Assembly (NCBI GenBank): GCA_016650215.1 | Contig: JAENWF010000164.1 | Location: forward strand, 1-47,454 | From: Thermoanaerobaculia bacterium | Lineage (GTDB): Bacteria > Acidobacteriota > Thermoanaerobaculia > Gp7-AA8 | DNA: 47,454 nucleotides | Reading direction: 5' to 3' | In this document: positions 1 to 47,454 of the stretch, one piece after another | Position numbering within the stretch: position 1 is the first letter of the stretch | Layout of the letters: every line of letters begins with the position of its first letter | Position numbers and translations under genes: made by a program | Notes under the pieces: generated by a model | The model's database searches: none | What the model saw: the letters and a program-made list of their open reading frames with translations, nothing else | Told to the model about the DNA's origin: nothing

Positions 1-1317
1 AACTGCATCGCGCACGACCTCGGCGTTCAGATCCTTGATCGTGGCGAGGAGCTTCATCAGGCGCTCGAGTCCATAGACCTCTCCGGCAGCATTGCGTGAT
101 TCGTATACGCCATCGGAGTGCAGAACGAAGACATCGCCGCTGCGGAACTCGATCATGCGCGATGGGACTCTGTACGGAAGGCGGACACCGAGCGGCGGTG
201 CGAAGAGCTCGATGGCTTCGATCCCGCCCGCGGTTCGCACGATGACCGGTGGATGGCCGGCGCTCGCAATCGTCGCCTTCCGTGAGTTTCGATCGAGACG
301 AAGCACGGCGGCGGTCGCGAGCATCCGTCGCCGGCTCGTTTGAGCGACGAGGTCGTTCAGCCGTTGGAGCACGGACGCCGGATCTCCGAGGGAGTCGCGC
401 AGAAGAAAGAACCCGCTTCGGAGTGACGCGAGCACGATCCCGCTTCCGAGACCGTGTCCGGCGACATCGCCGCAGACAATCGATACGGTGTTCTCATCCA
501 CGAAGTAGTCGTAGTAGTCACCGCCGACTTCGGTCGCGGGAAGCGACGCGGCGGCGATGTCGAGCCAGTCGATCTCAGGCGCGCGCTCGGGGAGCATGCT
601 GAGCTGCACACCGCGAGCGAACTCCAGCTCGTCGCGCATGCGGAGCTGCTCGCGCGCCTGTTTCCGGCGCTCGCTCCACTCCTCGAGCGTCACGCGTCGC
701 AGCCGGCGGCTGATCGCGGCGCCGAGGAGGAATGTGAAGCCATGCATGATCACGATTACCGTGTACTCGGGTGTTTTCCGATCATCCGTTCCGCCGAGGA
801 TCAGCGAATTGAGAACCACCACAGCGATGATCGAAATGTGAATTGCCAGCCGGCGCGAGATCTCGAGATGAACGAAGATCAGAAGCCACGGGAACACCAT
901 CGCCCAGACGAGCCACGAATCGGAGTTGCTCGAGCGGTAGAACGTCAGGAGCGTGAACTCCGTGATCGCGAACGCGAGGACCCACGGTGTGAAGTTGCGC
1001 GCAAGCAGGTGAACCGGTAGTCGGGGGCGGAAACGCGCCCGTTTCCGCTGAGACCATGCGAGCTCCCCGAAAAACGCAGCCCCGGCCGACACAACGACGA
1101 TATGCACCAGAGAGACAGGAAGGAAGTGCGCGCCGGACTTCCTCGAGAAGAGCGCGGTCAGCACCTGGACGATCGCGATGAAGAACGTGATGGTCGAGAA
1201 AGTGCCCGCCCATCGGATGTTCCCCGCGTCGAAGCGGCGGCGGACCATCTCCTCGTCGGTCAATGTGGCGACCTGATCGAGAGTGAGTGCGTCGGACAGA
1301 TTCTGCGGTAGAGCCAT
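1..1317 (-). CDS. Membrane-associated PP2C/SpoIIE-family serine phosphatase (C-terminus runs off the window start)
   Basis: Absent from the ORF track because it has no stop inside the window. My reverse-strand translation from the ATG (CAT at 1315-1317) reads MALPQNLSDALTLDQVATL..., then several hydrophobic segments. It continues ...PATEVGGDYYDYFVDENTVSIVCGDVAGHGLGSGIVLASL...GDVFVLHSDGVYESRNAAGEVYGLERLMKLL. The GGDYYD, GDVAGHG and SDG motifs are typical of SpoIIE/PP2C. The frame was checked codon by codon at 1-200 and 421-540. Confidence 0.75.
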   Translation of the reverse strand, partial: MALPQNLSDALTLDQVATLTDEEMVRRRFDAGNIRWAGTFSTITFFIAIVQVLTALFSRKSGAHFLPVSLVHIVVVSAGAAFFGELAWSQRKRARFRPRLPVHLLARNFTPWVLAFAITEFTLLTFYRSSNSDSWLVWAMVFPWLLIFVHLEISRRLAIHISIIAVVVLNSLILGGTDDRKTPEYTVIVIMHGFTFLLGAAISRRLRRVTLEEWSERRKQAREQLRMRDELEFARGVQLSMLPERAPEIDWLDIAAASLPATEVGGDYYDYFVDENTVSIVCGDVAGHGLGSGIVLASLRSGFFLLRDSLGDPASVLQRLNDLVAQTSRRRMLATAAVLRLDRNSRKATIASAGHPPVIVRTAGGIEAIELFAPPLGVRLPYRVPSRMIEFRSGDVFVLHSDGVYESRNAAGEVYGLERLMKLLATIKDLNAEVVRDAV

Positions 1318-1393
1318 TCGTCTCTTGTTCGAGAATTCTCTCGTAATGTTTACCACGCGCAACCCATTCGCGTTCGAGCCGTAACACCACGGC

Positions 1394-2431
1394 ATGTCCC
1401 AACCCCTCGCCGCGTCGGCCCGCTCGATCACCGGTCTCGTTCTGCTGATCCTCACTCCCCTCGCGCTGGCGCAGGGCCCTGTTCTCCGCGCGCGCGTACA
1501 TCGTTCATTCGCACCGCACGAGGGCGTTCTACGCGAGGTCGCCTTCAGCCCCGACTCTCAGACGCTCGCGACAAGCGGCGCCGTCGACCGCACAGTCAAG
1601 CTCTGGCGGATTGCCGACGGAAAGCTCCAGCGCACACTCACGCATCCCGAAGGAGTCGCATCGATTGCGTTCAGCCGCGACGGGCAGTGGCTCGTAAGTG
1701 GCAGCTACGATCACGCGGTCAGGATCTGGCGGCTGCGAGACGGCGCGCTTGTACGCACGCTGAAGGGCCACGGTGGCACGGTGTGGTCCGTCGCGATCAG
1801 TCCCGATGGCCAGCGCATCGCGAGCGGGGGAGAGGACAAGACAGTTCGTATGTGGCGTGCGAGCGACGGCGGGGCTCTGCACGTGATGACGGGCCATACG
1901 CTGAATGTCTGGGCCGTGGGATTCAGTCCCGACGGCCTGCATGTGGGCAGCTCGAGTTTCGACAAGACGGTGAAGATCTGGCGCACCGGGACCGGCGCCT
2001 TGGTGCGCACATTGTCAGGACACGAAGAGGCCGTCGTGAGCATGGCGTTCAGCCCGAAGGGCGACCTCATCGCGAGCAGCGGCGATGATTCGACGGTGCG
2101 CCTCTGGCGCGTGAAGGACGGCGCGCAGGTCGCAAAGATGACAGGCGGCAGCGATCACATCTATTCGGTCGCCTTCAGTCCCGACGGCCAGTGGCTCGCG
2201 AGCGGCGGCCGCGAGAAGGGCGCCCTCGGCACGCTCTGGAAACAGATCGCAGGTCGCCGTCTCATCTCGCGCAGCCCGACGATCCGCCTCTGGCGCGTCC
2301 GCGACGGAAAACTGATTCAGGCTCTCGACGATCACACGAATGACGTCTGGTCGGTCGCGTTCAGTCCTGACGGAAAGTGGCTCGCCAGCAGCAGCGAAGA
2401 CGGCAGCGTGAAGCTATGGCGCCTTCAGTGA
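1394..2431 (+). CDS. Exported WD40-repeat beta-propeller protein
   Basis: 345-aa ORF with a signal-like N-terminus (LVLLILTPLALAQG). About seven repeats of the WD40 pattern follow (V.SVAFSPDGQ.LASGS.DKTV+LWR). Confidence 0.9.
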   Translation: MSQPLAASARSITGLVLLILTPLALAQGPVLRARVHRSFAPHEGVLREVAFSPDSQTLATSGAVDRTVKLWRIADGKLQRTLTHPEGVASIAFSRDGQWLVSGSYDHAVRIWRLRDGALVRTLKGHGGTVWSVAISPDGQRIASGGEDKTVRMWRASDGGALHVMTGHTLNVWAVGFSPDGLHVGSSSFDKTVKIWRTGTGALVRTLSGHEEAVVSMAFSPKGDLIASSGDDSTVRLWRVKDGAQVAKMTGGSDHIYSVAFSPDGQWLASGGREKGALGTLWKQIAGRRLISRSPTIRLWRVRDGKLIQALDDHTNDVWSVAFSPDGKWLASSSEDGSVKLWRLQ

Positions 2432-2432
2432 T

Positions 2433-2638
2433 GGGGTCAGGTCTTGATTTTTGCGTTTGGAGACGGTGAAAGAGCAAAAATCAAGACCTGACCCCCACTC
2501 GGCGTAGAAGATTTCGGCCAGTTCTGTCGCCTTTGAGCCCGCGATTTCCACCGCTTGTGGAGTTGTAGAGAGAACGGGGTCAGGTCTTGATTTTTGCGTT
2601 TGGAGACAGTGGAGAAGCAAAAATCAAGACCTGACCCC
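2433..2638. repeat. Composite double-hairpin element, copy 1 (two 63-bp perfect-stem hairpins separated by an 80-nt spacer)
   Basis: GGGGTCAGGTCTTGATTTTTGC (19-nt loop) GCAAAAATCAAGACCTGACCCC occurs at 2433-2495 and again at 2576-2638. The whole unit recurs in inverted orientation at 25460-25665. Confidence 0.9.
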
Positions 2639-3322
2639 GAGAAGCCACGCGGGAAGGTCGCGAATCGACGAGAGCTTCTCGATTGCTCGACCCCCGATCT
2701 CCGCATCATCGACATGCTCGTGCGCCCACGTTGTCTGATACGGAATGTGCACTGCTCGGGCTCCCGCTTCGAGTGCCGGGAGAATGTCGGAGCGGAGTGA
2801 GTTGCCGACCATGAGAAAGCGCGCGGGGTCGACGCCGGACTTGGTGATGATCGAGCGGTACGTCTGCGCGTTCTTGTTGCTCACGATTTCTACGGCGGAG
2901 AAGTGCTCGCCGAGGGCCGACCGGGCGAGCTTTGATTCCTGATCGAAGAGGTCGCCTTTCGTCAGCAGCATCAATCGATGCCGGCCGGCGAGCTCTCCGA
3001 TCGTCTCCGCGACCCCATCGAGCAACTCTACCGGAGCATGCAGCATCTCGTGACCCCAGTCGATGATGGTCCGGATGTCCGCGCCGCGAATCTCCCCCTC
3101 GGTGAGCTCTACGGCGGTCTCGATCATCGAGAGGATGAAGCCTTTCACGCCGTAGCCAAAATGCGCGAGATTGCGCATCTCGGTCTCGAAGAGCCGGGCG
3201 CGCGTCAGATCCTCGGGATGGTAGTGGGCGAGCAGCGCGGCGAACTGCGCCTCGGTTGCCTGGAAACGAGTCTCGTTGTGCCAGAGAGTGTCATCGGCGT
3301 CGAAGGCGATGATGTCGATCAT
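2624..3322 (-). CDS. HAD-superfamily hydrolase
   Basis: N-terminal HAD motif I (IIAFDADDTLW). Later motifs LLTKGD and MVGNSLRSD are present. 232 aa. Confidence 0.85.
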   Translation of the reverse strand: MIDIIAFDADDTLWHNETRFQATEAQFAALLAHYHPEDLTRARLFETEMRNLAHFGYGVKGFILSMIETAVELTEGEIRGADIRTIIDWGHEMLHAPVELLDGVAETIGELAGRHRLMLLTKGDLFDQESKLARSALGEHFSAVEIVSNKNAQTYRSIITKSGVDPARFLMVGNSLRSDILPALEAGARAVHIPYQTTWAHEHVDDAEIGGRAIEKLSSIRDLPAWLLGVRS

Positions 3323-3335
3323 CGTCGCGGCACGC

Positions 3336-4451
3336 TCAGCGGACGGTGACGGACGAGTCCACGTCCTTTTTCCAGCCGAGCATTCCGCCGGCGAGGTTTT
3401 TTACCTTCTTGTAGCCGTTGCTCATGAGGAACTGCTGCGCGCGCGCGCTGCGTCCACCCGAGCGGCAGATCATGATGATCTCCGCATCGGCCGGAATCTC
3501 AGTAGCCCGAGCGGGAACCTGCTGCAGCGGAATGTGCATCGCGAGTTCGAGATGTCCGCCGTCCCATTCGTGTGGCTCGCGCACGTCGACAAGGACCATC
3601 TTGTCCCCACGCGAGATCCGTTCGGAAAGTTCAGATGCTGTGATGTCGAGCTCGTTCACTGGATTGCAGAACTCCTCGTAGTCAATCAGTTCGCGGATCG
3701 TTCGTTTCGGTCCGCAGAGTCTGCATTCTGCATTCTTTGCAAGCCGCACGGTGCGGAAACTCATCGCGAGCGCGTCGAACATCAGCAGCCTTCCGATGAG
3801 CGGCTCCCCAACGTCTGCGATCAGCTTGATTGCCTCGGCTGCCTGAATGGTGCCGATGATTCCCGGCAGCACGCCGAGAACGCCTCCTTCAGCGCACGAC
3901 GGAACGAGATGCGCCGGCGGCGGCTCCGGATAGAGACAGCGGTAGCAGGGACCGCGCCGCGTGTCGAAGACCGATGCTTGTCCTTCGAAGCGGTAAACAG
4001 AACCGTATACGTTCGGCTTGCCGAGGAGCGCGCAGGCGTCGTTGACCAGATAGCGTGTCGGAAAGTTGTCGGTGCCGTCGACGACGACGTCGTAAGGCTC
4101 GAGTAACTGCAGTGCATTGCGCGAAGAGAGCGCCTCGTTGAACGTCTCGACTCGCACGTGCGGATTCAGATCGCCGAGGCGCTCGCGCGCGGCATCGAGC
4201 TTTCGCTTGCCGACCGACGACTCGCCATAGAGGATCTGGCGCTGCAGGTTCGAGGAGTCAACGCGATCGAAGTCTGCGAGTCCGATGCGCCCGACGCCGG
4301 CGGCGGCCAGGTACATCGCGACCGGACTGCCGAGTCCTCCCGCGCCGACGATAAAGACCGACGCGGATCGCAGCTTGCGCTGTCCCGCCTCGCCGATCTC
4401 CGGCAGAACCAGGTGCCGCGCGTAGCGGGAGCGCTCGGAGTCGGTGAGCAT
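3336..4451 (-). CDS. moeB: MoeB/ThiF-family adenylyltransferase with C-terminal rhodanese domain (MoeZ/MoeBR type)
   Basis: RYARHLVLPEIGEAGQRKL and the nucleotide loop VGAGGLGSP are present, along with CYRCLYPEPP and a second Cys pair. The C-terminal rhodanese part carries the CRSGGRS active-site loop. Confidence 0.88.
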   Translation of the reverse strand: MLTDSERSRYARHLVLPEIGEAGQRKLRSASVFIVGAGGLGSPVAMYLAAAGVGRIGLADFDRVDSSNLQRQILYGESSVGKRKLDAARERLGDLNPHVRVETFNEALSSRNALQLLEPYDVVVDGTDNFPTRYLVNDACALLGKPNVYGSVYRFEGQASVFDTRRGPCYRCLYPEPPPAHLVPSCAEGGVLGVLPGIIGTIQAAEAIKLIADVGEPLIGRLLMFDALAMSFRTVRLAKNAECRLCGPKRTIRELIDYEEFCNPVNELDITASELSERISRGDKMVLVDVREPHEWDGGHLELAMHIPLQQVPARATEIPADAEIIMICRSGGRSARAQQFLMSNGYKKVKNLAGGMLGWKKDVDSSVTVR

Positions 4452-4457
4452 GATTGG

Positions 4458-4904
4458 TTAGGGCAGGAGTCGCGCGACGATCTCCTGAATCTTCTTTCCG
4501 TCGGCGCGTCCTTTGTATCGAGCCGAGGCTTCCTTCATGACTTTGCCGAGATCTTTCTTCGACTGCGCGCCCGTCGAGGCGACGATCTCGCGCAGGCCTG
4601 ACTCGAGCTCGGCGTCGGAAAGCTCGGCGGGGAGATACGTCTTGAGGAGCTTCATCTCCGACTCTTCCTTTGCGGCGAGCTCGGTGCGGTTGGCTTTCGT
4701 GTACTGCTCGATGGAGTCGAGGCGCTGCTTCACAGCTTTGCGGATGACGGCAAACGCCTCGTCATCGCCGAGCTCATGACCGGCGCTGATCTGCTCGTAT
4801 TTGAGCGACGACTGCAGCATGCGAAGCGTCGAAGTCCGCTCCGCATCACGCGCCTTCATCGACTCGGTGAGGTCCGCGCGGATCTGTTCAGTCAGCTTGC
4901 CCAT
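4458..4904 (-). CDS. GatB/YqeY domain-containing protein
   Basis: Track ORF 4458-4958 trimmed to Met19 (CAT 4902-4904), which is preceded by GGGAGA. MGKLTEQIRADLTESMKARD...KDLGKVMKEA is typical of the YqeY family. Confidence 0.8.
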   Translation of the reverse strand: MGKLTEQIRADLTESMKARDAERTSTLRMLQSSLKYEQISAGHELGDDEAFAVIRKAVKQRLDSIEQYTKANRTELAAKEESEMKLLKTYLPAELSDAELESGLREIVASTGAQSKKDLGKVMKEASARYKGRADGKKIQEIVARLLP

Positions 4905-5038
4905 TGGCTCAAGTCTCCCAGGGCGCATTCTATTCGGGAGCGCGATCTCGCGGGACACGCGGGCCGGTGATGGCCGGCACCTGCACTGAAGAAGAGTTGC
5001 TTCAGTCTTGGCGGAATTGTTTAGTGTTGAAATCCGTC

Positions 5039-7222
5039 ATGAATCCCGTGTTCAGGATCAAAACCACCTTTGCAGCGCTCGCCCTCTCCATTGGTCTTCT
5101 TGGAACGGCGTGGGCCGGATCAGAGATCCCGCTCACCCCAGCTGCCATCGGGCCCGCGGACAGTCGGCAGGGAAGCCCGAACGTTGCCACTGACGGCAGA
5201 GACTTTCTTGCTGCGTGGATTGATTCGCGTGGGATCTATGCGACGCGAGTGAGCTCTGCCGGAGAAGTCCTCGACGGGACCGGGATTCGGATTCCCATTA
5301 ACCCGCTTGCGTGGAACCCTTCTATCGTCGCGGTGCTCTGGACCGGCGAGACGTACGCCATCATCCACACATACCAGATGTATCAGCGTACCCTCACGCT
5401 GGTCGCGCGCGTCTCGCGGTTCGGCGAGTGGGCCGATGGGCCGCGGGTGATTCTCGAGCGGGTACCGTATGCGGCAGCGAGCAACGGACGGCTCGTGGTG
5501 ATCTCGACCGATCGGGAGATCTACGTCACCGACTCCGAGTTCCAGGATTTTCGGAGGATCGCGCTGAGCTCAGGTGCCAGAGAGCAACTCGCCGCGTCGA
5601 ACGGCTCGACATTCCTCGTCGCCACGAACTCGCCCGCCGAAGTGCCGAACTGGGTGGATCTCACGCCGATCGACGCGACGGGAGAGGCGGGAGTGACCTC
5701 GCGCGACAAGGCCGTTTCCCGAATTACGTTCCTTGTCTCCGCAGGCGAGGATTACCTGCTGCGCCTGGAGGATTCGACCGGCAGCAGACTCCTCCGCATT
5801 GCACCGGATGGCACGGTCAAGAGCGTCGTTGCTCTTCCGAATGCATCCGCGATCATCAACACGAGCGCGGTCTTCGTCCAGGAGCGATTCCTCCTCATGA
5901 CAGGACTAAGGAGGGATTCTTTCGATGTCGTGATCACGCTCAATGCCGTGGACGGAACCCTCAACCAGCCGGAGACCGTTCTGCAGCCTGGCCGGCCGGG
6001 TTTCGCGCAGTCCCCGAAAATCGCCTGGAACGGCAGCCGCGCACTGGTGGTCTGGACGGACCCAACGGAGTCGCGCGTGATTGGAGTCATCGCCGGTCCG
6101 GACGCGCAGCCGAAAACCGCGCCATTCCATCTCGCGAGATCCGCAGCCCGCCAGCACTCGACGGTGATCGCGACCGGAGGCGAGTACGACCTTGTTGCGT
6201 GGATCGAGCGCTCCGAGGCGCGTGCGGTTCTCGTCGATGCAGCCGGCCAACCGAGGGGTGACAGCGTCCGGATCGCCACGGCAGACGGCTCGTCCGTGAT
6301 TTCGAACCTCCAACTACTCTTCGACGGCAGCGAATACGTGATGTTCTGGAAGACGAACGGCGGAGTGTTCTCGAAGAGGATCGACGATGCGACCGGACTG
6401 CCGCAGGATCCGGTCTTGAGTGCCGGCGCCTGGACTTCGTTCCACGTCGTGCGCACCGATGATGGGCTCTTCTTGTTTGGCGAACGCAACTCGATGGTGT
6501 GGGTCGTGCCACTCCCCCGTTCCGGAGGGTTGCCGGGAGATGCTGTTGCAATCTCGCCGTCGGGCATGCTTGCGACGAACCCGCGAGCCGCGTGGAATGG
6601 CAGCGAGTGGCTGGTCGTCTGGCACGAGCTCGTCAAAGTCGACGACTACCAGTTCTATCCGATCTATCAGGTGAGTGTGCTCGCGCGCCGGGTGTCGAGA
6701 GGGCTTGTGCCGCTCGAGATAGAGCCGATCGGGATCGCGAGGCGCACCTTTTCCGCTCTGCCGGTGCCGCCCCAGGTTTCGACCGATGGAGTGGATTTCG
6801 TCGTTGCATGGACGCAAACGGTGCTCGTAAATGACTCGCCGGCCGGCCTGCTCGCGCGACACGTCCCTGCACGCGGATCGCCGGGCAAGCCCAACCTTGT
6901 CGTGCCCGGCACGTTTCTGGACGCCCACGCCATGGTCTGGGACGGGAGGCGCTACGCGATTGGATTCGCCCATGAGGAGTACACCCTCCCGAGCGATCTT
7001 TTCCTCACGTACGCGGGACCGGACGGCGCCGGTAGCGGCGTGAAGCTGGCGATCAGCGCAACCCCCGAGCAGGATGTGTATCTCTCGCTCGTGGCCCGCG
7101 GTCCAGGCCTCATCCGTTTGGCTTACTCGCGCACGGTCATCGAGCCAGAGTACGGTGGAGTTCTCCGTGCGTTCCTCCGCGACATCGATCCTCCGCGTCG
7201 CCGGGCTGTGGTCGCGCGATGA
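5039..7222 (+). CDS. Secreted repeat protein of unknown function (propeller-like W-rich repeats)
   Basis: Track ORF 4904-7222 trimmed to the ATG at 5039, which opens a clear signal peptide (MNPVFRIKTTFAALALSIGLLGTAWA). A motif recurs along the protein: DFLAAWID, ALVVWTD, DLVAWIE, YVMFWKT, WLVVWHE, DFVVAWTQ. Confidence 0.7.
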   Translation: MNPVFRIKTTFAALALSIGLLGTAWAGSEIPLTPAAIGPADSRQGSPNVATDGRDFLAAWIDSRGIYATRVSSAGEVLDGTGIRIPINPLAWNPSIVAVLWTGETYAIIHTYQMYQRTLTLVARVSRFGEWADGPRVILERVPYAAASNGRLVVISTDREIYVTDSEFQDFRRIALSSGAREQLAASNGSTFLVATNSPAEVPNWVDLTPIDATGEAGVTSRDKAVSRITFLVSAGEDYLLRLEDSTGSRLLRIAPDGTVKSVVALPNASAIINTSAVFVQERFLLMTGLRRDSFDVVITLNAVDGTLNQPETVLQPGRPGFAQSPKIAWNGSRALVVWTDPTESRVIGVIAGPDAQPKTAPFHLARSAARQHSTVIATGGEYDLVAWIERSEARAVLVDAAGQPRGDSVRIATADGSSVISNLQLLFDGSEYVMFWKTNGGVFSKRIDDATGLPQDPVLSAGAWTSFHVVRTDDGLFLFGERNSMVWVVPLPRSGGLPGDAVAISPSGMLATNPRAAWNGSEWLVVWHELVKVDDYQFYPIYQVSVLARRVSRGLVPLEIEPIGIARRTFSALPVPPQVSTDGVDFVVAWTQTVLVNDSPAGLLARHVPARGSPGKPNLVVPGTFLDAHAMVWDGRRYAIGFAHEEYTLPSDLFLTYAGPDGAGSGVKLAISATPEQDVYLSLVARGPGLIRLAYSRTVIEPEYGGVLRAFLRDIDPPRRRAVVAR

Positions 7223-7244
7223 CTCTTCGGATATTCTCGCGTCG

Positions 7245-7826
7245 ATGGCTCTCGACGTTCTCTCGCTGCTGAACAAGACTGGCGCTCTGCTGCAGGGGCA
7301 CTTCCGGCTCTCGTCGGGTCTGCATAGTCCGAACTACGTGCAATGCGCTCTGCTGCTGCAGCAGCCGCGCAATGCGAAAGCCCTCGGCGAGGCGCTGGCC
7401 AACCGGATCAAGACGATGCGCGGCGAGAAAGTGGTCGCGCCGGCCCTCGGCGGACTGGTGATCGGATACGTGGTGGCCGAGGCTCTCGATGTGCCGATGG
7501 TCTTCACCGAGCGCAAAGATGGGGAGATGACGCTGCGGCGCGGCTTTCGGATTGCGCAGGGCGAGCGCGTCGTGATCGTCGAAGACGTCGTGACGACGGG
7601 CAAGTCGACGCGCGAGACTGCGAAGGTGATCGCATCGCATGGCGGCCTCGTGTTCGGATTCGCTTCGATTCTCAATCGGAGCGGCAAGGCGAACCCGTTC
7701 GACGCGCCCTATGAGTCGCTGCTCGAGATGGCGCTCGAGACCTGGGAAGAATCCGATTGCCCGCTTTGCCGCAGCGGCGTCGAGATCCACTCGCCCGGCA
7801 GCCGCTACTCCGCAAAGTCCGCATGA
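7245..7826 (+). CDS. pyrE: Orotate phosphoribosyltransferase
   Basis: Track ORF trimmed to the ATG at 7245 (MALDVLSLLNKTGALLQGHFRLSSGLHS). PRPP-binding loop VVIVEDVVTTGKST is present. Confidence 0.9.
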   Translation: MALDVLSLLNKTGALLQGHFRLSSGLHSPNYVQCALLLQQPRNAKALGEALANRIKTMRGEKVVAPALGGLVIGYVVAEALDVPMVFTERKDGEMTLRRGFRIAQGERVVIVEDVVTTGKSTRETAKVIASHGGLVFGFASILNRSGKANPFDAPYESLLEMALETWEESDCPLCRSGVEIHSPGSRYSAKSA

Positions 7827-8305
7827 GCGAGAAAGTCATCACGATCGGCGGCGAGCAGCACGAGCTGAACGTCGAGCGCGCCGGGGATGCCGTCCGCGCG
7901 GGCGAGTTGCTCGTCGAAATCGTCAGCGTGCGCGCCGAAGAGGCCGAGCTGCGGATCGCCGGGAAGACGTACATGGTTCCGTTCGCGTTCGAGGGAACGC
8001 GCATCCATTTCGCGTTCGACGGTGAGATCTACACCGCGGACGTGGCCGAGAAAGGCGCGAGAGTCCGGGCCAGGCACCGCGACCACTCGATGAGCGCGCC
8101 GATGCCCGGCGTCGTGCTGAAAATATTGGTTGCCCCGGGCGATGTTGTTTCGAAGGGAGCGCCGCTCGTGGTGCTCGAGGCGATGAAGATGGAGCACCAG
8201 ATTCACGCACCGCAGGACGGAAAAGTGACCGCGATCAACTGCCGGGAGGGAGAACTGGTGCAGCCTGGTCTCGATCTCGTGGAGCTGGCTCCGGTCGACG
8301 GTTAA
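7823..8305 (+). CDS. Biotin/lipoyl attachment domain protein (stand-alone biotin carboxyl carrier-like)
   Basis: The ATG at 7823 overlaps the pyrE stop (ATGA). The C-terminal domain carries the biotinylation motif LEAMKMEH. Confidence 0.8.
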   Translation: MSEKVITIGGEQHELNVERAGDAVRAGELLVEIVSVRAEEAELRIAGKTYMVPFAFEGTRIHFAFDGEIYTADVAEKGARVRARHRDHSMSAPMPGVVLKILVAPGDVVSKGAPLVVLEAMKMEHQIHAPQDGKVTAINCREGELVQPGLDLVELAPVDG

Positions 8306-8364
8306 CGATTACCGGTTAACGTCGTACTTATACACGACTGTTAACCGTTAACCGTTAACCGTTA
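8300..8364. repeat. GTTAACC heptamer array forming an imperfect hairpin
   Basis: GGTTAACGATTACCGGTTAACG, then a loop, then CTGTTAACCGTTAACCGTTAACCGTT. It includes the upstream stop codon and ends at the HMG-CoA lyase ATG. Confidence 0.85.
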
Positions 8365-9302
8365 TGAAAATCAGCGTCGATACGGTCAAGGTTGTTGAAG
8401 TCGGTCCGCGCGATGGCCTTCAGAACGAGAAGGTCACGATCCCGGCTCAGGTGAAGATCGACTACATCACCGCCCTCGGGGACGCAGGCCTGCGTGTGAT
8501 CGAAGCGGGTGCGTTCGTCAGCCCGAAGTGGGTCCCGCAGATGGCCGATACGGCCGAGGTCTATCGGAACATTCCGAAGGACCCCGGGATGGAGTATCCG
8601 GTGCTCGTCCCGAACATGAAGGGACTCGAGCTCGCGATCGATGCAGGGGTGAAGTCGATCGCGATCTTCACCGCGGCGTCGGAGACGTTCAACAAGCGCA
8701 ACATCAACATGACGATCGACGAGTCGTTCGAGAGCTACGCGCCGGTCGCGATTCGCGCGCGCGGCGAGGGGATGCGCGTTCGCGGCTACGTATCGACCGC
8801 ATTCGGCTGCCCGTACGACGGTGAAGTCGCGCCGGAGAAGGTGCTCGAAGTTTCCGCGCGCCTGCTCGATCTTGGCTGCTACGAGGTCTCGATCGGTGAC
8901 ACGATCGGCGTGGGAACGCCGATGCAGGTGCAGGGTGTGATCGGCATGCTGCTGCAGGTCATCCCGCCTTCGAAACTCGCGATGCATTTTCACGACACGC
9001 GAGGAATGGCGCTCGCGAACACACTCGCCGCGCTCGAGATGGGAATCGCGACGTTCGACGCGTCCGCCGGAGGCCTCGGCGGTTGCCCATTTGCGCCCGG
9101 TGCGTCGGGCAACATGGCGACCGAGGATCTCGTCTACCTGCTCGACGGGATGGCGATCGAGACCGGGGTCGATCTAAAAAAACTCGTGGCGGCGTCGTCG
9201 ATCATCGCGCCATATCTGAATCATCCGCTCCCAGGGCGCTATCTGCAGGCCTGCACGCGCACTGCGCTGCCCGTGGCCACGCAGACGACCGCGGTACAAT
9301 GA
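8364..9302 (+). CDS. Hydroxymethylglutaryl-CoA lyase
   Basis: Motifs VEVGPRDGLQNE, HFHDTRGMALAN and GLGGCPFAPGASGN are present. 312 aa. Confidence 0.9.
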   Translation: MKISVDTVKVVEVGPRDGLQNEKVTIPAQVKIDYITALGDAGLRVIEAGAFVSPKWVPQMADTAEVYRNIPKDPGMEYPVLVPNMKGLELAIDAGVKSIAIFTAASETFNKRNINMTIDESFESYAPVAIRARGEGMRVRGYVSTAFGCPYDGEVAPEKVLEVSARLLDLGCYEVSIGDTIGVGTPMQVQGVIGMLLQVIPPSKLAMHFHDTRGMALANTLAALEMGIATFDASAGGLGGCPFAPGASGNMATEDLVYLLDGMAIETGVDLKKLVAASSIIAPYLNHPLPGRYLQACTRTALPVATQTTAVQ

Positions 9303-9315
9303 GCTCACTCCATCG

Positions 9316-9759
9316 ATGAGTGAGCCGGCACAAGCCGTCAACGGCTGGAAGGGTGGTTGGTACGTGGTGCCGTACCGGGTCGCGTTCCGCGACATCGACG
9401 CCTTCGGCCACGTCAACAACGCGGTCTACCTGACGTACTTCGAGATTGCGCGCACCGATCTGTGGCTCCAGGTGGTCGGGGGTACCGGTTGGCGCGATGT
9501 CGGGTTCATCGTGGCGCGCGCCGAAATCGACTTCCGCCAACAGCTCGCGATGGAACCGATCGATATCTGCGTCCGCATCGGTGACATGAGAAACAGCTCG
9601 TTCGACTTTCTGTGCGAGGTCCGCCGCGACGCGAGCCGCGAGATTGCAGCGACAATGAAGGTCGTCGTCGTTTTCTTCGACTGGAAGACGAACGCGAAGA
9701 AGCCGATCAGCGATGCGATGCGGCAGAGGGTCGCATCGATGCAGGGGGGAGGGTCATGA
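9316..9759 (+). CDS. Acyl-CoA thioesterase, 4HBT/YbgC hotdog family
   Basis: VAFRDIDAFGHVNNAVYLTYFE is typical of hotdog thioesterases. 147 aa. Confidence 0.8.
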   Translation: MSEPAQAVNGWKGGWYVVPYRVAFRDIDAFGHVNNAVYLTYFEIARTDLWLQVVGGTGWRDVGFIVARAEIDFRQQLAMEPIDICVRIGDMRNSSFDFLCEVRRDASREIAATMKVVVVFFDWKTNAKKPISDAMRQRVASMQGGGS

Positions 9760-10616
9760 CGATGCATGATGGCCGGCTGTTCACGCATCCCACGCTCGCG
9801 AGGAAGCGATTCTGCGAGATCGCGGCGCGCCCCGAGCCGAGCCTCGATCTCGTCGAGGGCTCGCTCGTCATTGCGCTGGAAGAGGATCCGCGCCTCGACA
9901 TCGATCGCTATCTCACGCAGTTCGACGGATGGAGTGCGGCTGTCCGGCAGCGGCTCGAGGGCTCGCTCGATGTCGAGCGGATCGTCGAGTCCATCAATCG
10001 CATCCTCTTTGATGAAGAGGGGTTTCATGGCGAGGACGAGGACTATTACGACCCCCGCAGCGCCCTGCTGTCGGACACGCTGGATCGTCACGCCGGTCTT
10101 CCGATCACGCTCTCGATTCTCTACATCGAGATGTCGCGACGTGCGGGAGTCGAGGCGACCGGCGTCTCGCTGGCCGGACGATTTCTCGTGAAGTTCACCG
10201 GCGCGTTCGGCGAGATCGTCGTCGATCCTTTCGACGGCGGTCACGTGATGACGACTCCGGAGCTGCAGGCGATCCTCGACGCGATGTACGGAGGCGGTGT
10301 CCGTCTGCGCGAGCAACACCTGCGCGGGTTCACGCGCCGGCAGATTCTGGCGCGCGAACTTGCGCAACTGAAAGCGGCCTATCTGGCTCAACGTGATCTG
10401 ACCCGCGCGGCCGCATCTGTCGACCGGCTGCTGATTCTGGACGCGCGCGACGCGTCCGAGGTGCGCGACCGCGCGGCCCTTGCCGTGCAGATGCACGCCT
10501 ACGCGCAGGCGATCGAGTGTTTCGAGCGCTATCTGGAGCTGATGCCGCACGCCGAAGACCGTTCGCGCGTTCGCGAGCGGATCGCGTGGCTCAGCGCCTG
10601 GATGGATCAGAACTAA
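9756..10616 (+). CDS. SirB1-like transglutaminase-like/TPR protein
   Basis: Track ORF trimmed to the ATG at 9756, which overlaps the thioesterase stop (ATGA). The layout is N-terminal LDLVEGSLVIALEEDP, then LPITLSILYIEMSRRAG, then a C-terminal TPR-like helix pair. Confidence 0.65.
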   Translation: MTMHDGRLFTHPTLARKRFCEIAARPEPSLDLVEGSLVIALEEDPRLDIDRYLTQFDGWSAAVRQRLEGSLDVERIVESINRILFDEEGFHGEDEDYYDPRSALLSDTLDRHAGLPITLSILYIEMSRRAGVEATGVSLAGRFLVKFTGAFGEIVVDPFDGGHVMTTPELQAILDAMYGGGVRLREQHLRGFTRRQILARELAQLKAAYLAQRDLTRAAASVDRLLILDARDASEVRDRAALAVQMHAYAQAIECFERYLELMPHAEDRSRVRERIAWLSAWMDQN

Positions 10617-10668
10617 CACACTCTGTCTGATACACTTCGCGCGAGTTTTCGGCGGGGAGCGTAAGCCC

Positions 10669-11391
10669 GTGATCACGGGATTCAACACCGACATCCGGCA
10701 CAACGACAAGGTCTATCACATACAGACCGAAGATAAGGGTCTTCAGAACCCTTACATCGAGTCCCTCGTGTATGTCGGTGGTGAGATCCTCGCGTCGAAA
10801 AAGACCTCGTACGCGGAGCAGGCGAAGACAGGCGTCGACGAGAAGTGGATCGGCGGGCTGATGGAGCAGCAGCACCGCACGATGATCGCAGCCATCAAGC
10901 GCGGCCGGCTCGATCAGCCGGCCGATTCGACCAAGATGGCGATCAAGCCCGGCGGACCGACGGTCGCCGCTCCCGCTCCCGATATGACGAACGCGACGAC
11001 GGCCGGCTCGACTCCCGTTCCGACGAGCGACGAGAAGACGCTCGATCAGGTCATCAGCGACTATCTCGTATCAGAAGCCGATAGCGAGCACCTCGAGCTC
11101 TCGCTCCTGACGCAGGGCGAGTTCTTCGCGGGTGCTCCCGTCGAGCTGCGGGTCGCAACCAGGAGAAGTCTCTCGCAGAATCCGATCGCCGCCGCGTCGA
11201 TCGAGGTCAAAGTCATCTCGACTGTCGAACCGCCACGCGTGATCTTCCGCGGCAAGACCGCGGCCGACGGAACCGCTATGGTCCGCTGCACGATCCCGGC
11301 GTTCCGCGAAGGAACCGCCGCCGTCATCATCTCCGCGCAAAGCCCGATCGGGAACGATGAGGTCAAGCAGCTCGTCAAGCGAAAGAAGTGA
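10669..11391 (+). CDS. Hypothetical protein (conserved N-terminal FNTDIRH..VYHIQTEDKG module, Ala/Pro/Thr linker, beta-rich C-terminal domain)
   Basis: GTG start at 10669 with GGGGAG 9 nt upstream. Composition is coding-like. No family that I can name. Confidence 0.6.
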   Translation: MITGFNTDIRHNDKVYHIQTEDKGLQNPYIESLVYVGGEILASKKTSYAEQAKTGVDEKWIGGLMEQQHRTMIAAIKRGRLDQPADSTKMAIKPGGPTVAAPAPDMTNATTAGSTPVPTSDEKTLDQVISDYLVSEADSEHLELSLLTQGEFFAGAPVELRVATRRSLSQNPIAAASIEVKVISTVEPPRVIFRGKTAADGTAMVRCTIPAFREGTAAVIISAQSPIGNDEVKQLVKRKK

Positions 11392-11505
11392 CGAGTGACG
11401 CGTTACGCGTTACGCGTGACGAGTTGGGACCCGACTCGTTTCAGCGAGATTAGACAAGCACTTACCTCCTCGGCCGCTCGTCACGCGTCACGCGTCACGC
11501 GTTAC
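11388..11505. repeat. GTKACGM heptamer arrays as long-range inverted repeat, with an inner terminator-like hairpin
   Basis: The left arm GTGACGAGTGACGCGTTACGCGTTACGCGTGACGAG (11388-11423) is nearly complementary to CTCGTCACGCGTCACGCGTCACGCGTTAC (11477-11505). An inner hairpin CGAGTTGGGACCCGACTCG followed by TTT lies at about 11419-11441. Confidence 0.85.
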
Positions 11506-11544
11506 CCGTCTTAGTGCGGAATTACCCTTGCATAGTCGCCGAAT

Positions 11545-13956
11545 GTGATCCGATCCCGCGGACTGCGCGCGTTTCTGACTCTTGCCGGACTTGCTGGCCT
11601 CACCTACCTCTTGGCGAGCCTTTACCTTCCGTCTTCGCGGCGGTTGATCTTTGGCGTCGACAAGAGGAGCGGGAGCGTGCGGATGGTGCGGCAGAACGTG
11701 ACGTATCTGCCGCCGCATCGTTTCTACCGGCTCACGTTCGAGAAGCGCGACGGAGCGGCGCAGCGCGATGGTCTTGTGCGGATCGTGTCGAAGGAAGGCG
11801 TTCCGGTCACAATCAACTACCGTTTGCGTTTTGGCGTAGAGGGAAATCAGATCTCGGATTCGCGCCGCCTCGTGACTGACGGTTGGAACGGTTGGATTCG
11901 CGCGCGGGTCGGGGAGGCGGTGTCGGCGGTTACGAAGCAGGTTTCGATCGAGGAGCTGCTCTCGCCGAGCTCGCGGTTCAATCAACAGCGCGATCCGCTT
12001 CGCCGCGTCGTCGCGGCGCATCTCGCGCAGAGCGGATTGAAGGTCGCAGCGTTCGAAATCGCCCGCATCGAAGCCGACCGTGGCGCGCTCCTTCGCTACA
12101 AGCGCGCCGAGCTCCGGCGCGGTGCGCGCGGCGTCGCCGGCCGGGTGGCGGTCTTCGCGATCGACGGAGCCGATTGGGACTTGATTCAGGAGCTCGCGAA
12201 CGACGGGCGCATCCCAAACATCGCGGCGCTCGTGCGCAATGGCACGACGGCATCGCTTCAGACGATTCAACCGACCGTCTCGCCGCTGGTCTGGACGACG
12301 CTTGCGACAGGCGTCTCACCCGACCGTCACGGGGTCATCGATTTTCTCGCAGGCGTGGCGCCGGTCGACTCGAACACGCGCCGCTCTCCGGCCGTGTGGG
12401 AGATCGCGGAGGCATTCGGGCGTCCCGCGGTCGTCGGCAACTGGTGGACGGCCTGGCCTCCGATGGAGGGGGAGACGGTGGTCTTCGATACTCCCGTGCA
12501 GCTCCTGGACGATGCGATCTACCCGGCATCAGCCGCTCCCAGGATGCAGTCGGCCCTCGTTCCTGTCTCCACGATCGGATCCGAGCAGGTGCGGCGGTTT
12601 CTGAACATCACGGGCGCCGAGTACGACCAGGCTGTCGCCGCGAACAATCCGGCCGACCCGGTCAACATTTTCCGCGGCGTGCTCGCGAAGACGTGGACTG
12701 ATCACCGCACCGCGATGAACCTCTATCGCGACAAGGCGCCGCTGCTCCTCATGATGTCGTACGAGGGAACCGACGTCGCCAATCACCTCTTCGCGCCGTA
12801 CCACCCGCCTTACCGCGAGGGAATCAGCCAGGAGCAGTACCGCAAGTATTGGCCGACCGTCGCAAACTACTACTCCGAGATCGACCGTCTCATCGGCGAG
12901 TGGATGCAGGTGCTCAGCGAAGACACGACGGTGATGATCGTGTCGGCCCATGGATTCCGATGGGGCAAGCCGCGGCCGCGTGTGCAGCCGGTCGGGCGCG
13001 CGGCGCTTTCGGATCACCGGAATCCCGGCGTGTTCATCGCGTACGGAAATCACGTCGCGCCAAACCGTGGAAGCCACACGATCTCGATCTACGACCTCAC
13101 CCCAACCATCCTCGCAATCCTCGGGCTTCCCGCCTCGGGCGACATGCAGGGGACGGTAGCGCGGTGGGCCTTCAAGGACATCGCTCCGGTAGAGTCAGTC
13201 GGCGTTGTCAGCTACAGCGAGGTTCTCAGCGACCGGCCGTTGGCCGTGACTCAGCGCGTGAACGCGCAGATATATCAGCGCAATCTCCAGGCGATCGGAC
13301 ACATGCTCGACTTGGCGCAGAGCGCATTGCCGCAGCTCGATGAGCAGGAGAATCCCGCGGTGGCCGCGCAGCCGTTGCCCCCTGACCAGTGGGGCCTCTA
13401 CGCTTTTCGCAACAATCAAGGGATCGAACTTCGGAAGCAGGGAAAGACGCGCGAGGCAGTCGAGGCGTTCCAGAAAGCGATCGACATCAATCCGACGCGT
13501 CCCACGCCTTATCTCAACATGGCGATGACGCTCTTCGACCGGCAGCAGTACGCGGCGGCGGATGACGTGTTCATGCAGGCGGTGACGAAAGGACTCCCGA
13601 ACGCCGACCGCTGGTTCGTCGACTTTGCGTCGCTCTATCGCAGCAGGGACATGACGGCGCGCGCGATTTCGCTGCTCTTCAAAGGCAAAGAGATCTTCCC
13701 GCAGTCGTTCATCATCGCCGCGAATCTCGGCTCCGCACTCTCGCAAGCCGACCGATACGCGGAGGGACTCGGCGAGCTCGAGCGCGCTCTCAGCCTTCAG
13801 CCTTCGTCGACCACCGCGCTCAACAACCTCGCGACCGTCTACGCGAAAAAGAACGAGTACGCGCGCGCACTCGACTTCTGGAACCGATCGCTCGCGATCA
13901 ATCCCCGCCAGCCCGAGATCCGCGTCGCCGCGGAATCGGCGCAGACGCATCTTTAG
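11545..13956 (+). CDS. Membrane-anchored SPFH-like / alkaline-phosphatase-superfamily (nucleotide pyrophosphatase-phosphodiesterase type) / TPR fusion protein
   Basis: GTG start with an N-terminal TM segment (LTLAGLAGLTYLLASLYL), followed by a Band7-like segment. The AlkP core reads VAVFAIDGADWDLI...TIQPTVSPLVWTTLATGVSPDRHGV. The C-terminus has TPR repeats (AVEAFQKAIDINP, YARALDFWNRSLAINP). Confidence 0.8.
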   Translation: MIRSRGLRAFLTLAGLAGLTYLLASLYLPSSRRLIFGVDKRSGSVRMVRQNVTYLPPHRFYRLTFEKRDGAAQRDGLVRIVSKEGVPVTINYRLRFGVEGNQISDSRRLVTDGWNGWIRARVGEAVSAVTKQVSIEELLSPSSRFNQQRDPLRRVVAAHLAQSGLKVAAFEIARIEADRGALLRYKRAELRRGARGVAGRVAVFAIDGADWDLIQELANDGRIPNIAALVRNGTTASLQTIQPTVSPLVWTTLATGVSPDRHGVIDFLAGVAPVDSNTRRSPAVWEIAEAFGRPAVVGNWWTAWPPMEGETVVFDTPVQLLDDAIYPASAAPRMQSALVPVSTIGSEQVRRFLNITGAEYDQAVAANNPADPVNIFRGVLAKTWTDHRTAMNLYRDKAPLLLMMSYEGTDVANHLFAPYHPPYREGISQEQYRKYWPTVANYYSEIDRLIGEWMQVLSEDTTVMIVSAHGFRWGKPRPRVQPVGRAALSDHRNPGVFIAYGNHVAPNRGSHTISIYDLTPTILAILGLPASGDMQGTVARWAFKDIAPVESVGVVSYSEVLSDRPLAVTQRVNAQIYQRNLQAIGHMLDLAQSALPQLDEQENPAVAAQPLPPDQWGLYAFRNNQGIELRKQGKTREAVEAFQKAIDINPTRPTPYLNMAMTLFDRQQYAAADDVFMQAVTKGLPNADRWFVDFASLYRSRDMTARAISLLFKGKEIFPQSFIIAANLGSALSQADRYAEGLGELERALSLQPSSTTALNNLATVYAKKNEYARALDFWNRSLAINPRQPEIRVAAESAQTHL

Positions 13957-13957
13957 A

Positions 13958-14141
13958 CTGAGTGCTGAGTCTTGAGTGCTGAGTCCTGAGTCCTGAGACT
14001 GAGTCCTGAGCGGATCATCGCTCGTGGGCCTGTGTCATCCCGAGCGCAGCGAGGGATCCCCCGCGTCCGGGCCATCATCATCTTGGCGCGGGGATTCTTC
14101 GCTTCGCTCAGGATGCCATCGTCCTCTCAGCACTCAGCACT
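13958..14141. repeat. CTGAGTG/CTGAGTC heptamer array plus nested REP-like hairpin
   Basis: A heptamer array lies at 13958-14010. A REP hairpin pairs GTCATCCCGAGCGCAGCGAGGGATCCCCCGCG with CGCGGGGATTCTTCGCTTCGCTCAGGATG (14034-14115). The complementary CTCAGCACTCAGCACT lies at 14125-14141. Confidence 0.85.
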
Positions 14142-14208
14142 ATGGTGCGCCTTCGGTGACGGTTGACACTTGACGTGCACCCGGAGCCGAAATACCATTC
14201 CTTGTCTG

Positions 14209-14223
14209 GACTGAGACTCAGTC
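14209..14223. promoter_or_regulatory. Perfect 7-1-7 palindrome GACTGAG-A-CTCAGTC 21 nt upstream of fur (candidate operator)
   Basis: The palindrome is read directly from the sequence. Its position, between a TTGACA/TTGACG pair (14163-14176) and the fur ATG, is suggestive. It does not resemble the AT-rich canonical Fur box. Confidence 0.25.
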
Positions 14224-14243
14224 TCAACTAACAACGGACGGCA

Positions 14244-14750
14244 ATGGCCCATCTCATCAAGGAAATCGGACGCTTTCAGGAGTTCCTTCAGAAGCAGGGA
14301 CTCAAGCTCACAGGCGAGCGGACCGCGCTTCTCCGCGAGATCTTCTCGACGCACTATCACTTCGAGGCGGACGAGCTTCTCTTCAAGATGAAAGAGAAGG
14401 GGGCCAAGATTTCTCGCGCCACCGTCTACCGCACCCTCGAACTGCTCGTGAAGTCAGGCATGGTCCGCCGCGTTCACCTCGGCGAGGATCACTACCACTA
14501 CGAGCACGTCACCGGGAACTCGCATCACGATCATCTGATCTGCACCACGTGCGGCGGCGTCATCGAGTTCAACGACCCGATTCTCGAAGAGCGCCAGCAC
14601 GAGATCTGCGCGAAAAAGAAGTTCACCCCCACGTTCCACAACCTTCAGATTCTCGGCGTATGCGACTCATGCACGAAGAAGGGCGAGCAGCCCGACGCAC
14701 CCGACCGCGTGCAGATGATTCAAACCGCTTCACTCCGGCTCCGAAAGTGA
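14244..14750 (+). CDS. fur: Fur-family metalloregulator
   Basis: Winged helix ISRATVYRTLELLVKSG, metal site HHDHLICTTCG and a second CDSC pair are present. It is the first gene of an iron-transport operon. Confidence 0.9.
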   Translation: MAHLIKEIGRFQEFLQKQGLKLTGERTALLREIFSTHYHFEADELLFKMKEKGAKISRATVYRTLELLVKSGMVRRVHLGEDHYHYEHVTGNSHHDHLICTTCGGVIEFNDPILEERQHEICAKKKFTPTFHNLQILGVCDSCTKKGEQPDAPDRVQMIQTASLRLRK

Positions 14751-14754
14751 CCTC

Positions 14755-15522
14755 ATGATCAACGCGCTCATCATCGTCTTCCGCGAAGGCTTCGAGGCCT
14801 TCCTCACCGTCGCGATCATCTTCGCGTATCTCAGCAAGACCGGGCGTACCTGGCTGCGACCGGCCGTCTGGTGGGGAATCGGTGTCTCGGTTCTCGCGAG
14901 CTTCGCACTCGGGCTCGTGCTGCAAAGGGTCAATCAGCCGTTGTGGGAGGGCGTCCTGGCTCTCGTGGCCGCGGTGCTCGTTGCTACGTTTGTCCTGCAG
15001 ATGCTGCGCACGGCGCCGCGGATGAAGCGGAATATGGAGCAGAAGCTCGAGCATCATGCGACGCGGGGCAGCCGCGCGCTCGCGATTGCCGGCACGTTCT
15101 TCTTCACGCTGCTCATGATCACGCGGGAAGGAATGGAGACCGCGCTGATGCTGATTCAGGTACGCCAGCCGGGCTTCACGATCGGCGCGATTCTCGGCGC
15201 CGCCGCGGCGGCCGGCCTCTCGTGGATCTGGGCTCATTACGCGCCGTACATCAACCTCAAGCGCTTCTTCCAGGTGACCGGCCTCTTTCTGCTGATGTTC
15301 ACCGGCCACGTCATCTTCTATGCGATTCATGAGTTCTCTGAGGCAGAGCTGCTTCCGAACAGTGAGGCAATTCACACCGCGACCGAACCGTGGACGCCCA
15401 TCGGCATCTACGGGAAGTGGGTATCGATCGGCATGATCGCGGTCTGTGCGGCGTGGCTCATCGGATCTTCGATCGTCGACCGGATCCGCGCGGCCCAGCG
15501 AATTCCGGCAGAGGCACCATGA
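14755..15522 (+). CDS. FTR1/EfeU-family high-affinity iron permease
   Basis: Polytopic protein carrying the two signature REGxE motifs (REGFEA near the N-terminus, REGMET mid-protein). Confidence 0.9.
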   Translation: MINALIIVFREGFEAFLTVAIIFAYLSKTGRTWLRPAVWWGIGVSVLASFALGLVLQRVNQPLWEGVLALVAAVLVATFVLQMLRTAPRMKRNMEQKLEHHATRGSRALAIAGTFFFTLLMITREGMETALMLIQVRQPGFTIGAILGAAAAAGLSWIWAHYAPYINLKRFFQVTGLFLLMFTGHVIFYAIHEFSEAELLPNSEAIHTATEPWTPIGIYGKWVSIGMIAVCAAWLIGSSIVDRIRAAQRIPAEAP

Positions 15523-16478
15523 AGCTGGCGGCGACAGTCATCATCCTGCTCGCCGCCGCTCCCGCCAGTACCGCTGAAGTCAGCAGGGCTCGGTACCTGA
15601 TGGGAACGGTGTGCGAGGTCAGCGTCGAGGGCGGGGTCGAGCCGGAGAAGCAGATCGCTCGCGCGTTCGCCGAGGCGGAGAGGATCGAGGGATTTCTCTC
15701 GACATGGCGCGAGGGGAGCGAACTCTCCAGATTGAACCGGGACGGCGATCTCGCCGTGTCACCGGAACTGTCGAAACTCCTGCGCTCGGTCGTCGATCAG
15801 TCGCGCCGCACCGGTGGCACGTTCAATCCGTTGATGCGCCCGCTGATCGACGCGTGGAAGACGCGCTTCGCGGGAGCGATTCCATCGCGCGACGCGATCG
15901 CCGCGGCTCTGAAGGCGATTGCATCATCGAATGTCCGCTTCGTCGAGCTCACCCGCGTCGTTCTCATCAACGGTGCGAAGTTCGAGGAGGGGGGATTCGG
16001 CAAGGGCTACGCGATCGATCGCATGCTTGCCGGGATCGCGTCGAGTCGAGCCCTGATCAACTTCGGCGGCCAGATCGGCGTCCGCGGCGAGCGCGAGGTG
16101 ACGATTGCCGATCCTGCCGACCGCCATCGTCCAGTCGTCGCATTCACGATTCACGACGCGTCGCTATCCACCAGCTCGGGATCGGAGAAGTCGTTCGTCA
16201 TCGGCGGTCGAACGCTGTCGCACATCATCGACCCGCGCACCGGCGAGCCGCTCCCGCCTCGCGGCTCCGCATCAGCCATCTCATCCGACGCACTCACTGC
16301 CGACATTTTCTCGACCGCTCTCTATGTGATGGGACCGGAGGAGGGTATTCGGTGGGCGAATGCGAACGGCGTAGCCGCAGCGTTCATCGGCGAGTCCTTC
16401 ATCTACGTGTCGAAACAGTTTCTCGAACGCGCGCGCGGGATCACAGTTCTCGACCCCAACTTCACCCTAAAGGATTGA
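15519..16478 (+). CDS. apbE: FAD:protein FMN transferase (ApbE family), exported
   Basis: Track ORF trimmed to the ATG at 15519, which overlaps the FTR1 stop (ATGA). Signal peptide MKLAATVIILLAAAPASTA is present. ApbE motifs are YLMGT, GGFGKGYAID, LSTSSGSEK and SHIIDPRTG. Confidence 0.9.
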   Translation: MKLAATVIILLAAAPASTAEVSRARYLMGTVCEVSVEGGVEPEKQIARAFAEAERIEGFLSTWREGSELSRLNRDGDLAVSPELSKLLRSVVDQSRRTGGTFNPLMRPLIDAWKTRFAGAIPSRDAIAAALKAIASSNVRFVELTRVVLINGAKFEEGGFGKGYAIDRMLAGIASSRALINFGGQIGVRGEREVTIADPADRHRPVVAFTIHDASLSTSSGSEKSFVIGGRTLSHIIDPRTGEPLPPRGSASAISSDALTADIFSTALYVMGPEEGIRWANANGVAAAFIGESFIYVSKQFLERARGITVLDPNFTLKD

Positions 16479-16480
16479 AC

Positions 16481-17773
16481 ATGTTGAAGCATGGTTTGGC
16501 ATTCTTACTTTCACTGTTCGTTGCATCCGCTTCGCTTGCGCAGGAAGCGCCCGCTGCGGCGGAGCTCGAGTCGCGCGTCAGGGAGATGCAGCGGCAGATC
16601 GAGATTCTCATCACCGAGATCGAAGCGCTGAAGAATCGGCAGGCCGACAAGCCTGCTGCTGCCGACATCGAGCAGTTCGGCCTCGGCGCTGCCGCGTCGA
16701 AGGTCTATCGCGCGCAGCCCGGCGTGTCGTTCGGCGGCTACGGCGAGTTCCTCTATCAGAATGTCGCGGGAAGCAACGACGCCGGCGCGAGAGTCAGCAC
16801 ACGCGACACCGCCGACCAGCTGCGCGCCGTCCTTTACACCGGCTACAAGTTCAACGACCGCATCCTCTTCAACTCCGAAACGGAGTTCGAGCATGGCTCG
16901 ACCGGAGCCGGGGGCGAGGTCTCGGTCGAGTTTGCGTATCTCGATTTCCTCGCACGCCCCGACCTCGGAATCCGAGCGGGACTTTTTCTCGTTCCGATGG
17001 GCTTCATCAACGAACAGCACGAGCCGACCGCCTACCTCGGCTCTCGCCGCCCGCTCGTCGAGCGAACGATTATTCCCGCGACGTGGCGCGAAATGGGAGC
17101 CGGAATGTTCGGTGAGAACGGGCCTGTGAGCTGGCGCGCGTATCTGACGACAGGTTTGGACGCCGCGCGGTTTACATCGGGCGGCATTCGCAGCGGCCGC
17201 GGCAACGGCGCGCAGTCACTCGCCGAGGATTTCGCGTTGACCGGACGCCTCGACTATCAGCCGGTGGTCGGAACGGTGCTCGGGGTGTCGGCCTACAGCG
17301 GGAACTCCGGCCAGCGCGCCGTGGCTAACGGCGAGGAAGTGAAAGCGCGCGTCACGATGTTCGATCTGCACGCGGAGTCGCGCCTTCGCGGACTGCAGCT
17401 CCGCGGCCTCTGGACGCGTGCCACGCTCAACGACGCGGCAATGGTCAACGCGCTCAACAAGCTCACTGGCACGAATTCGGTCGGCGAGAGCTTTGGTGGA
17501 TGGTACGGTGAGATCGGATACGACCTCGCTTCGTTTCGCGGCTTCGGTGAGCGCTCAATCACGCCGTTTGTCCGCTACGAGAAGCTGAACCCCCAGCGCA
17601 GTGTTCCGACAGGCTTCTCGCTCAACCGCGCGCTCGACCAGGCGATCACTACGATGGGGCTTCAGTGGAAGCCGATCAGCCAGACGGTGATCAAGGCCGA
17701 CTACCAGAATTTAGACAACGAAGCCGGAACAGGCACGAATCAGTGGAATGTCTCTTTGGGATACATCTTCTGA
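16481..17773 (+). CDS. Outer-membrane porin-like beta-barrel with N-terminal coiled coil
   Basis: Track ORF 15611-17773 trimmed to the ATG at 16481, 3 nt after the apbE stop. Signal peptide MLKHGLAFLLSLFVASASLAQE is followed by the coiled coil ELESRVREMQRQIEILITEIEALKNRQ. The rest is Gly/aromatic-rich alternating sequence ending ...NVSLGYIF. Confidence 0.7.
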   Translation: MLKHGLAFLLSLFVASASLAQEAPAAAELESRVREMQRQIEILITEIEALKNRQADKPAAADIEQFGLGAAASKVYRAQPGVSFGGYGEFLYQNVAGSNDAGARVSTRDTADQLRAVLYTGYKFNDRILFNSETEFEHGSTGAGGEVSVEFAYLDFLARPDLGIRAGLFLVPMGFINEQHEPTAYLGSRRPLVERTIIPATWREMGAGMFGENGPVSWRAYLTTGLDAARFTSGGIRSGRGNGAQSLAEDFALTGRLDYQPVVGTVLGVSAYSGNSGQRAVANGEEVKARVTMFDLHAESRLRGLQLRGLWTRATLNDAAMVNALNKLTGTNSVGESFGGWYGEIGYDLASFRGFGERSITPFVRYEKLNPQRSVPTGFSLNRALDQAITTMGLQWKPISQTVIKADYQNLDNEAGTGTNQWNVSLGYIF

Positions 17774-18306
17774 TGAAGCGCTTCGCAATCGGCGTCATCC
17801 TCGCGACGGCCGCGCTGTCGGCGCATGCGCGCGTCTTCATGACGCAGCAGCAGGCGCTCGCCGCCGCGTTCGCCGCCGGCACGAAAGTGACGCGGCAGAG
17901 CGTCTTTTTGACCAGGCAGCAGCTCGACGCAGCAAGGAAGAAGTCCGGTCTCGACCTGCAGGGCCAGCTTGTCGTTCGGTATGCGGGACTCGCCGGAGGG
18001 AAGGTCGCCGGCTTTGCCTATTTCGACACCCACCGCGTGCGAACGTTGCCCGAGACGGTGATGATCGTGGTCGGATCCGACGGCAGGATTGCAGCGATCG
18101 AGGTCCTCTCGTTCGATGAGCCTCCTGACTACGCGCCGAAAAAGCGCTGGATCGATCAGTTCAAGGGGCGAAAGCTCGAGGACGAGCTTTCGCTGAAGCG
18201 CGCGATCCGTCCGATGTCGGGCGCGAGCCTCACTGCACGCGCTGTCCTCGAGGCATCGCGCAAAGTCCTCGCGCTGCACGAGGTGATTGGTGCCGAGGTG
18301 AAATGA
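17773..18306 (+). CDS. Exported FMN-binding (FMN_bind) domain protein, likely ApbE substrate
   Basis: The ATG at 17773 overlaps the porin stop (TGATG). Signal peptide MKRFAIGVILATAALSAHA is present. The C-terminal MSGASLTARAV matches the SGA(T/S)LT flavinylation motif of NqrC/RnfG-type domains. Confidence 0.75.
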   Translation: MKRFAIGVILATAALSAHARVFMTQQQALAAAFAAGTKVTRQSVFLTRQQLDAARKKSGLDLQGQLVVRYAGLAGGKVAGFAYFDTHRVRTLPETVMIVVGSDGRIAAIEVLSFDEPPDYAPKKRWIDQFKGRKLEDELSLKRAIRPMSGASLTARAVLEASRKVLALHEVIGAEVK

Positions 18307-18731
18307 GCCGCGCGCAAGTCTTCTATCTTCACGTCACGCTTGCGCTCACGACGCTGACAGGCCTCGTCTTCGCAGCGATGAAGTACTGGATGAAGGGCGA
18401 GGACGAGTTCGCAGCAGCGAATCATCCATGGCAGCCTCACATGCTGTCGGCTCACGTCGTGATCGCGCCGATTCTTCTCTTTGTCATCGGATGGGCGTTT
18501 GGCAATCACATCCTGCCCAAACTGCGGTTCGGAGGCGACGAAGGAAACCGCCGAAGCGGAATCTGGTCGATGCTGCTCATCGCGCCGATGACGCTCTCCG
18601 CCTACCTGATGCAGATCGCGACAAACGACGCGATCCGCAAGGCGATGGCCATAAGCCACTGGGTGACGTCGGCGATCTTCCTGATCGGGTATGTAGCCCA
18701 CTTGCTCGCCAAACCGCCGAAAGAAGACTGA
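18303..18731 (+). CDS. Small His-rich integral membrane protein (about 4 TM), function unknown
   Basis: The ATG overlaps the upstream stop (ATGA). There are four hydrophobic segments. His residues lie in or near them (YLHV, HPWQPHMLSAHV, GNHI, ISHW, VAHL). Confidence 0.6.
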   Translation: MSRAQVFYLHVTLALTTLTGLVFAAMKYWMKGEDEFAAANHPWQPHMLSAHVVIAPILLFVIGWAFGNHILPKLRFGGDEGNRRSGIWSMLLIAPMTLSAYLMQIATNDAIRKAMAISHWVTSAIFLIGYVAHLLAKPPKED

Positions 18732-18861
18732 GAGAAGGACGAGAGGGCGAGAAGACGGCGTTTCTTTGGCCCTCCCGTAGCCCGAAAGACGCGGCAACAG
18801 AACGACGACAAGTAGCGCCCGCCCGCGCATTTGGTTGGTGGACGGTCTACTATCTCCCGCC

Positions 18862-21800
18862 ATGAAATTCGCAATTGCCGTCGTCATCGCGTCCGCTTCG
18901 ATTCTCGGCAGCGCCTCGCTCCACGCAGCCGATGCCAAACCCGAAGACACTTCGAAGTACGGAGAGAAGACATTCGCCGGACTCCAGCTTCGCGGGATTG
19001 GGCCGGCCCTCACCTCGGGACGCATCATCGACATCGCAGTCGATCCTCGCGATCACAACACCTGGTTCATTGCCGTCGCATCCGGCGGCGTCTGGAAGAC
19101 GACCAATGCCGGCACGACCTTCACGCCCGTCTTCGACGGCGAGAAGTCGTACTCGATCGGCTGCGTGACGATCGATCCGCGCGACTCGCTGACCATCTGG
19201 GTCGGGAGCGGCGAGAACAACAGCCAGCGCTCGGTGGCGTGGGGTGATGGCGTCTATAAGTCGACTAACGGTGGAAAGTCGTGGACCAACGTCGGACTCG
19301 CAAAGTCAGAGCACATCGGAAAGATTCTCGTCGATCCGCGCGACTCCAACGTCGTGTACGTCGCCGCGCAGGGGCCGCTGTGGAATGCCGGGGGCGATCG
19401 CGGGCTGTTCAAGTCGACCGATGGAGGCAAGACTTGGAAGCCCGCGCTCAAGATCAGCGAGAACACGGGCGTCAGTGACATTGTGTTCGAGCCGGGTAAT
19501 CCTGATGTTCTATATGCCGCTGCGTATCAGCGACGCCGTCACGTCTTTACGCTGATCAACGGCGGACCCGAGTCCGGCATCCACAAGTCGTCCGACGGCG
19601 GTACGACATGGACAAAGCTGACGGAAGGCCTGCCGAAGGAACAGATGGGGAGAATCGGCCTCGCGATTTCGCCGCTCGCTCCCAGGACGGTCTATGCGAT
19701 CGTCGAAGCGGCGCGAAAGAGCGGCGGATTTTTCCGCTCGACGGACGGCGGCGCGAACTGGGAGAAAACAAACTCGTACATGTCGGCGAGTCCGCAGTAC
19801 TACAACGAGATCTTCGTCGATCCAAACAACGCCGATCGCGTCTACTCGATGGATACCTACCCGCGCGTCAGCGACGACGGCGGAAAGACGTTCCGCAAGA
19901 TCGATCAGAACCTCGTGCATGTCGATCACCATGCAATCTGGATCGATCCTGACAACAGCGATCACATTCTGATCGGCAACGACGGCGGCCTCTACGAAAC
20001 GTTCGACCGCGGAAGTGCGTGGAACTTCAAACAGAATCTTCCGGTCACGCAGTTCTACAGGATCAGCGCCGACGACGCGCTGCCCTTCTACCATGTGTAC
20101 GGCGGCACTCAGGACAACTTCAGTCTCGGCGTTCCCTCACGGACCACCACTGCTCACGGCATCACGAGTTCAGACTGGTACATCACCCTCGGTGGTGACG
20201 GATTCCGCACGATGGCCGACCCCGAAAACTCCGACATCGTCTACGCGGAATCTCAGAACGGAGGCCTCGCCCGTTTCGACAAGCGAACGGGTGAGGCGCT
20301 CGATATCCAGCCGCAGGCCACCGGCAGCATGGCCCCGCTCCGGATGAATTGGGACTCGGCGCTCATCGTCAGCCCCCACAAGAGCAGCCGCATCTATTTC
20401 GGCGCACAGTATCTGTTCCGAAGCGACGATCGCGGCGATACGTGGAAGGCGGTGAGCGGCGATCTCACGCGCAACATGGATCGCAGCAAGCTGCCGGTCA
20501 TGGGACGTGTCTGGGGCGTGGACGCAGTCGCGAAGAACGCGTCGACTTCGTACTACGGCAACATCGTCTCGCTCGCCGAGTCGCCGCTCAAAGAGGGTTT
20601 GATCTACGCCGGCACTGACGACGGACTGATTCAGATCAGTGAGGACGGCGGCGCGAACTGGAGGAAGGTCGAGAAGTTTGCGGGCGTGCCCGACATGACG
20701 TACGTGTCGCGTCTCGAGACATCCGCGCACGACGCGAACACGGTCTATGCCGCGTTCGACAATCACAAGACGGGCGACTTCAAGCCGTACGTCCTCAAGA
20801 GCACCGACCGCGGGGCGACGTGGAAATCGCTGGCGTCGAACCTGCCGGCAAACGGCACGGCGTACGCGATCGTGGAGGACCACGTCGATCGCAATCTTCT
20901 CTTCGTCGGAACCGAGTACGGACTCTGGTTCACGCAGAACGGCGGAGGGACCTGGATCCAGCTCAAGGGCGGTCTGCCGACGATCGCGGTGCGTGATCTC
21001 TGGATTCAGAAGCGTCGCAACGATCTCGTCGTCGGTACGTTCGGCCGCGGCATCTACATCCTCGACGACTACCGTCCGCTGCGCACGATGACCGAGACGA
21101 CCGCCGCCGCCGAAGCCGTATTGTTTGCACCTCGCGCCGCCGAACTTTACGTCGAGCGGATGCCGCTCGGACTCCCGGGAGCCGCGTTTCAGGGCGCCTC
21201 GTTCTACACCGCTCCCAATCCGCCGTTCGGAGCCGTCTTCACGTACTACCTCAAGGACGAGCTCAAGAGCCGGCGCAAACAGCGCTGGGCGGAGGAGTCG
21301 CGTGTCGAAAAGGATGGCAGCAACGAACCGCCACCGATTCCGTACCCGACGCGCGAACAGTTGCGCACAGAACTTCGCGAAAGTGAGCCGGCGGTCGTGT
21401 TCGTTGTTTCGGACGACGAGGGCAACGTAATCCGCCGTGTGACCGGTCCGGTCACGGCCGGATTTCATCGCGTGGCGTGGGACCTGCGCTATCCCGCGCC
21501 GCTTCCGATCGAGGTCACGCCTCCGGAGCCGAACCTCTTCCAGGCACCCCCGGCTGGACCTCTCGTCGCACCGGGAAGGTACACGGTCCGACTTTCGAAA
21601 CGGATCGACGGAATCGAGACGCCACTCGGCGAAGCGCATCCGTTCGAAGTCGTTTCTTTGTACCTTTCGATCATGAATGCGGCCGACCGCAACGCGGTGC
21701 TCGAGTTTCAGAAGAGGGCGTCACGGCTCCAGAAGACCGCAATGGGGATCGACAAGGCGACGGCGGAGACGTTGACGCGCGCGCGGTTGATCCGCCGTGC

Positions 21801-22152
21801 ACTCGACGAGATCGAAGGACCCGATACGAAGCTCCTCGGACGCGTCAACGCACTCGAAGCCGTACTTCTCGATATCGACGAAGAGCTCAATGGCGATGCC
21901 GTGCTCAAAGCGCAGAATGAACCGGCCCCGCCGACGCTGCTCGAGCGCGTGACGACCGCTGTCAATGGTCTGACAACGACGGCTCCACCGACGGGCACAC
22001 ATCGCGAAGCGTTGTCTCTTGCGGAAGCGCAGATGAAGCCACTGCTCGAAAAGCTGCGCCGTGTCATCGAGGTTGATCTCGCGGCTATCGAGAAGGAGCT
22101 CAATCGAAGCGCTGCGCCGTGGACGCCGGGGAGGATTCCGGACTGGAAGTGA
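18862..22152 (+). CDS. Secreted BNR/Sortilin-Vps10-repeat (glycosyl-hydrolase-like) double-propeller protein
   Basis: Trimmed to the ATG at 18862 with signal peptide MKFAIAVVIASASILGSASLHAADA. Asp-box motifs recur: YKSTNGGKSW, FKSTDGGKTW, HKSSDGGTTW, FRSTDGGANW, SEDGGANW, KSTDRGATW, TQNGGGTW. Confidence 0.85.
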   Translation: MKFAIAVVIASASILGSASLHAADAKPEDTSKYGEKTFAGLQLRGIGPALTSGRIIDIAVDPRDHNTWFIAVASGGVWKTTNAGTTFTPVFDGEKSYSIGCVTIDPRDSLTIWVGSGENNSQRSVAWGDGVYKSTNGGKSWTNVGLAKSEHIGKILVDPRDSNVVYVAAQGPLWNAGGDRGLFKSTDGGKTWKPALKISENTGVSDIVFEPGNPDVLYAAAYQRRRHVFTLINGGPESGIHKSSDGGTTWTKLTEGLPKEQMGRIGLAISPLAPRTVYAIVEAARKSGGFFRSTDGGANWEKTNSYMSASPQYYNEIFVDPNNADRVYSMDTYPRVSDDGGKTFRKIDQNLVHVDHHAIWIDPDNSDHILIGNDGGLYETFDRGSAWNFKQNLPVTQFYRISADDALPFYHVYGGTQDNFSLGVPSRTTTAHGITSSDWYITLGGDGFRTMADPENSDIVYAESQNGGLARFDKRTGEALDIQPQATGSMAPLRMNWDSALIVSPHKSSRIYFGAQYLFRSDDRGDTWKAVSGDLTRNMDRSKLPVMGRVWGVDAVAKNASTSYYGNIVSLAESPLKEGLIYAGTDDGLIQISEDGGANWRKVEKFAGVPDMTYVSRLETSAHDANTVYAAFDNHKTGDFKPYVLKSTDRGATWKSLASNLPANGTAYAIVEDHVDRNLLFVGTEYGLWFTQNGGGTWIQLKGGLPTIAVRDLWIQKRRNDLVVGTFGRGIYILDDYRPLRTMTETTAAAEAVLFAPRAAELYVERMPLGLPGAAFQGASFYTAPNPPFGAVFTYYLKDELKSRRKQRWAEESRVEKDGSNEPPPIPYPTREQLRTELRESEPAVVFVVSDDEGNVIRRVTGPVTAGFHRVAWDLRYPAPLPIEVTPPEPNLFQAPPAGPLVAPGRYTVRLSKRIDGIETPLGEAHPFEVVSLYLSIMNAADRNAVLEFQKRASRLQKTAMGIDKATAETLTRARLIRRALDEIEGPDTKLLGRVNALEAVLLDIDEELNGDAVLKAQNEPAPPTLLERVTTAVNGLTTTAPPTGTHREALSLAEAQMKPLLEKLRRVIEVDLAAIEKELNRSAAPWTPGRIPDWK

Positions 22153-22177
22153 TGACCGGGCTGCGCCTCCGACCGAG

Positions 22178-23581
22178 CTAGATCAGCTCATCAAGCCGCT
22201 TGATCAGACGTTCGAGACGGCGAATCGATCGTTCCTTGCCAAGGGTCACGGCCACGTCGAAGATGCCCGGCGAGGCGATCTTGCCGGTCAGCGCTATGCG
22301 CAGCGGGTGAATGTACTTGGCCGCGCTCACCCCGCTCGATTCCGCGAGCTTCCGTAGCGCGGCTTCGGTAGTCGTTGCATCGAACGGCTCGGCCGCGGCC
22401 AGTGCCTCGCGCAGATTGCCGAGACGGACCGGGAGCTCATCGCCTTTGATGTGCTTCTTCACTGCCTCGTCGTCATACGCCACTGCGTCGTCCCCGGCAA
22501 AGTACGGCTCCATCTGAGCCGCAAGTTCCTTCAGCGTTCGCGAGCGCGTCTTGTTCAACTCGATGATGGGGCGGATGACATCGAGCCCGGGCGTCCCTTC
22601 CGCGAGGAACGGGCGCAGATGAGGCTCGAGCTGCTCGGCGCTCATCCGCATTATGTATTGGCCGTTCATCCAGAGCAGCTTCTCCGCGTCGAAGACAGCT
22701 GGCGCTTTGTTCACGTCGGAAAGATCGAACAGTGCGCCGGCATCGTCGCGCGGGATCAACTCGCGGTCACCTCCCGGATTCCACCCGAGGAGAAGGAGAA
22801 AATTAAAGAGCGCGTCCGGAACGATTCCCAGGTCGCGATACTCCTCGACCGAGGTTGCGCCCGTACGCTTGCTGAGCCGTTTGCGATCGCTGCCGAGGAT
22901 GAGGGGCAGGTGGGCAAATACCGGGACCACGCTGCCGAATGCCTGAAAGAGCAGGATGTGTTTCGGCGTGTTCGAGAGATGGTCGTCACCGCGCGCCACG
23001 TGGGTGATCGCCATGTCGATGTCGTCGACGACGACCGACAGGTGATACGTCGGATAGTCGTCGGAGCGAAGGAGCACGAAGTCGTCGATCAGCTCCGCTT
23101 CGAAACGAACGTCGCCGCGTATGAGATCGTGAAACTCGATTGCGCCGGGATTCACCGCGAATCGGATGACGTGCTGCTGATCGCGCGGCGTGTCGGCCCC
23201 GGCAAAAGCGCGGCATCTGCCACTGTATTTGTAGGACTTGCCGACGCGCTCGGCGGCCGTGCGGTCCGCGTCCAACTCCTCAATAGTGCAGAAGCAGCGA
23301 TACGCGCGGCCGGCCCGCACCAGTTCCTCGGCTCGTTCGCGATAACGGTCGAGACGGTCGCTCTGGTAGATCGGCCCCTCATCCCATTGGATCCCGAGCC
23401 ACTCGAGCGAACTGACGATCTGCTCCGCGTGGTGCTGCCGCGAGCGCTCGACATCCGTATCCTCAATCCGCAGAATCATTTGCCCGTCGCTGCGGTGCGC
23501 GTGAAGCAGATTGAAGATCGCGGTGCGGGCGCCTCCGACGTGGAGGAATCCGGTAGGTGATGGGGCAAAACGGAGCTTCAT
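22178..23581 (-). CDS. gltX: Glutamate--tRNA ligase
   Basis: MKLRFAPSPTGFLHVGGARTA carries the HIGH-type motif. RLSKR is the KMSKS-type motif. 467 aa. Confidence 0.95.
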   Translation of the reverse strand: MKLRFAPSPTGFLHVGGARTAIFNLLHAHRSDGQMILRIEDTDVERSRQHHAEQIVSSLEWLGIQWDEGPIYQSDRLDRYRERAEELVRAGRAYRCFCTIEELDADRTAAERVGKSYKYSGRCRAFAGADTPRDQQHVIRFAVNPGAIEFHDLIRGDVRFEAELIDDFVLLRSDDYPTYHLSVVVDDIDMAITHVARGDDHLSNTPKHILLFQAFGSVVPVFAHLPLILGSDRKRLSKRTGATSVEEYRDLGIVPDALFNFLLLLGWNPGGDRELIPRDDAGALFDLSDVNKAPAVFDAEKLLWMNGQYIMRMSAEQLEPHLRPFLAEGTPGLDVIRPIIELNKTRSRTLKELAAQMEPYFAGDDAVAYDDEAVKKHIKGDELPVRLGNLREALAAAEPFDATTTEAALRKLAESSGVSAAKYIHPLRIALTGKIASPGIFDVAVTLGKERSIRRLERLIKRLDELI

Positions 23582-23630
23582 CGGCGCGGGAGTCTACGGC
23601 ACGCCAAGCTACAATCCAAACGTCCACCCC

Positions 23631-24023
23631 ATGCGACACCAGCGCGGTTTCTCGTTCGTTGAGCTTCTGTTCGCCCTCATGGTGCTGACCGTCGTCATCC
23701 TGACGACCCTCTCGATGTTCGCCGAACGCAGCAAGCGGCTGCAGCAGGCGGCGGAAACAATTCTCGTCTACCAGGTGCTCGCGAACGAGGGGGAGATCGT
23801 CCGGCGCGTCGACTTCGGCGAGCTCGATGCATTGACCGACAAGTTCAGCACCGACACGACAATCCTCGATCCGCTCAAACCGTACACGACCGAGGTCGAT
23901 GTTGTGCCTGGAAGATCGGCGGGTGTGAAGGCGGTGACGCTCAGCGTGAAGTGGAACGGCGGACAGCGCGTCGCGCAACTGACGCTGATGCGCGCCTACA
24001 CCGGAGGGACCAACCTTTGGTGA
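23631..24023 (+). CDS. Prepilin-type N-terminal cleavage/methylation domain protein (pseudopilin)
   Basis: Trimmed to the ATG at 23631. MRHQRGFSFVELLFALMVLTVVIL matches the G-F-(S/T)-x-x-E class III signal. Confidence 0.8.
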   Translation: MRHQRGFSFVELLFALMVLTVVILTTLSMFAERSKRLQQAAETILVYQVLANEGEIVRRVDFGELDALTDKFSTDTTILDPLKPYTTEVDVVPGRSAGVKAVTLSVKWNGGQRVAQLTLMRAYTGGTNLW

Positions 24024-24526
24024 AGCGGCGCGCGCGCGGGTTCAGCCTTCTCGAGGTCGTCTTTACCATGACGATCTTCGGCGTCTTTCTCATCATGCTC
24101 GTGACGATGACGTCCGAGATGCGGCGGATGGAGAAGAAGTACAAACTCAATTTCTCGCGTCACCCACAAGTGATCGCCATGCTGTCCAGGCTGCGGAAAG
24201 ACGTGCTCGATGGTGTCGGGAAAAATCCGTATCCGTACTCACACGACGTGTACACGCAGTCGCCGACGATCCTCATCGTCTACACGCTGCGCAACACGGG
24301 TTACGCGGAAACTGTGGTGTGGGATTTCAGCAAAGCGGGAGAGGCCCGCAGGATCTCTTATGGCGCGGGGACTTTGAAGACAGGTGAGTGGATCGCGCGC
24401 GGTCTGCCCGAGCTGGAGATCGCCACGTTCGAGATTCCAGGGCGGTCGTATTCGGTTCGCATCAAAAGCAAAGGATCAGGAAAAGGTGAGATCGATCAGA
24501 TTCTTCAACCGCGACCGCACGACTGA
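24020..24526 (+). CDS. Prepilin-type N-terminal cleavage/methylation domain protein (pseudopilin)
   Basis: The GTG at 24020 overlaps the upstream stop (GTGA), with GGAGGGA about 10 nt upstream. VKRRARGFSLLEVVFTMTIFGVFLIML is the class III signal. Confidence 0.75.
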   Translation: MKRRARGFSLLEVVFTMTIFGVFLIMLVTMTSEMRRMEKKYKLNFSRHPQVIAMLSRLRKDVLDGVGKNPYPYSHDVYTQSPTILIVYTLRNTGYAETVVWDFSKAGEARRISYGAGTLKTGEWIARGLPELEIATFEIPGRSYSVRIKSKGSGKGEIDQILQPRPHD

Positions 24527-24902
24527 GCGGGGATTTGTCCTCGTCGCCGCGCTAACGATGGCGTTGCTTTATTTCGCGCTGATGGAGCTGCTGCTCCTCG
24601 ATTCGTCGCGCGCCCTCGGGGAGGCGCAGAGATTCCGGTCGCGCGTTGTTGCGGCAACTCTCGCGGAGAACGCTGCAGAGCTCGCGGCCCTCTCGATGAC
24701 AACCCAGCTCGTCACCAGTTCCAATCTCATCGACTCGCAAGGCAGGATGCAGGGCAAGATGACGCGCACGAACGACACGTTCACGATTGAGGGCGAGGGT
24801 GAAACGAGCGGTGTCATGCCGCAGATGGCCAAGGTGAAGATTGACGGTCGAATGGGAAGCGACGGAATCGTGAAGATCGACTACACCGTCCACTCTCAGT
24901 AA
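24486..24902 (+). CDS. Pseudopilin-like protein lacking Glu+5 (GspK/PilX-like N-terminus)
   Basis: The ORF has no in-frame ATG upstream of its hydrophobic segment, so I chose the GTG at 24486. N-terminus reads ERGFVLVAALTMALLYFALMELLLL. The start position is uncertain. Confidence 0.55.
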   Translation: MRSIRFFNRDRTTERGFVLVAALTMALLYFALMELLLLDSSRALGEAQRFRSRVVAATLAENAAELAALSMTTQLVTSSNLIDSQGRMQGKMTRTNDTFTIEGEGETSGVMPQMAKVKIDGRMGSDGIVKIDYTVHSQ

Positions 24903-24931
24903 AAAAGCGCCGCCGAGGCCGGCGGCGCTTT
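24901..24931. terminator. Bidirectional intrinsic terminator
   Basis: AAAAAA-GCGCCGCCG-AGGC-CGGCGGCGC-TTT is a perfect 9-bp GC stem with a 4-nt loop, flanked by A and T runs. It lies between convergent genes. Confidence 0.85.
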
Positions 24932-24952
24932 CGATCGCAGGTTTCGCGAAAA

Positions 24953-25210
24953 TTACCTGGAACCGCGGCGGCGCATCATCCCCAGGCCGATTGCCAGGGC
25001 CGCGAGGCCACCGAGCACAGCGCTGGGATTTTTCTGCGCGTAACCGCGGAACTTGTCGACTGACTCACGCATCTTCATGCTTCCCGTCGGGCCCATTCCG
25101 ACTTTGCGAAGAAGGTCGTTGAGCCCGCCAGTCGGACGCTCGCTATTGGGCGTTGCATCGACCGGGGTGTACGGGTGGAACTGATTGGTAGGATTCATGT
25201 TGTCGACCAT
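24953..25210 (-). CDS. Small tail-anchored membrane protein (85 aa), unknown function
   Basis: Track ORF trimmed to Met (CAT 25208-25210), directly preceded by GGAGGAAGGGA. A soluble N-terminal part is followed by a C-terminal TM segment AVLGGLAALAIGLGMM and then RRRGSR. Confidence 0.6.
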   Translation of the reverse strand: MVDNMNPTNQFHPYTPVDATPNSERPTGGLNDLLRKVGMGPTGSMKMRESVDKFRGYAQKNPSAVLGGLAALAIGLGMMRRRGSR

Positions 25211-25459
25211 TCCCTTCCTCCTTTTGGCTGTTATTAGTATTGCGAGAGAGATGCCACTTTCGCGGTAAGATCCGCACGGGAGAACACCATGGACGCGCCT
25301 GTAGAAGAGCAAAAAAAGAGAGGCTTCTGGGATGGCGGGTCGGGTGGGCACAGCTCCAACAAAGAATCCTCCGGCCGACCCAGTGGTTTCCCCGGCCCCC
25401 GCAAACCTTCCCGCACCGGCATCAACACCGACCTCGAGTTCCCCCCACCCGAAGATGAT

Positions 25460-25665
25460 GGGGTCAGGTCTTGAAATTTGCTTTTTGACGGTCAGGAAAA
25501 GCAAAAATCAAGACCTGACCCTGGCCTCTGTTGTTCTCCACGGGGTGTGGAAAAAACCACCTCGGAATGGAGAATCGGACGCGCAGAACTCTACCGGAAG
25601 GCGGGGTCAGGTCTTGATTTTTGCTTTTTCACAGTCGGGAAAAGCAAAAATCAAGACCTGACCCC
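25460..25665. repeat. Composite double-hairpin element, copy 2 (inverted relative to copy 1)
   Basis: Hairpins at 25460-25521 and 25603-25665 carry the same 22-nt arms as copy 1. The spacer matches the reverse complement of the copy 1 spacer (CTCCAC-n4/5-GTGGAAA and CAGAACT..CCG.AA blocks). Confidence 0.9.
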
Positions 25666-25668
25666 GTT

Positions 25669-26442
25669 TTACAACCCGATGATGTTGTAGCCGCAGTCGA
25701 CGAACATGACTTCGCCGGTGATGCCGGAGCTCATGCTGGAGATCAGGAAGAGGCCGGCGTTGCCGATTTCTTCGAGCTCGACGCTGCGGCGGAGCGGCGC
25801 GCGTTCGGCGTGATGCTTCAGCATCTCGGTGAAGCCCTTGATTCCGCGCGCGGCGAGAGTGTTGACCGGACCCGCGGAGATTGCGTTGACGCGGATGTTC
25901 TGGGGGCCGAGGTTCGCCGCGAGGTAGCGGACGCTCGCCTCGAGCGATGCTTTTGCAACGCCCATCAGGTTATAGCCCTCGACTACTTTCTCAGCGCCGT
26001 AATACGTGAGCGCGAGAACGGATCCGCCGCCGTTCTGCAACATGAGGGGCATCGCGGCGCGGCTCAGCGCGACGAGTGAGTATGAGGAGATGTCGTGTGC
26101 GAGCTTGAAACCGTCACGCGAAGTTTTAACGAACTCGTTCTCGAGATCCTCGCGCGGCGCGAACGCAACAGAATGCACGAGCGCATCGAGGCGGCCGAAC
26201 TGCTTGCCGACCTCGCCGAACACTGCGTCGATCTCCGCGTCATTCGTCACGTCGCACGCGAGGAGCAGCGATCCGGGAATCGTCGAGCTGAGACTCTCGA
26301 CCCCTTCCTTCAGCCGCTCGCCCTGGTAGGTGAACGCGAGGCGCATCCCTTCCCGCGCCAATGACTGCGCGATCGCCCATGCGATCGAACGTTTGTTCGC
26401 CACACCGAATATGATTCCTGTCCTGCCTTCGAGAAGCGGCAT
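25669..26442 (-). CDS. fabI: Enoyl-[acyl-carrier-protein] reductase (NADH), FabI
   Basis: GIIFGVANKRSIAWAIA is a typical FabI N-terminus. The Y-x6-K segment reads YNLMGVAKASLEA. 257 aa. Confidence 0.92.
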   Translation of the reverse strand: MPLLEGRTGIIFGVANKRSIAWAIAQSLAREGMRLAFTYQGERLKEGVESLSSTIPGSLLLACDVTNDAEIDAVFGEVGKQFGRLDALVHSVAFAPREDLENEFVKTSRDGFKLAHDISSYSLVALSRAAMPLMLQNGGGSVLALTYYGAEKVVEGYNLMGVAKASLEASVRYLAANLGPQNIRVNAISAGPVNTLAARGIKGFTEMLKHHAERAPLRRSVELEEIGNAGLFLISSMSSGITGEVMFVDCGYNIIGL

Positions 26443-26487
26443 CGTCTATTGCTCCTTGCGAGGGCGCCATCATAAATCGAGGAAACG

Positions 26488-28593
26488 ATGAAAAGAATCT
26501 CACTTCTGCTCTGTCTCATTCTGGCTGCGGGAACCGCTTCCGCGCAGAAGCGGGCCTTTACGATCGAAGACCTCTATCGCGTCAAGTCTGCGAGCGAGCT
26601 GACGCTCGCGGCCGACGGCCGGACTGCCGCCTTCACGCTGACCTCGTACGATCTTCCTCGGGCGAAGAAAACATCACGGATCTGGACCGCTGCCTCGGAC
26701 GGCCAGCGCGTCCGCGCGATCACGCAGGGCGAGAAAGACTCGACCCCGCTCTTCTCGCCTGACGGGAAGTCTCTCGCGTTCATCCGCGAAAAAGACGGCC
26801 TCGCGAACCTCTGGCTCCTTCCGATGAGTGGCGGCGAGCCACGGCAGCTCACTTCGATCTCGACGGGTCTGTGGGATCCGGTCTGGTCGCCCGACAGCCG
26901 TTTCATCGCGTTCGTGACCGACGTCTACCCGGAGTGCGGCGGCGACGATGCCTGCAGCAAGAAGATCTCCGACACGCGCGGCGAGGGGAAACTCAAAGCG
27001 CACATGTCGGACGAGCTTCTCTATCGCCACTGGAACGCCTGGCGCGACGGGATGATCTCGCACACCTGGCTCATCGACGTCGAATCGGGCGAGACGCGCG
27101 ACGTGACGCCGGGACGCAATGACTTTCCGCCGTTCCAACTCGGCGGCGCGCCGCAGTACGACGTCTCACCCGATGCCTCGGAGCTGGTGATTTCTGCCAA
27201 TCCCGATGCGAAGCGCGCGTCGTCGACGAACAACGATCTGTATCTCATCCCGTTGAAGGCTTCGGGCGAGCCGCGCAACATAACGGCTGCGAATCCGGCG
27301 TACGACAGCAGTCCGAAGTATTCGCCGGACGGGCGCTACATCGCCTACCGGACGCAGCGCGATCCCGGATACGAGTCGAGCCATGTCTTCCTCGCGCTCT
27401 ACGATCGCCGCGCGGGAACGACGCGCACGGTCTCGACCGCCTTCAACAACTGGGTCGATGACTTCCGCTGGTCTGCCGACTCGAAGTCGATCTTCTTCAC
27501 AGGTCCGGTCGAGGGGCGCACGCCGATCTATCGTTACGATCTCGCCTCGCAGTCGATCGCTCCGGTTGTCGACGACCGGCAGATCGACGACTTCGAGATC
27601 GCGCCCGACGGGAAGTCGATCATCTACATCGGACGCTCCGTCGGCGAGCCGACAGAGCTGTTCAGGCTCGCACTCGGCGTGCCCGCTCGCGGCGCGTCAG
27701 CTGCCCGTATGCCGCTCACGCGCCTGAACGAGACTCTCGCAAAAGAGGTCGACATCCGCCCCGCGGAGGTCATGTGGGTGACGGGAGCAAATGGCGCGCG
27801 GGTGCAGGTGTTCATCGTGAAGCCGCACGGATTCGATCCGGCGAAGAAGTATCCGCTGATCCTCAACGTTCACGGCGGGCCGCAGCAGCAGTGGACCGAT
27901 GCCTTCCGCGGCGACTGGCAGGTTTATCCGGGCGCCGGCTACGTAGTCGCGTTCCCGAACCCTCACGGCTCGACCGGTTTCGGCCAGGAGTTTACCGCCG
28001 CCATCTCAGGTGACTGGGGTGGGCGTCCATACGAGGACGTCATGCGCGTGACCGACGCGCTCGAGAAACTTCCGTACGTCGACCGCGATCGCATCGGTGC
28101 GATGGGGTGGTCGTACGGCGGCTACATGATGAACTGGATCGCCGGCCACACCGACCGCTACAAGGCGCTCGCGTCGATGATGGGCATTTTCGATCTCCGC
28201 TCGTTCTACTACTCGACCGAGGAACTCTGGTTCCCGGAATGGGATCTTCGCGGCGCGCCGTGGGAGTCGGATCAGTACGAGAAGTGGTCGCCATCGAACT
28301 TCGTCAAGAATTTCAAGACTCCAACGCTCGTCATCACCGGGCAGATCGACTTTCGCGTCCCATACTCGCAGAGCGTGATGATGTTCACCGCGCTGCAGAA
28401 GATGAACGTGCCGTCACGGCTCATCATCTTCCCTGAAGCAGGTCACTGGCCGGCGTGGAACGAGATGGCGTTCTACTACACCGCGCACCTCGACTGGTTT
28501 CACAAGTACCTCGGCGGAAGTGCCTCGCCATGGACACCGGACGACTACCTGCGAAATCAGGTGTTCGATGTTTCGGCGGGCAAGCGGAGGTGA
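26488..28593 (+). CDS. S9-family serine peptidase (prolyl oligopeptidase/DPP type) with N-terminal TolB-like propeller
   Basis: Signal peptide MKRISLLLCLILAAGTASAQ is present. SPDG+.IAF propeller repeats are followed by a C-terminal alpha/beta hydrolase domain with the GWSYGGY nucleophile elbow. Confidence 0.9.
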   Translation: MKRISLLLCLILAAGTASAQKRAFTIEDLYRVKSASELTLAADGRTAAFTLTSYDLPRAKKTSRIWTAASDGQRVRAITQGEKDSTPLFSPDGKSLAFIREKDGLANLWLLPMSGGEPRQLTSISTGLWDPVWSPDSRFIAFVTDVYPECGGDDACSKKISDTRGEGKLKAHMSDELLYRHWNAWRDGMISHTWLIDVESGETRDVTPGRNDFPPFQLGGAPQYDVSPDASELVISANPDAKRASSTNNDLYLIPLKASGEPRNITAANPAYDSSPKYSPDGRYIAYRTQRDPGYESSHVFLALYDRRAGTTRTVSTAFNNWVDDFRWSADSKSIFFTGPVEGRTPIYRYDLASQSIAPVVDDRQIDDFEIAPDGKSIIYIGRSVGEPTELFRLALGVPARGASAARMPLTRLNETLAKEVDIRPAEVMWVTGANGARVQVFIVKPHGFDPAKKYPLILNVHGGPQQQWTDAFRGDWQVYPGAGYVVAFPNPHGSTGFGQEFTAAISGDWGGRPYEDVMRVTDALEKLPYVDRDRIGAMGWSYGGYMMNWIAGHTDRYKALASMMGIFDLRSFYYSTEELWFPEWDLRGAPWESDQYEKWSPSNFVKNFKTPTLVITGQIDFRVPYSQSVMMFTALQKMNVPSRLIIFPEAGHWPAWNEMAFYYTAHLDWFHKYLGGSASPWTPDDYLRNQVFDVSAGKRR

Positions 28594-28898
28594 CGCTCGA
28601 CTTCGTCGTCCATGCGTCCGGCCATCATGAGGAACAGCATCCTGTAGTCTGCGGCGAGTGAATAGAACGGGTGGCCGAACGTCGCCGGCTTGTTGTGCTC
28701 GACGAAGAAGTGGGCGTACCAGGCGAACGCGTAGCCGATGATCGGTGCGAGAAGAAGCACCCATAGGTTCACCGCGAAGGCGACGGCGACGAGCGCGACC
28801 GCGAGCACCGAACCGATTGCGTGCAGCATACGGGTCCGCGGCCTCGCGTGCTGACGCACGTAGTACGGCCAGAAGTCTGCGAACGATTTGATGTGCAT
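28557..28898 (-). CDS. DUF962/Mpo1-like membrane protein
   Basis: Trimmed to Met17 (MHIKSFADFWPYYVRQH). FFVEHNKPATFGHPFYSLAADYRM is typical of the family. The 3' end overlaps the convergent peptidase gene by 37 nt. Confidence 0.7.
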   Translation of the reverse strand: MHIKSFADFWPYYVRQHARPRTRMLHAIGSVLAVALVAVAFAVNLWVLLLAPIIGYAFAWYAHFFVEHNKPATFGHPFYSLAADYRMLFLMMAGRMDDEVERHLRLPAETSNT

Positions 28899-28963
28899 CC
28901 GATACTGCGTGGCGCAGATTGTGGCATGAAGGTCGTGGCACTTCAATTGCTGCGGAGGCCGCT

Positions 28964-29206
28964 ATGGCTCAAGACATTGAATCCATGCTCAAGGATTTGT
29001 TCGGCGAGCCGCTCAGCCGCCTGACACAGTTTCAGTCGGAACAGGTCAAGAAGCTCACCTCCAAGCTCCAGGAGATCGCGCGTGAGGCAGTCAAGGACGA
29101 GCTGACGAAGCTCCACACAGATGTTGGCGACCTCCGCGCGCGAATCGCAAGGCTGGAAGCCGAACGCGCCGAAGCCGCCGCTGACAGCGTGCAACCGCTC
29201 GTATAG
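28964..29206 (+). CDS. Small coiled-coil protein (80 aa), unknown function
   Basis: ATG at 28964 with GGAGG upstream. The sequence is heptad-like and charged (QSEQVKKLTSKLQEIAREAVKDELTKLHTDVGDLRARIARLEAERAEA). Confidence 0.5.
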   Translation: MAQDIESMLKDLFGEPLSRLTQFQSEQVKKLTSKLQEIAREAVKDELTKLHTDVGDLRARIARLEAERAEAAADSVQPLV

Positions 29207-29216
29207 GTCAGCGCGC

Positions 29217-29299
29217 TTCAACATTCAACATTCAAAATTCAACATTCCCGTCTTCTCTGTGACTTGAAGCGAAATGTTGAATGTTGAATGTTGAATTTC
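29217..29299. repeat. CAACATT heptamer arrays forming a ~30-bp-stem hairpin between convergent genes
   Basis: TTCAACATTCAACATTCAAAATTCAACATTC (29217-29247) is complementary to GAAATGTTGAATGTTGAATGTTGAATTTC (29271-29299). Confidence 0.9.
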
Positions 29300-29318
29300 C
29301 TCGAGTCCTCAGCCCTCG

Positions 29319-32300
29319 TCAGTACGCATACCCCAGCGTGATCGACCAGCTAAACGGGCGGTCGTATGCGCGGCGGTCGAGGGGGACGCCGACGTCGAGG
29401 CGGATCGGGCCGACGGGGGAGAGGTAGCGCAATCCGGCTCCCGCGCCGTAGCGGAGGTCGCCGAAGCGGATGTTCGATCCGGCGAAGACGTTTCCGAGGT
29501 CGGCAAAAACCGCGCCGCCAAGACTGCTGAAGATCGGGAAGCGATACTCCGCGTTGAAGAGAAACATGCTGTTGCCTCCGAGCGGTGCGAGGCGAAACTC
29601 GCCCGCTCTTTCATCGAGGTCGAACAGCGTCGGCTCGCAGCCGGGCACATCGATGCTGTTGTCGGCGCAGAGATCGCCGAGGAGATCGAGCGGATACGCG
29701 CGATGCGAAGTGTCACCGCCGGCGGTGAATCGCTCCGAGAGCGGGACCACCGCATCGCCTCGCGGCTGAATCAGGCCGACGCGTCCTGAGAGCGCGATGA
29801 CGCTGCGCGTGCTGACCGGCAGATACCACGCTCCCTGGATGAACTCCTTGAGGAAGTTCGCCTTCGCCGAGAACAGCGGGAACGCGTACTCGATCGACGC
29901 GCTCGTGAAGAAGCCGCGATGTGGATCGAAGACGTCATCGCGCTTGTCCCAGAAGAATGTGGGCGTGACGCTCGAGATCTGGATGTTGAGGAACGAGCGG
30001 TCCCCGCCCGGATCGATCCGGTCCTGCTGTTCGCAGAGATCGCCTTCGAGACACTCGGAGATCTTGTACTGGTACTGCAGGGACCAGCGCGTACGATTGC
30101 GTGCGACGCGTGACGCCTCGATCGACGTGCCGCGCTGCAGAAGCCTCGTCTCTTTTCGCGTCGCGTCATCGGTCTGATAGATCGTCAATTGCACCGGTAC
30201 GTTGTAGCGGCCGATGAACGGCTCGCGATACGTGATGAACAACTCCTGCTCCTTCACGCCGCCGGCTGTGCCGACGCCCTCGAGCCCGAGGTAACGACCA
30301 GTTCCGAAGAGATTGCGGTGCGCGACGCCCGCGGCGATGCGGTATGAAGCATCGCGCTTCCCCTGCTGCGATGTGCTTCCCGCGCGGAATCCGATCGACC
30401 CGCTGACCGTGAGGTTGCGACCTTCCTCGACGTCGATCGTGATGTTGCGGTCGGAGACGGATGTCCCCGCCTGCTCGGGGCGGAGATCCGCGCGGGCGAA
30501 GATGCCGAGGCGGTAAAGATCGCGCTGGGCCTCGAGAATCGCGGTGTAGCTGAACGGCTCGCCCTTCTCGAGTCCGACCTTCCGCAGAATGACATCGGAG
30601 TCGGTATATGTGTTCCCGCGGACGGAGACCTCGCCCACTTTCACCCGCGGCCCTTCGCTGATGACGTAGTGAAGGCGCGCCGACTTTTTGTCCTCACTCA
30701 GGTCGACTTGATGAGAGATGTTGACCTCGGCGTTGCCCCGGCCGGCGTAAAACGTCTGCAGCGCGATGATGTCCTCGCGCAGCATCACGGGATTGAGCGG
30801 CACGCCCTCCTCGAGCTGGAGTTTCGGAAGAGCAGACGTCTTCACCTGTTCGATACCCTCGACGTTCACCTGCGTGAGGATCGTCTGCGGCCCCTCCGTG
30901 ATGGGGAAGGTGACAACGAGCGTGCCATCCGGATTCGTTTTCGGAATGGGTGACGCGACCACGGCTTCGGAGAAGCCTTGCAGGCGGTAGTGCGATTCGA
31001 GCGCGTCGCGGTCTGCCGTCAACTGCGCGCGCGTGACACCGGTGCGACGGCGCAAAAGCGATGAAATGAGCCGCTTGATGCCGCCGCGGGGATTCGTCGC
31101 CACGATCGGTTCCAGCTCCTTGTCGCGAATTTGAAGATTGCCGTCGAACTCCACGTCTGTGAGCTGGAAGCGCTGGCCGGGTTGTACGTTGAAGGTCGTG
31201 ATCCAGGTACTCGTGCCGCTGTCGAGACGGCTTTCGGTATCGACCGATGCGTTGAAGTGTCCGCGTTGCTGAAGTGAGGTAACGATGTTCTCCGCGGCGC
31301 GGTCGATCGCGTCCTCGCTGTACTCCTGATCGCCGCGGAACGGGAGCAACCGGCGCACCGAGCTTCGCGAAACGCCGGCGACATCGACTCGGACTTTCGG
31401 CCCGACGGTCGCGCGATAGCGGAGCGTGACCTGCTTCGAATTCTTGTCATAGGTGTGCCCGAGGAATTCGACATCGGCGCGACGATACGACTTGCTCGCG
31501 AGATAGTTCTGAATGCGATCGGCATCGCCTCTCGGCTCGGTGCTCTTGAACGTCCGGCCGGGCTTTCCGCGCACCCGTTTGAGCAGCTCCACCTCAGTGA
31601 AGGGAGTCAGGTCGCCTTCGATTTCGACTGTTGAGATCTTCGCGAGCGGACCTTGCTCGACGTGGAGAGTGATGTTCGCGAGATTGTCCGCGCGACGGAA
31701 TGAGGTTTCGGGATCGACAGTGGCCTCGAGATACCCTGCTTTTCGCAGTTCTTCCTGAATCGCGACTGCGCTGTCATCGACGGCGTTGAGCGAGAGGACC
31801 TCTCCGCGCCGCACGGTCGCCTTTCGTTCAGCCCGCCGCTTGCTCGATCCGGTGACCCCCGCGTACGCGATCTTGTCGATACGGTAGTTGAGCGAGAGCG
31901 TGAAGGTGACGATCGAGTCGCCGTTCCCGCTCGCGGTGGAATCGATGCGGATGTCGCGGAAGTTTCCTGTCGCGTGTAACGCCTTGACGGATTCCTGCAG
32001 CGCGCGTCGCGTCAGCATGTCACCCGTCTTGAACGTCACGTGTTCGGCCAGCACCGACGTGTCGAAGCCACCATCGGCGCGGAAACGAACTTCGCCGACG
32101 CGTGAGCCGGCAGGGACGGGCGCGACCGCGGTTGTCGCAGGTGCGGGAATGGCGTCGGCGGGCGCGACGGCATCCGCGATCTTCCCGAGCGCGAAAATCT
32201 CGTCGTTGCGACTTCCGCGTCCGCCCCACGTCCATCGTCCGTCATAGCGCCGGCGGAAGCGCGCGTCGACCCGGTACTCGTTCTGCTCGCCGTCGTGAGT

Positions 32301-35300
32301 GAGCTGCAGCGTCCAGTCGCGGGTCGCGAGCCATTCGATCACCTCGCGGCTGTCGTGGCTCGTCATGTTGTACACGACGAGCACGCGGACGTCATCGGAT
32401 ACGCGCTTCTCGAATGTGACCTTCGGCTGGGGACCGGAGGCGGTCGTATCGAGGAGGCCGGGGTCATATGTGAACGAGTCGGCGAACGGGAGGATTCTCG
32501 ATCCGAGCTGTGAGAAGAGACTCTGCATGATGAAGGACTGGCCGAGCAGACCCGCGCTCTGATTCGTTCCCTCGCCTTGCCGCGCCAGCCCGCCGAGGCC
32601 GAGAATCGAGAAGAGCGTGATGTCGCTCGCCGGCGGGTCGCTTGTGATCGACGGCGTGAGGTGCTCGATCGTGCCGGTGAGATTGATCGTGAGATCGACC
32701 GTTCCGCTTTCGAGCTCGGTGGAGATGCCGCCCGACACGCGTCCTTCGAGCGTGACGTCGAAGTACGGGTCGATGCGGAACGGGTTCTGAAAGTTGATGG
32801 TGCCGCGGACGAGACGGTAGTCGATGTTCTGGAACGTGACCGTGCCGCCTTCGTCGAGATCGACCGATCCGAGAATGACTGGATTCGCGAGCGTGCCGGT
32901 GAGGTCGAGATCGGCGGTTCCGGTCACCTTGGCAATGTTGTTCTCCACGGCGAGCGTGCCGGGGGCCGCGAGGTGGACGCGAAGGTCCACGCGGTCCTGC
33001 CATCCGGCCGGCACGATCGGTGTGATGCCGCGGCGCGACAGAATGATGTTGAGTACCGACTGCTGCAGATCGAAGTCCTTGAAGTAGAGCGCGCGTGTGA
33101 CGTCCACGTCGCCCTGCAGCGTCGCCCGCTCCAGATCGCCGTTGAGGAGCAGATTGAAGTTGCCCTCGACGGTGACGCCCTCGAAGTAGCGAAGCGTGAC
33201 GTCGGTCCCTTGCAGTGTGATGCGAGCGCGCTGCGGCTTGAATCCCTGGACCGCGATGAAGCCGCCGGCGACCACGGTCCCGCCGCCGAGCGTCGCTCGC
33301 ATCGAGTCTATGTCGATCCGGTCGCCGCGGAAGGTCAGCCGTCCGTTGATGTCGTCCAGGATCTGCGGGAAGCCGGCGAATCGCACCTGCGCGTTCTCAA
33401 GATCCGCCTTGCCGGTGATGACCGGCGCGTCGGTTGTGCCGCGTGCCGTGACTGCTACCTTGACGTGCCCGCTCGCGCGTGCGTCGGTGACGAATAGCTG
33501 AAGCAGGGCTGCCTCGATTCCGCCTTGAACATCGAGGTTCAATCGCTTGGCACCGGTGAGCTCCATGAAGCCGGTCACCGCGAAACCTCCATCGGCGTGT
33601 CGCAGTTCGAACGCGTCGAACGTGACTCGTCCGTTACGGAGACCGATTCGAAGCGGCTCGCGCGGCGAAAACTCGTGACCCGAAACGCTGAGGTTGAATA
33701 CCGGCACCGTCGCGTCGATGAGGAGTGCCTCAAACGGCGAGAGTTTGCCTCCGAGACGAAGATCCATGACGAGATTTCCGGAAGCGGGGATCGTCGCAGC
33801 TGCGGGTGAGAGCGCGATGACGCGCGCGATGTCGGCGATCGTGACCTTCACGAGTCCGTCGACCGCAAGCTCAGGACCGACAGCCCCTTCGCCTTCGATG
33901 GTGACGATGTCGGCAATCGAGCCGCGGACGATCAGGCGGCCATTGCGGATCGCGAGATAGATGGATGGCGGCGGCGTGCCGGCCGGAAGCGTGAGGCCGC
34001 GCAGCGTCGCTTCATTGAGCTTCGCCTCCAGTACCAGTTCGGGGTCGTCGAGCGATCCGGCGCCCGTCGAGCTGAGCGTGACATTGCCGCCGAGAAGTCC
34101 GCGGATTCCCTCGAGCAGCTTCAGCTTCGAGAGATCGATCGAGCTTGATGCAATCGTGTAACTGAAGCGGTCGGTCGCGAGGTCGAACTCGGCCTCGCCC
34201 TTGATCTCGCCGGCCGGGAACCTGACTGCGACGTTCGTCGCGCGCATCCGCCCTTCCGTGAACGCGATGTCCGCGGCCGCGGAGTCGATCGGCTCGCCGT
34301 AGATCGATCCATTCGCGATTGCGATCGAGCCCGCGCCGCCGAGCGCGCTCTTGGGGCCTTCCAGGTGGAGTGATCCGGTCAGATCGCCGTTAACGGGAAG
34401 CGTGCCGAGGTCGAGGAACGCAATGATGTCGGCGATCGGGAAAGCGCGCGCATCGATGTCGAGGTCGAAGCGAACGTTGCCTTCGCCGGGCAACCAGTTC
34501 ACATCGCCGGCGAGCTTGAGCTGCGACGTGCCGCGGTTGATCGTCAGTCCCGCAAACGTGACGCGGCCCGACTCGGGCGTGCCGGTGACGACGAGACGTC
34601 CAGTGCCCGTTCCGCCGCCGACCACGAAGTCGAGACCGACCGCCTTGATCGCGCGATCAACCGGATAGTTCGTCGCGTCCACCGCGATGTCGAAACGGGG
34701 CGACGGACCGCGATCGGGGAAGGCGACGGTCCCCGTCAGCGCGAGACGGCCTGCGCCATCGGTGAAGACTGCGCGATCAAACGTCAGCGTGCTGCGGGGT
34801 CCGTCGTAGCGGAGATCGATGTCGGCGCCGCCGAGAAGGATGTTGTTGTACTTCGTGCCGTTGCCGCTGACGTGCGCTGCGACCACCGGTGCTTCGATCG
34901 GTCCGCGAACGGTGCCGCTGATCTCGCCCGAACCGCCGAGACCGAGGAGCTCGAAGTCCTTCTTGCCTGCGGAGCGCGCGAAGTTGTAGGCAAGACGGTC
35001 GAGCTCCGAGAAATCGCGGCTCGCGATCCGCATGCTCAGATCGGTGACGGTTCCTTCGATGCGAAGCGTGCCGGTCAGGCTGACGTGCGAGGTGTCGGTG
35101 TCGAGCTCCGCGCTGCGGAACGTCACCACTCCGCGATCGAGACCGAAGCGTGTCGTGCCCGCGAGCGGGATCGGGTACTTCGCGTTCGAGAATGCGACGG
35201 TGTTCCTCGCGAGCCGCGCGTTGCCTTCTCCTGACCCATCGAGGATCTTGTCCTTGTTCCAGCGATAGGTGAGGTCGCCGGTCGCTGCACCGCGCAGCCC

Positions 35301-36527
35301 GGTGTTGTCGACACCCCAATCCTTGAAGAGCTGTTCGATTGAGATCCGGTCGTAGCGAAGCTCGACATTCATCGGGTACGGCTCGGCGTACTTCGTCAGC
35401 ACGTAGTCCGCGTTGATCGTGCCGCCGCCGTAGACCGCGCGCTCGACGTCGATGAGCGCGCGGCTGCCATTCACGTCGAGTTTGCCTCGCGCGTCGGAGA
35501 GCTCGTACGTGTCGGCGACGATGTTCGGACTGCGCCATCCGCCGGTGAGACGGAAGTCGCCCTGGCGGCCGCGAAGATTCGTGTCGAGCGCAATCTCTCC
35601 TTCGAGCGTCTGCTGTACTCGAAAGATCTCTTTGATCCTTTCGAGCCCCATGCGTGATGTCACGCGCAGGTCGTACACTCCGTCTGTGAGCGGTTCGAGC
35701 TTGCCGGAGACGAATGCTTCGATTCCTTTTCCGCGGAGCGCGATCGAGTTCAACGCGAGCCTGCCGGGCGTGTAACGGAAGCCTCCGCGCATGTCGAGAT
35801 CGAACGGAACGTAGTCCTGGAGTGTGACGCGCAGCCGCGGACTCGTCATCAGGCCCGCATAGAGATTGTCAGCGCGCGTGACGTTGATCTGCGAGTTGAT
35901 ACCAATCGCCTCGGCCGTGACTTTGTGGCGGCGATCGAGAAACAGCAGCGTGCCGCTCTGCACAAACATCTGGCCGAGCTCCAGCCGCACGATCTCGTAC
36001 TTGCTGCGCGGTCCCGACTTCCATCGCGGAAAGTTGTGGATGAGCGGCGCGCCTTCCGGATACACCTCGAAGTTCAGGCGCGATCCGATGATATCGACGC
36101 GGCCGACTTTGATCTGCCGCCGCCAGAACGATTCGACGCCGCCGGTGATCACGACCTGCTGCACCGTAGCGAAGTGCGGATTCACTGCGCCGGGTGCGTT
36201 CGCGATACGGAGGTCGTTGAGGATCACTCGCTGCGGACGGCCGCGCGGAATCTCCACGCTCCTGATCGTCACGTCGCGGCCGAGCCGAGCCTCGAGCGTT
36301 TTCTCGACGCGCAGGCGAACGAGGTCGGCAAAGTTCGCGCTGCCGAGATACCACCACCCGCCGCCGATCACGAAGAAGAGCAGCAGGCCCCCGCCGATGA
36401 AGAGAAACATCATCGTGCGGAGGCAACCCCACATGGGTCCTCTGCGCTGGCGTTCGCGCGCGGAGCGGTGATGCCCCGTCTCGCTCGGGAACAGCGTGTG
36501 GCTGTCGTCTGGTGGTTGCTGATCCAT
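29319..36527 (-). CDS. Giant envelope protein: TamB/AsmA-like N-terminal ~1428 aa fused in frame to a ~7-POTRA Omp85 (BamA/TamA-family) beta-barrel
   Basis: Uninterrupted 2402-aa ORF. The N-terminal signal anchor reads TMMFLFIGGGLLLFFVIGGGWWYL. A long beta-rich G/T/L-repeat region follows, ending in a DUF490-like tail (KVTFEKRVSDDVRVLVVYNM...WTLQLTHDGEQNEYRVDARFRRRY). Next come an Ala/Pro linker and about seven ~80-aa POTRA-like units. The C-terminal ~366-aa barrel carries RFTAGGDTSHRAY (position of the Omp85 loop-6 motif) and the terminal ...ITLGYAY. Confidence 0.85.
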   Translation of the reverse strand: MDQQPPDDSHTLFPSETGHHRSARERQRRGPMWGCLRTMMFLFIGGGLLLFFVIGGGWWYLGSANFADLVRLRVEKTLEARLGRDVTIRSVEIPRGRPQRVILNDLRIANAPGAVNPHFATVQQVVITGGVESFWRRQIKVGRVDIIGSRLNFEVYPEGAPLIHNFPRWKSGPRSKYEIVRLELGQMFVQSGTLLFLDRRHKVTAEAIGINSQINVTRADNLYAGLMTSPRLRVTLQDYVPFDLDMRGGFRYTPGRLALNSIALRGKGIEAFVSGKLEPLTDGVYDLRVTSRMGLERIKEIFRVQQTLEGEIALDTNLRGRQGDFRLTGGWRSPNIVADTYELSDARGKLDVNGSRALIDVERAVYGGGTINADYVLTKYAEPYPMNVELRYDRISIEQLFKDWGVDNTGLRGAATGDLTYRWNKDKILDGSGEGNARLARNTVAFSNAKYPIPLAGTTRFGLDRGVVTFRSAELDTDTSHVSLTGTLRIEGTVTDLSMRIASRDFSELDRLAYNFARSAGKKDFELLGLGGSGEISGTVRGPIEAPVVAAHVSGNGTKYNNILLGGADIDLRYDGPRSTLTFDRAVFTDGAGRLALTGTVAFPDRGPSPRFDIAVDATNYPVDRAIKAVGLDFVVGGGTGTGRLVVTGTPESGRVTFAGLTINRGTSQLKLAGDVNWLPGEGNVRFDLDIDARAFPIADIIAFLDLGTLPVNGDLTGSLHLEGPKSALGGAGSIAIANGSIYGEPIDSAAADIAFTEGRMRATNVAVRFPAGEIKGEAEFDLATDRFSYTIASSSIDLSKLKLLEGIRGLLGGNVTLSSTGAGSLDDPELVLEAKLNEATLRGLTLPAGTPPPSIYLAIRNGRLIVRGSIADIVTIEGEGAVGPELAVDGLVKVTIADIARVIALSPAAATIPASGNLVMDLRLGGKLSPFEALLIDATVPVFNLSVSGHEFSPREPLRIGLRNGRVTFDAFELRHADGGFAVTGFMELTGAKRLNLDVQGGIEAALLQLFVTDARASGHVKVAVTARGTTDAPVITGKADLENAQVRFAGFPQILDDINGRLTFRGDRIDIDSMRATLGGGTVVAGGFIAVQGFKPQRARITLQGTDVTLRYFEGVTVEGNFNLLLNGDLERATLQGDVDVTRALYFKDFDLQQSVLNIILSRRGITPIVPAGWQDRVDLRVHLAAPGTLAVENNIAKVTGTADLDLTGTLANPVILGSVDLDEGGTVTFQNIDYRLVRGTINFQNPFRIDPYFDVTLEGRVSGGISTELESGTVDLTINLTGTIEHLTPSITSDPPASDITLFSILGLGGLARQGEGTNQSAGLLGQSFIMQSLFSQLGSRILPFADSFTYDPGLLDTTASGPQPKVTFEKRVSDDVRVLVVYNMTSHDSREVIEWLATRDWTLQLTHDGEQNEYRVDARFRRRYDGRWTWGGRGSRNDEIFALGKIADAVAPADAIPAPATTAVAPVPAGSRVGEVRFRADGGFDTSVLAEHVTFKTGDMLTRRALQESVKALHATGNFRDIRIDSTASGNGDSIVTFTLSLNYRIDKIAYAGVTGSSKRRAERKATVRRGEVLSLNAVDDSAVAIQEELRKAGYLEATVDPETSFRRADNLANITLHVEQGPLAKISTVEIEGDLTPFTEVELLKRVRGKPGRTFKSTEPRGDADRIQNYLASKSYRRADVEFLGHTYDKNSKQVTLRYRATVGPKVRVDVAGVSRSSVRRLLPFRGDQEYSEDAIDRAAENIVTSLQQRGHFNASVDTESRLDSGTSTWITTFNVQPGQRFQLTDVEFDGNLQIRDKELEPIVATNPRGGIKRLISSLLRRRTGVTRAQLTADRDALESHYRLQGFSEAVVASPIPKTNPDGTLVVTFPITEGPQTILTQVNVEGIEQVKTSALPKLQLEEGVPLNPVMLREDIIALQTFYAGRGNAEVNISHQVDLSEDKKSARLHYVISEGPRVKVGEVSVRGNTYTDSDVILRKVGLEKGEPFSYTAILEAQRDLYRLGIFARADLRPEQAGTSVSDRNITIDVEEGRNLTVSGSIGFRAGSTSQQGKRDASYRIAAGVAHRNLFGTGRYLGLEGVGTAGGVKEQELFITYREPFIGRYNVPVQLTIYQTDDATRKETRLLQRGTSIEASRVARNRTRWSLQYQYKISECLEGDLCEQQDRIDPGGDRSFLNIQISSVTPTFFWDKRDDVFDPHRGFFTSASIEYAFPLFSAKANFLKEFIQGAWYLPVSTRSVIALSGRVGLIQPRGDAVVPLSERFTAGGDTSHRAYPLDLLGDLCADNSIDVPGCEPTLFDLDERAGEFRLAPLGGNSMFLFNAEYRFPIFSSLGGAVFADLGNVFAGSNIRFGDLRYGAGAGLRYLSPVGPIRLDVGVPLDRRAYDRPFSWSITLGYAY

Positions 36528-36555
36528 GCGTCCCGTTCAGCTACGGTGGCGCTTG

Positions 36556-37737
36556 CTAAGGACGAGCCACTAAGTACAGATCCCGCAGGTTGTTGCCCGT
36601 CGGAAGCATGATAACGGCTCGCCCGAGTCTGAGGGCGGTTGTCATGGAGTCGGAGCGGGAGAGCGAGGAAACCGCCGCGGACTCCTCGACGGCCGCGGGA
36701 ACGGGGTCGAAGGCGACCCCGGCAGCGCCACTGCTGCCGTCGACACCGTCGGAACTGCCGAAGAGCGCACGGAGCCCGCGGCTCGCCGATTGGATCGCGA
36801 AGCGCACAGCCATCTCTGAACAGCGGCCGCCGCGGCCGTCTCCGTGCCTGACTACGGTCGGCTCGCCGCCCGCGATCAGCACTTCGCCGCTGCGAAGTGT
36901 CGCGGCGCGCGACGCCAGAGCCCGCGCGGCCTCCGAGACATCGCCTTCGATCTGTCCCTCCCACATGACCGGCATCAGCCCTTCCTGTCGAACGATGCGC
37001 GCCGCGGCGCGCGTCAGCGTGTTGTTGTCGGCGACGAGCAGCGACATCGCGTGAGTGAGCTCTGCAACAGTGTCGGGTACTGATTCATCGCGCAGCGCGG
37101 TGACGATCCGGTCACATCCTCCGATCGACTCGAGGATGGTGATCGCGTCGGACTTCCGGGCGGAGTCGGGGAGCGTTGGTCCGGATGCGACGGATGCGAG
37201 ATCCCCGGTGCCGACATCGGAGTAGACGAGTGTCACGCAACGGCGCCGTACGCGCGCAGCGAGTCGCCCGCCCTTGATCGCCGAAAGGTGTTTCCGCACG
37301 CAGTTGATCTCTGCGATCGGAAGGCCAGCGTCGATGAGCCGTGCGTTGGTGTCAGCGATGTCGCGCCGGGTGAACCACGGAACGAGCGGCGACTCCACGC
37401 ATGCGGAGCCTCCACCCGAGATCAGGAAGAGGATCTCGTCATGCGCGTCGACGAAGCGAAGAAGCTCATTCCCTGCGGAGAAGGAGTCTTCGTCGACCTG
37501 CGGATGCCCGCCGAAGAAGACGTCGGCGCCCGCGATGGGCGGGGGATACATGCGCGGGATGACCGCGATCGCGTCGCGGACCGGGTGAACGGCGGCAACT
37601 CCGTCGAGCAACGCACCGGCGCACTTGCCGATCGCGACCACATCGCGCGGCATGTCAGGACGGACGACCGTTCGCACCAACTCCTGCGGCGCGCATCTAC
37701 TCAGTGTTTGGCGGTAGATCGTTTCCAAATCGGGCAC
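36556..37737 (-). CDS. Glycerate 2-kinase (MOFRL/DUF4147 family)
   Basis: LISGGGSACVE, VLIAGGEPTV and the C-terminal MOFRL-like part are present. 393 aa. Confidence 0.8.
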   Translation of the reverse strand: MPDLETIYRQTLSRCAPQELVRTVVRPDMPRDVVAIGKCAGALLDGVAAVHPVRDAIAVIPRMYPPPIAGADVFFGGHPQVDEDSFSAGNELLRFVDAHDEILFLISGGGSACVESPLVPWFTRRDIADTNARLIDAGLPIAEINCVRKHLSAIKGGRLAARVRRRCVTLVYSDVGTGDLASVASGPTLPDSARKSDAITILESIGGCDRIVTALRDESVPDTVAELTHAMSLLVADNNTLTRAAARIVRQEGLMPVMWEGQIEGDVSEAARALASRAATLRSGEVLIAGGEPTVVRHGDGRGGRCSEMAVRFAIQSASRGLRALFGSSDGVDGSSGAAGVAFDPVPAAVEESAAVSSLSRSDSMTTALRLGRAVIMLPTGNNLRDLYLVARP

Positions 37738-37760
37738 GCGGTCATTATCCTGTTCTCAGC

Positions 37761-38960
37761 GTGAACAGGCCTCCTCTCAAACGGCGCGTCCTTCTGCTCA
37801 CGGCCGGTTTCGCCCTGGTGCTGTTCGCCGTGACGTTCGGATTGACGTGGCGCGCTCAGACATCGCAGCAGCGATGGACGCGGCTGATCGACGTCGAGCT
37901 GCGCGCGGTTGCGACACTCGATGAATTGATTCGAACGCAGAGCTCCTTCACGCTGCGCGGCTACGCCGATGCGCGCGCGCCTCTGAAGTATCGCAACGTA
38001 GAGCAGTTGCTCGAACGCCCCGTGCTCGAAGGAATCGATATCGCCGAACTGCGGTCGCGTGTCGGCGGATTCCGCCGGAGGCTGGAAGCGCGTCCGCCTG
38101 ACGCGCGACTGCTCGCTGTTGCGGGGCGCGGTGTGGTGACGGAGGCGCAGCGGCTCGCGGAGGAGCGAAAGCAGGAGGTCGCCCGGCAGATCCCGCGTCT
38201 CCAGCGCGAGACGCGCGACATGCGCAAAATCGGACTTGCCACCGCGTGGATCATTTTTCTGCTGAGTCTTGCCGCGGTCATCACGATGATGAAGAACGTC
38301 GTCGCGCCGATGGAGCGGCTGGTGGCGGTCGCGAAGGAGATCGGCGGAGGTAACCCCGACGCGCGCGCGACTCCGAGCGGCGATCTGGAGATCTGGCAGC
38401 TCGCAGAGGCCTTGAACGAGATGGCCGCGGAGCTCAATCGGCGAGCCCGCACCGATGACCTCACCTCACTTCCGAACTTCCGATCTCTTCGCGAGCGTCT
38501 CGATGGCGAGATCGAACGCAGCGCGCGTTACAAAGCCCGCTTCGGCATCCTCGTTCTCGATCTCGACCGTTTCAAGAAGTACAACGACACGTACGGGCAT
38601 CTTGCGGGTAACGCCGCGTTGCAGCGCGTGGCGGCGGTGCTGAAAGAGATGGTGCGCGACAAGATCGATATGGCAGCACGCTATGGTGGAGAAGAGTTTG
38701 TTGTGATTCTTACCCAGGCAGATCTTGTTGCGTTGCAGCACGTCGGCGAGCGCATCCGCGCATCTGTCGAAGCACTCCCTGCGCCTCCCGGCGGAGCTGC
38801 CGTCACGATCAGCATCGGCGCCGCTCTTTATCCTGACGATGGTGTGACGGCCGAAGAGCTGTTCCACGCAGCCGACGAGCGGCTCTACGAGGCGAAACGG
38901 CGAGGGCGCAATCTGGTCGTCGTCAGGGCTGCTGCTCCAGATGCTCGATCAGCCGGTTGA
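37761..38960 (+). CDS. Membrane-bound HAMP-GGDEF diguanylate cyclase
   Basis: Trimmed to the GTG at 37761 to avoid overlapping the divergent glycerate kinase start. Two TM segments and a HAMP-like linker are present. The GGDEF domain carries the RYGGEEFVVIL active site. Confidence 0.85.
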   Translation: MNRPPLKRRVLLLTAGFALVLFAVTFGLTWRAQTSQQRWTRLIDVELRAVATLDELIRTQSSFTLRGYADARAPLKYRNVEQLLERPVLEGIDIAELRSRVGGFRRRLEARPPDARLLAVAGRGVVTEAQRLAEERKQEVARQIPRLQRETRDMRKIGLATAWIIFLLSLAAVITMMKNVVAPMERLVAVAKEIGGGNPDARATPSGDLEIWQLAEALNEMAAELNRRARTDDLTSLPNFRSLRERLDGEIERSARYKARFGILVLDLDRFKKYNDTYGHLAGNAALQRVAAVLKEMVRDKIDMAARYGGEEFVVILTQADLVALQHVGERIRASVEALPAPPGGAAVTISIGAALYPDDGVTAEELFHAADERLYEAKRRGRNLVVVRAAAPDARSAG

Positions 38961-39351
38961 CCGCCCGCTCGAGTGTCTGCACGTCACGAGTTCCGATCTC
39001 ACCGCCGAGGGCGTCGCGCCACTTCTCGTATGCCGGCATGAGACGCTCGATCACCGATCGGCCGCGGCGAGACAATCTAACTCTCGCTGAACGCAGATCC
39101 TGCGGATCTTCGGCGCGCTCGACGAGACCGAGTTGCTCGAGCCGCGTCATCATCCCCGTCATGTTCTGCTTCGACACCGCGAGACTCCGCGCAACACCGG
39201 CGAGCGTCATCGGCTCGTCCGCCGCGATGACGACGAGCACCGCCCACTGTTGCGGCGTCACGTTCACCTTCTCGAAGACCGGAGCCAGACGACGGTTCAG
39301 CAGATTTGCGAGCTGAACGATTCCGGCGACCAGGTCGCGCGAAGGCGGCAT
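38923..39351 (-). CDS. MarR-family transcriptional regulator
   Basis: Trimmed to Met28 (CAT 39349-39351). The winged HTH reads MTLAGVARSLAVSKQNMTGMMTRLEQLGLVER. The 3' end overlaps the convergent GGDEF gene by 38 nt. Confidence 0.85.
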   Translation of the reverse strand: MPPSRDLVAGIVQLANLLNRRLAPVFEKVNVTPQQWAVLVVIAADEPMTLAGVARSLAVSKQNMTGMMTRLEQLGLVERAEDPQDLRSARVRLSRRGRSVIERLMPAYEKWRDALGGEIGTRDVQTLERAVNRLIEHLEQQP

Positions 39352-39399
39352 GGTCAATATCTTGACATATTTTGGCGGGGAGCGGCCAGAGGTCAGAGA

Positions 39400-39426
39400 C
39401 CAGTGGTCACTGGCCACTGGCCACTG
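39400..39426. repeat. CCAGTGG/CCACTGG heptamer array (self-complementary)
   Basis: CCAGTGG TCACTGG CCACTGG CCACTG lies directly downstream of the eno stop and upstream of the marR start. Confidence 0.8.
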
Positions 39427-39428
39427 AT

Positions 39429-40790
<1,362 letters not shown>

Positions 40791-40794
40791 ATTG

Positions 40795-41259
40795 TTACTT
40801 CCGACCCTCGGTCGGCAAGCCGAGCGCAACCCACTCGTTCCATCCGCCGATGAGTGCGGCGGCGTTGGTGTTGCCGCGCGATTTCATCTGCAGGACTGCT
40901 CGCGCCGCGGTGTGCTCTTCGACGCAGGCGCAGTAGGTGATCGCCATCTTGCCGGGAGGAACCTCGCGCATGCGGGAGGGGAGCTGGCTTCCGGGGATGC
41001 TGACAGCACCCTTGATGTGCTTCCGGTTGAACGAGTCGAGCGAGCGGACATCGACGAAGACAGCCTTGTTCGCGGCGACGAGCTTCAACGCTTCGTCGCG
41101 CTTGATCCGTTTCGCCGAGGCGAGAGCCTGCTCCTCCGCGCTGACGGGGGAGATCTTGATGTTGGGGTTGTTGGTCTGAGAAGGCATCATGACCTTCTGA
41201 GCGCCGGCGACGGCGGCGGTGATGGTGAAGGCGATAGCCAACGCGAGAGTCTTACGCAT
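40795..41259 (-). CDS. Exported rhodanese-like domain protein
   Basis: Signal peptide MRKTLALAIAFTITAAVAGA is present. The rhodanese-like core reads FVDVRSLDSFNRKHIKGAVSIP...ITYCACVEEHTAARA...GGWNEW. Confidence 0.8.
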   Translation of the reverse strand: MRKTLALAIAFTITAAVAGAQKVMMPSQTNNPNIKISPVSAEEQALASAKRIKRDEALKLVAANKAVFVDVRSLDSFNRKHIKGAVSIPGSQLPSRMREVPPGKMAITYCACVEEHTAARAVLQMKSRGNTNAAALIGGWNEWVALGLPTEGRK

Positions 41260-41313
41260 GAAAAAAGGTCCTCCTGAGGAAGTTGCAAAGGTCGAACAGG
41301 GCTGGCCGCGGAT

Positions 41314-41976
41314 CTATTCGAGTTTCTTGAAAAAGCGGCTCAACCGTGGGGTCCAGTGATGCTCCCGGTCGAGCGAGAAGGCGACCGCGGTGGCGCGCCC
41401 GACGATGCGCGAGCGCTCGATGAATCCGATGAAGCGGCTGTCATTGCTGTTATCGCGGTTGTCGCCGAGGACGAAGTAGTGGCCGGCGGGAACGAGCGTC
41501 GGGGCGAACGAGCGAACCGCGGGAACCTGCGGTGTCACCATCACCTTGTGGCTTCGTCCGGAGAGGTTCTCATCGGCGACGAATGCGGCGCCGCTCTCGC
41601 CGTCGTTGGCTGAAGCGAGCGGCGTCCACGGCGCGGGGTTGCCGTTGATGAAGAGCTGGTTGTTGAGCATCGCGACGCGGTCGCCCGGGACGGCGACGAC
41701 GCGCTTGACGAGCCGGACTCCGTCCACCGGCGAGAAGAGAACGACGATGTCGCCGCGCTCGGGGTCATCCCACTTGAGGACGTCGATCATGGTGAACGGG
41801 ATCTTGAGGTCGTAGGCGAGCTTGTTGACGACGACGCGGTCGCCGATCTCAATGGTCGGTTTCATCGATCCGGTCGGCACGTCGTTCCAGTCCGCGAGCG
41901 CAGAGCGGAGCGAGCTGACGATCAGGACCATGAGAAGGAAGATCCGGACCTCGGTGAAGAGTTTCTTCTTGGTCAT
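41314..41976 (-). CDS. lepB: Signal peptidase I
   Basis: Trimmed to Met122 (CAT 41974-41976). A TM segment is followed by the catalytic Ser box PTGSMKPTIEIGDRVVVNK. VKRVVAVPGD and GDNRDNSNDSRF are also present. Confidence 0.9.
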   Translation of the reverse strand: MTKKKLFTEVRIFLLMVLIVSSLRSALADWNDVPTGSMKPTIEIGDRVVVNKLAYDLKIPFTMIDVLKWDDPERGDIVVLFSPVDGVRLVKRVVAVPGDRVAMLNNQLFINGNPAPWTPLASANDGESGAAFVADENLSGRSHKVMVTPQVPAVRSFAPTLVPAGHYFVLGDNRDNSNDSRFIGFIERSRIVGRATAVAFSLDREHHWTPRLSRFFKKLE

Positions 41977-42057
41977 ACTTCCCCAGGTGTACGTGTCGGC
42001 GGTCTGCAACGTTTCGGAGGCCCGCCATAGTCCCGCGGCAGGTACACTCTGCCACGG

Positions 42058-43542
42058 ATGTCGCGAAAGACGTCGGTCCACGACCTCGAACGGCTGATTC
42101 TGTCGTTTCACTCCCTCATCGCGGTCGAGACTGCGGAGGAGGAGCGGGTTCGTTCGATCCTCATCGAGGTGGCCGCCGAACTGAGGATGCCGCTCTACGA
42201 GTGGTCGGTGACGACCGGGCTGATGCGTCGGGCAGGGATAACGATCGAGGGGACGCGCGACGCGCTGTCGGCACTCGACCGGATCGGCGAGGTTCACGAC
42301 GGCGACGCCATCTATCTGATGAAGGATCTCGCGCCGCATCTGAATCAGTCGGCGACGGCGCGGACGCTTCGCGAGCTGACCTCGCGGCTGGCTTCAACGC
42401 GCTCTGCGATCGTGCTGACGGGCGATCCAGTCGAGCTGCCGCACGACCTCGAGTTTGCTGCCGTGCGCCTCGAGCTGCATCTCCCCGATCCGGAGGAGGT
42501 CCGGCAGACAATCCGGGAAGTGGTTGACTCGATCAGCGCGCGGAAGCATGTGCAGCTCGATCTGTCACGCGATGAGGCGCAGCAGCTCGTCCGCGCTCTT
42601 TCGGGGCTGACGATCAGCCAGGTGCGGCGCGTGATCGCGCTCGCGATTCTCGCCGATGACCGGCTGTCTGTGAACGACATCGACCGCGTCATCCGCTGGA
42701 AAGGGGAGATCATCGAGCGCGGCGGATTGCTCGAGTTCTATCCCGTCGATGGAAACCAGTTCGAGCTCGGCGGCTTCGATCGACTGAAGCGCTGGCTCGA
42801 ACAGACGAAGGTCGGGTTCAGCAGCGAAGCGCGCGCGCTCAATCTTCATCCGCCGAAAGGCGTGCTGTTCGTCGGCGTTCAGGGCTGCGGAAAATCGCTC
42901 GCCGCCAAGTATGTCGCTCGGCAGTGGCGACTTCCATTGCTGAAGCTCGACGCCGGGCGGCTGTATGACAAGTACATCGGCGAGTCGGAGAAGAACTTCC
43001 GGAAGGCGACGGAGCTCGCCGAGGCGATGGCGCCCGCGGTGCTCTGGATCGATGAGATCGAAAAGGCGTTCGCGCCAGGCGGCGACAACGACGGCGGAAC
43101 TTCGCAGCGCCTCTTCGGTGCATTTCTCACATGGCTGCAGGAGAAGAAGAAAGAGGTGTTCGTCGTCGGCGCGGCGAATGACCTCAACCGCTTGCCGCCG
43201 GAGCTGCTGCGCAAAGGGCGATTCGACGAGATCTTCTTCGTCGATTTGCCGGACGAATCCGAACGAGCATCGATCTTCGCGGTGCACCTTCGGCTGCGAA
43301 AGCAGGATCCGGCGCGGTTCGATCTGGCGAAGCTCGCGGCCGAGTCGCAGGGATTCAGCGGAGCGGAGATCGAGCAGGGCGTCGTGTCGGCGCTCTATCG
43401 TTCGCTGCACGCAAAGTCGCCGCTGACCAGCGACGGAATCGTCGAGGCTCTGCATGCGACGACGCCGCTGTCGGTCACACGCGCGGAAGACATCGAAGCG
43501 ATCCGGGCGAACGCGGCAGGACGATTCACGCCCGTGAAGTGA
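42058..43542 (+). CDS. Ycf46-like AAA+ ATPase
   Basis: The N-terminal domain reads LILSFHSLIAVETAEEERV...LYEWSVTTGL. The C-terminal AAA module has Walker A GVQGCGKSLAAKYVA and Walker B VLWIDEIEKAF, plus LLRKGRFDEIFFVDLP. Confidence 0.8.
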   Translation: MSRKTSVHDLERLILSFHSLIAVETAEEERVRSILIEVAAELRMPLYEWSVTTGLMRRAGITIEGTRDALSALDRIGEVHDGDAIYLMKDLAPHLNQSATARTLRELTSRLASTRSAIVLTGDPVELPHDLEFAAVRLELHLPDPEEVRQTIREVVDSISARKHVQLDLSRDEAQQLVRALSGLTISQVRRVIALAILADDRLSVNDIDRVIRWKGEIIERGGLLEFYPVDGNQFELGGFDRLKRWLEQTKVGFSSEARALNLHPPKGVLFVGVQGCGKSLAAKYVARQWRLPLLKLDAGRLYDKYIGESEKNFRKATELAEAMAPAVLWIDEIEKAFAPGGDNDGGTSQRLFGAFLTWLQEKKKEVFVVGAANDLNRLPPELLRKGRFDEIFFVDLPDESERASIFAVHLRLRKQDPARFDLAKLAAESQGFSGAEIEQGVVSALYRSLHAKSPLTSDGIVEALHATTPLSVTRAEDIEAIRANAAGRFTPVK

Positions 43543-43544
43543 AC

Positions 43545-43787
43545 CTTCGCTTCGCTCAGAGACCGTGAAGAAATCCGGCCTCTGTGTGGCGCCGTCGACC
43601 CGCGGCGGCGCTCTGCGGCCGTCGGGAACAGGTATGGCCAATGAATTCACAGGACGCCGCCGCGGGTCGGCGGCTCCACACAGAACCGCCGCGTTTCGCT
43701 TGCTCAGAGGCGTGAAGAAATCGACTCGCATGTTCCGTCACGTGCCGCGGTGCCACCGATGACCCTTCGCTACGCTCAGGGTTGGAT
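43545..43787. repeat. Complex structured intergenic repeat region (REP-like CGCTTCGCTCAG motifs, direct repeats and a 33-bp inverted repeat)
   Basis: Direct repeats are GCTCAGAGACCGTGAAGAAATC (43554-43575) and GCTCAGAGGCGTGAAGAAATC (43702-43722). The inverted repeat pairs GGCCTCTGTGTGGCGCCGTCGACCCGCGGCGGCG (43577-43610) with CGCCGCCGCGGGTCGGCGGCTCCACACAGAACC (43655-43687). A third CCTTCGCTACGCTCAGGG motif lies at about 43763-43780. Confidence 0.75.
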
Positions 43788-46547
43788 TTACAGCCCGGAA
43801 ACCGCGACCGCGACGAGCGTGAAATCGTCATCCTCTCTTCCGCCGGCGAAGGAAGAGACGGCGTCGGAGATGGCCGCAGTCAGATCGCGCGCGCTCGAGG
43901 TTCGATGGTTTGCGACGAGCTCTTCGAGTCTTGCTTCGCCGAAATCGTTCTCGGCGGCATCGCGCGCTTCGGAGACGCCGTCGGTGAAGAGCACCAGGCG
44001 ATCGCCTTCCTGCAGCTCGACTTCGCCATCTTCAAAGGGGATGGTTCGGAAGAGACGTGAGAAGACGGGACCGCCCGTCGAGAGTCGAACGGTGGAACCA
44101 TCGGCGCGTGCGAGCACCGGCGGGTTGTGACCCGCGTTGCAGTAGCGGATGCGGCGTGCCTGCGTATCGATGGTCGCGAAGAAGAAGGTGACGAAGCGGG
44201 TGCCGAGACTGGGGACGACGACGCGGCGAACGCGTTCGCAGAGTGCGCGTGGCGAGACGTCGTCTCCCGCAGATGCTCGCACCGCGGCCTGGAGAGCCGA
44301 CATCAGCAACGCCGCGGGAATCCCCTTGCCGGCGACGTCGCCGATGCAGACGGCGAGCTGCGTTTCGCTGAGCTTGAGCAGATCGTAGTAATCGCCGCCG
44401 ACAGCACGCGCAGGGTGCCAGATGCCGCTCACATCGAGTCCCGCGACCTGCGGAATCTCGTTTGGAATCAGCGCCTGCTGCATCTGCTTCGCCTGCTCGA
44501 AGTCGGCTTCGTCGTGCTGCACGCGGATCCGGTCGAGTGCGATCGCGATTTGATCGGCAGCGGACGAGATGAACTCGATGTCCTCGAGATCGAACTCGGT
44601 ATCGGAGAGTTTCGAAGCGAGTGCGATGACGCCGCCGACGTCGCCGTGCGAGCGGATGGGGACGACCAGAGCGGTCTCGACTCGCTGGAGCGCCGCGGCA
44701 TCGGCGTCGGGAAGAGGACGCCGCCGCGGATCGAGCGGACGATCGAATGTTTTCGCGGTTGCGAGCGAGAGTCGCAGATTGCCGAGAATCGAGTCGGCGA
44801 CTCCGATCTTCGCGGTCGCGATCAGTTCGTCGCCGCGCCGCGTGAGAATCACTGCTGCGCGGTTCTGTAGGGCCTGCTGCAGTTTTTCGACGGCTGCGTT
44901 CATGAATGCGTTCAGATCGACTGCTGAGAGGGTGTCCGCCGCGATGGCTCGCAGCGCCTGCGGATAATCGACCTTCTGGCGGAAGAGGTTTCGTTCGACG
45001 AGGTTCTGCAGGCGATTGCGCAACGGCACGAATGCGAGCGCCACGAGCAGCGTCGACGCGATCACGACCGTTTGGTTCTTCACGCCCGCGATGTTGACGA
45101 GCACCGTCCCGAGCCCGCCGACCAGACCGAGGTAGACGACGATGATGAAGCCGCTCAGGATCGCGTAGACGACCGTCTTCTTGATGATGACGTCGATGTT
45201 CATCAGGCGGTACTTGAGAATCGCGGCAGCGAACGAAATCGGAATGAGCAGGTAGGCCAGAATCGCTGTGAGCTGTGCGACCTGCGAGATGCGCATCCAC
45301 GGCTTCATGTCGAAGCCTGAGACGACGAAGTAGATGCTCAGGATCGGAATGGTCAGTGCAAAGAACATCTTGACCGCGAGCGCGATCAGCGTTCCCCAGA
45401 GGGGCCACTTGACCTGCCGCCGCTCTTCGACTCCGGCGTCGCGATACGAGCGGTAGAGCGCGACGCATGCGAGGATGGGGAAGGATGCGAGCACCAGGAT
45501 TGGTAGCGTGACTGCGCCGACCGCGACAATCGCCGCGAACACCTTCCACGTCAGCGCAAGGGCGATGCGAAAGGTGCCGAAGAGAACTCCGAAAACGGCG
45601 GCGACCGACTGCAGCGGCATGCTGAAGACCGCGGGGAGGAACCCCTGCTCGCGCCATCGTGGAGCGAGGCGGAGCGCGCCGAGCAGTCCGCCGATGGCGA
45701 CAGCGCCGATCACTACTTCGATCAGAATCCTGGCCGACACCTCATCCGCTTTGAGCACAGCCGCGCTCGCGATTGCGGCGAAACCAACACCGAGAAGGAT
45801 GGCCGAAAGAGGGACTGCGTAGATGAGGCGGATCAGCGATGGATAGCGCGACAGAACCGGCCGGTCCCTCGGGAAGACGAGCGCGAGATGAAGCGTCAGC
45901 GGCGTGAAGATCGCGACCATGACCAACATGATTGCGATCGGCAACAGTCCCCTGATAGGACTCATGTAGATACCGCGGAGCGCGCTGCTATCGAGAGCGA
46001 TGAGAGCGGAGCTGAGGATGCTGAGCGTGCCGGCCATCATCATCGCGTAGAAGACGGAGGACCTTCGGTCGCCGGGATTGCGCGTCAGGACCAGCAGACC
46101 AATCGCGATGAAGCTCGCAGCGACGAATGCATTCACCGCCGCATAGATCGCCACGTAGTTGCTGGCGTAGGGTGATCCGAACCGGACGGCGATCTCGCGC
46201 TCCGAAGCACCGCGCCGAATCCGATAGGTCACCAGATCGCCGCGCTGAACGCGGCTGGAGAGCTCGGTCAGCTTCGCGGTATCGCTTACGGGAATTCCAT
46301 TGAACGTGAGGATCCTGTCGCCAACCCGAAGGCCCGCGCGTTCACCAGGGCCGTCGGGATACATCAGCACGATGTCTCCCGGGTAGGACCTGGTGAGTGG
46401 GTTTCGGACGGTGTTCGTCTCGTACGCGAACCCGGCATATCCGGCAGCGTGAGCTTTCTGCATCCGGGCGATGATGAAGCCGGTCATCGCCCCCACGAGC
46501 GCGAGCGCCACGAGGGCCGCCATCGTCACCCGTCGTTTCGCGGTCAT
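43788..46547 (-). CDS. PDZ / polytopic membrane / GAF / PP2C (SpoIIE) serine phosphatase
   Basis: After an N-terminal TM comes a PDZ domain (GPGERAGLRVGDRILTFNGIPV). About ten TM segments and a GAF-like segment (ALVVPIRSHGDVGGVIALASK) follow. The PP2C domain carries AVGGDYYDLL, IGDVAGKGIPAAL and LVLFTDGVSEA. Confidence 0.85.
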   Translation of the reverse strand: MTAKRRVTMAALVALALVGAMTGFIIARMQKAHAAGYAGFAYETNTVRNPLTRSYPGDIVLMYPDGPGERAGLRVGDRILTFNGIPVSDTAKLTELSSRVQRGDLVTYRIRRGASEREIAVRFGSPYASNYVAIYAAVNAFVAASFIAIGLLVLTRNPGDRRSSVFYAMMMAGTLSILSSALIALDSSALRGIYMSPIRGLLPIAIMLVMVAIFTPLTLHLALVFPRDRPVLSRYPSLIRLIYAVPLSAILLGVGFAAIASAAVLKADEVSARILIEVVIGAVAIGGLLGALRLAPRWREQGFLPAVFSMPLQSVAAVFGVLFGTFRIALALTWKVFAAIVAVGAVTLPILVLASFPILACVALYRSYRDAGVEERRQVKWPLWGTLIALAVKMFFALTIPILSIYFVVSGFDMKPWMRISQVAQLTAILAYLLIPISFAAAILKYRLMNIDVIIKKTVVYAILSGFIIVVYLGLVGGLGTVLVNIAGVKNQTVVIASTLLVALAFVPLRNRLQNLVERNLFRQKVDYPQALRAIAADTLSAVDLNAFMNAAVEKLQQALQNRAAVILTRRGDELIATAKIGVADSILGNLRLSLATAKTFDRPLDPRRRPLPDADAAALQRVETALVVPIRSHGDVGGVIALASKLSDTEFDLEDIEFISSAADQIAIALDRIRVQHDEADFEQAKQMQQALIPNEIPQVAGLDVSGIWHPARAVGGDYYDLLKLSETQLAVCIGDVAGKGIPAALLMSALQAAVRASAGDDVSPRALCERVRRVVVPSLGTRFVTFFFATIDTQARRIRYCNAGHNPPVLARADGSTVRLSTGGPVFSRLFRTIPFEDGEVELQEGDRLVLFTDGVSEARDAAENDFGEARLEELVANHRTSSARDLTAAISDAVSSFAGGREDDDFTLVAVAVSGL

Positions 46548-46582
46548 GGTCGGCTTGTTTTACGGACCGTGGTCCCGAAGGT

Positions 46583-47257
46583 TCACGCGCGGTCGCCGCG
46601 GCGGTTGACGATCGACATGAACTCCTGGCGCGTCCGATCGTCCGAGAGGAAGTTGCCGCGCAGGACGTTCGTCTCCATGAATGACGACTCCTGCTCGACA
46701 CCGCGCATCACCATGCAGAGATGCACGCCGCCCATCCAGACAGCGATTCCCTTCGGCTCGACGATCTTCTCGATCGTGTCGGCGATGTCGTGTGCCAGGT
46801 GCTCCTGCGACTGAAGACGGCGCATGTGTACCTCGACGATGCGCGGGATCTTCGACGCGCCGATGATCGTCCTCTCCGGGATGTAGCCGATGATGAACTG
46901 TCCGAAGAACGGCAGGATGTGATGCGCACAAAGCGTCTTGTAGGTCCCGCCGATCACCACGAGGTTCTGGCAGTTCTCATCCGCCGCCGTGCACGCCTTT
47001 CGAAAAAGCGTCGTCAGTTTCTTGACGTCTGTGTAGTCGTACCCGCTCGTCATCGTGACGAGCGACTCGGCCCAGCGCCGCGGAGTGTCGACGACCGCCT
47101 CGTCCTCGAGATTCACGTGAAGAAGCCGAAGAACCTCACGCAAATGCTCCTGCAGTTTCTCCCGGTCCACGGATGGGCGGGGACTGGTGAGAAGTCCGCG
47201 GTCGTAGACCAGCGCCTCCATCTCGGTCTGAGCGATCTGGACGTCGGGGGTTTTCAT
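46583..47257 (-). CDS. folE: GTP cyclohydrolase I (FolE type 1)
   Basis: CAHHILPFFG and GGVHLCMVMRGV are present. 224 aa. Confidence 0.92.
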   Translation of the reverse strand: MKTPDVQIAQTEMEALVYDRGLLTSPRPSVDREKLQEHLREVLRLLHVNLEDEAVVDTPRRWAESLVTMTSGYDYTDVKKLTTLFRKACTAADENCQNLVVIGGTYKTLCAHHILPFFGQFIIGYIPERTIIGASKIPRIVEVHMRRLQSQEHLAHDIADTIEKIVEPKGIAVWMGGVHLCMVMRGVEQESSFMETNVLRGNFLSDDRTRQEFMSIVNRRGDRA

Positions 47258-47287
47258 GGGCGAAGTGTAGACGAGGACTGCCGGAAG

Positions 47288-47432
47288 GACTGAGTGCTGA
47301 GTGCTGAGGACTGAAGTGCTGAGTGCTGAGTGCTGAGTGCTGAGGACTGAGTCATTCCGAGCGCAAGCGAGGAATCCGGGTGGTGGAGCGTTTCCCCTCC
47401 CGCCCGGATTCCTCGCTTTCGCTCGGAATGAC
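47288..47432. repeat. CTGAGTG/CTGAGGA heptamer array directly abutting a REP-like hairpin
   Basis: The heptamer array lies at 47288-47353. The hairpin pairs GTCATTCCGAGCGCAAGCGAGGAATCCGGG with CCCGGATTCCTCGCTTTCGCTCGGAATGAC (47351-47432). Confidence 0.85.
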
Positions 47433-47454
47433 AGGAACCTCGACGAATCCCAGA

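Follow-up and report, generated by a model that had tools for sequence, protein, structure and literature searches.

What are the tandem heptamer arrays that lie between the genes of this DNA, and how did they come to be there? It is 35 years since heptamer repeats became known in bacteria, and they still have no accepted origin or function. Here they reach a very high density in an uncultured, GC-rich soil acidobacterium, with seven loci in the 47,454 nucleotides analysed (the window), where arrays occupy half (6/12) of the co-directional spacers of at least 25 nt. The window is one whole contig of a MAG that belongs to the Thermoanaerobaculia (Acidobacteriota) and comes from permafrost soil. 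Its proteins have their top homologues among Thermoanaerobaculia MAG proteins, a look-up of its enolase as an exact protein gave no record, and the GC content of the host is 63%.

Period, placement and recurrence of the arrays

Arrays were called by Tandem Repeats Finder (TRF) and by our own scan, which accepted at least three near-perfect copies at periods 5-15, and the chance expectation was taken from 50 second-order Markov shuffles. The gene map of the window was based on GC3 and Pfam. Beyond the window, comparisons took in about 190 kb of sequence from Thermoanaerobaculia relatives and other loci totalling about 0.9 Mb.

TRF found a period-7 array at every one of the seven positions listed by the first-pass annotation (Table 1), and the two methods together give ten arms over the seven loci, with 2.3-8.9 copies each. 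The period is specific, as expected from that annotation, since eight arrays of period 7 were found in the window against none at periods 5, 6 and 8-15, the shuffles expecting 0.0. A period-7 excess is also present in relatives and in other phyla. In loci chosen for their CTGAGTS arrays, the remaining arrays too are overwhelmingly of period 7, with diverse units; in cyanobacteria, for example, there were 71 of period 7 against at most 10 at any other period.

Table 1. Heptamer arrays of the window, with their arms, predicted folds and neighbouring genes (S, G or C)
Array	Positions	Arms and interior	Fold (positions; dG in kcal/mol; z)	Flanks	Called by
A1	8300-8364	hairpin; 5' arm GGTTAAC-type 8300-8321; 3' arm (GTTAACC)3.6 8340-8364	8303-8366; -22.7; -4.0	stop TAA 8303-8305 of biotinyl-carrier-like gene in first GGTTAAC unit; ends at HMG-CoA-lyase ATG 8364 (Pfam)	TRF + fold
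A2	11387-11510	5' arm (GTGACGM/GTTACGC)5.4 11387-11424; loop ~55 nt; 3' arm (GCGTCAC)4.6 11479-11510	11386-11512; -66.1; -7.5	TGA stop of upstream gene 11389-11391, inside first unit	TRF + fold
A3	13958-14141	5' arm (CTGAGTS)7.7 13958-14010; short 3' arm (SACTCAG)2.3 14126-14141	13950-14150; -102; -6.0	TAG stop 2 nt ahead of 5' arm	TRF + fold
A3 interior	~14034-14112	distinct REP-like palindrome (GTCATCCCGAGCGCAGCGAGGGATCC...) enclosed by arms
A4	29217-29296	(CAACATT)4.4 29217-29247; (AATGTTG)3.4 29273-29296	29210-29305; -35; -5.1	20 nt past stop of 2402-aa TamB-Omp85 gene (minus strand); 11 nt past possible small plus-strand ORF 28964-29206	TRF + fold
A5	39400-39426	(CCAGTGG/CCACTGG)3.9, self-complementary	;; -2.1	enolase stop 4 nt before array; conserved marR operator-like palindrome downstream	TRF + fold
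A6	40717-40790	(CTGAGTS)4.6 40717-40748; (SACTCAG)4.4 40759-40790; loop 10 nt	40708-40797, minus strand; -47; -5.8	occupies rhodanese-to-enolase spacer: stop 10 nt before, start 13 nt after	TRF + fold
A7	47290-47437	(CTGAGTG)8.9 47290-47352, abutting REP-like palindrome GTCATTCCGAGCGCAAGCGAGGAATCC...GGATTCCTCGCTTTCGCTCGGAATGAC 47351-47437		folE start ~30 nt downstream	TRF

All seven loci are intergenic by the GC3 gene map and Pfam. The arrays had been described as sitting directly after stop codons, which is true of five or six of the seven, the exception being the array at 47290, upstream of the folE start. At 8303 and 11389 the first unit contains the stop codon, and the other post-stop arrays begin 0-20 nt past it. 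The arrays are genuine intergenic features with a specific period of 7, and usually start from the upstream stop codon or within about 20 nt beyond it.

Repeats break assembly graphs, and arrays of this kind in a short-read MAG could be assembly artefacts. The contig itself ends beside A7, and Logan contigs of the source metagenome (about 8x, variants collapsed), used as an independent reassembly, stop inside A6 and A2. Nevertheless, these contigs reproduce A1 and A5 in full, the one spanning A1 with 0 differences, as well as the arms of A2, A4 and A6 exactly. Moreover, like architecture is present in many unrelated assemblies, complete genomes among them, and we give the artefact next to no chance of being the explanation.

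Each locus had also been credited with a heptamer of its own. This was not borne out, as CTGAGTS is common to three of the seven window loci and arms of CTGAGTS, CAACATT and GTGACGC recur elsewhere in the metagenome; the apparent locus specificity is, on the sequences compared, a small-sample effect. GTGACGC, CAACATT, GTTAACC and CTGAGTS arms are all present on further contigs from the source metagenome, which may belong to this genome or to others, and the GTGACGC and CAACATT arms are found there with other loops and flanks at a contig depth of 4-10, against 6-8 for this genome. The arms of A2 recur with different loops on other such contigs, CAACATT is very abundant, some of its other loci having the reversed arm order, and A5 is unique within the source metagenome. 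In addition, two loci on one relative contig (L209 6591-6674 and L003 12910-12978) have both arms and an identical 15-nt loop in common.

Hairpin structure and transcription termination

Most arrays of the window are hairpins that start at a stop codon. The earlier claim that most arrays consist of complementary arms holds for five loci (A1, A2, A3, A4 and A6), which fold to long paired-arm hairpins with z between -4 and -7.5, but not for A5, which is short and forms a weak hairpin, nor for A7, which has no assembled partner. As the contig ends at 47454, any partner arm of A7 was not assembled. An inverted partner at most 300 nt away accompanies 41 of the 61 acidobacteriotal arrays and 23 of the 117 cyanobacterial ones, the reversed-unit control giving approximately zero.

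Complementarity between the arms, said to be kept while the unit changes, is imperfect. The arms are not mirror copies of each other; they carry uncompensated unit variants, which in A2 and A6 place a 1x1 mismatch about every 7 nt. Copying of one arm from the other by template switching is ruled against by these variants of A2 and A6, which are not mirrored between arms, and we therefore see no evidence for it. Strand asymmetry of G-U pairs, taken as a test for selection at the RNA level, was absent among 12 hairpins. The sense and antisense strands fold equally well, so that nothing points to selection on the transcribed strand.

Rho-independent terminators consist of a short GC-rich stem (about 5-14 bp) with a U-tract directly after it. 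The hairpins might be such terminators, or bidirectional ones, with stems that are repetitive by chance, given that they begin at or just past stop codons, that A3 and A5 sit between a gene end and the conserved operator-like palindrome of the next gene, and that some CTGAGTS hairpins of lower-GC Acidobacteriota (for example in L024, L029 and L019) have an A-tract and a T-tract as flanks. However, a U-tract is absent after every hairpin of the window, and over 30 CTGAGTS hairpins T is modestly enriched downstream, with 3.7 per 12 nt where 2.5 are expected. The stems, of 27-40 bp, are far longer than those of terminators, A1 and A6 are internal to apparent operons and extend to the following start codon, and A7 is in a 5' region. 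A canonical example with A/U-tracts does exist in the same genome, AAAAGCGCCGCCGAGGCCGGCGGCGCTTT at 24903-24931, and the window hairpins differ from it as the first-pass annotation had held when it set them apart from ordinary intrinsic terminators. Since they have neither a U-tract nor a sense-strand bias, the hairpins are not canonical terminators, and we regard a terminator origin as distinctly improbable. In genome annotation, heptamer hairpins should not be labelled terminators or small RNAs by default; the window had no match in Rfam at the gathering threshold, and no RNA run was found to contain its sequence.

Turnover at orthologous sites

One relative (L001), 91-94% identical to the window in nucleotide sequence, is without A5 and A6, the two arrays that fall within its coverage. 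At the A6 site it has only CCGAGTTCACTCGG, with a one-unit palindrome, CCGAGT-TC-ACTCGG. At the A1 site the genes of another relative (L208) overlap (ATGA) with no spacer, and a third (L209) has a (GTTAGCC)n..(GGCTAAC)n hairpin. An array of this last relative overlaps a gene end and provides the stop codon of that gene. The site upstream of enolase carries, in other relatives, (AAAGGCG)n, (ACGACCC)n, a period-8 array (AGTTGCCG)n, a REP-like palindrome or plain hairpins, and, at the same sites, more distant relatives have other units, hairpins with period-6 or period-8 arms, or REP-like palindromes. Operator-like palindromes near the arrays are conserved while the arrays change. A single intergenic site can be hypervariable between relatives, and the arrays are seen in these comparisons to change far more rapidly than the genes on either side.

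The orthologous sites can be placed in a natural series. It begins with genes that have no spacer, continues with a one-unit palindrome and ends with arms of four to nine units, the unit itself changing along the way, and it could be used for tracing how arrays arise. Replication slippage, proposed earlier as part of a generative mechanism, remains plausible, since arms differ from one another, as do relatives, both in the number of copies and in the variants of the unit.

The same comparisons bear on the idea that the arrays are multi-site platforms for a protein or RNA that reads a 7-nt register, like heptad operators, the hairpin being incidental. Three 7-nt units correspond to two turns of B-DNA, and position 7 of CTGAGTS is freely G or C, uncompensated in the opposite arm, as in a 6-nt site with a spacer. 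But at least five unrelated units occur in this one 47-kb contig and dozens in relatives, too many for one binder; moreover, relatives have arms of period 6 and period 8 at the same sites, and in the close relative L001 arrays are gone without trace. This makes a binding platform highly improbable.

Known heptamer repeats, PF05635 genes and origin

STRR (short tandemly repeated repetitive) heptanucleotide sequences were reportedly described in heterocystous cyanobacteria by Mazel et al. in 1990, and accounts of them are given in PMC2670836 and PMC4692102. In Nostoc and Anabaena STRR heptamers form intergenic hairpins, for which effects on the stability of transcripts, on translational coupling or on termination have been suggested (PMC2670836). 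Heptanucleotides are the most over-represented long simple-sequence repeats (LSSR) of bacteria according to Mrazek, Guo and Shah (2007), as quoted in PMC4679880 and PMC4692102, and polymerase slippage has been proposed as their generator (PMC4679880, PMC4692102). Inverted pairs of heptamer arrays are known from Xanthomonas, and GGGAATC/GGGGATT arrays from Xanthomonas and Nostoc (Rehm et al. 2015, PMC4692102). The elements of the window had not been recognised as a described class, yet heptamer repeats had been described as STRR, as heptanucleotide LSSR and as the Xanthomonas pairs. Judged by sequence, the present elements are STRR-like and of this already described kind, here in an acidobacterium; our literature search found no description of heptamer repeats in Acidobacteriota.

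Like STRR, the arrays consist of tandem 7-nt units, belong to several families per genome, are intergenic, form hairpins and vary highly between relatives. In addition, the CTGAGTS unit of the window is arrayed in many phyla, and among cyanobacteria in Nostoc, Calothrix, Anabaena and Nodularia. The host, in contrast, is a GC-rich Thermoanaerobaculia acidobacterium and not a heterocystous cyanobacterium, for which reason we call the elements STRR-like and not STRR in the strict taxonomic sense. Inverted pairing is also usual in the Acidobacteriota loci (67%), whereas it is exceptional in the cyanobacterial ones (20%). The LSSR and Xanthomonas arrays share with ours the excess of period 7, the intergenic position, the variation of length and sequence between close relatives and some inverted pairs, but the Xanthomonas arrays have one G-rich unit with G-quadruplex potential, whereas the window has many units, none of them G4-forming, and the duplex hairpin dominates. 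The TAACTGA repeats of marine Beggiatoaceae (MacGregor 2015, PMC4679880) are likewise intergenic heptamers, patchy across phyla and near translation signals, with a unit that contains stop triplets; however, they have a single unit, placed just upstream of start codons, and are nearly all direct, with one indirect repeat in 169 sets (PMC4679880). REP and REPIN elements are also dispersed families of short intergenic palindromes, often past stop codons and in nested or paired arrangements, whereas the arms in the window are tandem heptamers of variable copy number with loops that are not conserved. The sequence of a REP is fixed, without periodicity and 20-40 nt long; REPs are associated with a RAYT (Y1 transposase) and can stabilise upstream mRNA.

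In our judgement the arrays are probably heptanucleotide palindromes of the STRR type, dispersed, prone to slippage, located at or near stop codons and mostly tolerated as selfish-like or neutral sequences, and not conserved regulatory signals. On this reading they form families of short elements between genes, whose two arms are reverse complements, each a tandem run of a single 7-nt unit. Their arms would lengthen and shorten via replication slippage of the 7-nt unit, and new copies may originate locally, out of short palindromes or the ends of genes, as well as through the spread of existing families. Since 7 is not divisible by 3, an arm whose unit includes a stop triplet presents it in each reading frame in turn, so that translation stops within three units whichever frame it is in, and slippage beside a gene end would for that reason be harmless. 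On the transcript, an imperfect stem of 20-40 bp starting at the stop codon is predicted, which could act as a 3'-end barrier or as an RNase III-type processing site, while stems that reach from stop to start (A1 and A6) may tie the translation of the downstream gene to that of the upstream gene.

Heptamer arms also flank genes of the PF05635 family, the "23S rRNA intervening-sequence protein", an Avd-like four-helix bundle. On a Phycisphaerae contig (L057) such a gene (E 1e-30) lies between (CTGAGTG)4 and (CACTCAG)n arms and on a Nostoc contig another (E 5e-36) lies between (GGAGTCA)n and (TGACTCC)n arms, with gene-less copies of the same arm units elsewhere on those contigs. Among 80 metagenomic relatives of the gene, scored in 140-nt windows, a period-7 array was present in 44 of 146 flanking windows and in 24 of 1250 that lay farther than 300 nt from the gene, other periods being nearly absent; in this sample of metagenomic relatives inverted heptamer arrays flank PF05635 genes 16-fold above background. 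A literature search for PF05635 together with tandem repeats found no paper. The hairpins of our contig, or at least the CTGAGTS family (A3, A6 and A7), might then be gene-less, MITE-like copies of a PF05635 cassette with the same inverted arms. The polarity of CTGAGTS pairs across phyla, 5'-(CTGAGTS)n..(SACTCAG)n-3' in 30 and opposite in 2, would be expected if they were related by descent.

The 23S rRNA protein-coding intervening sequences and stand-alone PF05635 cassettes do resemble the hairpins in having a long stem formed by inverted flanks, but the window and its relatives have neither a PF05635 gene nor rRNA. No PF05635 homologue was found in the window or in the approximately 190 kb of Thermoanaerobaculia relatives (best tblastn E 0.69; no hit in a motif scan), and the loops here, of 10-55 nt, enclose no gene remnant. 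The one-unit palindrome of L001 at the A6 site fits growth or collapse in place, and the array of L209 overlaps the end of a host gene. No target-site duplication (direct repeat) is seen at the A6 borders in comparison with L001, and this, together with interiors that differ between copies with the same arms, speaks against a MITE. The reverse order of events is also possible, with PF05635 genes and REP-like palindromes inserting into existing hairpin loops; the nested REP-like cores of A3 and A7 suggest such insertion. On balance we consider descent from a PF05635 cassette unlikely.

With STRR-type palindromes as the preferred reading, slippage alone accounts neither for a period of 7 instead of 4, 5 or 8 nor for the fixed polarity of the CTGAGTS hairpins across phyla (30 FR against 2 RF). 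A single pan-bacterial class with a dedicated mechanism that makes or spreads it, comprising the cyanobacterial STRRs, the heptamer-armed hairpins of Acidobacteriota, Chloroflexota, Planctomycetota and Gemmatimonadota and the arms around stand-alone PF05635 genes, would if true account for the strict 7-nt register, for this polarity and for the any-frame stop triplet in the arm that follows an ORF. We consider it quite unlikely.

Possible handles on these repeats are the CTGAGTS polarity, the enrichment beside PF05635 genes and a bias of stop triplets towards the 5' arm. A stop triplet was found in the 5' arm only or in the 3' arm only in 40 against 1 CTGAGTS hairpins and in 8 against 1 hairpins with other units, the latter representing few independent units, and the bias is reversed in hairpins that bear PF05635 (2 against 9). 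A general rule of purine-rich 5' arms was also considered and rejected, as it is true of PF05635-associated arms and fails for the Thermoanaerobaculia hairpins.

Period-7 arrays between genes

Tandem Repeats Finder and reading of the sequence both confirmed a period-7 array at each of the seven loci (A1 to A7) at which the first-pass annotation had claimed one. Our own scan of the window for at least three near-perfect copies gave eight arrays of period 7 and none of periods 5, 6 or 8-15, and 50 second-order Markov shuffles gave no array of period 6 or more. The window sequence is present in permafrost-soil metagenome runs, and independently built metagenome contigs match A1 and A5 in full, with exact agreement also for the arms of A2, A4 and A6; an assembly artefact is therefore excluded. 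For the enolase and an 803-aa phosphodiesterase-TPR protein, the best relatives are found in MAGs that bear the label Thermoanaerobaculia, an Acidobacteriota class.

All seven loci are placed in spacers by a gene map built from GC3 and checked with Pfam. Of the 12 co-directional spacers that measure 25 nt or more, six hold an array, and A7 is located in the terminal stretch 5' of folE; this density is an estimate from one contig. The first unit of A1 contains the upstream TAA and its final unit reaches into the downstream ATG; the upstream TGA lies within the first unit of A2, and A3, A5 and A6 start 2, 4 and 10 nt, respectively, after a stop. A4 is 11-20 nt from two gene ends which are possibly convergent on it. 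A possible unannotated ORF of 80 codons, with coiled-coil-like sequence, stops 11 nt short of the CAACATT arm of A4 and, if real, would make this spacer convergent. A single 2402-aa ORF was also noted; its synteny is kept in all relatives compared, and the products of its relatives unite DUF748/TamB, POTRA and Omp85 domains in a single chain.

Coordinates of the features discussed, with hairpin folds (~, approximate)
Feature	Contig	Position	Strand	Folded segment	Energy (kcal/mol)	z
A1, GTTAACC	window	8300-8364			-22.7	-4.0
A2, GTGACGM/GTTACGC	window	11387-11510		11386-11512	-66	-7.5
A3, CTGAGTS	window	13958-14141			-102	-6.0
A4, CAACATT/AATGTTG	window	29217-29296			-35	-5.1
A5, CCAGTGG/CCACTGG	window	39400-39426
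A6, CTGAGTS	window	40717-40790		40708-40797 (minus)	-47	-5.8
A7, CTGAGTS	window	47290-47437
8-nt unit of A6 3' arm	window	40772
80-codon ORF	window	28964-29206	plus
2402-aa ORF	window	29319-36527	minus
Bidirectional terminator	window	24903-24931
Operator-like palindrome, 5' of fur	window	~14209-14230
Operator-like palindrome, 5' of marR	window	~39352-39372
REP-like palindrome	window	14034-14112
REP-like palindrome	window	47351-47437
REP-like palindrome	L002	~1990-2060
REP-like palindrome	L124	~9880-9985
REP-like palindrome	L127	~11285-11320
22-bp-arm palindrome	window	2434-2495
22-bp-arm palindrome	window	~2576-2623
22-bp-arm palindrome	window	25600-25668
Hexamer- or octamer-armed hairpin	L124	~5700-5800
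Hexamer- or octamer-armed hairpin	L125	~9925-9995
Hexamer- or octamer-armed hairpin	L209	~12405-12520
Heptamer hairpin at A1 site	L209	6580-6676
PF05635 gene between arms	L074	6224-6620
PF05635 gene between arms	L057	1638-2151

The complementary arms had been expected to form long hairpins, which was borne out by folding for A1, A2, A3, A4 and A6, while A5, a short array, forms a weak hairpin only. In A3 the heptamer arms enclose an unrelated REP-like palindrome, and A7 consists of a single CTGAGTG arm adjoining a second copy of this palindrome, after which the sequence ends; since the window is the entire contig, the assembly never included the partner arm. In 12 hairpins the sense and antisense strands fold equally well, which gives no indication of selection on the RNA strand. 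Variants in one arm are not mirrored in the other, and the uncompensated units lead to regular 1x1 mismatches, a pattern more in keeping with slippage that occurs separately in the two arms than with copying from arm to arm. One unit in the 3' arm of A6 is 8 nt long (GCCACTCAG); the extra base is absent from most other metagenome contigs carrying the A6 array, consistent with a recent single-base insertion.

Recurrence, turnover and polarity of the units

The suggestion that each locus uses its own heptamer does not hold, as CTGAGTS is common to three window loci and units recur elsewhere. A (GTTAACC)3..(GGTTAAC)4 hairpin is found in the relative L208 at a site different from that of A1, and one relative contig has two loci with the same two arms and an identical 15-nt loop. 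In the source metagenome the contig depths add up to about 6 at baseline, but to 40-72 at the A2 arms and about 1400 at the CAACATT arm, and other contigs, of depth 4-10, carry the A2 or CAACATT arms with different loops and flanks. There, one further contig has GTTAACC arms, while no second copy of CCAGTGG is present.

When prokaryotes were scanned for four CTGAGTS units, with each species represented by one genome, at least 119 stretches were obtained, the matches listed belonging to Nostocales, several Acidobacteriota classes, Chloroflexota, Gemmatimonadota, Planctomycetota and others. Other tandem arrays within these listed loci are nearly all of period 7, with many different units. Among the matches listed, 41 of the 61 arrays in Acidobacteriota loci and 23 of the 117 in cyanobacterial loci have an inverted partner no more than 300 nt away, the reversed-unit control giving about zero.

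The close relative L001 is 91-94% identical to the window at the nucleotide level across the region. The alignment breaks exactly at A6, the L001 sequence there being no more than a palindrome of one unit, CCGAGT-TC-ACTCGG; at A5 it has no alignable sequence. Upstream of the enolase gene, more distant relatives either lack any element or have (AAAGGCG)n/(CGCCTTT)n, (ACGACCC)4, plain GC hairpins, a REP-like palindrome or a hairpin of period 8, (AGTTGCCG)n/(GGCAACTC)n. Upstream of folE, some relatives have a hairpin with hexamer arms or a plain one of 18 bp, and others have nothing. In the nearer relative L208 the genes flanking the A1 site overlap (ATGA) with no spacer. In L209, which is more distant, the site is occupied by a (GTTAGCC)n..(GGCTAAC)n hairpin; its 5' arm enters the upstream gene, coding for the last five residues and the TAA of a biotinyl-carrier-like gene. 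Some hairpins of relatives have arms in which the repeated unit is a hexamer, as in (GTGCCC)n/(GGGCAC)n and in (NGGGCT)n/(AGCCCN)n, or one of the octamers AGTTGCCG and GGCAACTC; they are placed at sites with heptamer hairpins in other relatives, and the register is thus not absolutely fixed at 7.

The CTGAGTS hairpins have a fixed order, 5'-(CTGAGTS)n..loop..(SACTCAG)n-3', in 30 pairs against two reversed among the matches listed, and in one of the two a gene lies between the arrays. Because such a palindrome is identical on both strands, the polarity does not depend on which way the locus is transcribed. The stop triplet is one property which tracks it, (CTGAGTG)n including TGA and (CACTCAG)n having none. 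In hairpins with other units the triplet is in the 5' arm only in eight cases and in the 3' arm only in one, namely A4, and at several metagenome CAACATT loci the TGA-bearing AATGTTG arm comes first. As 7 is not divisible by 3, a stop-bearing arm halts translation in any frame within three units. We tentatively suggest a rule by which the stop triplet is carried by the 5' arm.

Known heptamer repeats and PF05635 genes

The arrays had been regarded as an undescribed element class, a view contradicted by published heptanucleotide repeats. According to Mrazek (2007), as cited in PMC4679880 and PMC4692102, many bacterial genomes have heptanucleotides as their most over-represented class of long simple-sequence repeats, and polymerase slippage is the suggested cause. 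In filamentous cyanobacteria, intergenic hairpins, e.g. between hupS and hupL, are formed by the STRR heptamers, for which an effect on transcript stability, translational coupling or termination has been proposed (PMC2670836), and Xanthomonas has inverted pairs of heptamer arrays with extensive variation between close species (PMC4692102). Our literature search found no published account of such repeats in Acidobacteriota. The window elements are further members of this already described kind; any function of their hairpins would be a putative one, read from sequence. Slippage, which had been put forward as the generator, is plausible but incomplete, as alone it explains neither the period nor the polarity.

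It can be proposed that the heptamer hairpins derive from cassettes with a gene of the PF05635 family ('23S rRNA intervening-sequence protein', Avd-like), as copies that lack the gene. Such a gene lies between inverted heptamer arms at two loci, one of them with CTGAGTG arms, and around 80 metagenomic relatives of the gene a period-7 array is present in 44 of 146 flanking windows versus 24 of 1250 distant ones. The association between the arrays and PF05635 is real, and the arm units of these loci are also present without the gene on the same contigs. Nevertheless, no homologue was found in the window or in about 190 kb of Thermoanaerobaculia relatives, the window loops are too short for a gene remnant, and the one-unit palindrome of L001 and the gene-overlapping array of L209 indicate change in place. 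It may equally be that PF05635 genes insert into the loops of hairpins already present, as the REP-like cores of A3 and A7 would have done. The 5' arms at the PF05635 loci are purine-rich and Shine-Dalgarno-like, and the L074 ORF continues into the 3' arm, where a TGA of the array ends it.

Terminators and neighbouring palindromes

A canonical bidirectional intrinsic terminator with A-tract, stem and U-tract (AAAAGCGCCGCCGAGGCCGGCGGCGCTTT) is placed between convergent genes of the window, and the organism therefore does use A/U-tract terminators. The heptamer hairpins are unlikely to be canonical terminators themselves, given this true terminator and the absence of a U-tract 3' of the hairpin at all of A1 to A7.

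A3 and A5 lie upstream of operator-like palindromes (GACTGAGACTCAGTCTCAACTA for fur and TGTCAAGATATTGACC for marR) which are retained in relatives whose proteins are 69-87% identical, whereas the adjoining hairpins are not. Both window copies of the REP-like family, GTCATYCCGAGCGNAGCGAGGRATCC ... GGATYCCTCGC..CGCTCGGRATGAC, are within or abut CTGAGTS arms, and in relatives this palindrome is found in spacers that carry heptamer hairpins in the window. A second palindrome family, with 22-bp arms (GGGGTCAGGTCTTGATTTTTGC...GCAAAAATCAAGACCTGACCCC) and without heptamer periodicity, is present as three copies in two spacers.

Follow-up and report, generated by a model that had tools for sequence, protein, structure and literature searches.

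A Fur-FTR1-ApbE-porin-FMN_bind operon in a Thermoanaerobaculia bacterium suggests a reductive, flavin-dependent route of iron uptake

Analysis of a 47,454-nt stretch of DNA (hereafter, the window) from a Gram-negative Thermoanaerobaculia bacterium, an acidobacterium of soil type, indicates that six of its genes form, on balance, an iron-starvation-inducible reductive iron-uptake operon, a reading that we consider reasonably probable from sequence. Flavin-dependent periplasmic iron reduction coupled to import had been proposed in an initial annotation of the window, and each in silico check put forward with that proposal came out in its favor. The six genes are co-directional and encode, in order, Fur, FTR1, ApbE, an outer-membrane barrel (OMP), an FMN_bind protein and a 4-TM membrane protein (memb), spanning positions 14244-18731. 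The OMP-FMN_bind-memb module recurs in several phyla and is without prior characterization. The features of the locus are as follows.

14170..14198, + strand: sigma-70-type promoter TTGACG-17-TACCAT (promoter scan, conservation)
14212..14226, strand-neutral: predicted Fur-family operator TGAGACT-C-AGTCTCA (palindrome, conservation)
14244..14750, + strand: Fur-family metalloregulator, 168 aa (Pfam FUR, NCBIfam, motifs)
14755..15522, + strand: FTR1/EfeU-type iron permease, 255 aa, about 7 TM (Pfam FTR1, NCBIfam EfeU, REXXE)
15519..16478, + strand: exported ApbE FAD:protein FMN transferase, 319 aa (Pfam ApbE)
16481..17773, + strand: outer-membrane 16-strand porin-like barrel, 430 aa (AlphaFold model, Foldseek)
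17773..18306, + strand: exported FMN_bind protein, 177 aa, predicted ApbE substrate (Pfam FMN_bind)
18303..18731, + strand: 4-TM inner-membrane protein, 142 aa, putative di-heme cytochrome b (AF2 model, invariant His)

All gene coordinates and overlaps in the initial annotation matched on reading the sequence. The fur stop codon (TGA, 14748-14750) is separated by a 4-nt gap (CCTC) from the FTR1 ATG at 14755, FTR1 and apbE overlap as ATGA (15519-15522), the apbE TGA (16476-16478) is followed after 2 nt by the OMP ATG at 16481, and the OMP/FMN_bind and FMN_bind/memb junctions overlap as TGATG (17771-17775) and ATGA (18303-18306). Pfam annotation agreed with five of the six names, the porin having no family match and memb a weak one. 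About 30 Thermoanaerobaculia loci are informative, and the gene order and its tight spacing recur in about 25 of them, as the proposed co-conservation of the six genes would have it; the order holds across dozens of genomes whose proteins are 45-85% identical. Together, the tightly coupled junctions, the single promoter and the kept gene order identify the six genes as one predicted operon. A scan of the sequence past 18731 found neither a clear intrinsic terminator nor a clear end of the operon, which would suit genes that are merely adjacent by chance and constitute no functional system. Such an explanation is very improbable, however, as order and spacing are maintained at these levels of identity, the core is kept across four lineages and fusions between components exist (memb-ApbE and FMN_bind-ApbE); given its recurrence, the arrangement is, as judged from these loci, not due to chance.

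The promoter at 14170..14198 is the sole promoter-like site detected within positions 13900-19000, and counterpart TTGAC.../TACACT boxes are conserved ahead of fur at other Thermoanaerobaculia loci. The -10 box is followed, about 14 nt on, by a perfect 7-1-7 palindrome, TGAGACT-C-AGTCTCA, which has one match in the 47-kb window, versus 0.16 expected, and occupies the same promoter position in 28 related loci, whereas the neighboring sequence is not conserved. Variants of the operon with FeoB carry a second copy before apbE, where FeoB intervenes, and in Holophagaceae and Gemmatimonadota the apbE of the module is preceded by degenerate or related 7-1-7 sites. Of 37 Methylococcales loci, 24 have a Fur-box-like motif that overlaps the -35 element in the promoter of the OMP gene; the motif has no other occurrence in 475 kb. 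The exact 17-mer of the palindrome adjoins Fur, FeoA/B, ferritin and heme-uptake genes in unrelated metagenome contigs (in a Pfam census of 111 neighboring ORFs: FUR 22, FeoB 6, ferritin 5 and FeoA 4, as well as heme oxygenase, HemS, ChaN and a TonB receptor). Because the same sequence flanks such genes elsewhere, the palindrome is a predicted iron-regulon Fur box, and the anticipated Fur-dependent, iron-responsive control gains in silico support from both its conserved position over the promoter and the genes that it marks in other genomes. The product of 14244-14750 matches Pfam FUR (1.7e-33) and contains an HHDH motif and two CxxC pairs; its best NCBIfam matches are Fur equivalogs (5e-26, under equivalog cutoffs), with PerR and Zur ranking behind. 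This regulator, whose sensed metal is not readable from sequence, probably controls the operon including its own gene, in a putative autoregulatory loop.

The third gene encodes a full-length ApbE (Pfam, 1.4e-53) with a hydrophobic signal-like segment at its N-terminus, and the product of 17773-18306 matches Pfam FMN_bind (1.3e-6, 29.4 bits versus a cutoff of 22). In the FMN_bind protein, IRPMSGAS is the segment that lines up with RnfG's flavinylated TGST (9eri_G), and [S/T]GA[S/T] is kept in 77 of 77 homologs, Methylococcales proteins displaying the canonical DGISGAT. The protein of this operon presents Arg at the Asp position of the consensus D-x-x-[S/T]-G-A-[S/T], a position where substitution of Asp by Ala is reported to have had minor effects only (PMC12052999). 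Its acceptor residue is Ser, a poorer acceptor than Thr. A natural FMN_bind-ApbE fusion exists in one locus (L090). The proposal that the co-encoded ApbE flavinylates this protein is hence consistent with a universally kept site, if one lacking the canonical Asp, and we infer that the FMN_bind protein is an ApbE substrate carrying FMN on Ser152.

For memb, the best Pfam match is a weak one to Ni_hydr_CYTB (1.5e-3, 18.8 bits versus a gathering score of 30.1); among 28 family members, similarly weak matches to Ni_hydr_CYTB (10) and DUF4405 (3) were obtained, so that weak matches to the cytochrome b561 and DUF4405 families recur. The AF2 model, of moderate confidence (pLDDT 74.4), consists of four long helices. 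The family comprises 919 clusters at 50% identity, and across 69 members with 30-59% identity the only invariant residues are G20, H51, H69, H119 and H133. The four histidines sit on TM2 and TM4, in pairs near the two membrane faces, with a spacing on TM2 of 18 residues versus the usual 13-14. In a distant variant (L086), PepSY_TM, a heme-b membrane protein known from iron-reductase systems that are flavinylated (PMC8238504, PMC10979944), occupies the memb slot after the same porin and FMN_bind genes. Since four invariant histidines on two helices, fusions to ApbE and replacement by PepSY_TM coincide in this family, memb is probably a di-heme cytochrome b of an undescribed family, and the electron-input role suggested for it is strengthened by the same three features. 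Initially described as a small His-rich membrane protein, memb has conserved histidines but is not generally His-rich, and it fails Pfam thresholds. Alternatively, memb might not be a cytochrome but an FAD exporter or membrane partner of ApbE supplying periplasmic FAD, with the flavoprotein drawing electrons from a carrier encoded elsewhere. Eight of ten longer representatives scanned are 4-TM domains fused to ApbE, which would suit this alternative, memb has no sequence match in the PDB, its model has no significant Foldseek match (best E 1.4) and the Pfam cytochrome matches are sub-threshold. We regard it as unlikely, since four paired histidines and one glycine are all that is invariant, a classic bis-His di-heme signature of the kind that serves to recognize DUF4405, PepSY and MsrQ cytochromes (PMC10979944), and the gene slot is one that PepSY_TM can take.

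HMM searches returned no Pfam or NCBIfam family for the product of 16481-17773, and its more than 2700 homologs are all unnamed. The protein has a signal peptide, an N-terminal coiled coil and a C-terminal Phe, and its AF2 model, of moderate confidence (pLDDT 70.8), matches OmpM1, OmpU, OmpC, OprO and DcaP in Foldseek (E 1e-12 to 1e-9). Its closest structural counterparts are the 16-strand trimeric porins DcaP (6eus), OmpM1 (8byt) and OprO (4rjw), with TM-scores of about 0.53-0.72 normalized to target; a signal peptide, an N-terminal helix or coiled coil and a C-terminal Phe are common to both groups. Sequence identity to these porins is only 11-15%, and unlike them the OMP family, which matches no Pfam family, has its own invariant motifs (GLGAAASKVY, E-x-E-x-EH, NEQHEP and IPxTWxE) and an obligatory linkage to an FMN_bind gene. 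Among 88 sequences, down to 26% identity, 66 positions are at least 95% conserved, including E133/E135/E137/H138 and N177/H180/E181. The initial guess of a porin thus receives fold-level support, and the model suggests a 16-strand porin-like barrel with a conserved Glu/His-rich lumen.

The permease matches Pfam FTR1 (1.5e-29) and, under cutoff, NCBIfam EfeU (6.7e-39), and its two REXXE motifs are REGFE (10-14) and REGME (124-128). Characterized FTR1-type permeases are usually paired with a ferroxidase or iron-binding partner (Fet3, EfeO/EfeB, P19 or FtrB), a type of partner that none of the operon genes encodes. In two loci (L025 and L027), FeoB and a DtxR/FeoA protein (Fe_dep_repr_C/FeoA) replace FTR1 before the same apbE-OMP-FMN_bind-memb genes, and this swap suggests that what the transporter receives is Fe(II), in keeping with the proposed reduction feeding an importer. 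Transport by FTR1/EfeU permeases is coupled to Fe(II) oxidation in Fet3-Ftr1, EfeUOB and FtrABCD, and a ferroxidase-type coupling as in FtrABCD would have Fe(II) enter via the porin and be oxidized at FTR1, with the flavoprotein accepting its electrons and FMN_bind and memb forming an electron sink as counterparts of FtrB and FtrD. The operon does join FTR1 to a periplasm-to-membrane redox pair and, because P19, cupredoxin and EfeO are absent from it (Pfam, NCBIfam), the partner role would fall to another component. This coupling nonetheless strikes us as decidedly unlikely: L025 and L027 couple the same module to FeoB/FeoA, and FeoB does not oxidize the Fe(II) that it transports; Geothrix and Methylococcales have the module on its own; and covalent FMN centers such as those of NqrC and RnfG are of low potential, which would make Fe(II) oxidation unfavorable.

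The OMP-FMN_bind-memb core, with or without apbE, is also present in Holophagae, Gemmatimonadota and Methylococcales, and apbE is co-conserved with it in Acidobacteriota and Gemmatimonadota. The FMN_bind gene lies closely 3' of the OMP gene in nearly every locus with enough sequence; in a few, a CCP/MauG or other gene intervenes, and a single locus with flanking sequence (L051) has no FMN_bind gene. Since the module has no iron transporter next to it in Geothrix and Methylococcales, its product need not go to a dedicated permease. The cluster is conserved, but it is not an FTR1 system as such: the conserved unit is the OMP-FMN_bind-memb module, and FTR1 and Fur are lineage-specific add-ons. 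The module could instead be an iron-sparing or general periplasmic redox device placed beside FTR1 for regulatory convenience, its flavoprotein replacing c-type cytochromes at low iron or feeding a peroxidase, or else a dissimilatory or extracellular electron-transfer outlet. Iron-sparing substitutes are common in Fur regulons, the gene intervening in some Methylococcales encodes a di-heme CCP/MauG, and Geothrix, where the module lacks any transporter, is an Fe(III)-respiring genus. We assign this possibility a low probability, because it leaves unexplained both the near-obligate pairing with a dedicated porin whose acidic/His lumen is conserved and the fact that two different iron importers, FTR1 and FeoB, have repeatedly been recruited to one transcription unit; moreover, one FMN is unable to bridge the outer membrane, and a respiratory iron reductase would call for the reverse of Fur derepression at low iron.

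Under the favored reading of reductive iron uptake, Fur would, in iron-replete cells, bind the palindrome just past the -10 box and switch off the operon, fur included. On derepression, the dedicated, probably trimeric porin would admit inorganic or weakly chelated Fe(III), possibly also Fe(II), to the periplasm through its acidic/His-lined lumen, and periplasmic ApbE would use FAD to link FMN covalently to Ser152 in the exported flavoprotein. Holding two b hemes (His51/His119 on the outer side, His69/His133 on the inner side), memb may pass electrons from quinol or a cytoplasmic pool to the flavoprotein, which would reduce Fe(III) to Fe(II) for import by FTR1, or by FeoB in relatives. The direction of electron flow, the porin substrate, heme and FMN occupancy and any physical contacts among the parts are what we infer here.

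Cyanobacterial reductive uptake, in which inorganic Fe' enters via porins, is reduced in the periplasm with participation of the ARTO oxidase and is imported by FeoB, and the yeast Fre-Fet3-Ftr1 system, with its NOX-type Fre reductases, resemble this scheme in taking Fe(III) over an outer barrier, reducing it outside the cytoplasm with electrons that a b-type heme protein carries over the membrane and using a dedicated permease; neither is known to employ a carrier with covalent flavin or to have a porin of its own in the same transcript, both of which are predicted for the operon described here. FtrABCD (Bordetella, Brucella, Burkholderia) and EfeUOB share with it a REXXE FTR1/EfeU permease, periplasmic and membrane redox partners and iron regulation, but they rely on P19, cupredoxin and polyferredoxin, or on EfeO and a heme peroxidase, and are believed to oxidize Fe(II); in the present operon a flavoprotein and a putative cytochrome b take the place of these partners, and relatives coupled to FeoB speak for reduction. 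In P19-FTR1 iron-uptake clusters, 260 of which contain an FMN_bind gene, mostly in Gram-positive bacteria (PMC8238504), and in Campylobacter cFtr1-P19, FTR1 is likewise linked to an FMN_bind substrate of ApbE and redox-based iron uptake has been proposed; the present operon differs in having no P19 (Pfam, NCBIfam), in encoding a dedicated membrane electron-transfer protein and Fur, and in its diderm host, which makes a porin necessary.

PepSY-like flavinylated systems (Méheust et al. 2021, PMC8238504; heme-b PepSY_TM proteins, FoxB among them, PMC10979944) likewise combine extracytosolic ApbE, a flavinylated periplasmic protein and a His-ligated membrane cytochrome, here predicted from genes. 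They are Fur-repressed in the cases studied and have been proposed to reduce Fe(III) for assimilation (PMC8238504, PMC10979944), and both Fur repression and assimilatory Fe(III) reduction are predicted here. The window differs in containing no PepSY_TM, DUF2271 or DUF4198, its flavoprotein being an FMN_bind domain and memb belonging to an unrelated and far smaller 4-TM family for which Pfam has no model, and in pairing a dedicated porin with FTR1 where those systems have a TonB-dependent receptor and VIT1. The two architectures meet in the L086 variant, which uses PepSY_TM itself.

The operon at 14244-18731 is best read as a Fur-repressed pathway for reductive iron uptake, an interpretation that we regard as probable. 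In such a pathway Fur would repress the operon, Fe(III) species would enter through the porin, electrons would cross the inner membrane via a putative di-haem cytochrome with four transmembrane (TM) helices, a periplasmic FMN_bind protein flavinylated by ApbE would turn Fe(III) into Fe(II), and the iron would be imported by FTR1 or, in relatives, by FeoB. All biochemical steps of this mechanism are predictions from computation on sequences and structural models. The six open reading frames and their five junctions are exactly those given by the initial annotation:

14244-14750 (+): fur, 4-nt gap to FTR1
14755-15522 (+): FTR1, 4-nt gap after fur
15519-16478 (+): apbE, ATGA overlap with FTR1
16481-17773 (+): outer-membrane protein (OMP, the 'porin'), 2-nt gap after apbE
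17773-18306 (+): FMN_bind protein, TGATG overlap with OMP
18303-18731 (+): small membrane protein (Memb), ATGA overlap with the FMN_bind gene

Profile annotation upheld the proposed identities of four products, with FUR, FTR1, ApbE and FMN_bind above Pfam thresholds (E-values of 1.7e-33, 1.5e-29, 1.4e-53 and, above the gathering score, 1.3e-6), whereas Memb gave one weak, sub-threshold match and the porin none. The first protein falls in the Fur family (PF01475; 115.8 bits, cutoff 23.1) and carries an HHDH regulatory-site motif and two CxxC pairs; it does not reach the cutoffs of the NCBIfam Fur equivalogs. The second is an FTR1/EfeU permease (PF03239; 103.7 bits, cutoff 25.3), with about seven hydrophobic segments and two REXXE motifs, REGFE at 10-14 and REGME at 124-128. 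ApbE spans the entire flavin transferase profile (PF02424; 182.6 bits, positions 1-266 of 266) and, like the FMN_bind protein, begins with a hydrophobic signal-like segment; profile and signal segment together mark it as an extracytosolic flavin transferase, with catalysis predicted. Among the six proteins and their neighbours we found no match to EfeO/EfeB, P19 (PF10634), cupredoxin or polyferredoxin, which sets the operon apart from EfeUOB, FtrABCD and P19-FTR1 systems.

The names of homologues place the host in the Thermoanaerobaculia, phylum Acidobacteriota. The window outside the operon holds housekeeping genes, with no further iron genes found, and no intrinsic terminator was found downstream of 18731, where the sequence folds no better than its shuffles. 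A Sortilin/BNR gene at 18862-22152 was excluded as an operon member, as it is syntenic in none of the related loci. Directly upstream of the operon region lies the gene for an 803-aa phosphodiesterase/sulfatase-like protein with TPRs (11545-13956, +). Most Thermoanaerobaculia loci show synteny between this gene and the fur operon, yet it forms its own transcription unit and has no evident functional link to the operon. Elsewhere, a single 2402-aa ORF (29319-36527, -) with DUF748, a TamB domain, four POTRA repeats and an Omp85 barrel is apparently TamB fused to a TamA/BamA-like protein, an unusual architecture for a translocation-and-assembly module.

The FMN_bind domain (PF04205; 29.4 bits, cutoff 22) bears the motif R-P-M-S-G-A-S, with Arg in place of the leading Asp of D-x-x-[S/T]-G-A-[S/T]. 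Ser152 is the predicted FMN acceptor, since the segment IRPMSGAS, in which the SGAS core and acceptor are present, lines up with TGST, the flavinylated site in RnfG. All 77 FMN_bind homologues compared contain [S/T]GA[S/T]; those of Methylococcales have the canonical DGISGAT and those of Thermoanaerobaculia Arg or His at the Asp position, which is conserved but tolerant of substitution, Asp-to-Ala having minor effects (reviewed in PMC12052999). A natural FMN_bind-ApbE fusion occurs in L090, a low-GC variant locus where (500-6100) two Fur boxes precede a porin homologue, two single-domain response regulators, a DUF2325 protein, a DUF3576-like protein and the fusion, in that order. The possibility that the porin itself is a flavinylated barrel resembling DUF3570 was rejected, as it has neither a Pfam match nor an [S/T]GA[S/T] site (the nearest being STGAG).

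The porin-like protein matched nothing in Pfam or NCBIfam, and its profile search against PDB sequences returned coiled-coil noise only. Its AF2 model (pLDDT 70.8, moderate confidence) comprises a signal peptide, a helical stretch (26-52) and a beta-barrel of approximately 16-18 strands, and the best structural matches in the PDB are the 16-strand trimeric porins OmpM1, OmpU, OmpC, OprO and DcaP (E between 9e-13 and 3e-9). Across 88 sequences, with identities down to 26%, conservation reaches 95% or more at 66 positions. Among them are E133/E135/E137/H138, which alternate along one strand, and N177/H180/E181, R190, E194 and T201/W202/E204 in a long loop that occupies the position of the constriction loop in porins; the loop between strands 5 and 6 (171-202) is highly conserved and modelled with low confidence. 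Because conservation in the lumen is strong and rich in Glu and His, it suggests a specific, probably cationic or metal, substrate. The family has more than 2700 homologues, lacks a Pfam model and nearly always comes with a partner predicted to be flavinylated.

The small membrane protein is modelled by AF2 as four long helices (pLDDT 74.4, moderate confidence), for which Foldseek found no significant match in the PDB (best E of 1.4) and a profile search of PDB sequences no match at all. Against the prokaryotic cytochrome b561/DUF4405 clan (PF01292, PF14358) it gave a weak Ni_hydr_CYTB match of 18.8 bits, below the cutoff of 30.1; among 28 homologues, sub-threshold matches to the cytochrome b561 family were obtained for 10 and to DUF4405 for 3. 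By threshold the protein belongs to no described family. When 1.84 billion representatives were searched with its profile, 919 clusters at 50% identity were gathered. The only invariant columns in 69 diverse members (30-59% identity) are G20, H51, H69, H119 and H133. Of these, H51 (TM2) and H119 (TM4) lie near the periplasmic ends of their helices and H69 (TM2) and H133 (TM4) near the cytoplasmic ends. This arrangement matches the classic bis-His signature of proteins with two b haems, and haem binding is accordingly a prediction from the alignment.

Of the ten longer family representatives that were scanned, eight (P0252, P0267, P0286, P0300, P0307, P0331, P0347 and P0353) are natural fusions of the Memb domain to a full ApbE domain. 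In P0345 the Memb domain is joined with an outer-membrane barrel of the Phenol_MetA_deg family, possibly through an error in gene calling. The ApbE fusions support a role as FAD exporter or ApbE partner instead of cytochrome, one that the invariant-His pattern speaks against and that we consider rather unlikely. In the distant variant locus L086, a Fur box is followed by an OMP at 28% identity, FMN_bind, a PepSY_TM protein and ApbE, and PepSY_TM is a known haem-b membrane partner in flavinylated iron-reductase systems (PMC8238504, PMC10979944). The four-helix model, the invariant His, the weak cytochrome matches, the ApbE fusions and the PepSY_TM protein in the equivalent slot of L086, taken together, make transmembrane electron delivery the likely role of Memb, and a new family of small di-haem cytochromes b its likely classification.

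A scan with the OMP profile, taking one genome per species, found 310 loci, and 80 of these were examined by tblastn, with the six proteins of the window as queries. In high-GC loci ORFs were called heuristically, and several Memb ORFs extracted automatically from them were wrong-frame artefacts, for which database homologues were substituted. The full order fur-FTR1-apbE-OMP-FMN_bind-memb recurs in about 25 of some 30 informative Thermoanaerobaculia loci, bearing out the conserved gene neighbourhood expected of a functional cluster; chance adjacency of the genes is exceedingly improbable. The Holophagaceae, including the cultured Geothrix campi and G. terrae, and one Gemmatimonadota genome have apbE-OMP-FMN_bind-memb without fur or FTR1, and in 37 Methylococcales loci the gene after OMP-FMN_bind encodes a different membrane protein, about 170 aa long. 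The conserved unit is therefore the module of porin, flavoprotein and membrane protein, and Fur and FTR1 are Thermoanaerobaculia-specific additions to it. The Methylococcales third gene (MRYFVTGEQQR...) showed no homology to acidobacterial Memb by hhalign and no match in a weak Pfam scan, and is treated as a positional analogue only.

In some Methylococcales a di-haem cytochrome c peroxidase/MauG-like gene lies between porin and FMN_bind (L048, 9261-10694; L079, 4314-5525), in modules predicted to be controlled by a Fur box. Such insertions, and the existence of stand-alone modules, would suit an iron-sparing, general redox or respiratory device; this reading leaves unexplained both the dedicated porin and the recruitment of two importers, and we judge it unlikely. 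That recruitment is seen in two Thermoanaerobaculia loci, L025 and L027, where FTR1 is replaced by FeoB (FeoB_N, 3e-48) and a Fe_dep_repr_C/FeoA-domain protein, located between fur and apbE-OMP-FMN_bind-memb. (An ORF at 6161-6856 of L025 proved to be a spurious high-GC frame; the actual gene, in another frame, encodes the DtxR/FeoA protein.) FeoB transports Fe(II). The recruitment of two unrelated iron importers to one module argues that the module would deliver Fe(II), that is, reduce Fe(III), and the swap of FTR1 for FeoB is the strongest comparative argument for this function. A ferroxidase-type electron sink, as in FtrABCD, is improbable, given that both the FeoB variants and flavin potentials count against it.

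Within the reductive uptake pathway, we tentatively propose, as a speculative extension, that porin, flavoprotein and 4-TM cytochrome might form one trans-envelope machine, in which the flavoprotein would dock on the periplasmic side of a metal-selective porin, at its coiled coil or mouth, and reduce Fe(III) as it emerges, while a hitherto unrecognised family of di-haem cytochromes b would wire it to the inner membrane. If so, this machine would be a flavin-based counterpart to porin-cytochrome conduits, and a general Fur-controlled way, in at least four bacterial lineages, for diderms to make Fe(II) for Feo- and FTR1-type importers without siderophores.

Extracytoplasmic Fe(III) reduction for assimilation is poorly defined, most 'assimilatory ferric reductases' being unspecific flavin reductases, and the locus offers a compact, testable system for it. 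Flavinylation has been tied to iron assimilation through PepSY-like, MsrQ-like/VIT1 and P19-FTR1-FMN_bind clusters (Méheust et al., PMC8238504), to which Huang et al. (PMC10979944) added DUF4405 and FezC cytochromes. In its proposed working the operon resembles these systems, but it falls outside their operational definitions, with no PepSY_TM, MsrQ, P19 or DUF4405 above threshold; no PepSY_TM (PF03929/PF16357), the protein whose presence in a flavinylation gene cluster defines a PepSY-like system in PMC8238504, was found in the window. Beyond what these systems have, it features a porin family of its own, a new family of small cytochrome-like proteins and an in-operon Fur with a non-canonical box. 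No paper found in our literature search describes this gene set, and the text-form portion of the supplementary tables of PMC8238504 contains none of the taxa searched for. The uncharacterised porin family, the likely small di-haem cytochrome b family and the interchangeable importers FTR1 and FeoB are points of interest, as is the non-canonical Fur box. Genetics is feasible, because the core module is present in cultured species (Geothrix campi, Geothrix terrae, Methylovulum miyakonense and Methylovulum psychrotolerans).

Upstream of fur, the sole promoter-like site is followed fourteen bases downstream by a perfect palindrome:

14170-14198: promoter-like site, TTGACG-17-TACCAT
14212-14226: perfect 7-1-7 palindrome, TGAGACT-C-AGTCTCA

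This is the single match in the window, against 0.16 expected. In an alignment of upstream regions the palindrome and the -35 and -10 boxes are conserved and the flanks variable, with one copy per locus in 28 loci; the two FeoB variants have a second copy directly before apbE, and the Holophagaceae and Gemmatimonadota one or two degenerate copies in that position (e.g. TGAGAATGGTTCTCA). The palindrome is built like the Fur-family box TGATAAT-N-ATTATCA and is also similar to the Irr ICE motif TTTAGAA-N3-TTCTAAA. Scanning metagenome contigs for the exact 17-mer TTGAGACTCAGTCTCAA yielded at least 120 matches (loci L081-L200), with GC contents from 26 to 73% among the matches listed; some must be chance matches, as tens per terabase are expected. 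A Pfam census of 111 ORFs starting beside the 17-mer, again among the matches listed, recorded FUR (22), FeoB (6), ferritin (5), FeoA (4) and ApbE (2), as well as haem oxygenase, HemS, ChaN and a TonB receptor. Because iron genes adjoin the 17-mer, the palindrome TTGAGAC-N3-GTCTCAA is, by its genomic context, a probable non-canonical iron-regulon Fur box used well beyond the Thermoanaerobaculia, with Fur binding predicted. As a string it appears in no paper of the searchable literature; common to many non-proteobacterial phyla, it would aid regulon prediction in uncultured soil bacteria.

In the Methylococcales, the motif A[AG][TG]AAT[CG][AG]TTTG[CT]A agrees with the classical 7-1-7 Fur box in 11 of its 14 positions. 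It is present in 24 of 37 loci, where it overlaps the OMP promoter at its -35 box, and is absent from the rest of the 475 kb. In four lineages, then, the palindrome, its degenerate copies or this Fur-box-like motif lend in silico support to the Fur-dependent, iron-responsive control predicted by the initial annotation. The region upstream of the fur promoter (13957-14142) also contains short tandem repeats (GAGTGCTGAGTC, CTGAGTC units), an inverted copy (CTCAGCACTCAGCACT) and a REP-like element (GTCATCCCGAGCGCAGCGAGGGATC), and the same intergenic place in other Thermoanaerobaculia loci holds different short tandem repeats, such as four copies of CAACCAG in L006.

Follow-up and report, generated by a model that had tools for sequence, protein, structure and literature searches.

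The closest described systems pair a TamB protein with an Omp85 partner, a combination at the centre of current work on the supply of phospholipids, and of some proteins, to the bacterial outer membrane. In the E. coli TAM (9XDC/9XDD; nanodisc structures in PMC13119328), TamB is signal-anchored in the inner membrane, has a beta-taco groove and ends in a DUF490 domain; its partner is an Omp85 barrel, and both phospholipid transport and outer-membrane protein (OMP) assembly have been proposed as its role. The C-terminus of E. coli TamB is a module of two helices and six strands, the last of them beta-signal-like, and TamA beta1 pairs with this strand in the published structures (PMC12800296). 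The resulting TamA-TamB hybrid barrel is stable and functional, per a 2026 cryo-EM study (PMC13119328). A second arrangement is the hybrid BAM-TAM of Borrelia burgdorferi, in which tamB (BB0794) lies directly upstream of the gene for a BamA-type Omp85 (BB0795), the only and essential BamA of the cell (PMC5582053, PMC11361582, PMC13382580). There the TamB DUF490 domain binds the BamA POTRA domains, and the Borrelia model predicts a BamA barrel completed by strands from the C-terminal end of TamB (PMC13382580). Acidobacteria, in turn, carry a second, BamA-like Omp85 with seven POTRA domains that is genetically linked to TamB and has been proposed as the evolutionary origin of TamA (Heinz 2015, PMC4494059). 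Precedents for N-terminal domains fused to a POTRA-Omp85 are PlpD (patatin-POTRA-barrel) and the WD40-Omp85 "BamA-BamB-like" proteins (Heinz & Lithgow 2014), and the plant counterpart of the TamB-Omp85 trans-envelope link is the chloroplast TIC236-TOC75 pair of separate proteins; none of these joins an inner-membrane-anchored bridge protein to a barrel.

The gene described here lies in a 47,454-nt stretch of Thermoanaerobaculia DNA (hereafter the window), and we consider it probable that it encodes a single-chain TamB-Omp85 (TAM-like) trans-envelope module. Compared to the E. coli TAM, both partners are in one polypeptide, the gene order is tamB-omp85 instead of tamA-tamB, the Omp85 part lacks its own signal peptide, and it has seven POTRA domains and a BamA profile match where TamA has three POTRA domains. 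In Borrelia the partners are separate proteins and BamA has five POTRA domains, whereas the second BamA of Acidobacteria is a separate gene in the order BamA-TamB with no fusion described (PMC4494059). A further close arrangement is that of split sister pairs within the Thermoanaerobaculia, which share the synteny, the TamB end FRRR[FY]xGxW, and the seven-POTRA Omp85, but as two genes. As the first-pass annotation had supposed, no description of a natural TamB-Omp85 fusion was found in the TAM/BAM literature examined. The fusion extends a known system and is not a new one, the hybrid barrel being already known from the 2026 cryo-EM work, and its carriers are uncultured.

Domain architecture of the fused gene

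The uninterrupted 2402-aa ORF reported in the first-pass annotation was confirmed (Table 1), and ORF analysis together with Pfam places a TamB part, a linker, and an Omp85 part, in that order, on one chain. Only one TM-like hydrophobic segment was found across the 2402 aa: the Kyte-Doolittle 19-aa maximum is 2.16 at residues 33-61, and all other windows reach at most 1.6. We take these residues, previously noted as an N-terminal signal anchor, to be a putative inner-membrane signal anchor. Because positive charge precedes the segment, the positive-inside rule would imply an N-in orientation of the chain. The proposed polarity from inner to outer membrane is likewise supported by the domain order and the single anchor.

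Table 1. Features of the fused gene and its upstream neighbour, with positions in the window.
Feature	Residues	Position	Strand	Basis
Whole fused gene, 2402 codons + stop, ~260 kDa		29319..36527	-	Single ATG-started ORF
Short, basic, putatively cytoplasmic tail (..GHHRSARERQRRGP)	1-32	36432..36527	-	Basic motif near-invariant in family alignment A1
TM-like segment, read as inner-membrane signal anchor	33-61	36345..36431	-	Hydrophobicity
Putative beta-groove ("beta-taco") region of TamB/AsmA type, ~1240 aa, predicted to span the periplasm	62-1301	32625..36344	-	Pfam, AF2, Foldseek
TamB (DUF490) domain	1076-1428	32244..33302	-	Pfam PF04357
TamB C-terminal module, two helices + six beta-strands, ends EYRVDARFRRRY-DGRW	1302-1432	32232..32624	-	DSSP of AF2 model
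Flexible Ala/Pro/Thr-rich linker, 43 aa	1433-1475	32103..32231	-	pLDDT, alignment, blastp
Seven POTRA domains	1476-2035	30423..32102	-	Pfam, AF2
16-strand Omp85 barrel, C-terminal beta-signal ...ITLGYAY	2036-2402	29322..30422	-	Pfam, NCBIfam, AF2
Loop-6 motif ERFTAGGDTSHRAY	2265-2278	29694..29735	-	RFTAGGDTSHRAY = residues 2266-2278
DUF4147/MOFRL (glycerate-kinase-like) gene, 28 nt upstream of the fused gene		36556..37737	-	Pfam

The N-terminal half carries weak Pfam matches to DUF748/AsmA/YhdP at residues 58-239. An AF2 model of residues 1-1200 (pLDDT 80.6) has ~75 strands in a continuous sheet, and Foldseek searches with this model retrieved the ApoB100 beta-belt, LPD-3/BLTP1 (E 5e-6), and, weakly, the TamB chain 9xdc_B (E 0.098). 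The DUF490-like tail ending in DARFRRRY (residues 1421-1428), as claimed in the first-pass annotation, was borne out by a strong profile HMM match to PF04357 that covers positions 3-381 of the 381-position profile (E 6e-44). A sequence-only search with the whole protein or residues 1010-1432 reached no solved TamB chain in the PDB, and none was among the best 60 of 77 PDB matches to the family profile. With these results and the weak fold match, assignment to the TamB family rests mainly on the Pfam TamB profile; the score against the NCBIfam TamB equivalog falls far short of its cut-off (28.9 versus 825 bits). The composition of the modelled TamB C-terminal module agrees with the two helices and six strands of E. 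coli TamB (PMC12800296). The final strand of the TamB module (YRVDARFRRRY) is amphipathic and beta-signal-like, and RFRRRY and W1432 are conserved among homologues in the alignment. In the AF2 run on residues 1203-2402, the TamB C-terminal part reached a pLDDT of only ~60-73. The module sits internally and is followed by ~970 further residues, and so does not have the free C-terminus of a TamB.

The Omp85 half contains the roughly seven POTRA units counted earlier, which Pfam detects as seven POTRA stretches (E 2e-54) and the AF2 model of residues 1203-2402 renders as seven beta-alpha-alpha-beta-beta units with pLDDT 80-90. The same model has 16 long barrel strands, and Pfam assigns Omp85 (PF01103) to residues 2072-2400 (E 6e-45). 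The BamA equivalog TIGR03303 scored 370.5 bits against a cut-off of 297 (residues 1729-2399), while the TamA model NF047950 scored 98.5 bits against a cut-off of 625, and the TamL model was likewise far under its cut-off. E. coli BamA was the best Foldseek match to the AF2 model (E 1e-44). When the family profile was compared to the PDB, BamA (4k3b) was matched across the POTRA domains and the barrel with E 1e-46, and TamA only with E 3e-19 and by the last barrel strands alone. Judging from these matches, the Omp85 half is BamA-like and not TamA-like. The half also differs from a canonical BamA, which has five POTRA domains and its own Sec signal peptide, in having seven POTRA domains preceded by a non-hydrophobic linker.

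Both the loop-6 motif and the terminal ...ITLGYAY are present where the first-pass annotation had placed them. The canonical Omp85 loop-6 motif is ..GG..S[VI]RG[FY], and we take residues 2265-2278 of the fusion to be a variant of it. Within family alignment A1, E2265, R2266, F2267, G2270, G2271, and R2276 are invariant. The loop reads SHRA[YF] in the fusion family, with the Arg invariant, and TVRG is retained in other fused clades.

Split relatives, junction, and distribution

Only three split relatives were obtained from a single-protein scan. The two closest unfused relatives share the synteny GGDEF, DUF4147/MOFRL, tamB, omp85, with tamB encoding 1413 or 1495 aa and omp85 encoding 955 or 950 aa. 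One pair is on JAMPYE010000012.1 (TamB of 1413 aa and the 955-aa Omp85 MCM2313812.1), and the other is on a contig labelled P0129. The split tamB and omp85 genes overlap by 4-7 nt in different frames. The split TamB ends in ...FRRRF[AS]GQW immediately before its stop codon, an end that coincides with W1432 of the fusion, and the split Omp85, with seven POTRA domains and a classical signal peptide, is 30-41% identical to the fusion. By blastp, residues 14-1432 of the fusion align with residues 8-1413 of the split TamB, and residues 1474-2402 with residues 34-955 of the split Omp85. Syntenic, colinear split orthologues exist, and TamB and Omp85 are known to interact in E. coli and Borrelia; the gene is thus a Rosetta-stone fusion of adjacent tamB and omp85 genes, in agreement with the first-pass annotation. 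Since the stop and start codons of the split genes overlap in different frames, joining them required a frameshift at the junction; this change removed the TamB stop codon and turned the Omp85 signal-peptide region into the flexible linker.

The DUF4147/MOFRL gene also precedes tamB in the split relative L081 and on the P0129 contig. We regard the copy upstream of the fused gene as a syntenic marker, and it is possibly co-transcribed with the fused gene. Promoter and terminator scans of the window yielded nothing exceeding chance, and no Rfam families were found in it.

The linker is predicted to be disordered (pLDDT <50 in the AF2 run on residues 1203-2402) and varies in length from 12 to 65 aa across relatives. 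Its identity is 30%, versus 52-64% for the domains on either side; the two halves of the fusion are equally conserved, at 57-64% identity, and neither is decaying. It has no signal-peptide-like hydrophobic core, with a median KD12 of 0.94 versus 2.9 for the split Omp85 signal peptide, and stands in that peptide's place. No Met occurs between residues 1429 and 1480, and the hydrophobicity scan detected no signal-peptide-like stretch beyond residue 61; given the lack of both a Met and a hydrophobic core in the linker, the Omp85 half should be neither producible nor exportable alone. A semi-conserved x-[WLF]-G follows W1432 in the alignment. In other fused clades, linkers are often much shorter, at ~10-40 aa, a noisy estimate from blastp end-points (P0202, a fragment of a fused protein, was removed).

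At least 120 full-length homologues (2356-2469 aa, ~100% coverage, 58-72% identity) have the same architecture. Among 80 GTDB species-representative Thermoanaerobaculia loci, 61 keep the frame open over at least 2300 aa, and the remainder are interrupted by contig ends. Conservation of the fusion far exceeds chance, and the fusion is fixed across a large Thermoanaerobaculia clade of uncultured Acidobacteriota. Distantly related TamB-Omp85 fusions were found in Vicinamibacteria, Bryobacterales, Blastocatellia, Polarisedimenticolia, and one Cryosericum MAG. The separate fused clades, at least three or four in number, differ in their TamB end motifs, and the Vicinamibacterales contain an interleaved mix of fused and split forms. 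The occurrence of distant fusions in other clades implies that at least three independent fusion events took place, and such recurrence speaks for a covalent link that is either tolerated or of advantage to the cell. Hundreds of fused entries are already in databases under the automatic names "TamB domain-containing" or "BamA", and all carriers are uncultured MAGs. The survey of relatives suggested in the first-pass annotation found the fused architecture conserved; it is not rare, being present in other Acidobacteriota classes and in the Cryosericum MAG as well.

Proposed one-chain bridge and rival readings

The protein most likely acts as an uncleaved, one-chain bridge, with docking and transport steps proposed by analogy to the cryo-EM structures of E. 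coli TamAB and to the BamA-TamB model of Borrelia. Its single N-terminal signal anchor would hold the chain in the inner membrane, the remaining ~2340 residues would be exported via Sec, the beta-groove would cross the periplasm, and the C-terminal 16-strand barrel would be directed into the outer membrane by the beta-signal at its own end. The six TamB C-terminal strands, ending in ..YRVDARFRRRY, could then dock on barrel beta1 at the lateral gate, and the hybrid barrel so formed would be intramolecular and permanent. In this arrangement, the final strand of TamB would be expected to terminate at the periplasmic face, from where the linker could return to POTRA1. Such a module might use the groove to carry phospholipids to the outer membrane, help outer-membrane protein assembly, or both, with bridge and barrel necessarily present in a 1:1 ratio.

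A false joining of adjacent tamB and omp85 genes by a sequencing or assembly frameshift was considered as an artefact, given that the split relatives' genes overlap out of frame and one indel error could mimic a fusion. The junction, which the first-pass annotation had marked for checking, proved open in dozens of independent genomes: the 61 of 80 species-level loci noted above were independently assembled, and more than 120 database proteins agree. Moreover, an indel error would not replace a signal peptide with a distinct linker of another length. We thus rejected this reading as effectively refuted. Almost as little credence can be given to a second start inside the gene that would yield a separately exported Omp85, which was likewise rejected, with nothing found in its favour; residues 1429-1480 offer no Met, nothing signal-peptide-like follows residue 61, and promoter-like sites there do not exceed chance. 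More serious, though still distinctly unlikely in our estimation, is a polyprotein that is exported whole and afterwards cleaved within the linker by a protease of the periplasm, giving an ordinary separate TamB and Omp85, with the fusion serving co-export and stoichiometry alone. The disordered, variable linker is in principle accessible to a protease, and the x-[WLF]-G past W1432 could mark a processing site restoring a near-native TamB C-terminus. Nevertheless, the linker holds no conserved cleavage motif and no signal-peptidase-type hydrophobic core, it drifts freely in sequence and length, and the linkers of the independent fusions differ and are often far shorter by the same noisy estimate; the published stable hybrid-barrel state would also make release unnecessary. 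The uncleaved bridge is the reading we prefer.

It is an unlikely but tenable idea that the organism has no BamA other than the Omp85 half, i.e., that an essential insertase is permanently tethered to the inner membrane as a single-chain BAM-TAM. The half passes the BamA equivalog cut-off where the TamA and TamL models fail, and the family profile favours BamA (at the E 1e-46 given above) far over TamA. The tamB-omp85 order is that of spirochaetes, whose sole BamA is the Omp85 linked to TamB (Heinz 2015, PMC4494059). Scans of the window, by Pfam on the larger ORFs and by an Omp85 HMM on ORFs of at least 150 aa, turned up no second Omp85, nor did a home-made Omp85 HMM run on ORFs find one in ~1 Mb total of related-locus flanks, a tiny share of each genome. 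On the other side, Acidobacteria have a canonical BamA plus the second, seven-POTRA BamA (Heinz 2015, PMC4494059), and the fused Omp85 also has seven POTRA domains; tethering all BamA 1:1 to the inner membrane would further be a heavy constraint. We think it doubtful that the fused protein is the clade's only BamA-type insertase, with all OMP assembly and bulk phospholipid delivery at inner-membrane-tethered sites. If it were, new copies of the fusion would be inserted by the fusion itself, and envelope biogenesis would run via one trans-envelope chain of ~260 kDa. A sole-BamA role is a variant of the uncleaved bridge and is compatible with it. Five-POTRA-sized candidates for a stand-alone bamA were also inspected and rejected as fragments, as a tamB-adjacent Omp85 (P0255), or as a Deltaproteobacteria BamA (P0223).

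Bearing on TamB-Omp85 function

Cooperation of TamB with BamA-like Omp85 proteins outside Proteobacteria is still listed as an open point in a 2026 paper on diderm Firmicutes. Recurrent fusions that extend across whole lineages provide evolutionary evidence, of an independent kind, for such cooperation. They also show that function is compatible with a TamB C-terminus permanently attached, 1:1, beside the barrel, which favours a stable hybrid barrel as the working state over models in which TamB disengages. The fusion further poses a puzzle of biogenesis, in that the barrel has to enter the outer membrane while the N-terminal end of the same chain stays fixed in the inner membrane. Finally, the linker lengths and compositions from several independent solutions could serve as a design template for single-chain TamB-TamA constructs in structural and functional studies.

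Domain content and conservation of the fused ORF

The window gene (29319-36527, minus strand) is a single ORF of 2402 codons with an ATG start, and the features that the first-pass annotation had described, namely this ORF, a TamB-type half, POTRA units and a barrel, were all recovered, by Pfam, NCBIfam and AlphaFold2, where it had placed them. Residues 1729-2399 score 370.5 bits and pass the curated NCBIfam BamA equivalog cut-off of 297, and the protein falls far below the cut-offs of the TamA, TamL and TamB equivalogs. A Kyte-Doolittle scan of the whole protein found one TM-like segment (residues 33-61), preceded by a conserved basic tail.

Features of the window protein and of the surrounding DNA
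Feature	Location	Strand	Remark
DUF748	residues 58-239		weak AsmA-family match near N-terminus (Pfam)
AsmA	residues 98-155		weak match near N-terminus (Pfam)
TamB/DUF490	residues 1076-1428		full-length domain, E 6e-44 (Pfam)
POTRA	seven stretches		E 2e-54 (Pfam)
Omp85 barrel	residues 2072-2400		E 6e-45 (Pfam)
Conserved block: GGDEF/HAMP (divergent), DUF4147/MOFRL, tamB	window 36556-38960; split-relative locus L081 3189-10007; P0129 contig		window and split relatives
ORF, 772 aa	window 4904-7222	+	no Pfam family at E < 0.001
ORF, 427 aa	window 9426-10709	-	no Pfam family at E < 0.001
ORF, 720 aa	window 15611-17773	+	no Pfam family at E < 0.001
Sortilin/BNR-repeat protein, 1105 aa	window 18835-22152	+	
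ORF, 175 aa	window 28414-28941	-	no Pfam family at E < 0.001
ORF, 388 aa	window 42565-43731	-	no Pfam family at E < 0.001
PDZ-GAF-SpoIIE (PP2C phosphatase) signalling protein, 919 aa	window 43788-46547	-	

Two AlphaFold2 models were generated with 39 homologues as input. That of residues 1-1200 (pLDDT 80.6) places about 75 strands in one continuous sheet; among PDB folds it comes closest to lipid-binding beta-belts and to LPD-3, a bridge-like lipid transfer protein, and its match to the TamB structure is weak. The model of residues 1203-2402, whose top fold match is E. coli BamA (E 1e-44), closes the TamB part with two helices and six strands, which lead through a disordered stretch to seven beta-alpha-alpha-beta-beta POTRA units (pLDDT 80-90) and a 16-stranded barrel. 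Four cysteines in the barrel region (2159, 2165, 2287 and 2297; window 29635-30053) are invariant across the fused family, and their surrounding motifs, KISEC..GDLC and LGDLC..VPGC, suggest two loop disulfides, one directly after the loop-6 motif.

Searches retrieved at least 120 full-length homologues (2356-2469 aa, 58-72% identity, ~100% coverage), all with TamB, POTRA and Omp85 domains and, where the source names them, assigned to Thermoanaerobaculia, a class of Acidobacteriota. A scan of GTDB species representatives yielded 80 loci (49-65% identity), all labelled Thermoanaerobaculia, 'Acidobacteria gp7' or Acidobacteriota MAGs; the frame is uninterrupted over at least 2300 aa in 61 of them, and the remainder are cut by contig ends. 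These homologues and uninterrupted loci rule out an artefactual ORF. Among 21 homologues, the TamB part, POTRA domains and barrel are alike in conservation (52-64% identity to the window protein), compared with 30% for the 43-residue junction, which argues that both halves are under selection and that the junction behaves as a linker.

Split relatives and the fusion junction

An exhaustive search of representative proteins with residues 1203-2402 returned two classes of relatives, the fused family and then unfused Omp85 proteins of ~920-1000 aa that match from the first POTRA domain onwards. Among the unfused proteins, P0129 (41% identity) and the P0133/P0365 cluster (38%) come closest, the latter named BamA and from a Thermoanaerobaculia MAG. 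Both share with the window gene a neighbourhood of GGDEF/HAMP, DUF4147/MOFRL, tamB and omp85, but in these relatives tamB (1413 or 1495 aa) and omp85 (955 or 950 aa) are two distinct genes with an out-of-frame overlap of 7 or 4 nt. Colinear alignment pairs window residues 14-1432 with the entire split TamB, up to its end at ...DLTFRRRFAGQW-stop, and window residues 1474-2402 with split Omp85 residues 34-955, which make up the mature protein once the signal peptide MVRVRTAVLLLALALAFAGQSARA is removed. In two further split relatives, TamB likewise ends in FRRRF[AS]GQW-stop.

Members of the fused family conserve RFRRRY and W1432. Behind these come first a semi-conserved x-[WLF]-G and next a variable stretch rich in Ala/Pro/Thr (median ~52 aa, range 12-65), in which there is no Met and in which a hydrophobicity scan found no signal-peptide-like core. 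Taken with the alignment to the split pair, these linker properties indicate that fusion cost tamB its stop codon and the Omp85 part its export signal. As judged from sequence, synthesis and export of the Omp85 half are possible only within the long chain. The separate, syntenic and colinear tamB and omp85 genes of relatives bear out the earlier proposal of a Rosetta-stone fusion, and by these comparisons the window gene genuinely joins two partner genes that were once neighbours.

Recurrence in other lineages

The same search also matched TamB-POTRA-Omp85 chains of ~2014-2084 aa at ~30% identity, and searches seeded with these found dozens more fused proteins (1918-2381 aa) from sources named as a Cryosericum MAG, Luteitalea, Vicinamibacterales, Bryobacterales, Blastocatellia and another Thermoanaerobaculia lineage. 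A genome scan added 51 loci from Vicinamibacteria, Bryobacteraceae and Solibacteraceae; the frame stays open over at least 1900 aa in 35 of these. A broader locus set, with taxa including Polarisedimenticolia, Blastocatellia and Vicinamibacterales, holds ~20 fused and ~45 adjacent-but-split tamB-omp85 pairs, and both states occur within Vicinamibacterales. Automated tallies of fused versus split genes will be biased unless seemingly 'unfused' or short entries that are fragments or frame-broken fused genes are taken out (proteins P0202, P0409 and P0418; loci L097, L124, L127 and L133); P0202 starts inside TamB, and frames are interrupted in some long-read MAG loci. A 2700-aa stop-free frame at locus L082 (2286-10388, plus strand) was rejected as a fusion, being a GC-rich off-frame artefact that crosses a split tamB in the frame used by the omp85 behind it; the called genes are separate, with a 4-nt overlap. 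One Bryobacteraceae MAG locus (L099) carries a second, partial Omp85-like ORF (7888-8928, minus strand; 347 aa; barrel HMM E 4e-13) directly after the fused gene, in the opposite orientation and at a contig edge.

A neighbour-joining tree built on the barrel domain divides the fused proteins among at least three or four separate clades and nests that of the window within unfused sequences; the tree is distance-based only, so the exact number of fusion events is uncertain. TamB end motifs also vary from one fused clade to another, and a single origin of the fused architecture is not compatible with the tree and motif data. The loop-6 motif is SHRA[YF] in the window's clade, whereas the Vicinamibacteria/Bryobacterales fused clade retains the canonical TVRG. 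The independently fused families thus differ in residues that are considered important to Omp85 proteins.

The view that such a fusion was previously undescribed held up: neither full-text searches nor the TAM/BAM papers examined, among them reviews and structures of 2024-2026, turned up a natural fusion of TamB with Omp85. Public databases hold hundreds of fused proteins, automatically named 'TamB domain-containing protein', 'BamA' or 'BamA/...TamB'. The fused gene is a variation on a known system and not a new kind of system; the fusion is common in uncultured Acidobacteriota and informative on mechanism and biogenesis.

Probable working mode and genomic surroundings

In E. coli, the last TamB strand pairs with TamA beta1, with TamB strands in the opened barrel (PMC12800296), and for Borrelia the prediction is that TamB strands complete the BamA barrel (PMC13382580). 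By analogy, the TamB strands of the window protein would dock in the barrel of their own chain. The last TamB strand, E-Y-R-V-D-A-R-F-R-R-R-Y, has a hydrophobic/aromatic face and a charged face whose residues alternate, the pattern expected of a barrel-seam strand. It would end on the periplasmic side, as any beta-signal strand should, from where the linker would return to POTRA1. We consider it probable that the protein forms a permanent one-chain trans-envelope bridge with such intramolecular docking, which would serve lipid, and possibly protein, traffic. The main rival, that the linker is cleaved after export, seems to us improbable.

It is also rather unlikely that the fused Omp85 is the only BamA of these genomes. 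The Omp85 half is clearly BamA-like by profile, and its tamB-omp85 order is that of spirochaetes, whose sole BamA is the linked Omp85, and not the acidobacterial BamA-TamB order (Heinz et al. 2015, PMC4494059). The same study, however, reported a canonical BamA and a seven-POTRA second BamA in Acidobacteria.

The conserved block next to the fused gene comprises a divergent GGDEF/HAMP gene (diguanylate cyclase) and a glycerate-kinase-like DUF4147/MOFRL gene, with no evident functional link. The end of the MOFRL gene lies 28 nt short of the fused gene, and the two may share a transcript. Some of the Pfam-less window ORFs may be spurious, overlapping real opposite-strand genes at 62% GC, and the Sortilin/BNR-repeat and PDZ-GAF-SpoIIE genes appear unrelated to the fusion.
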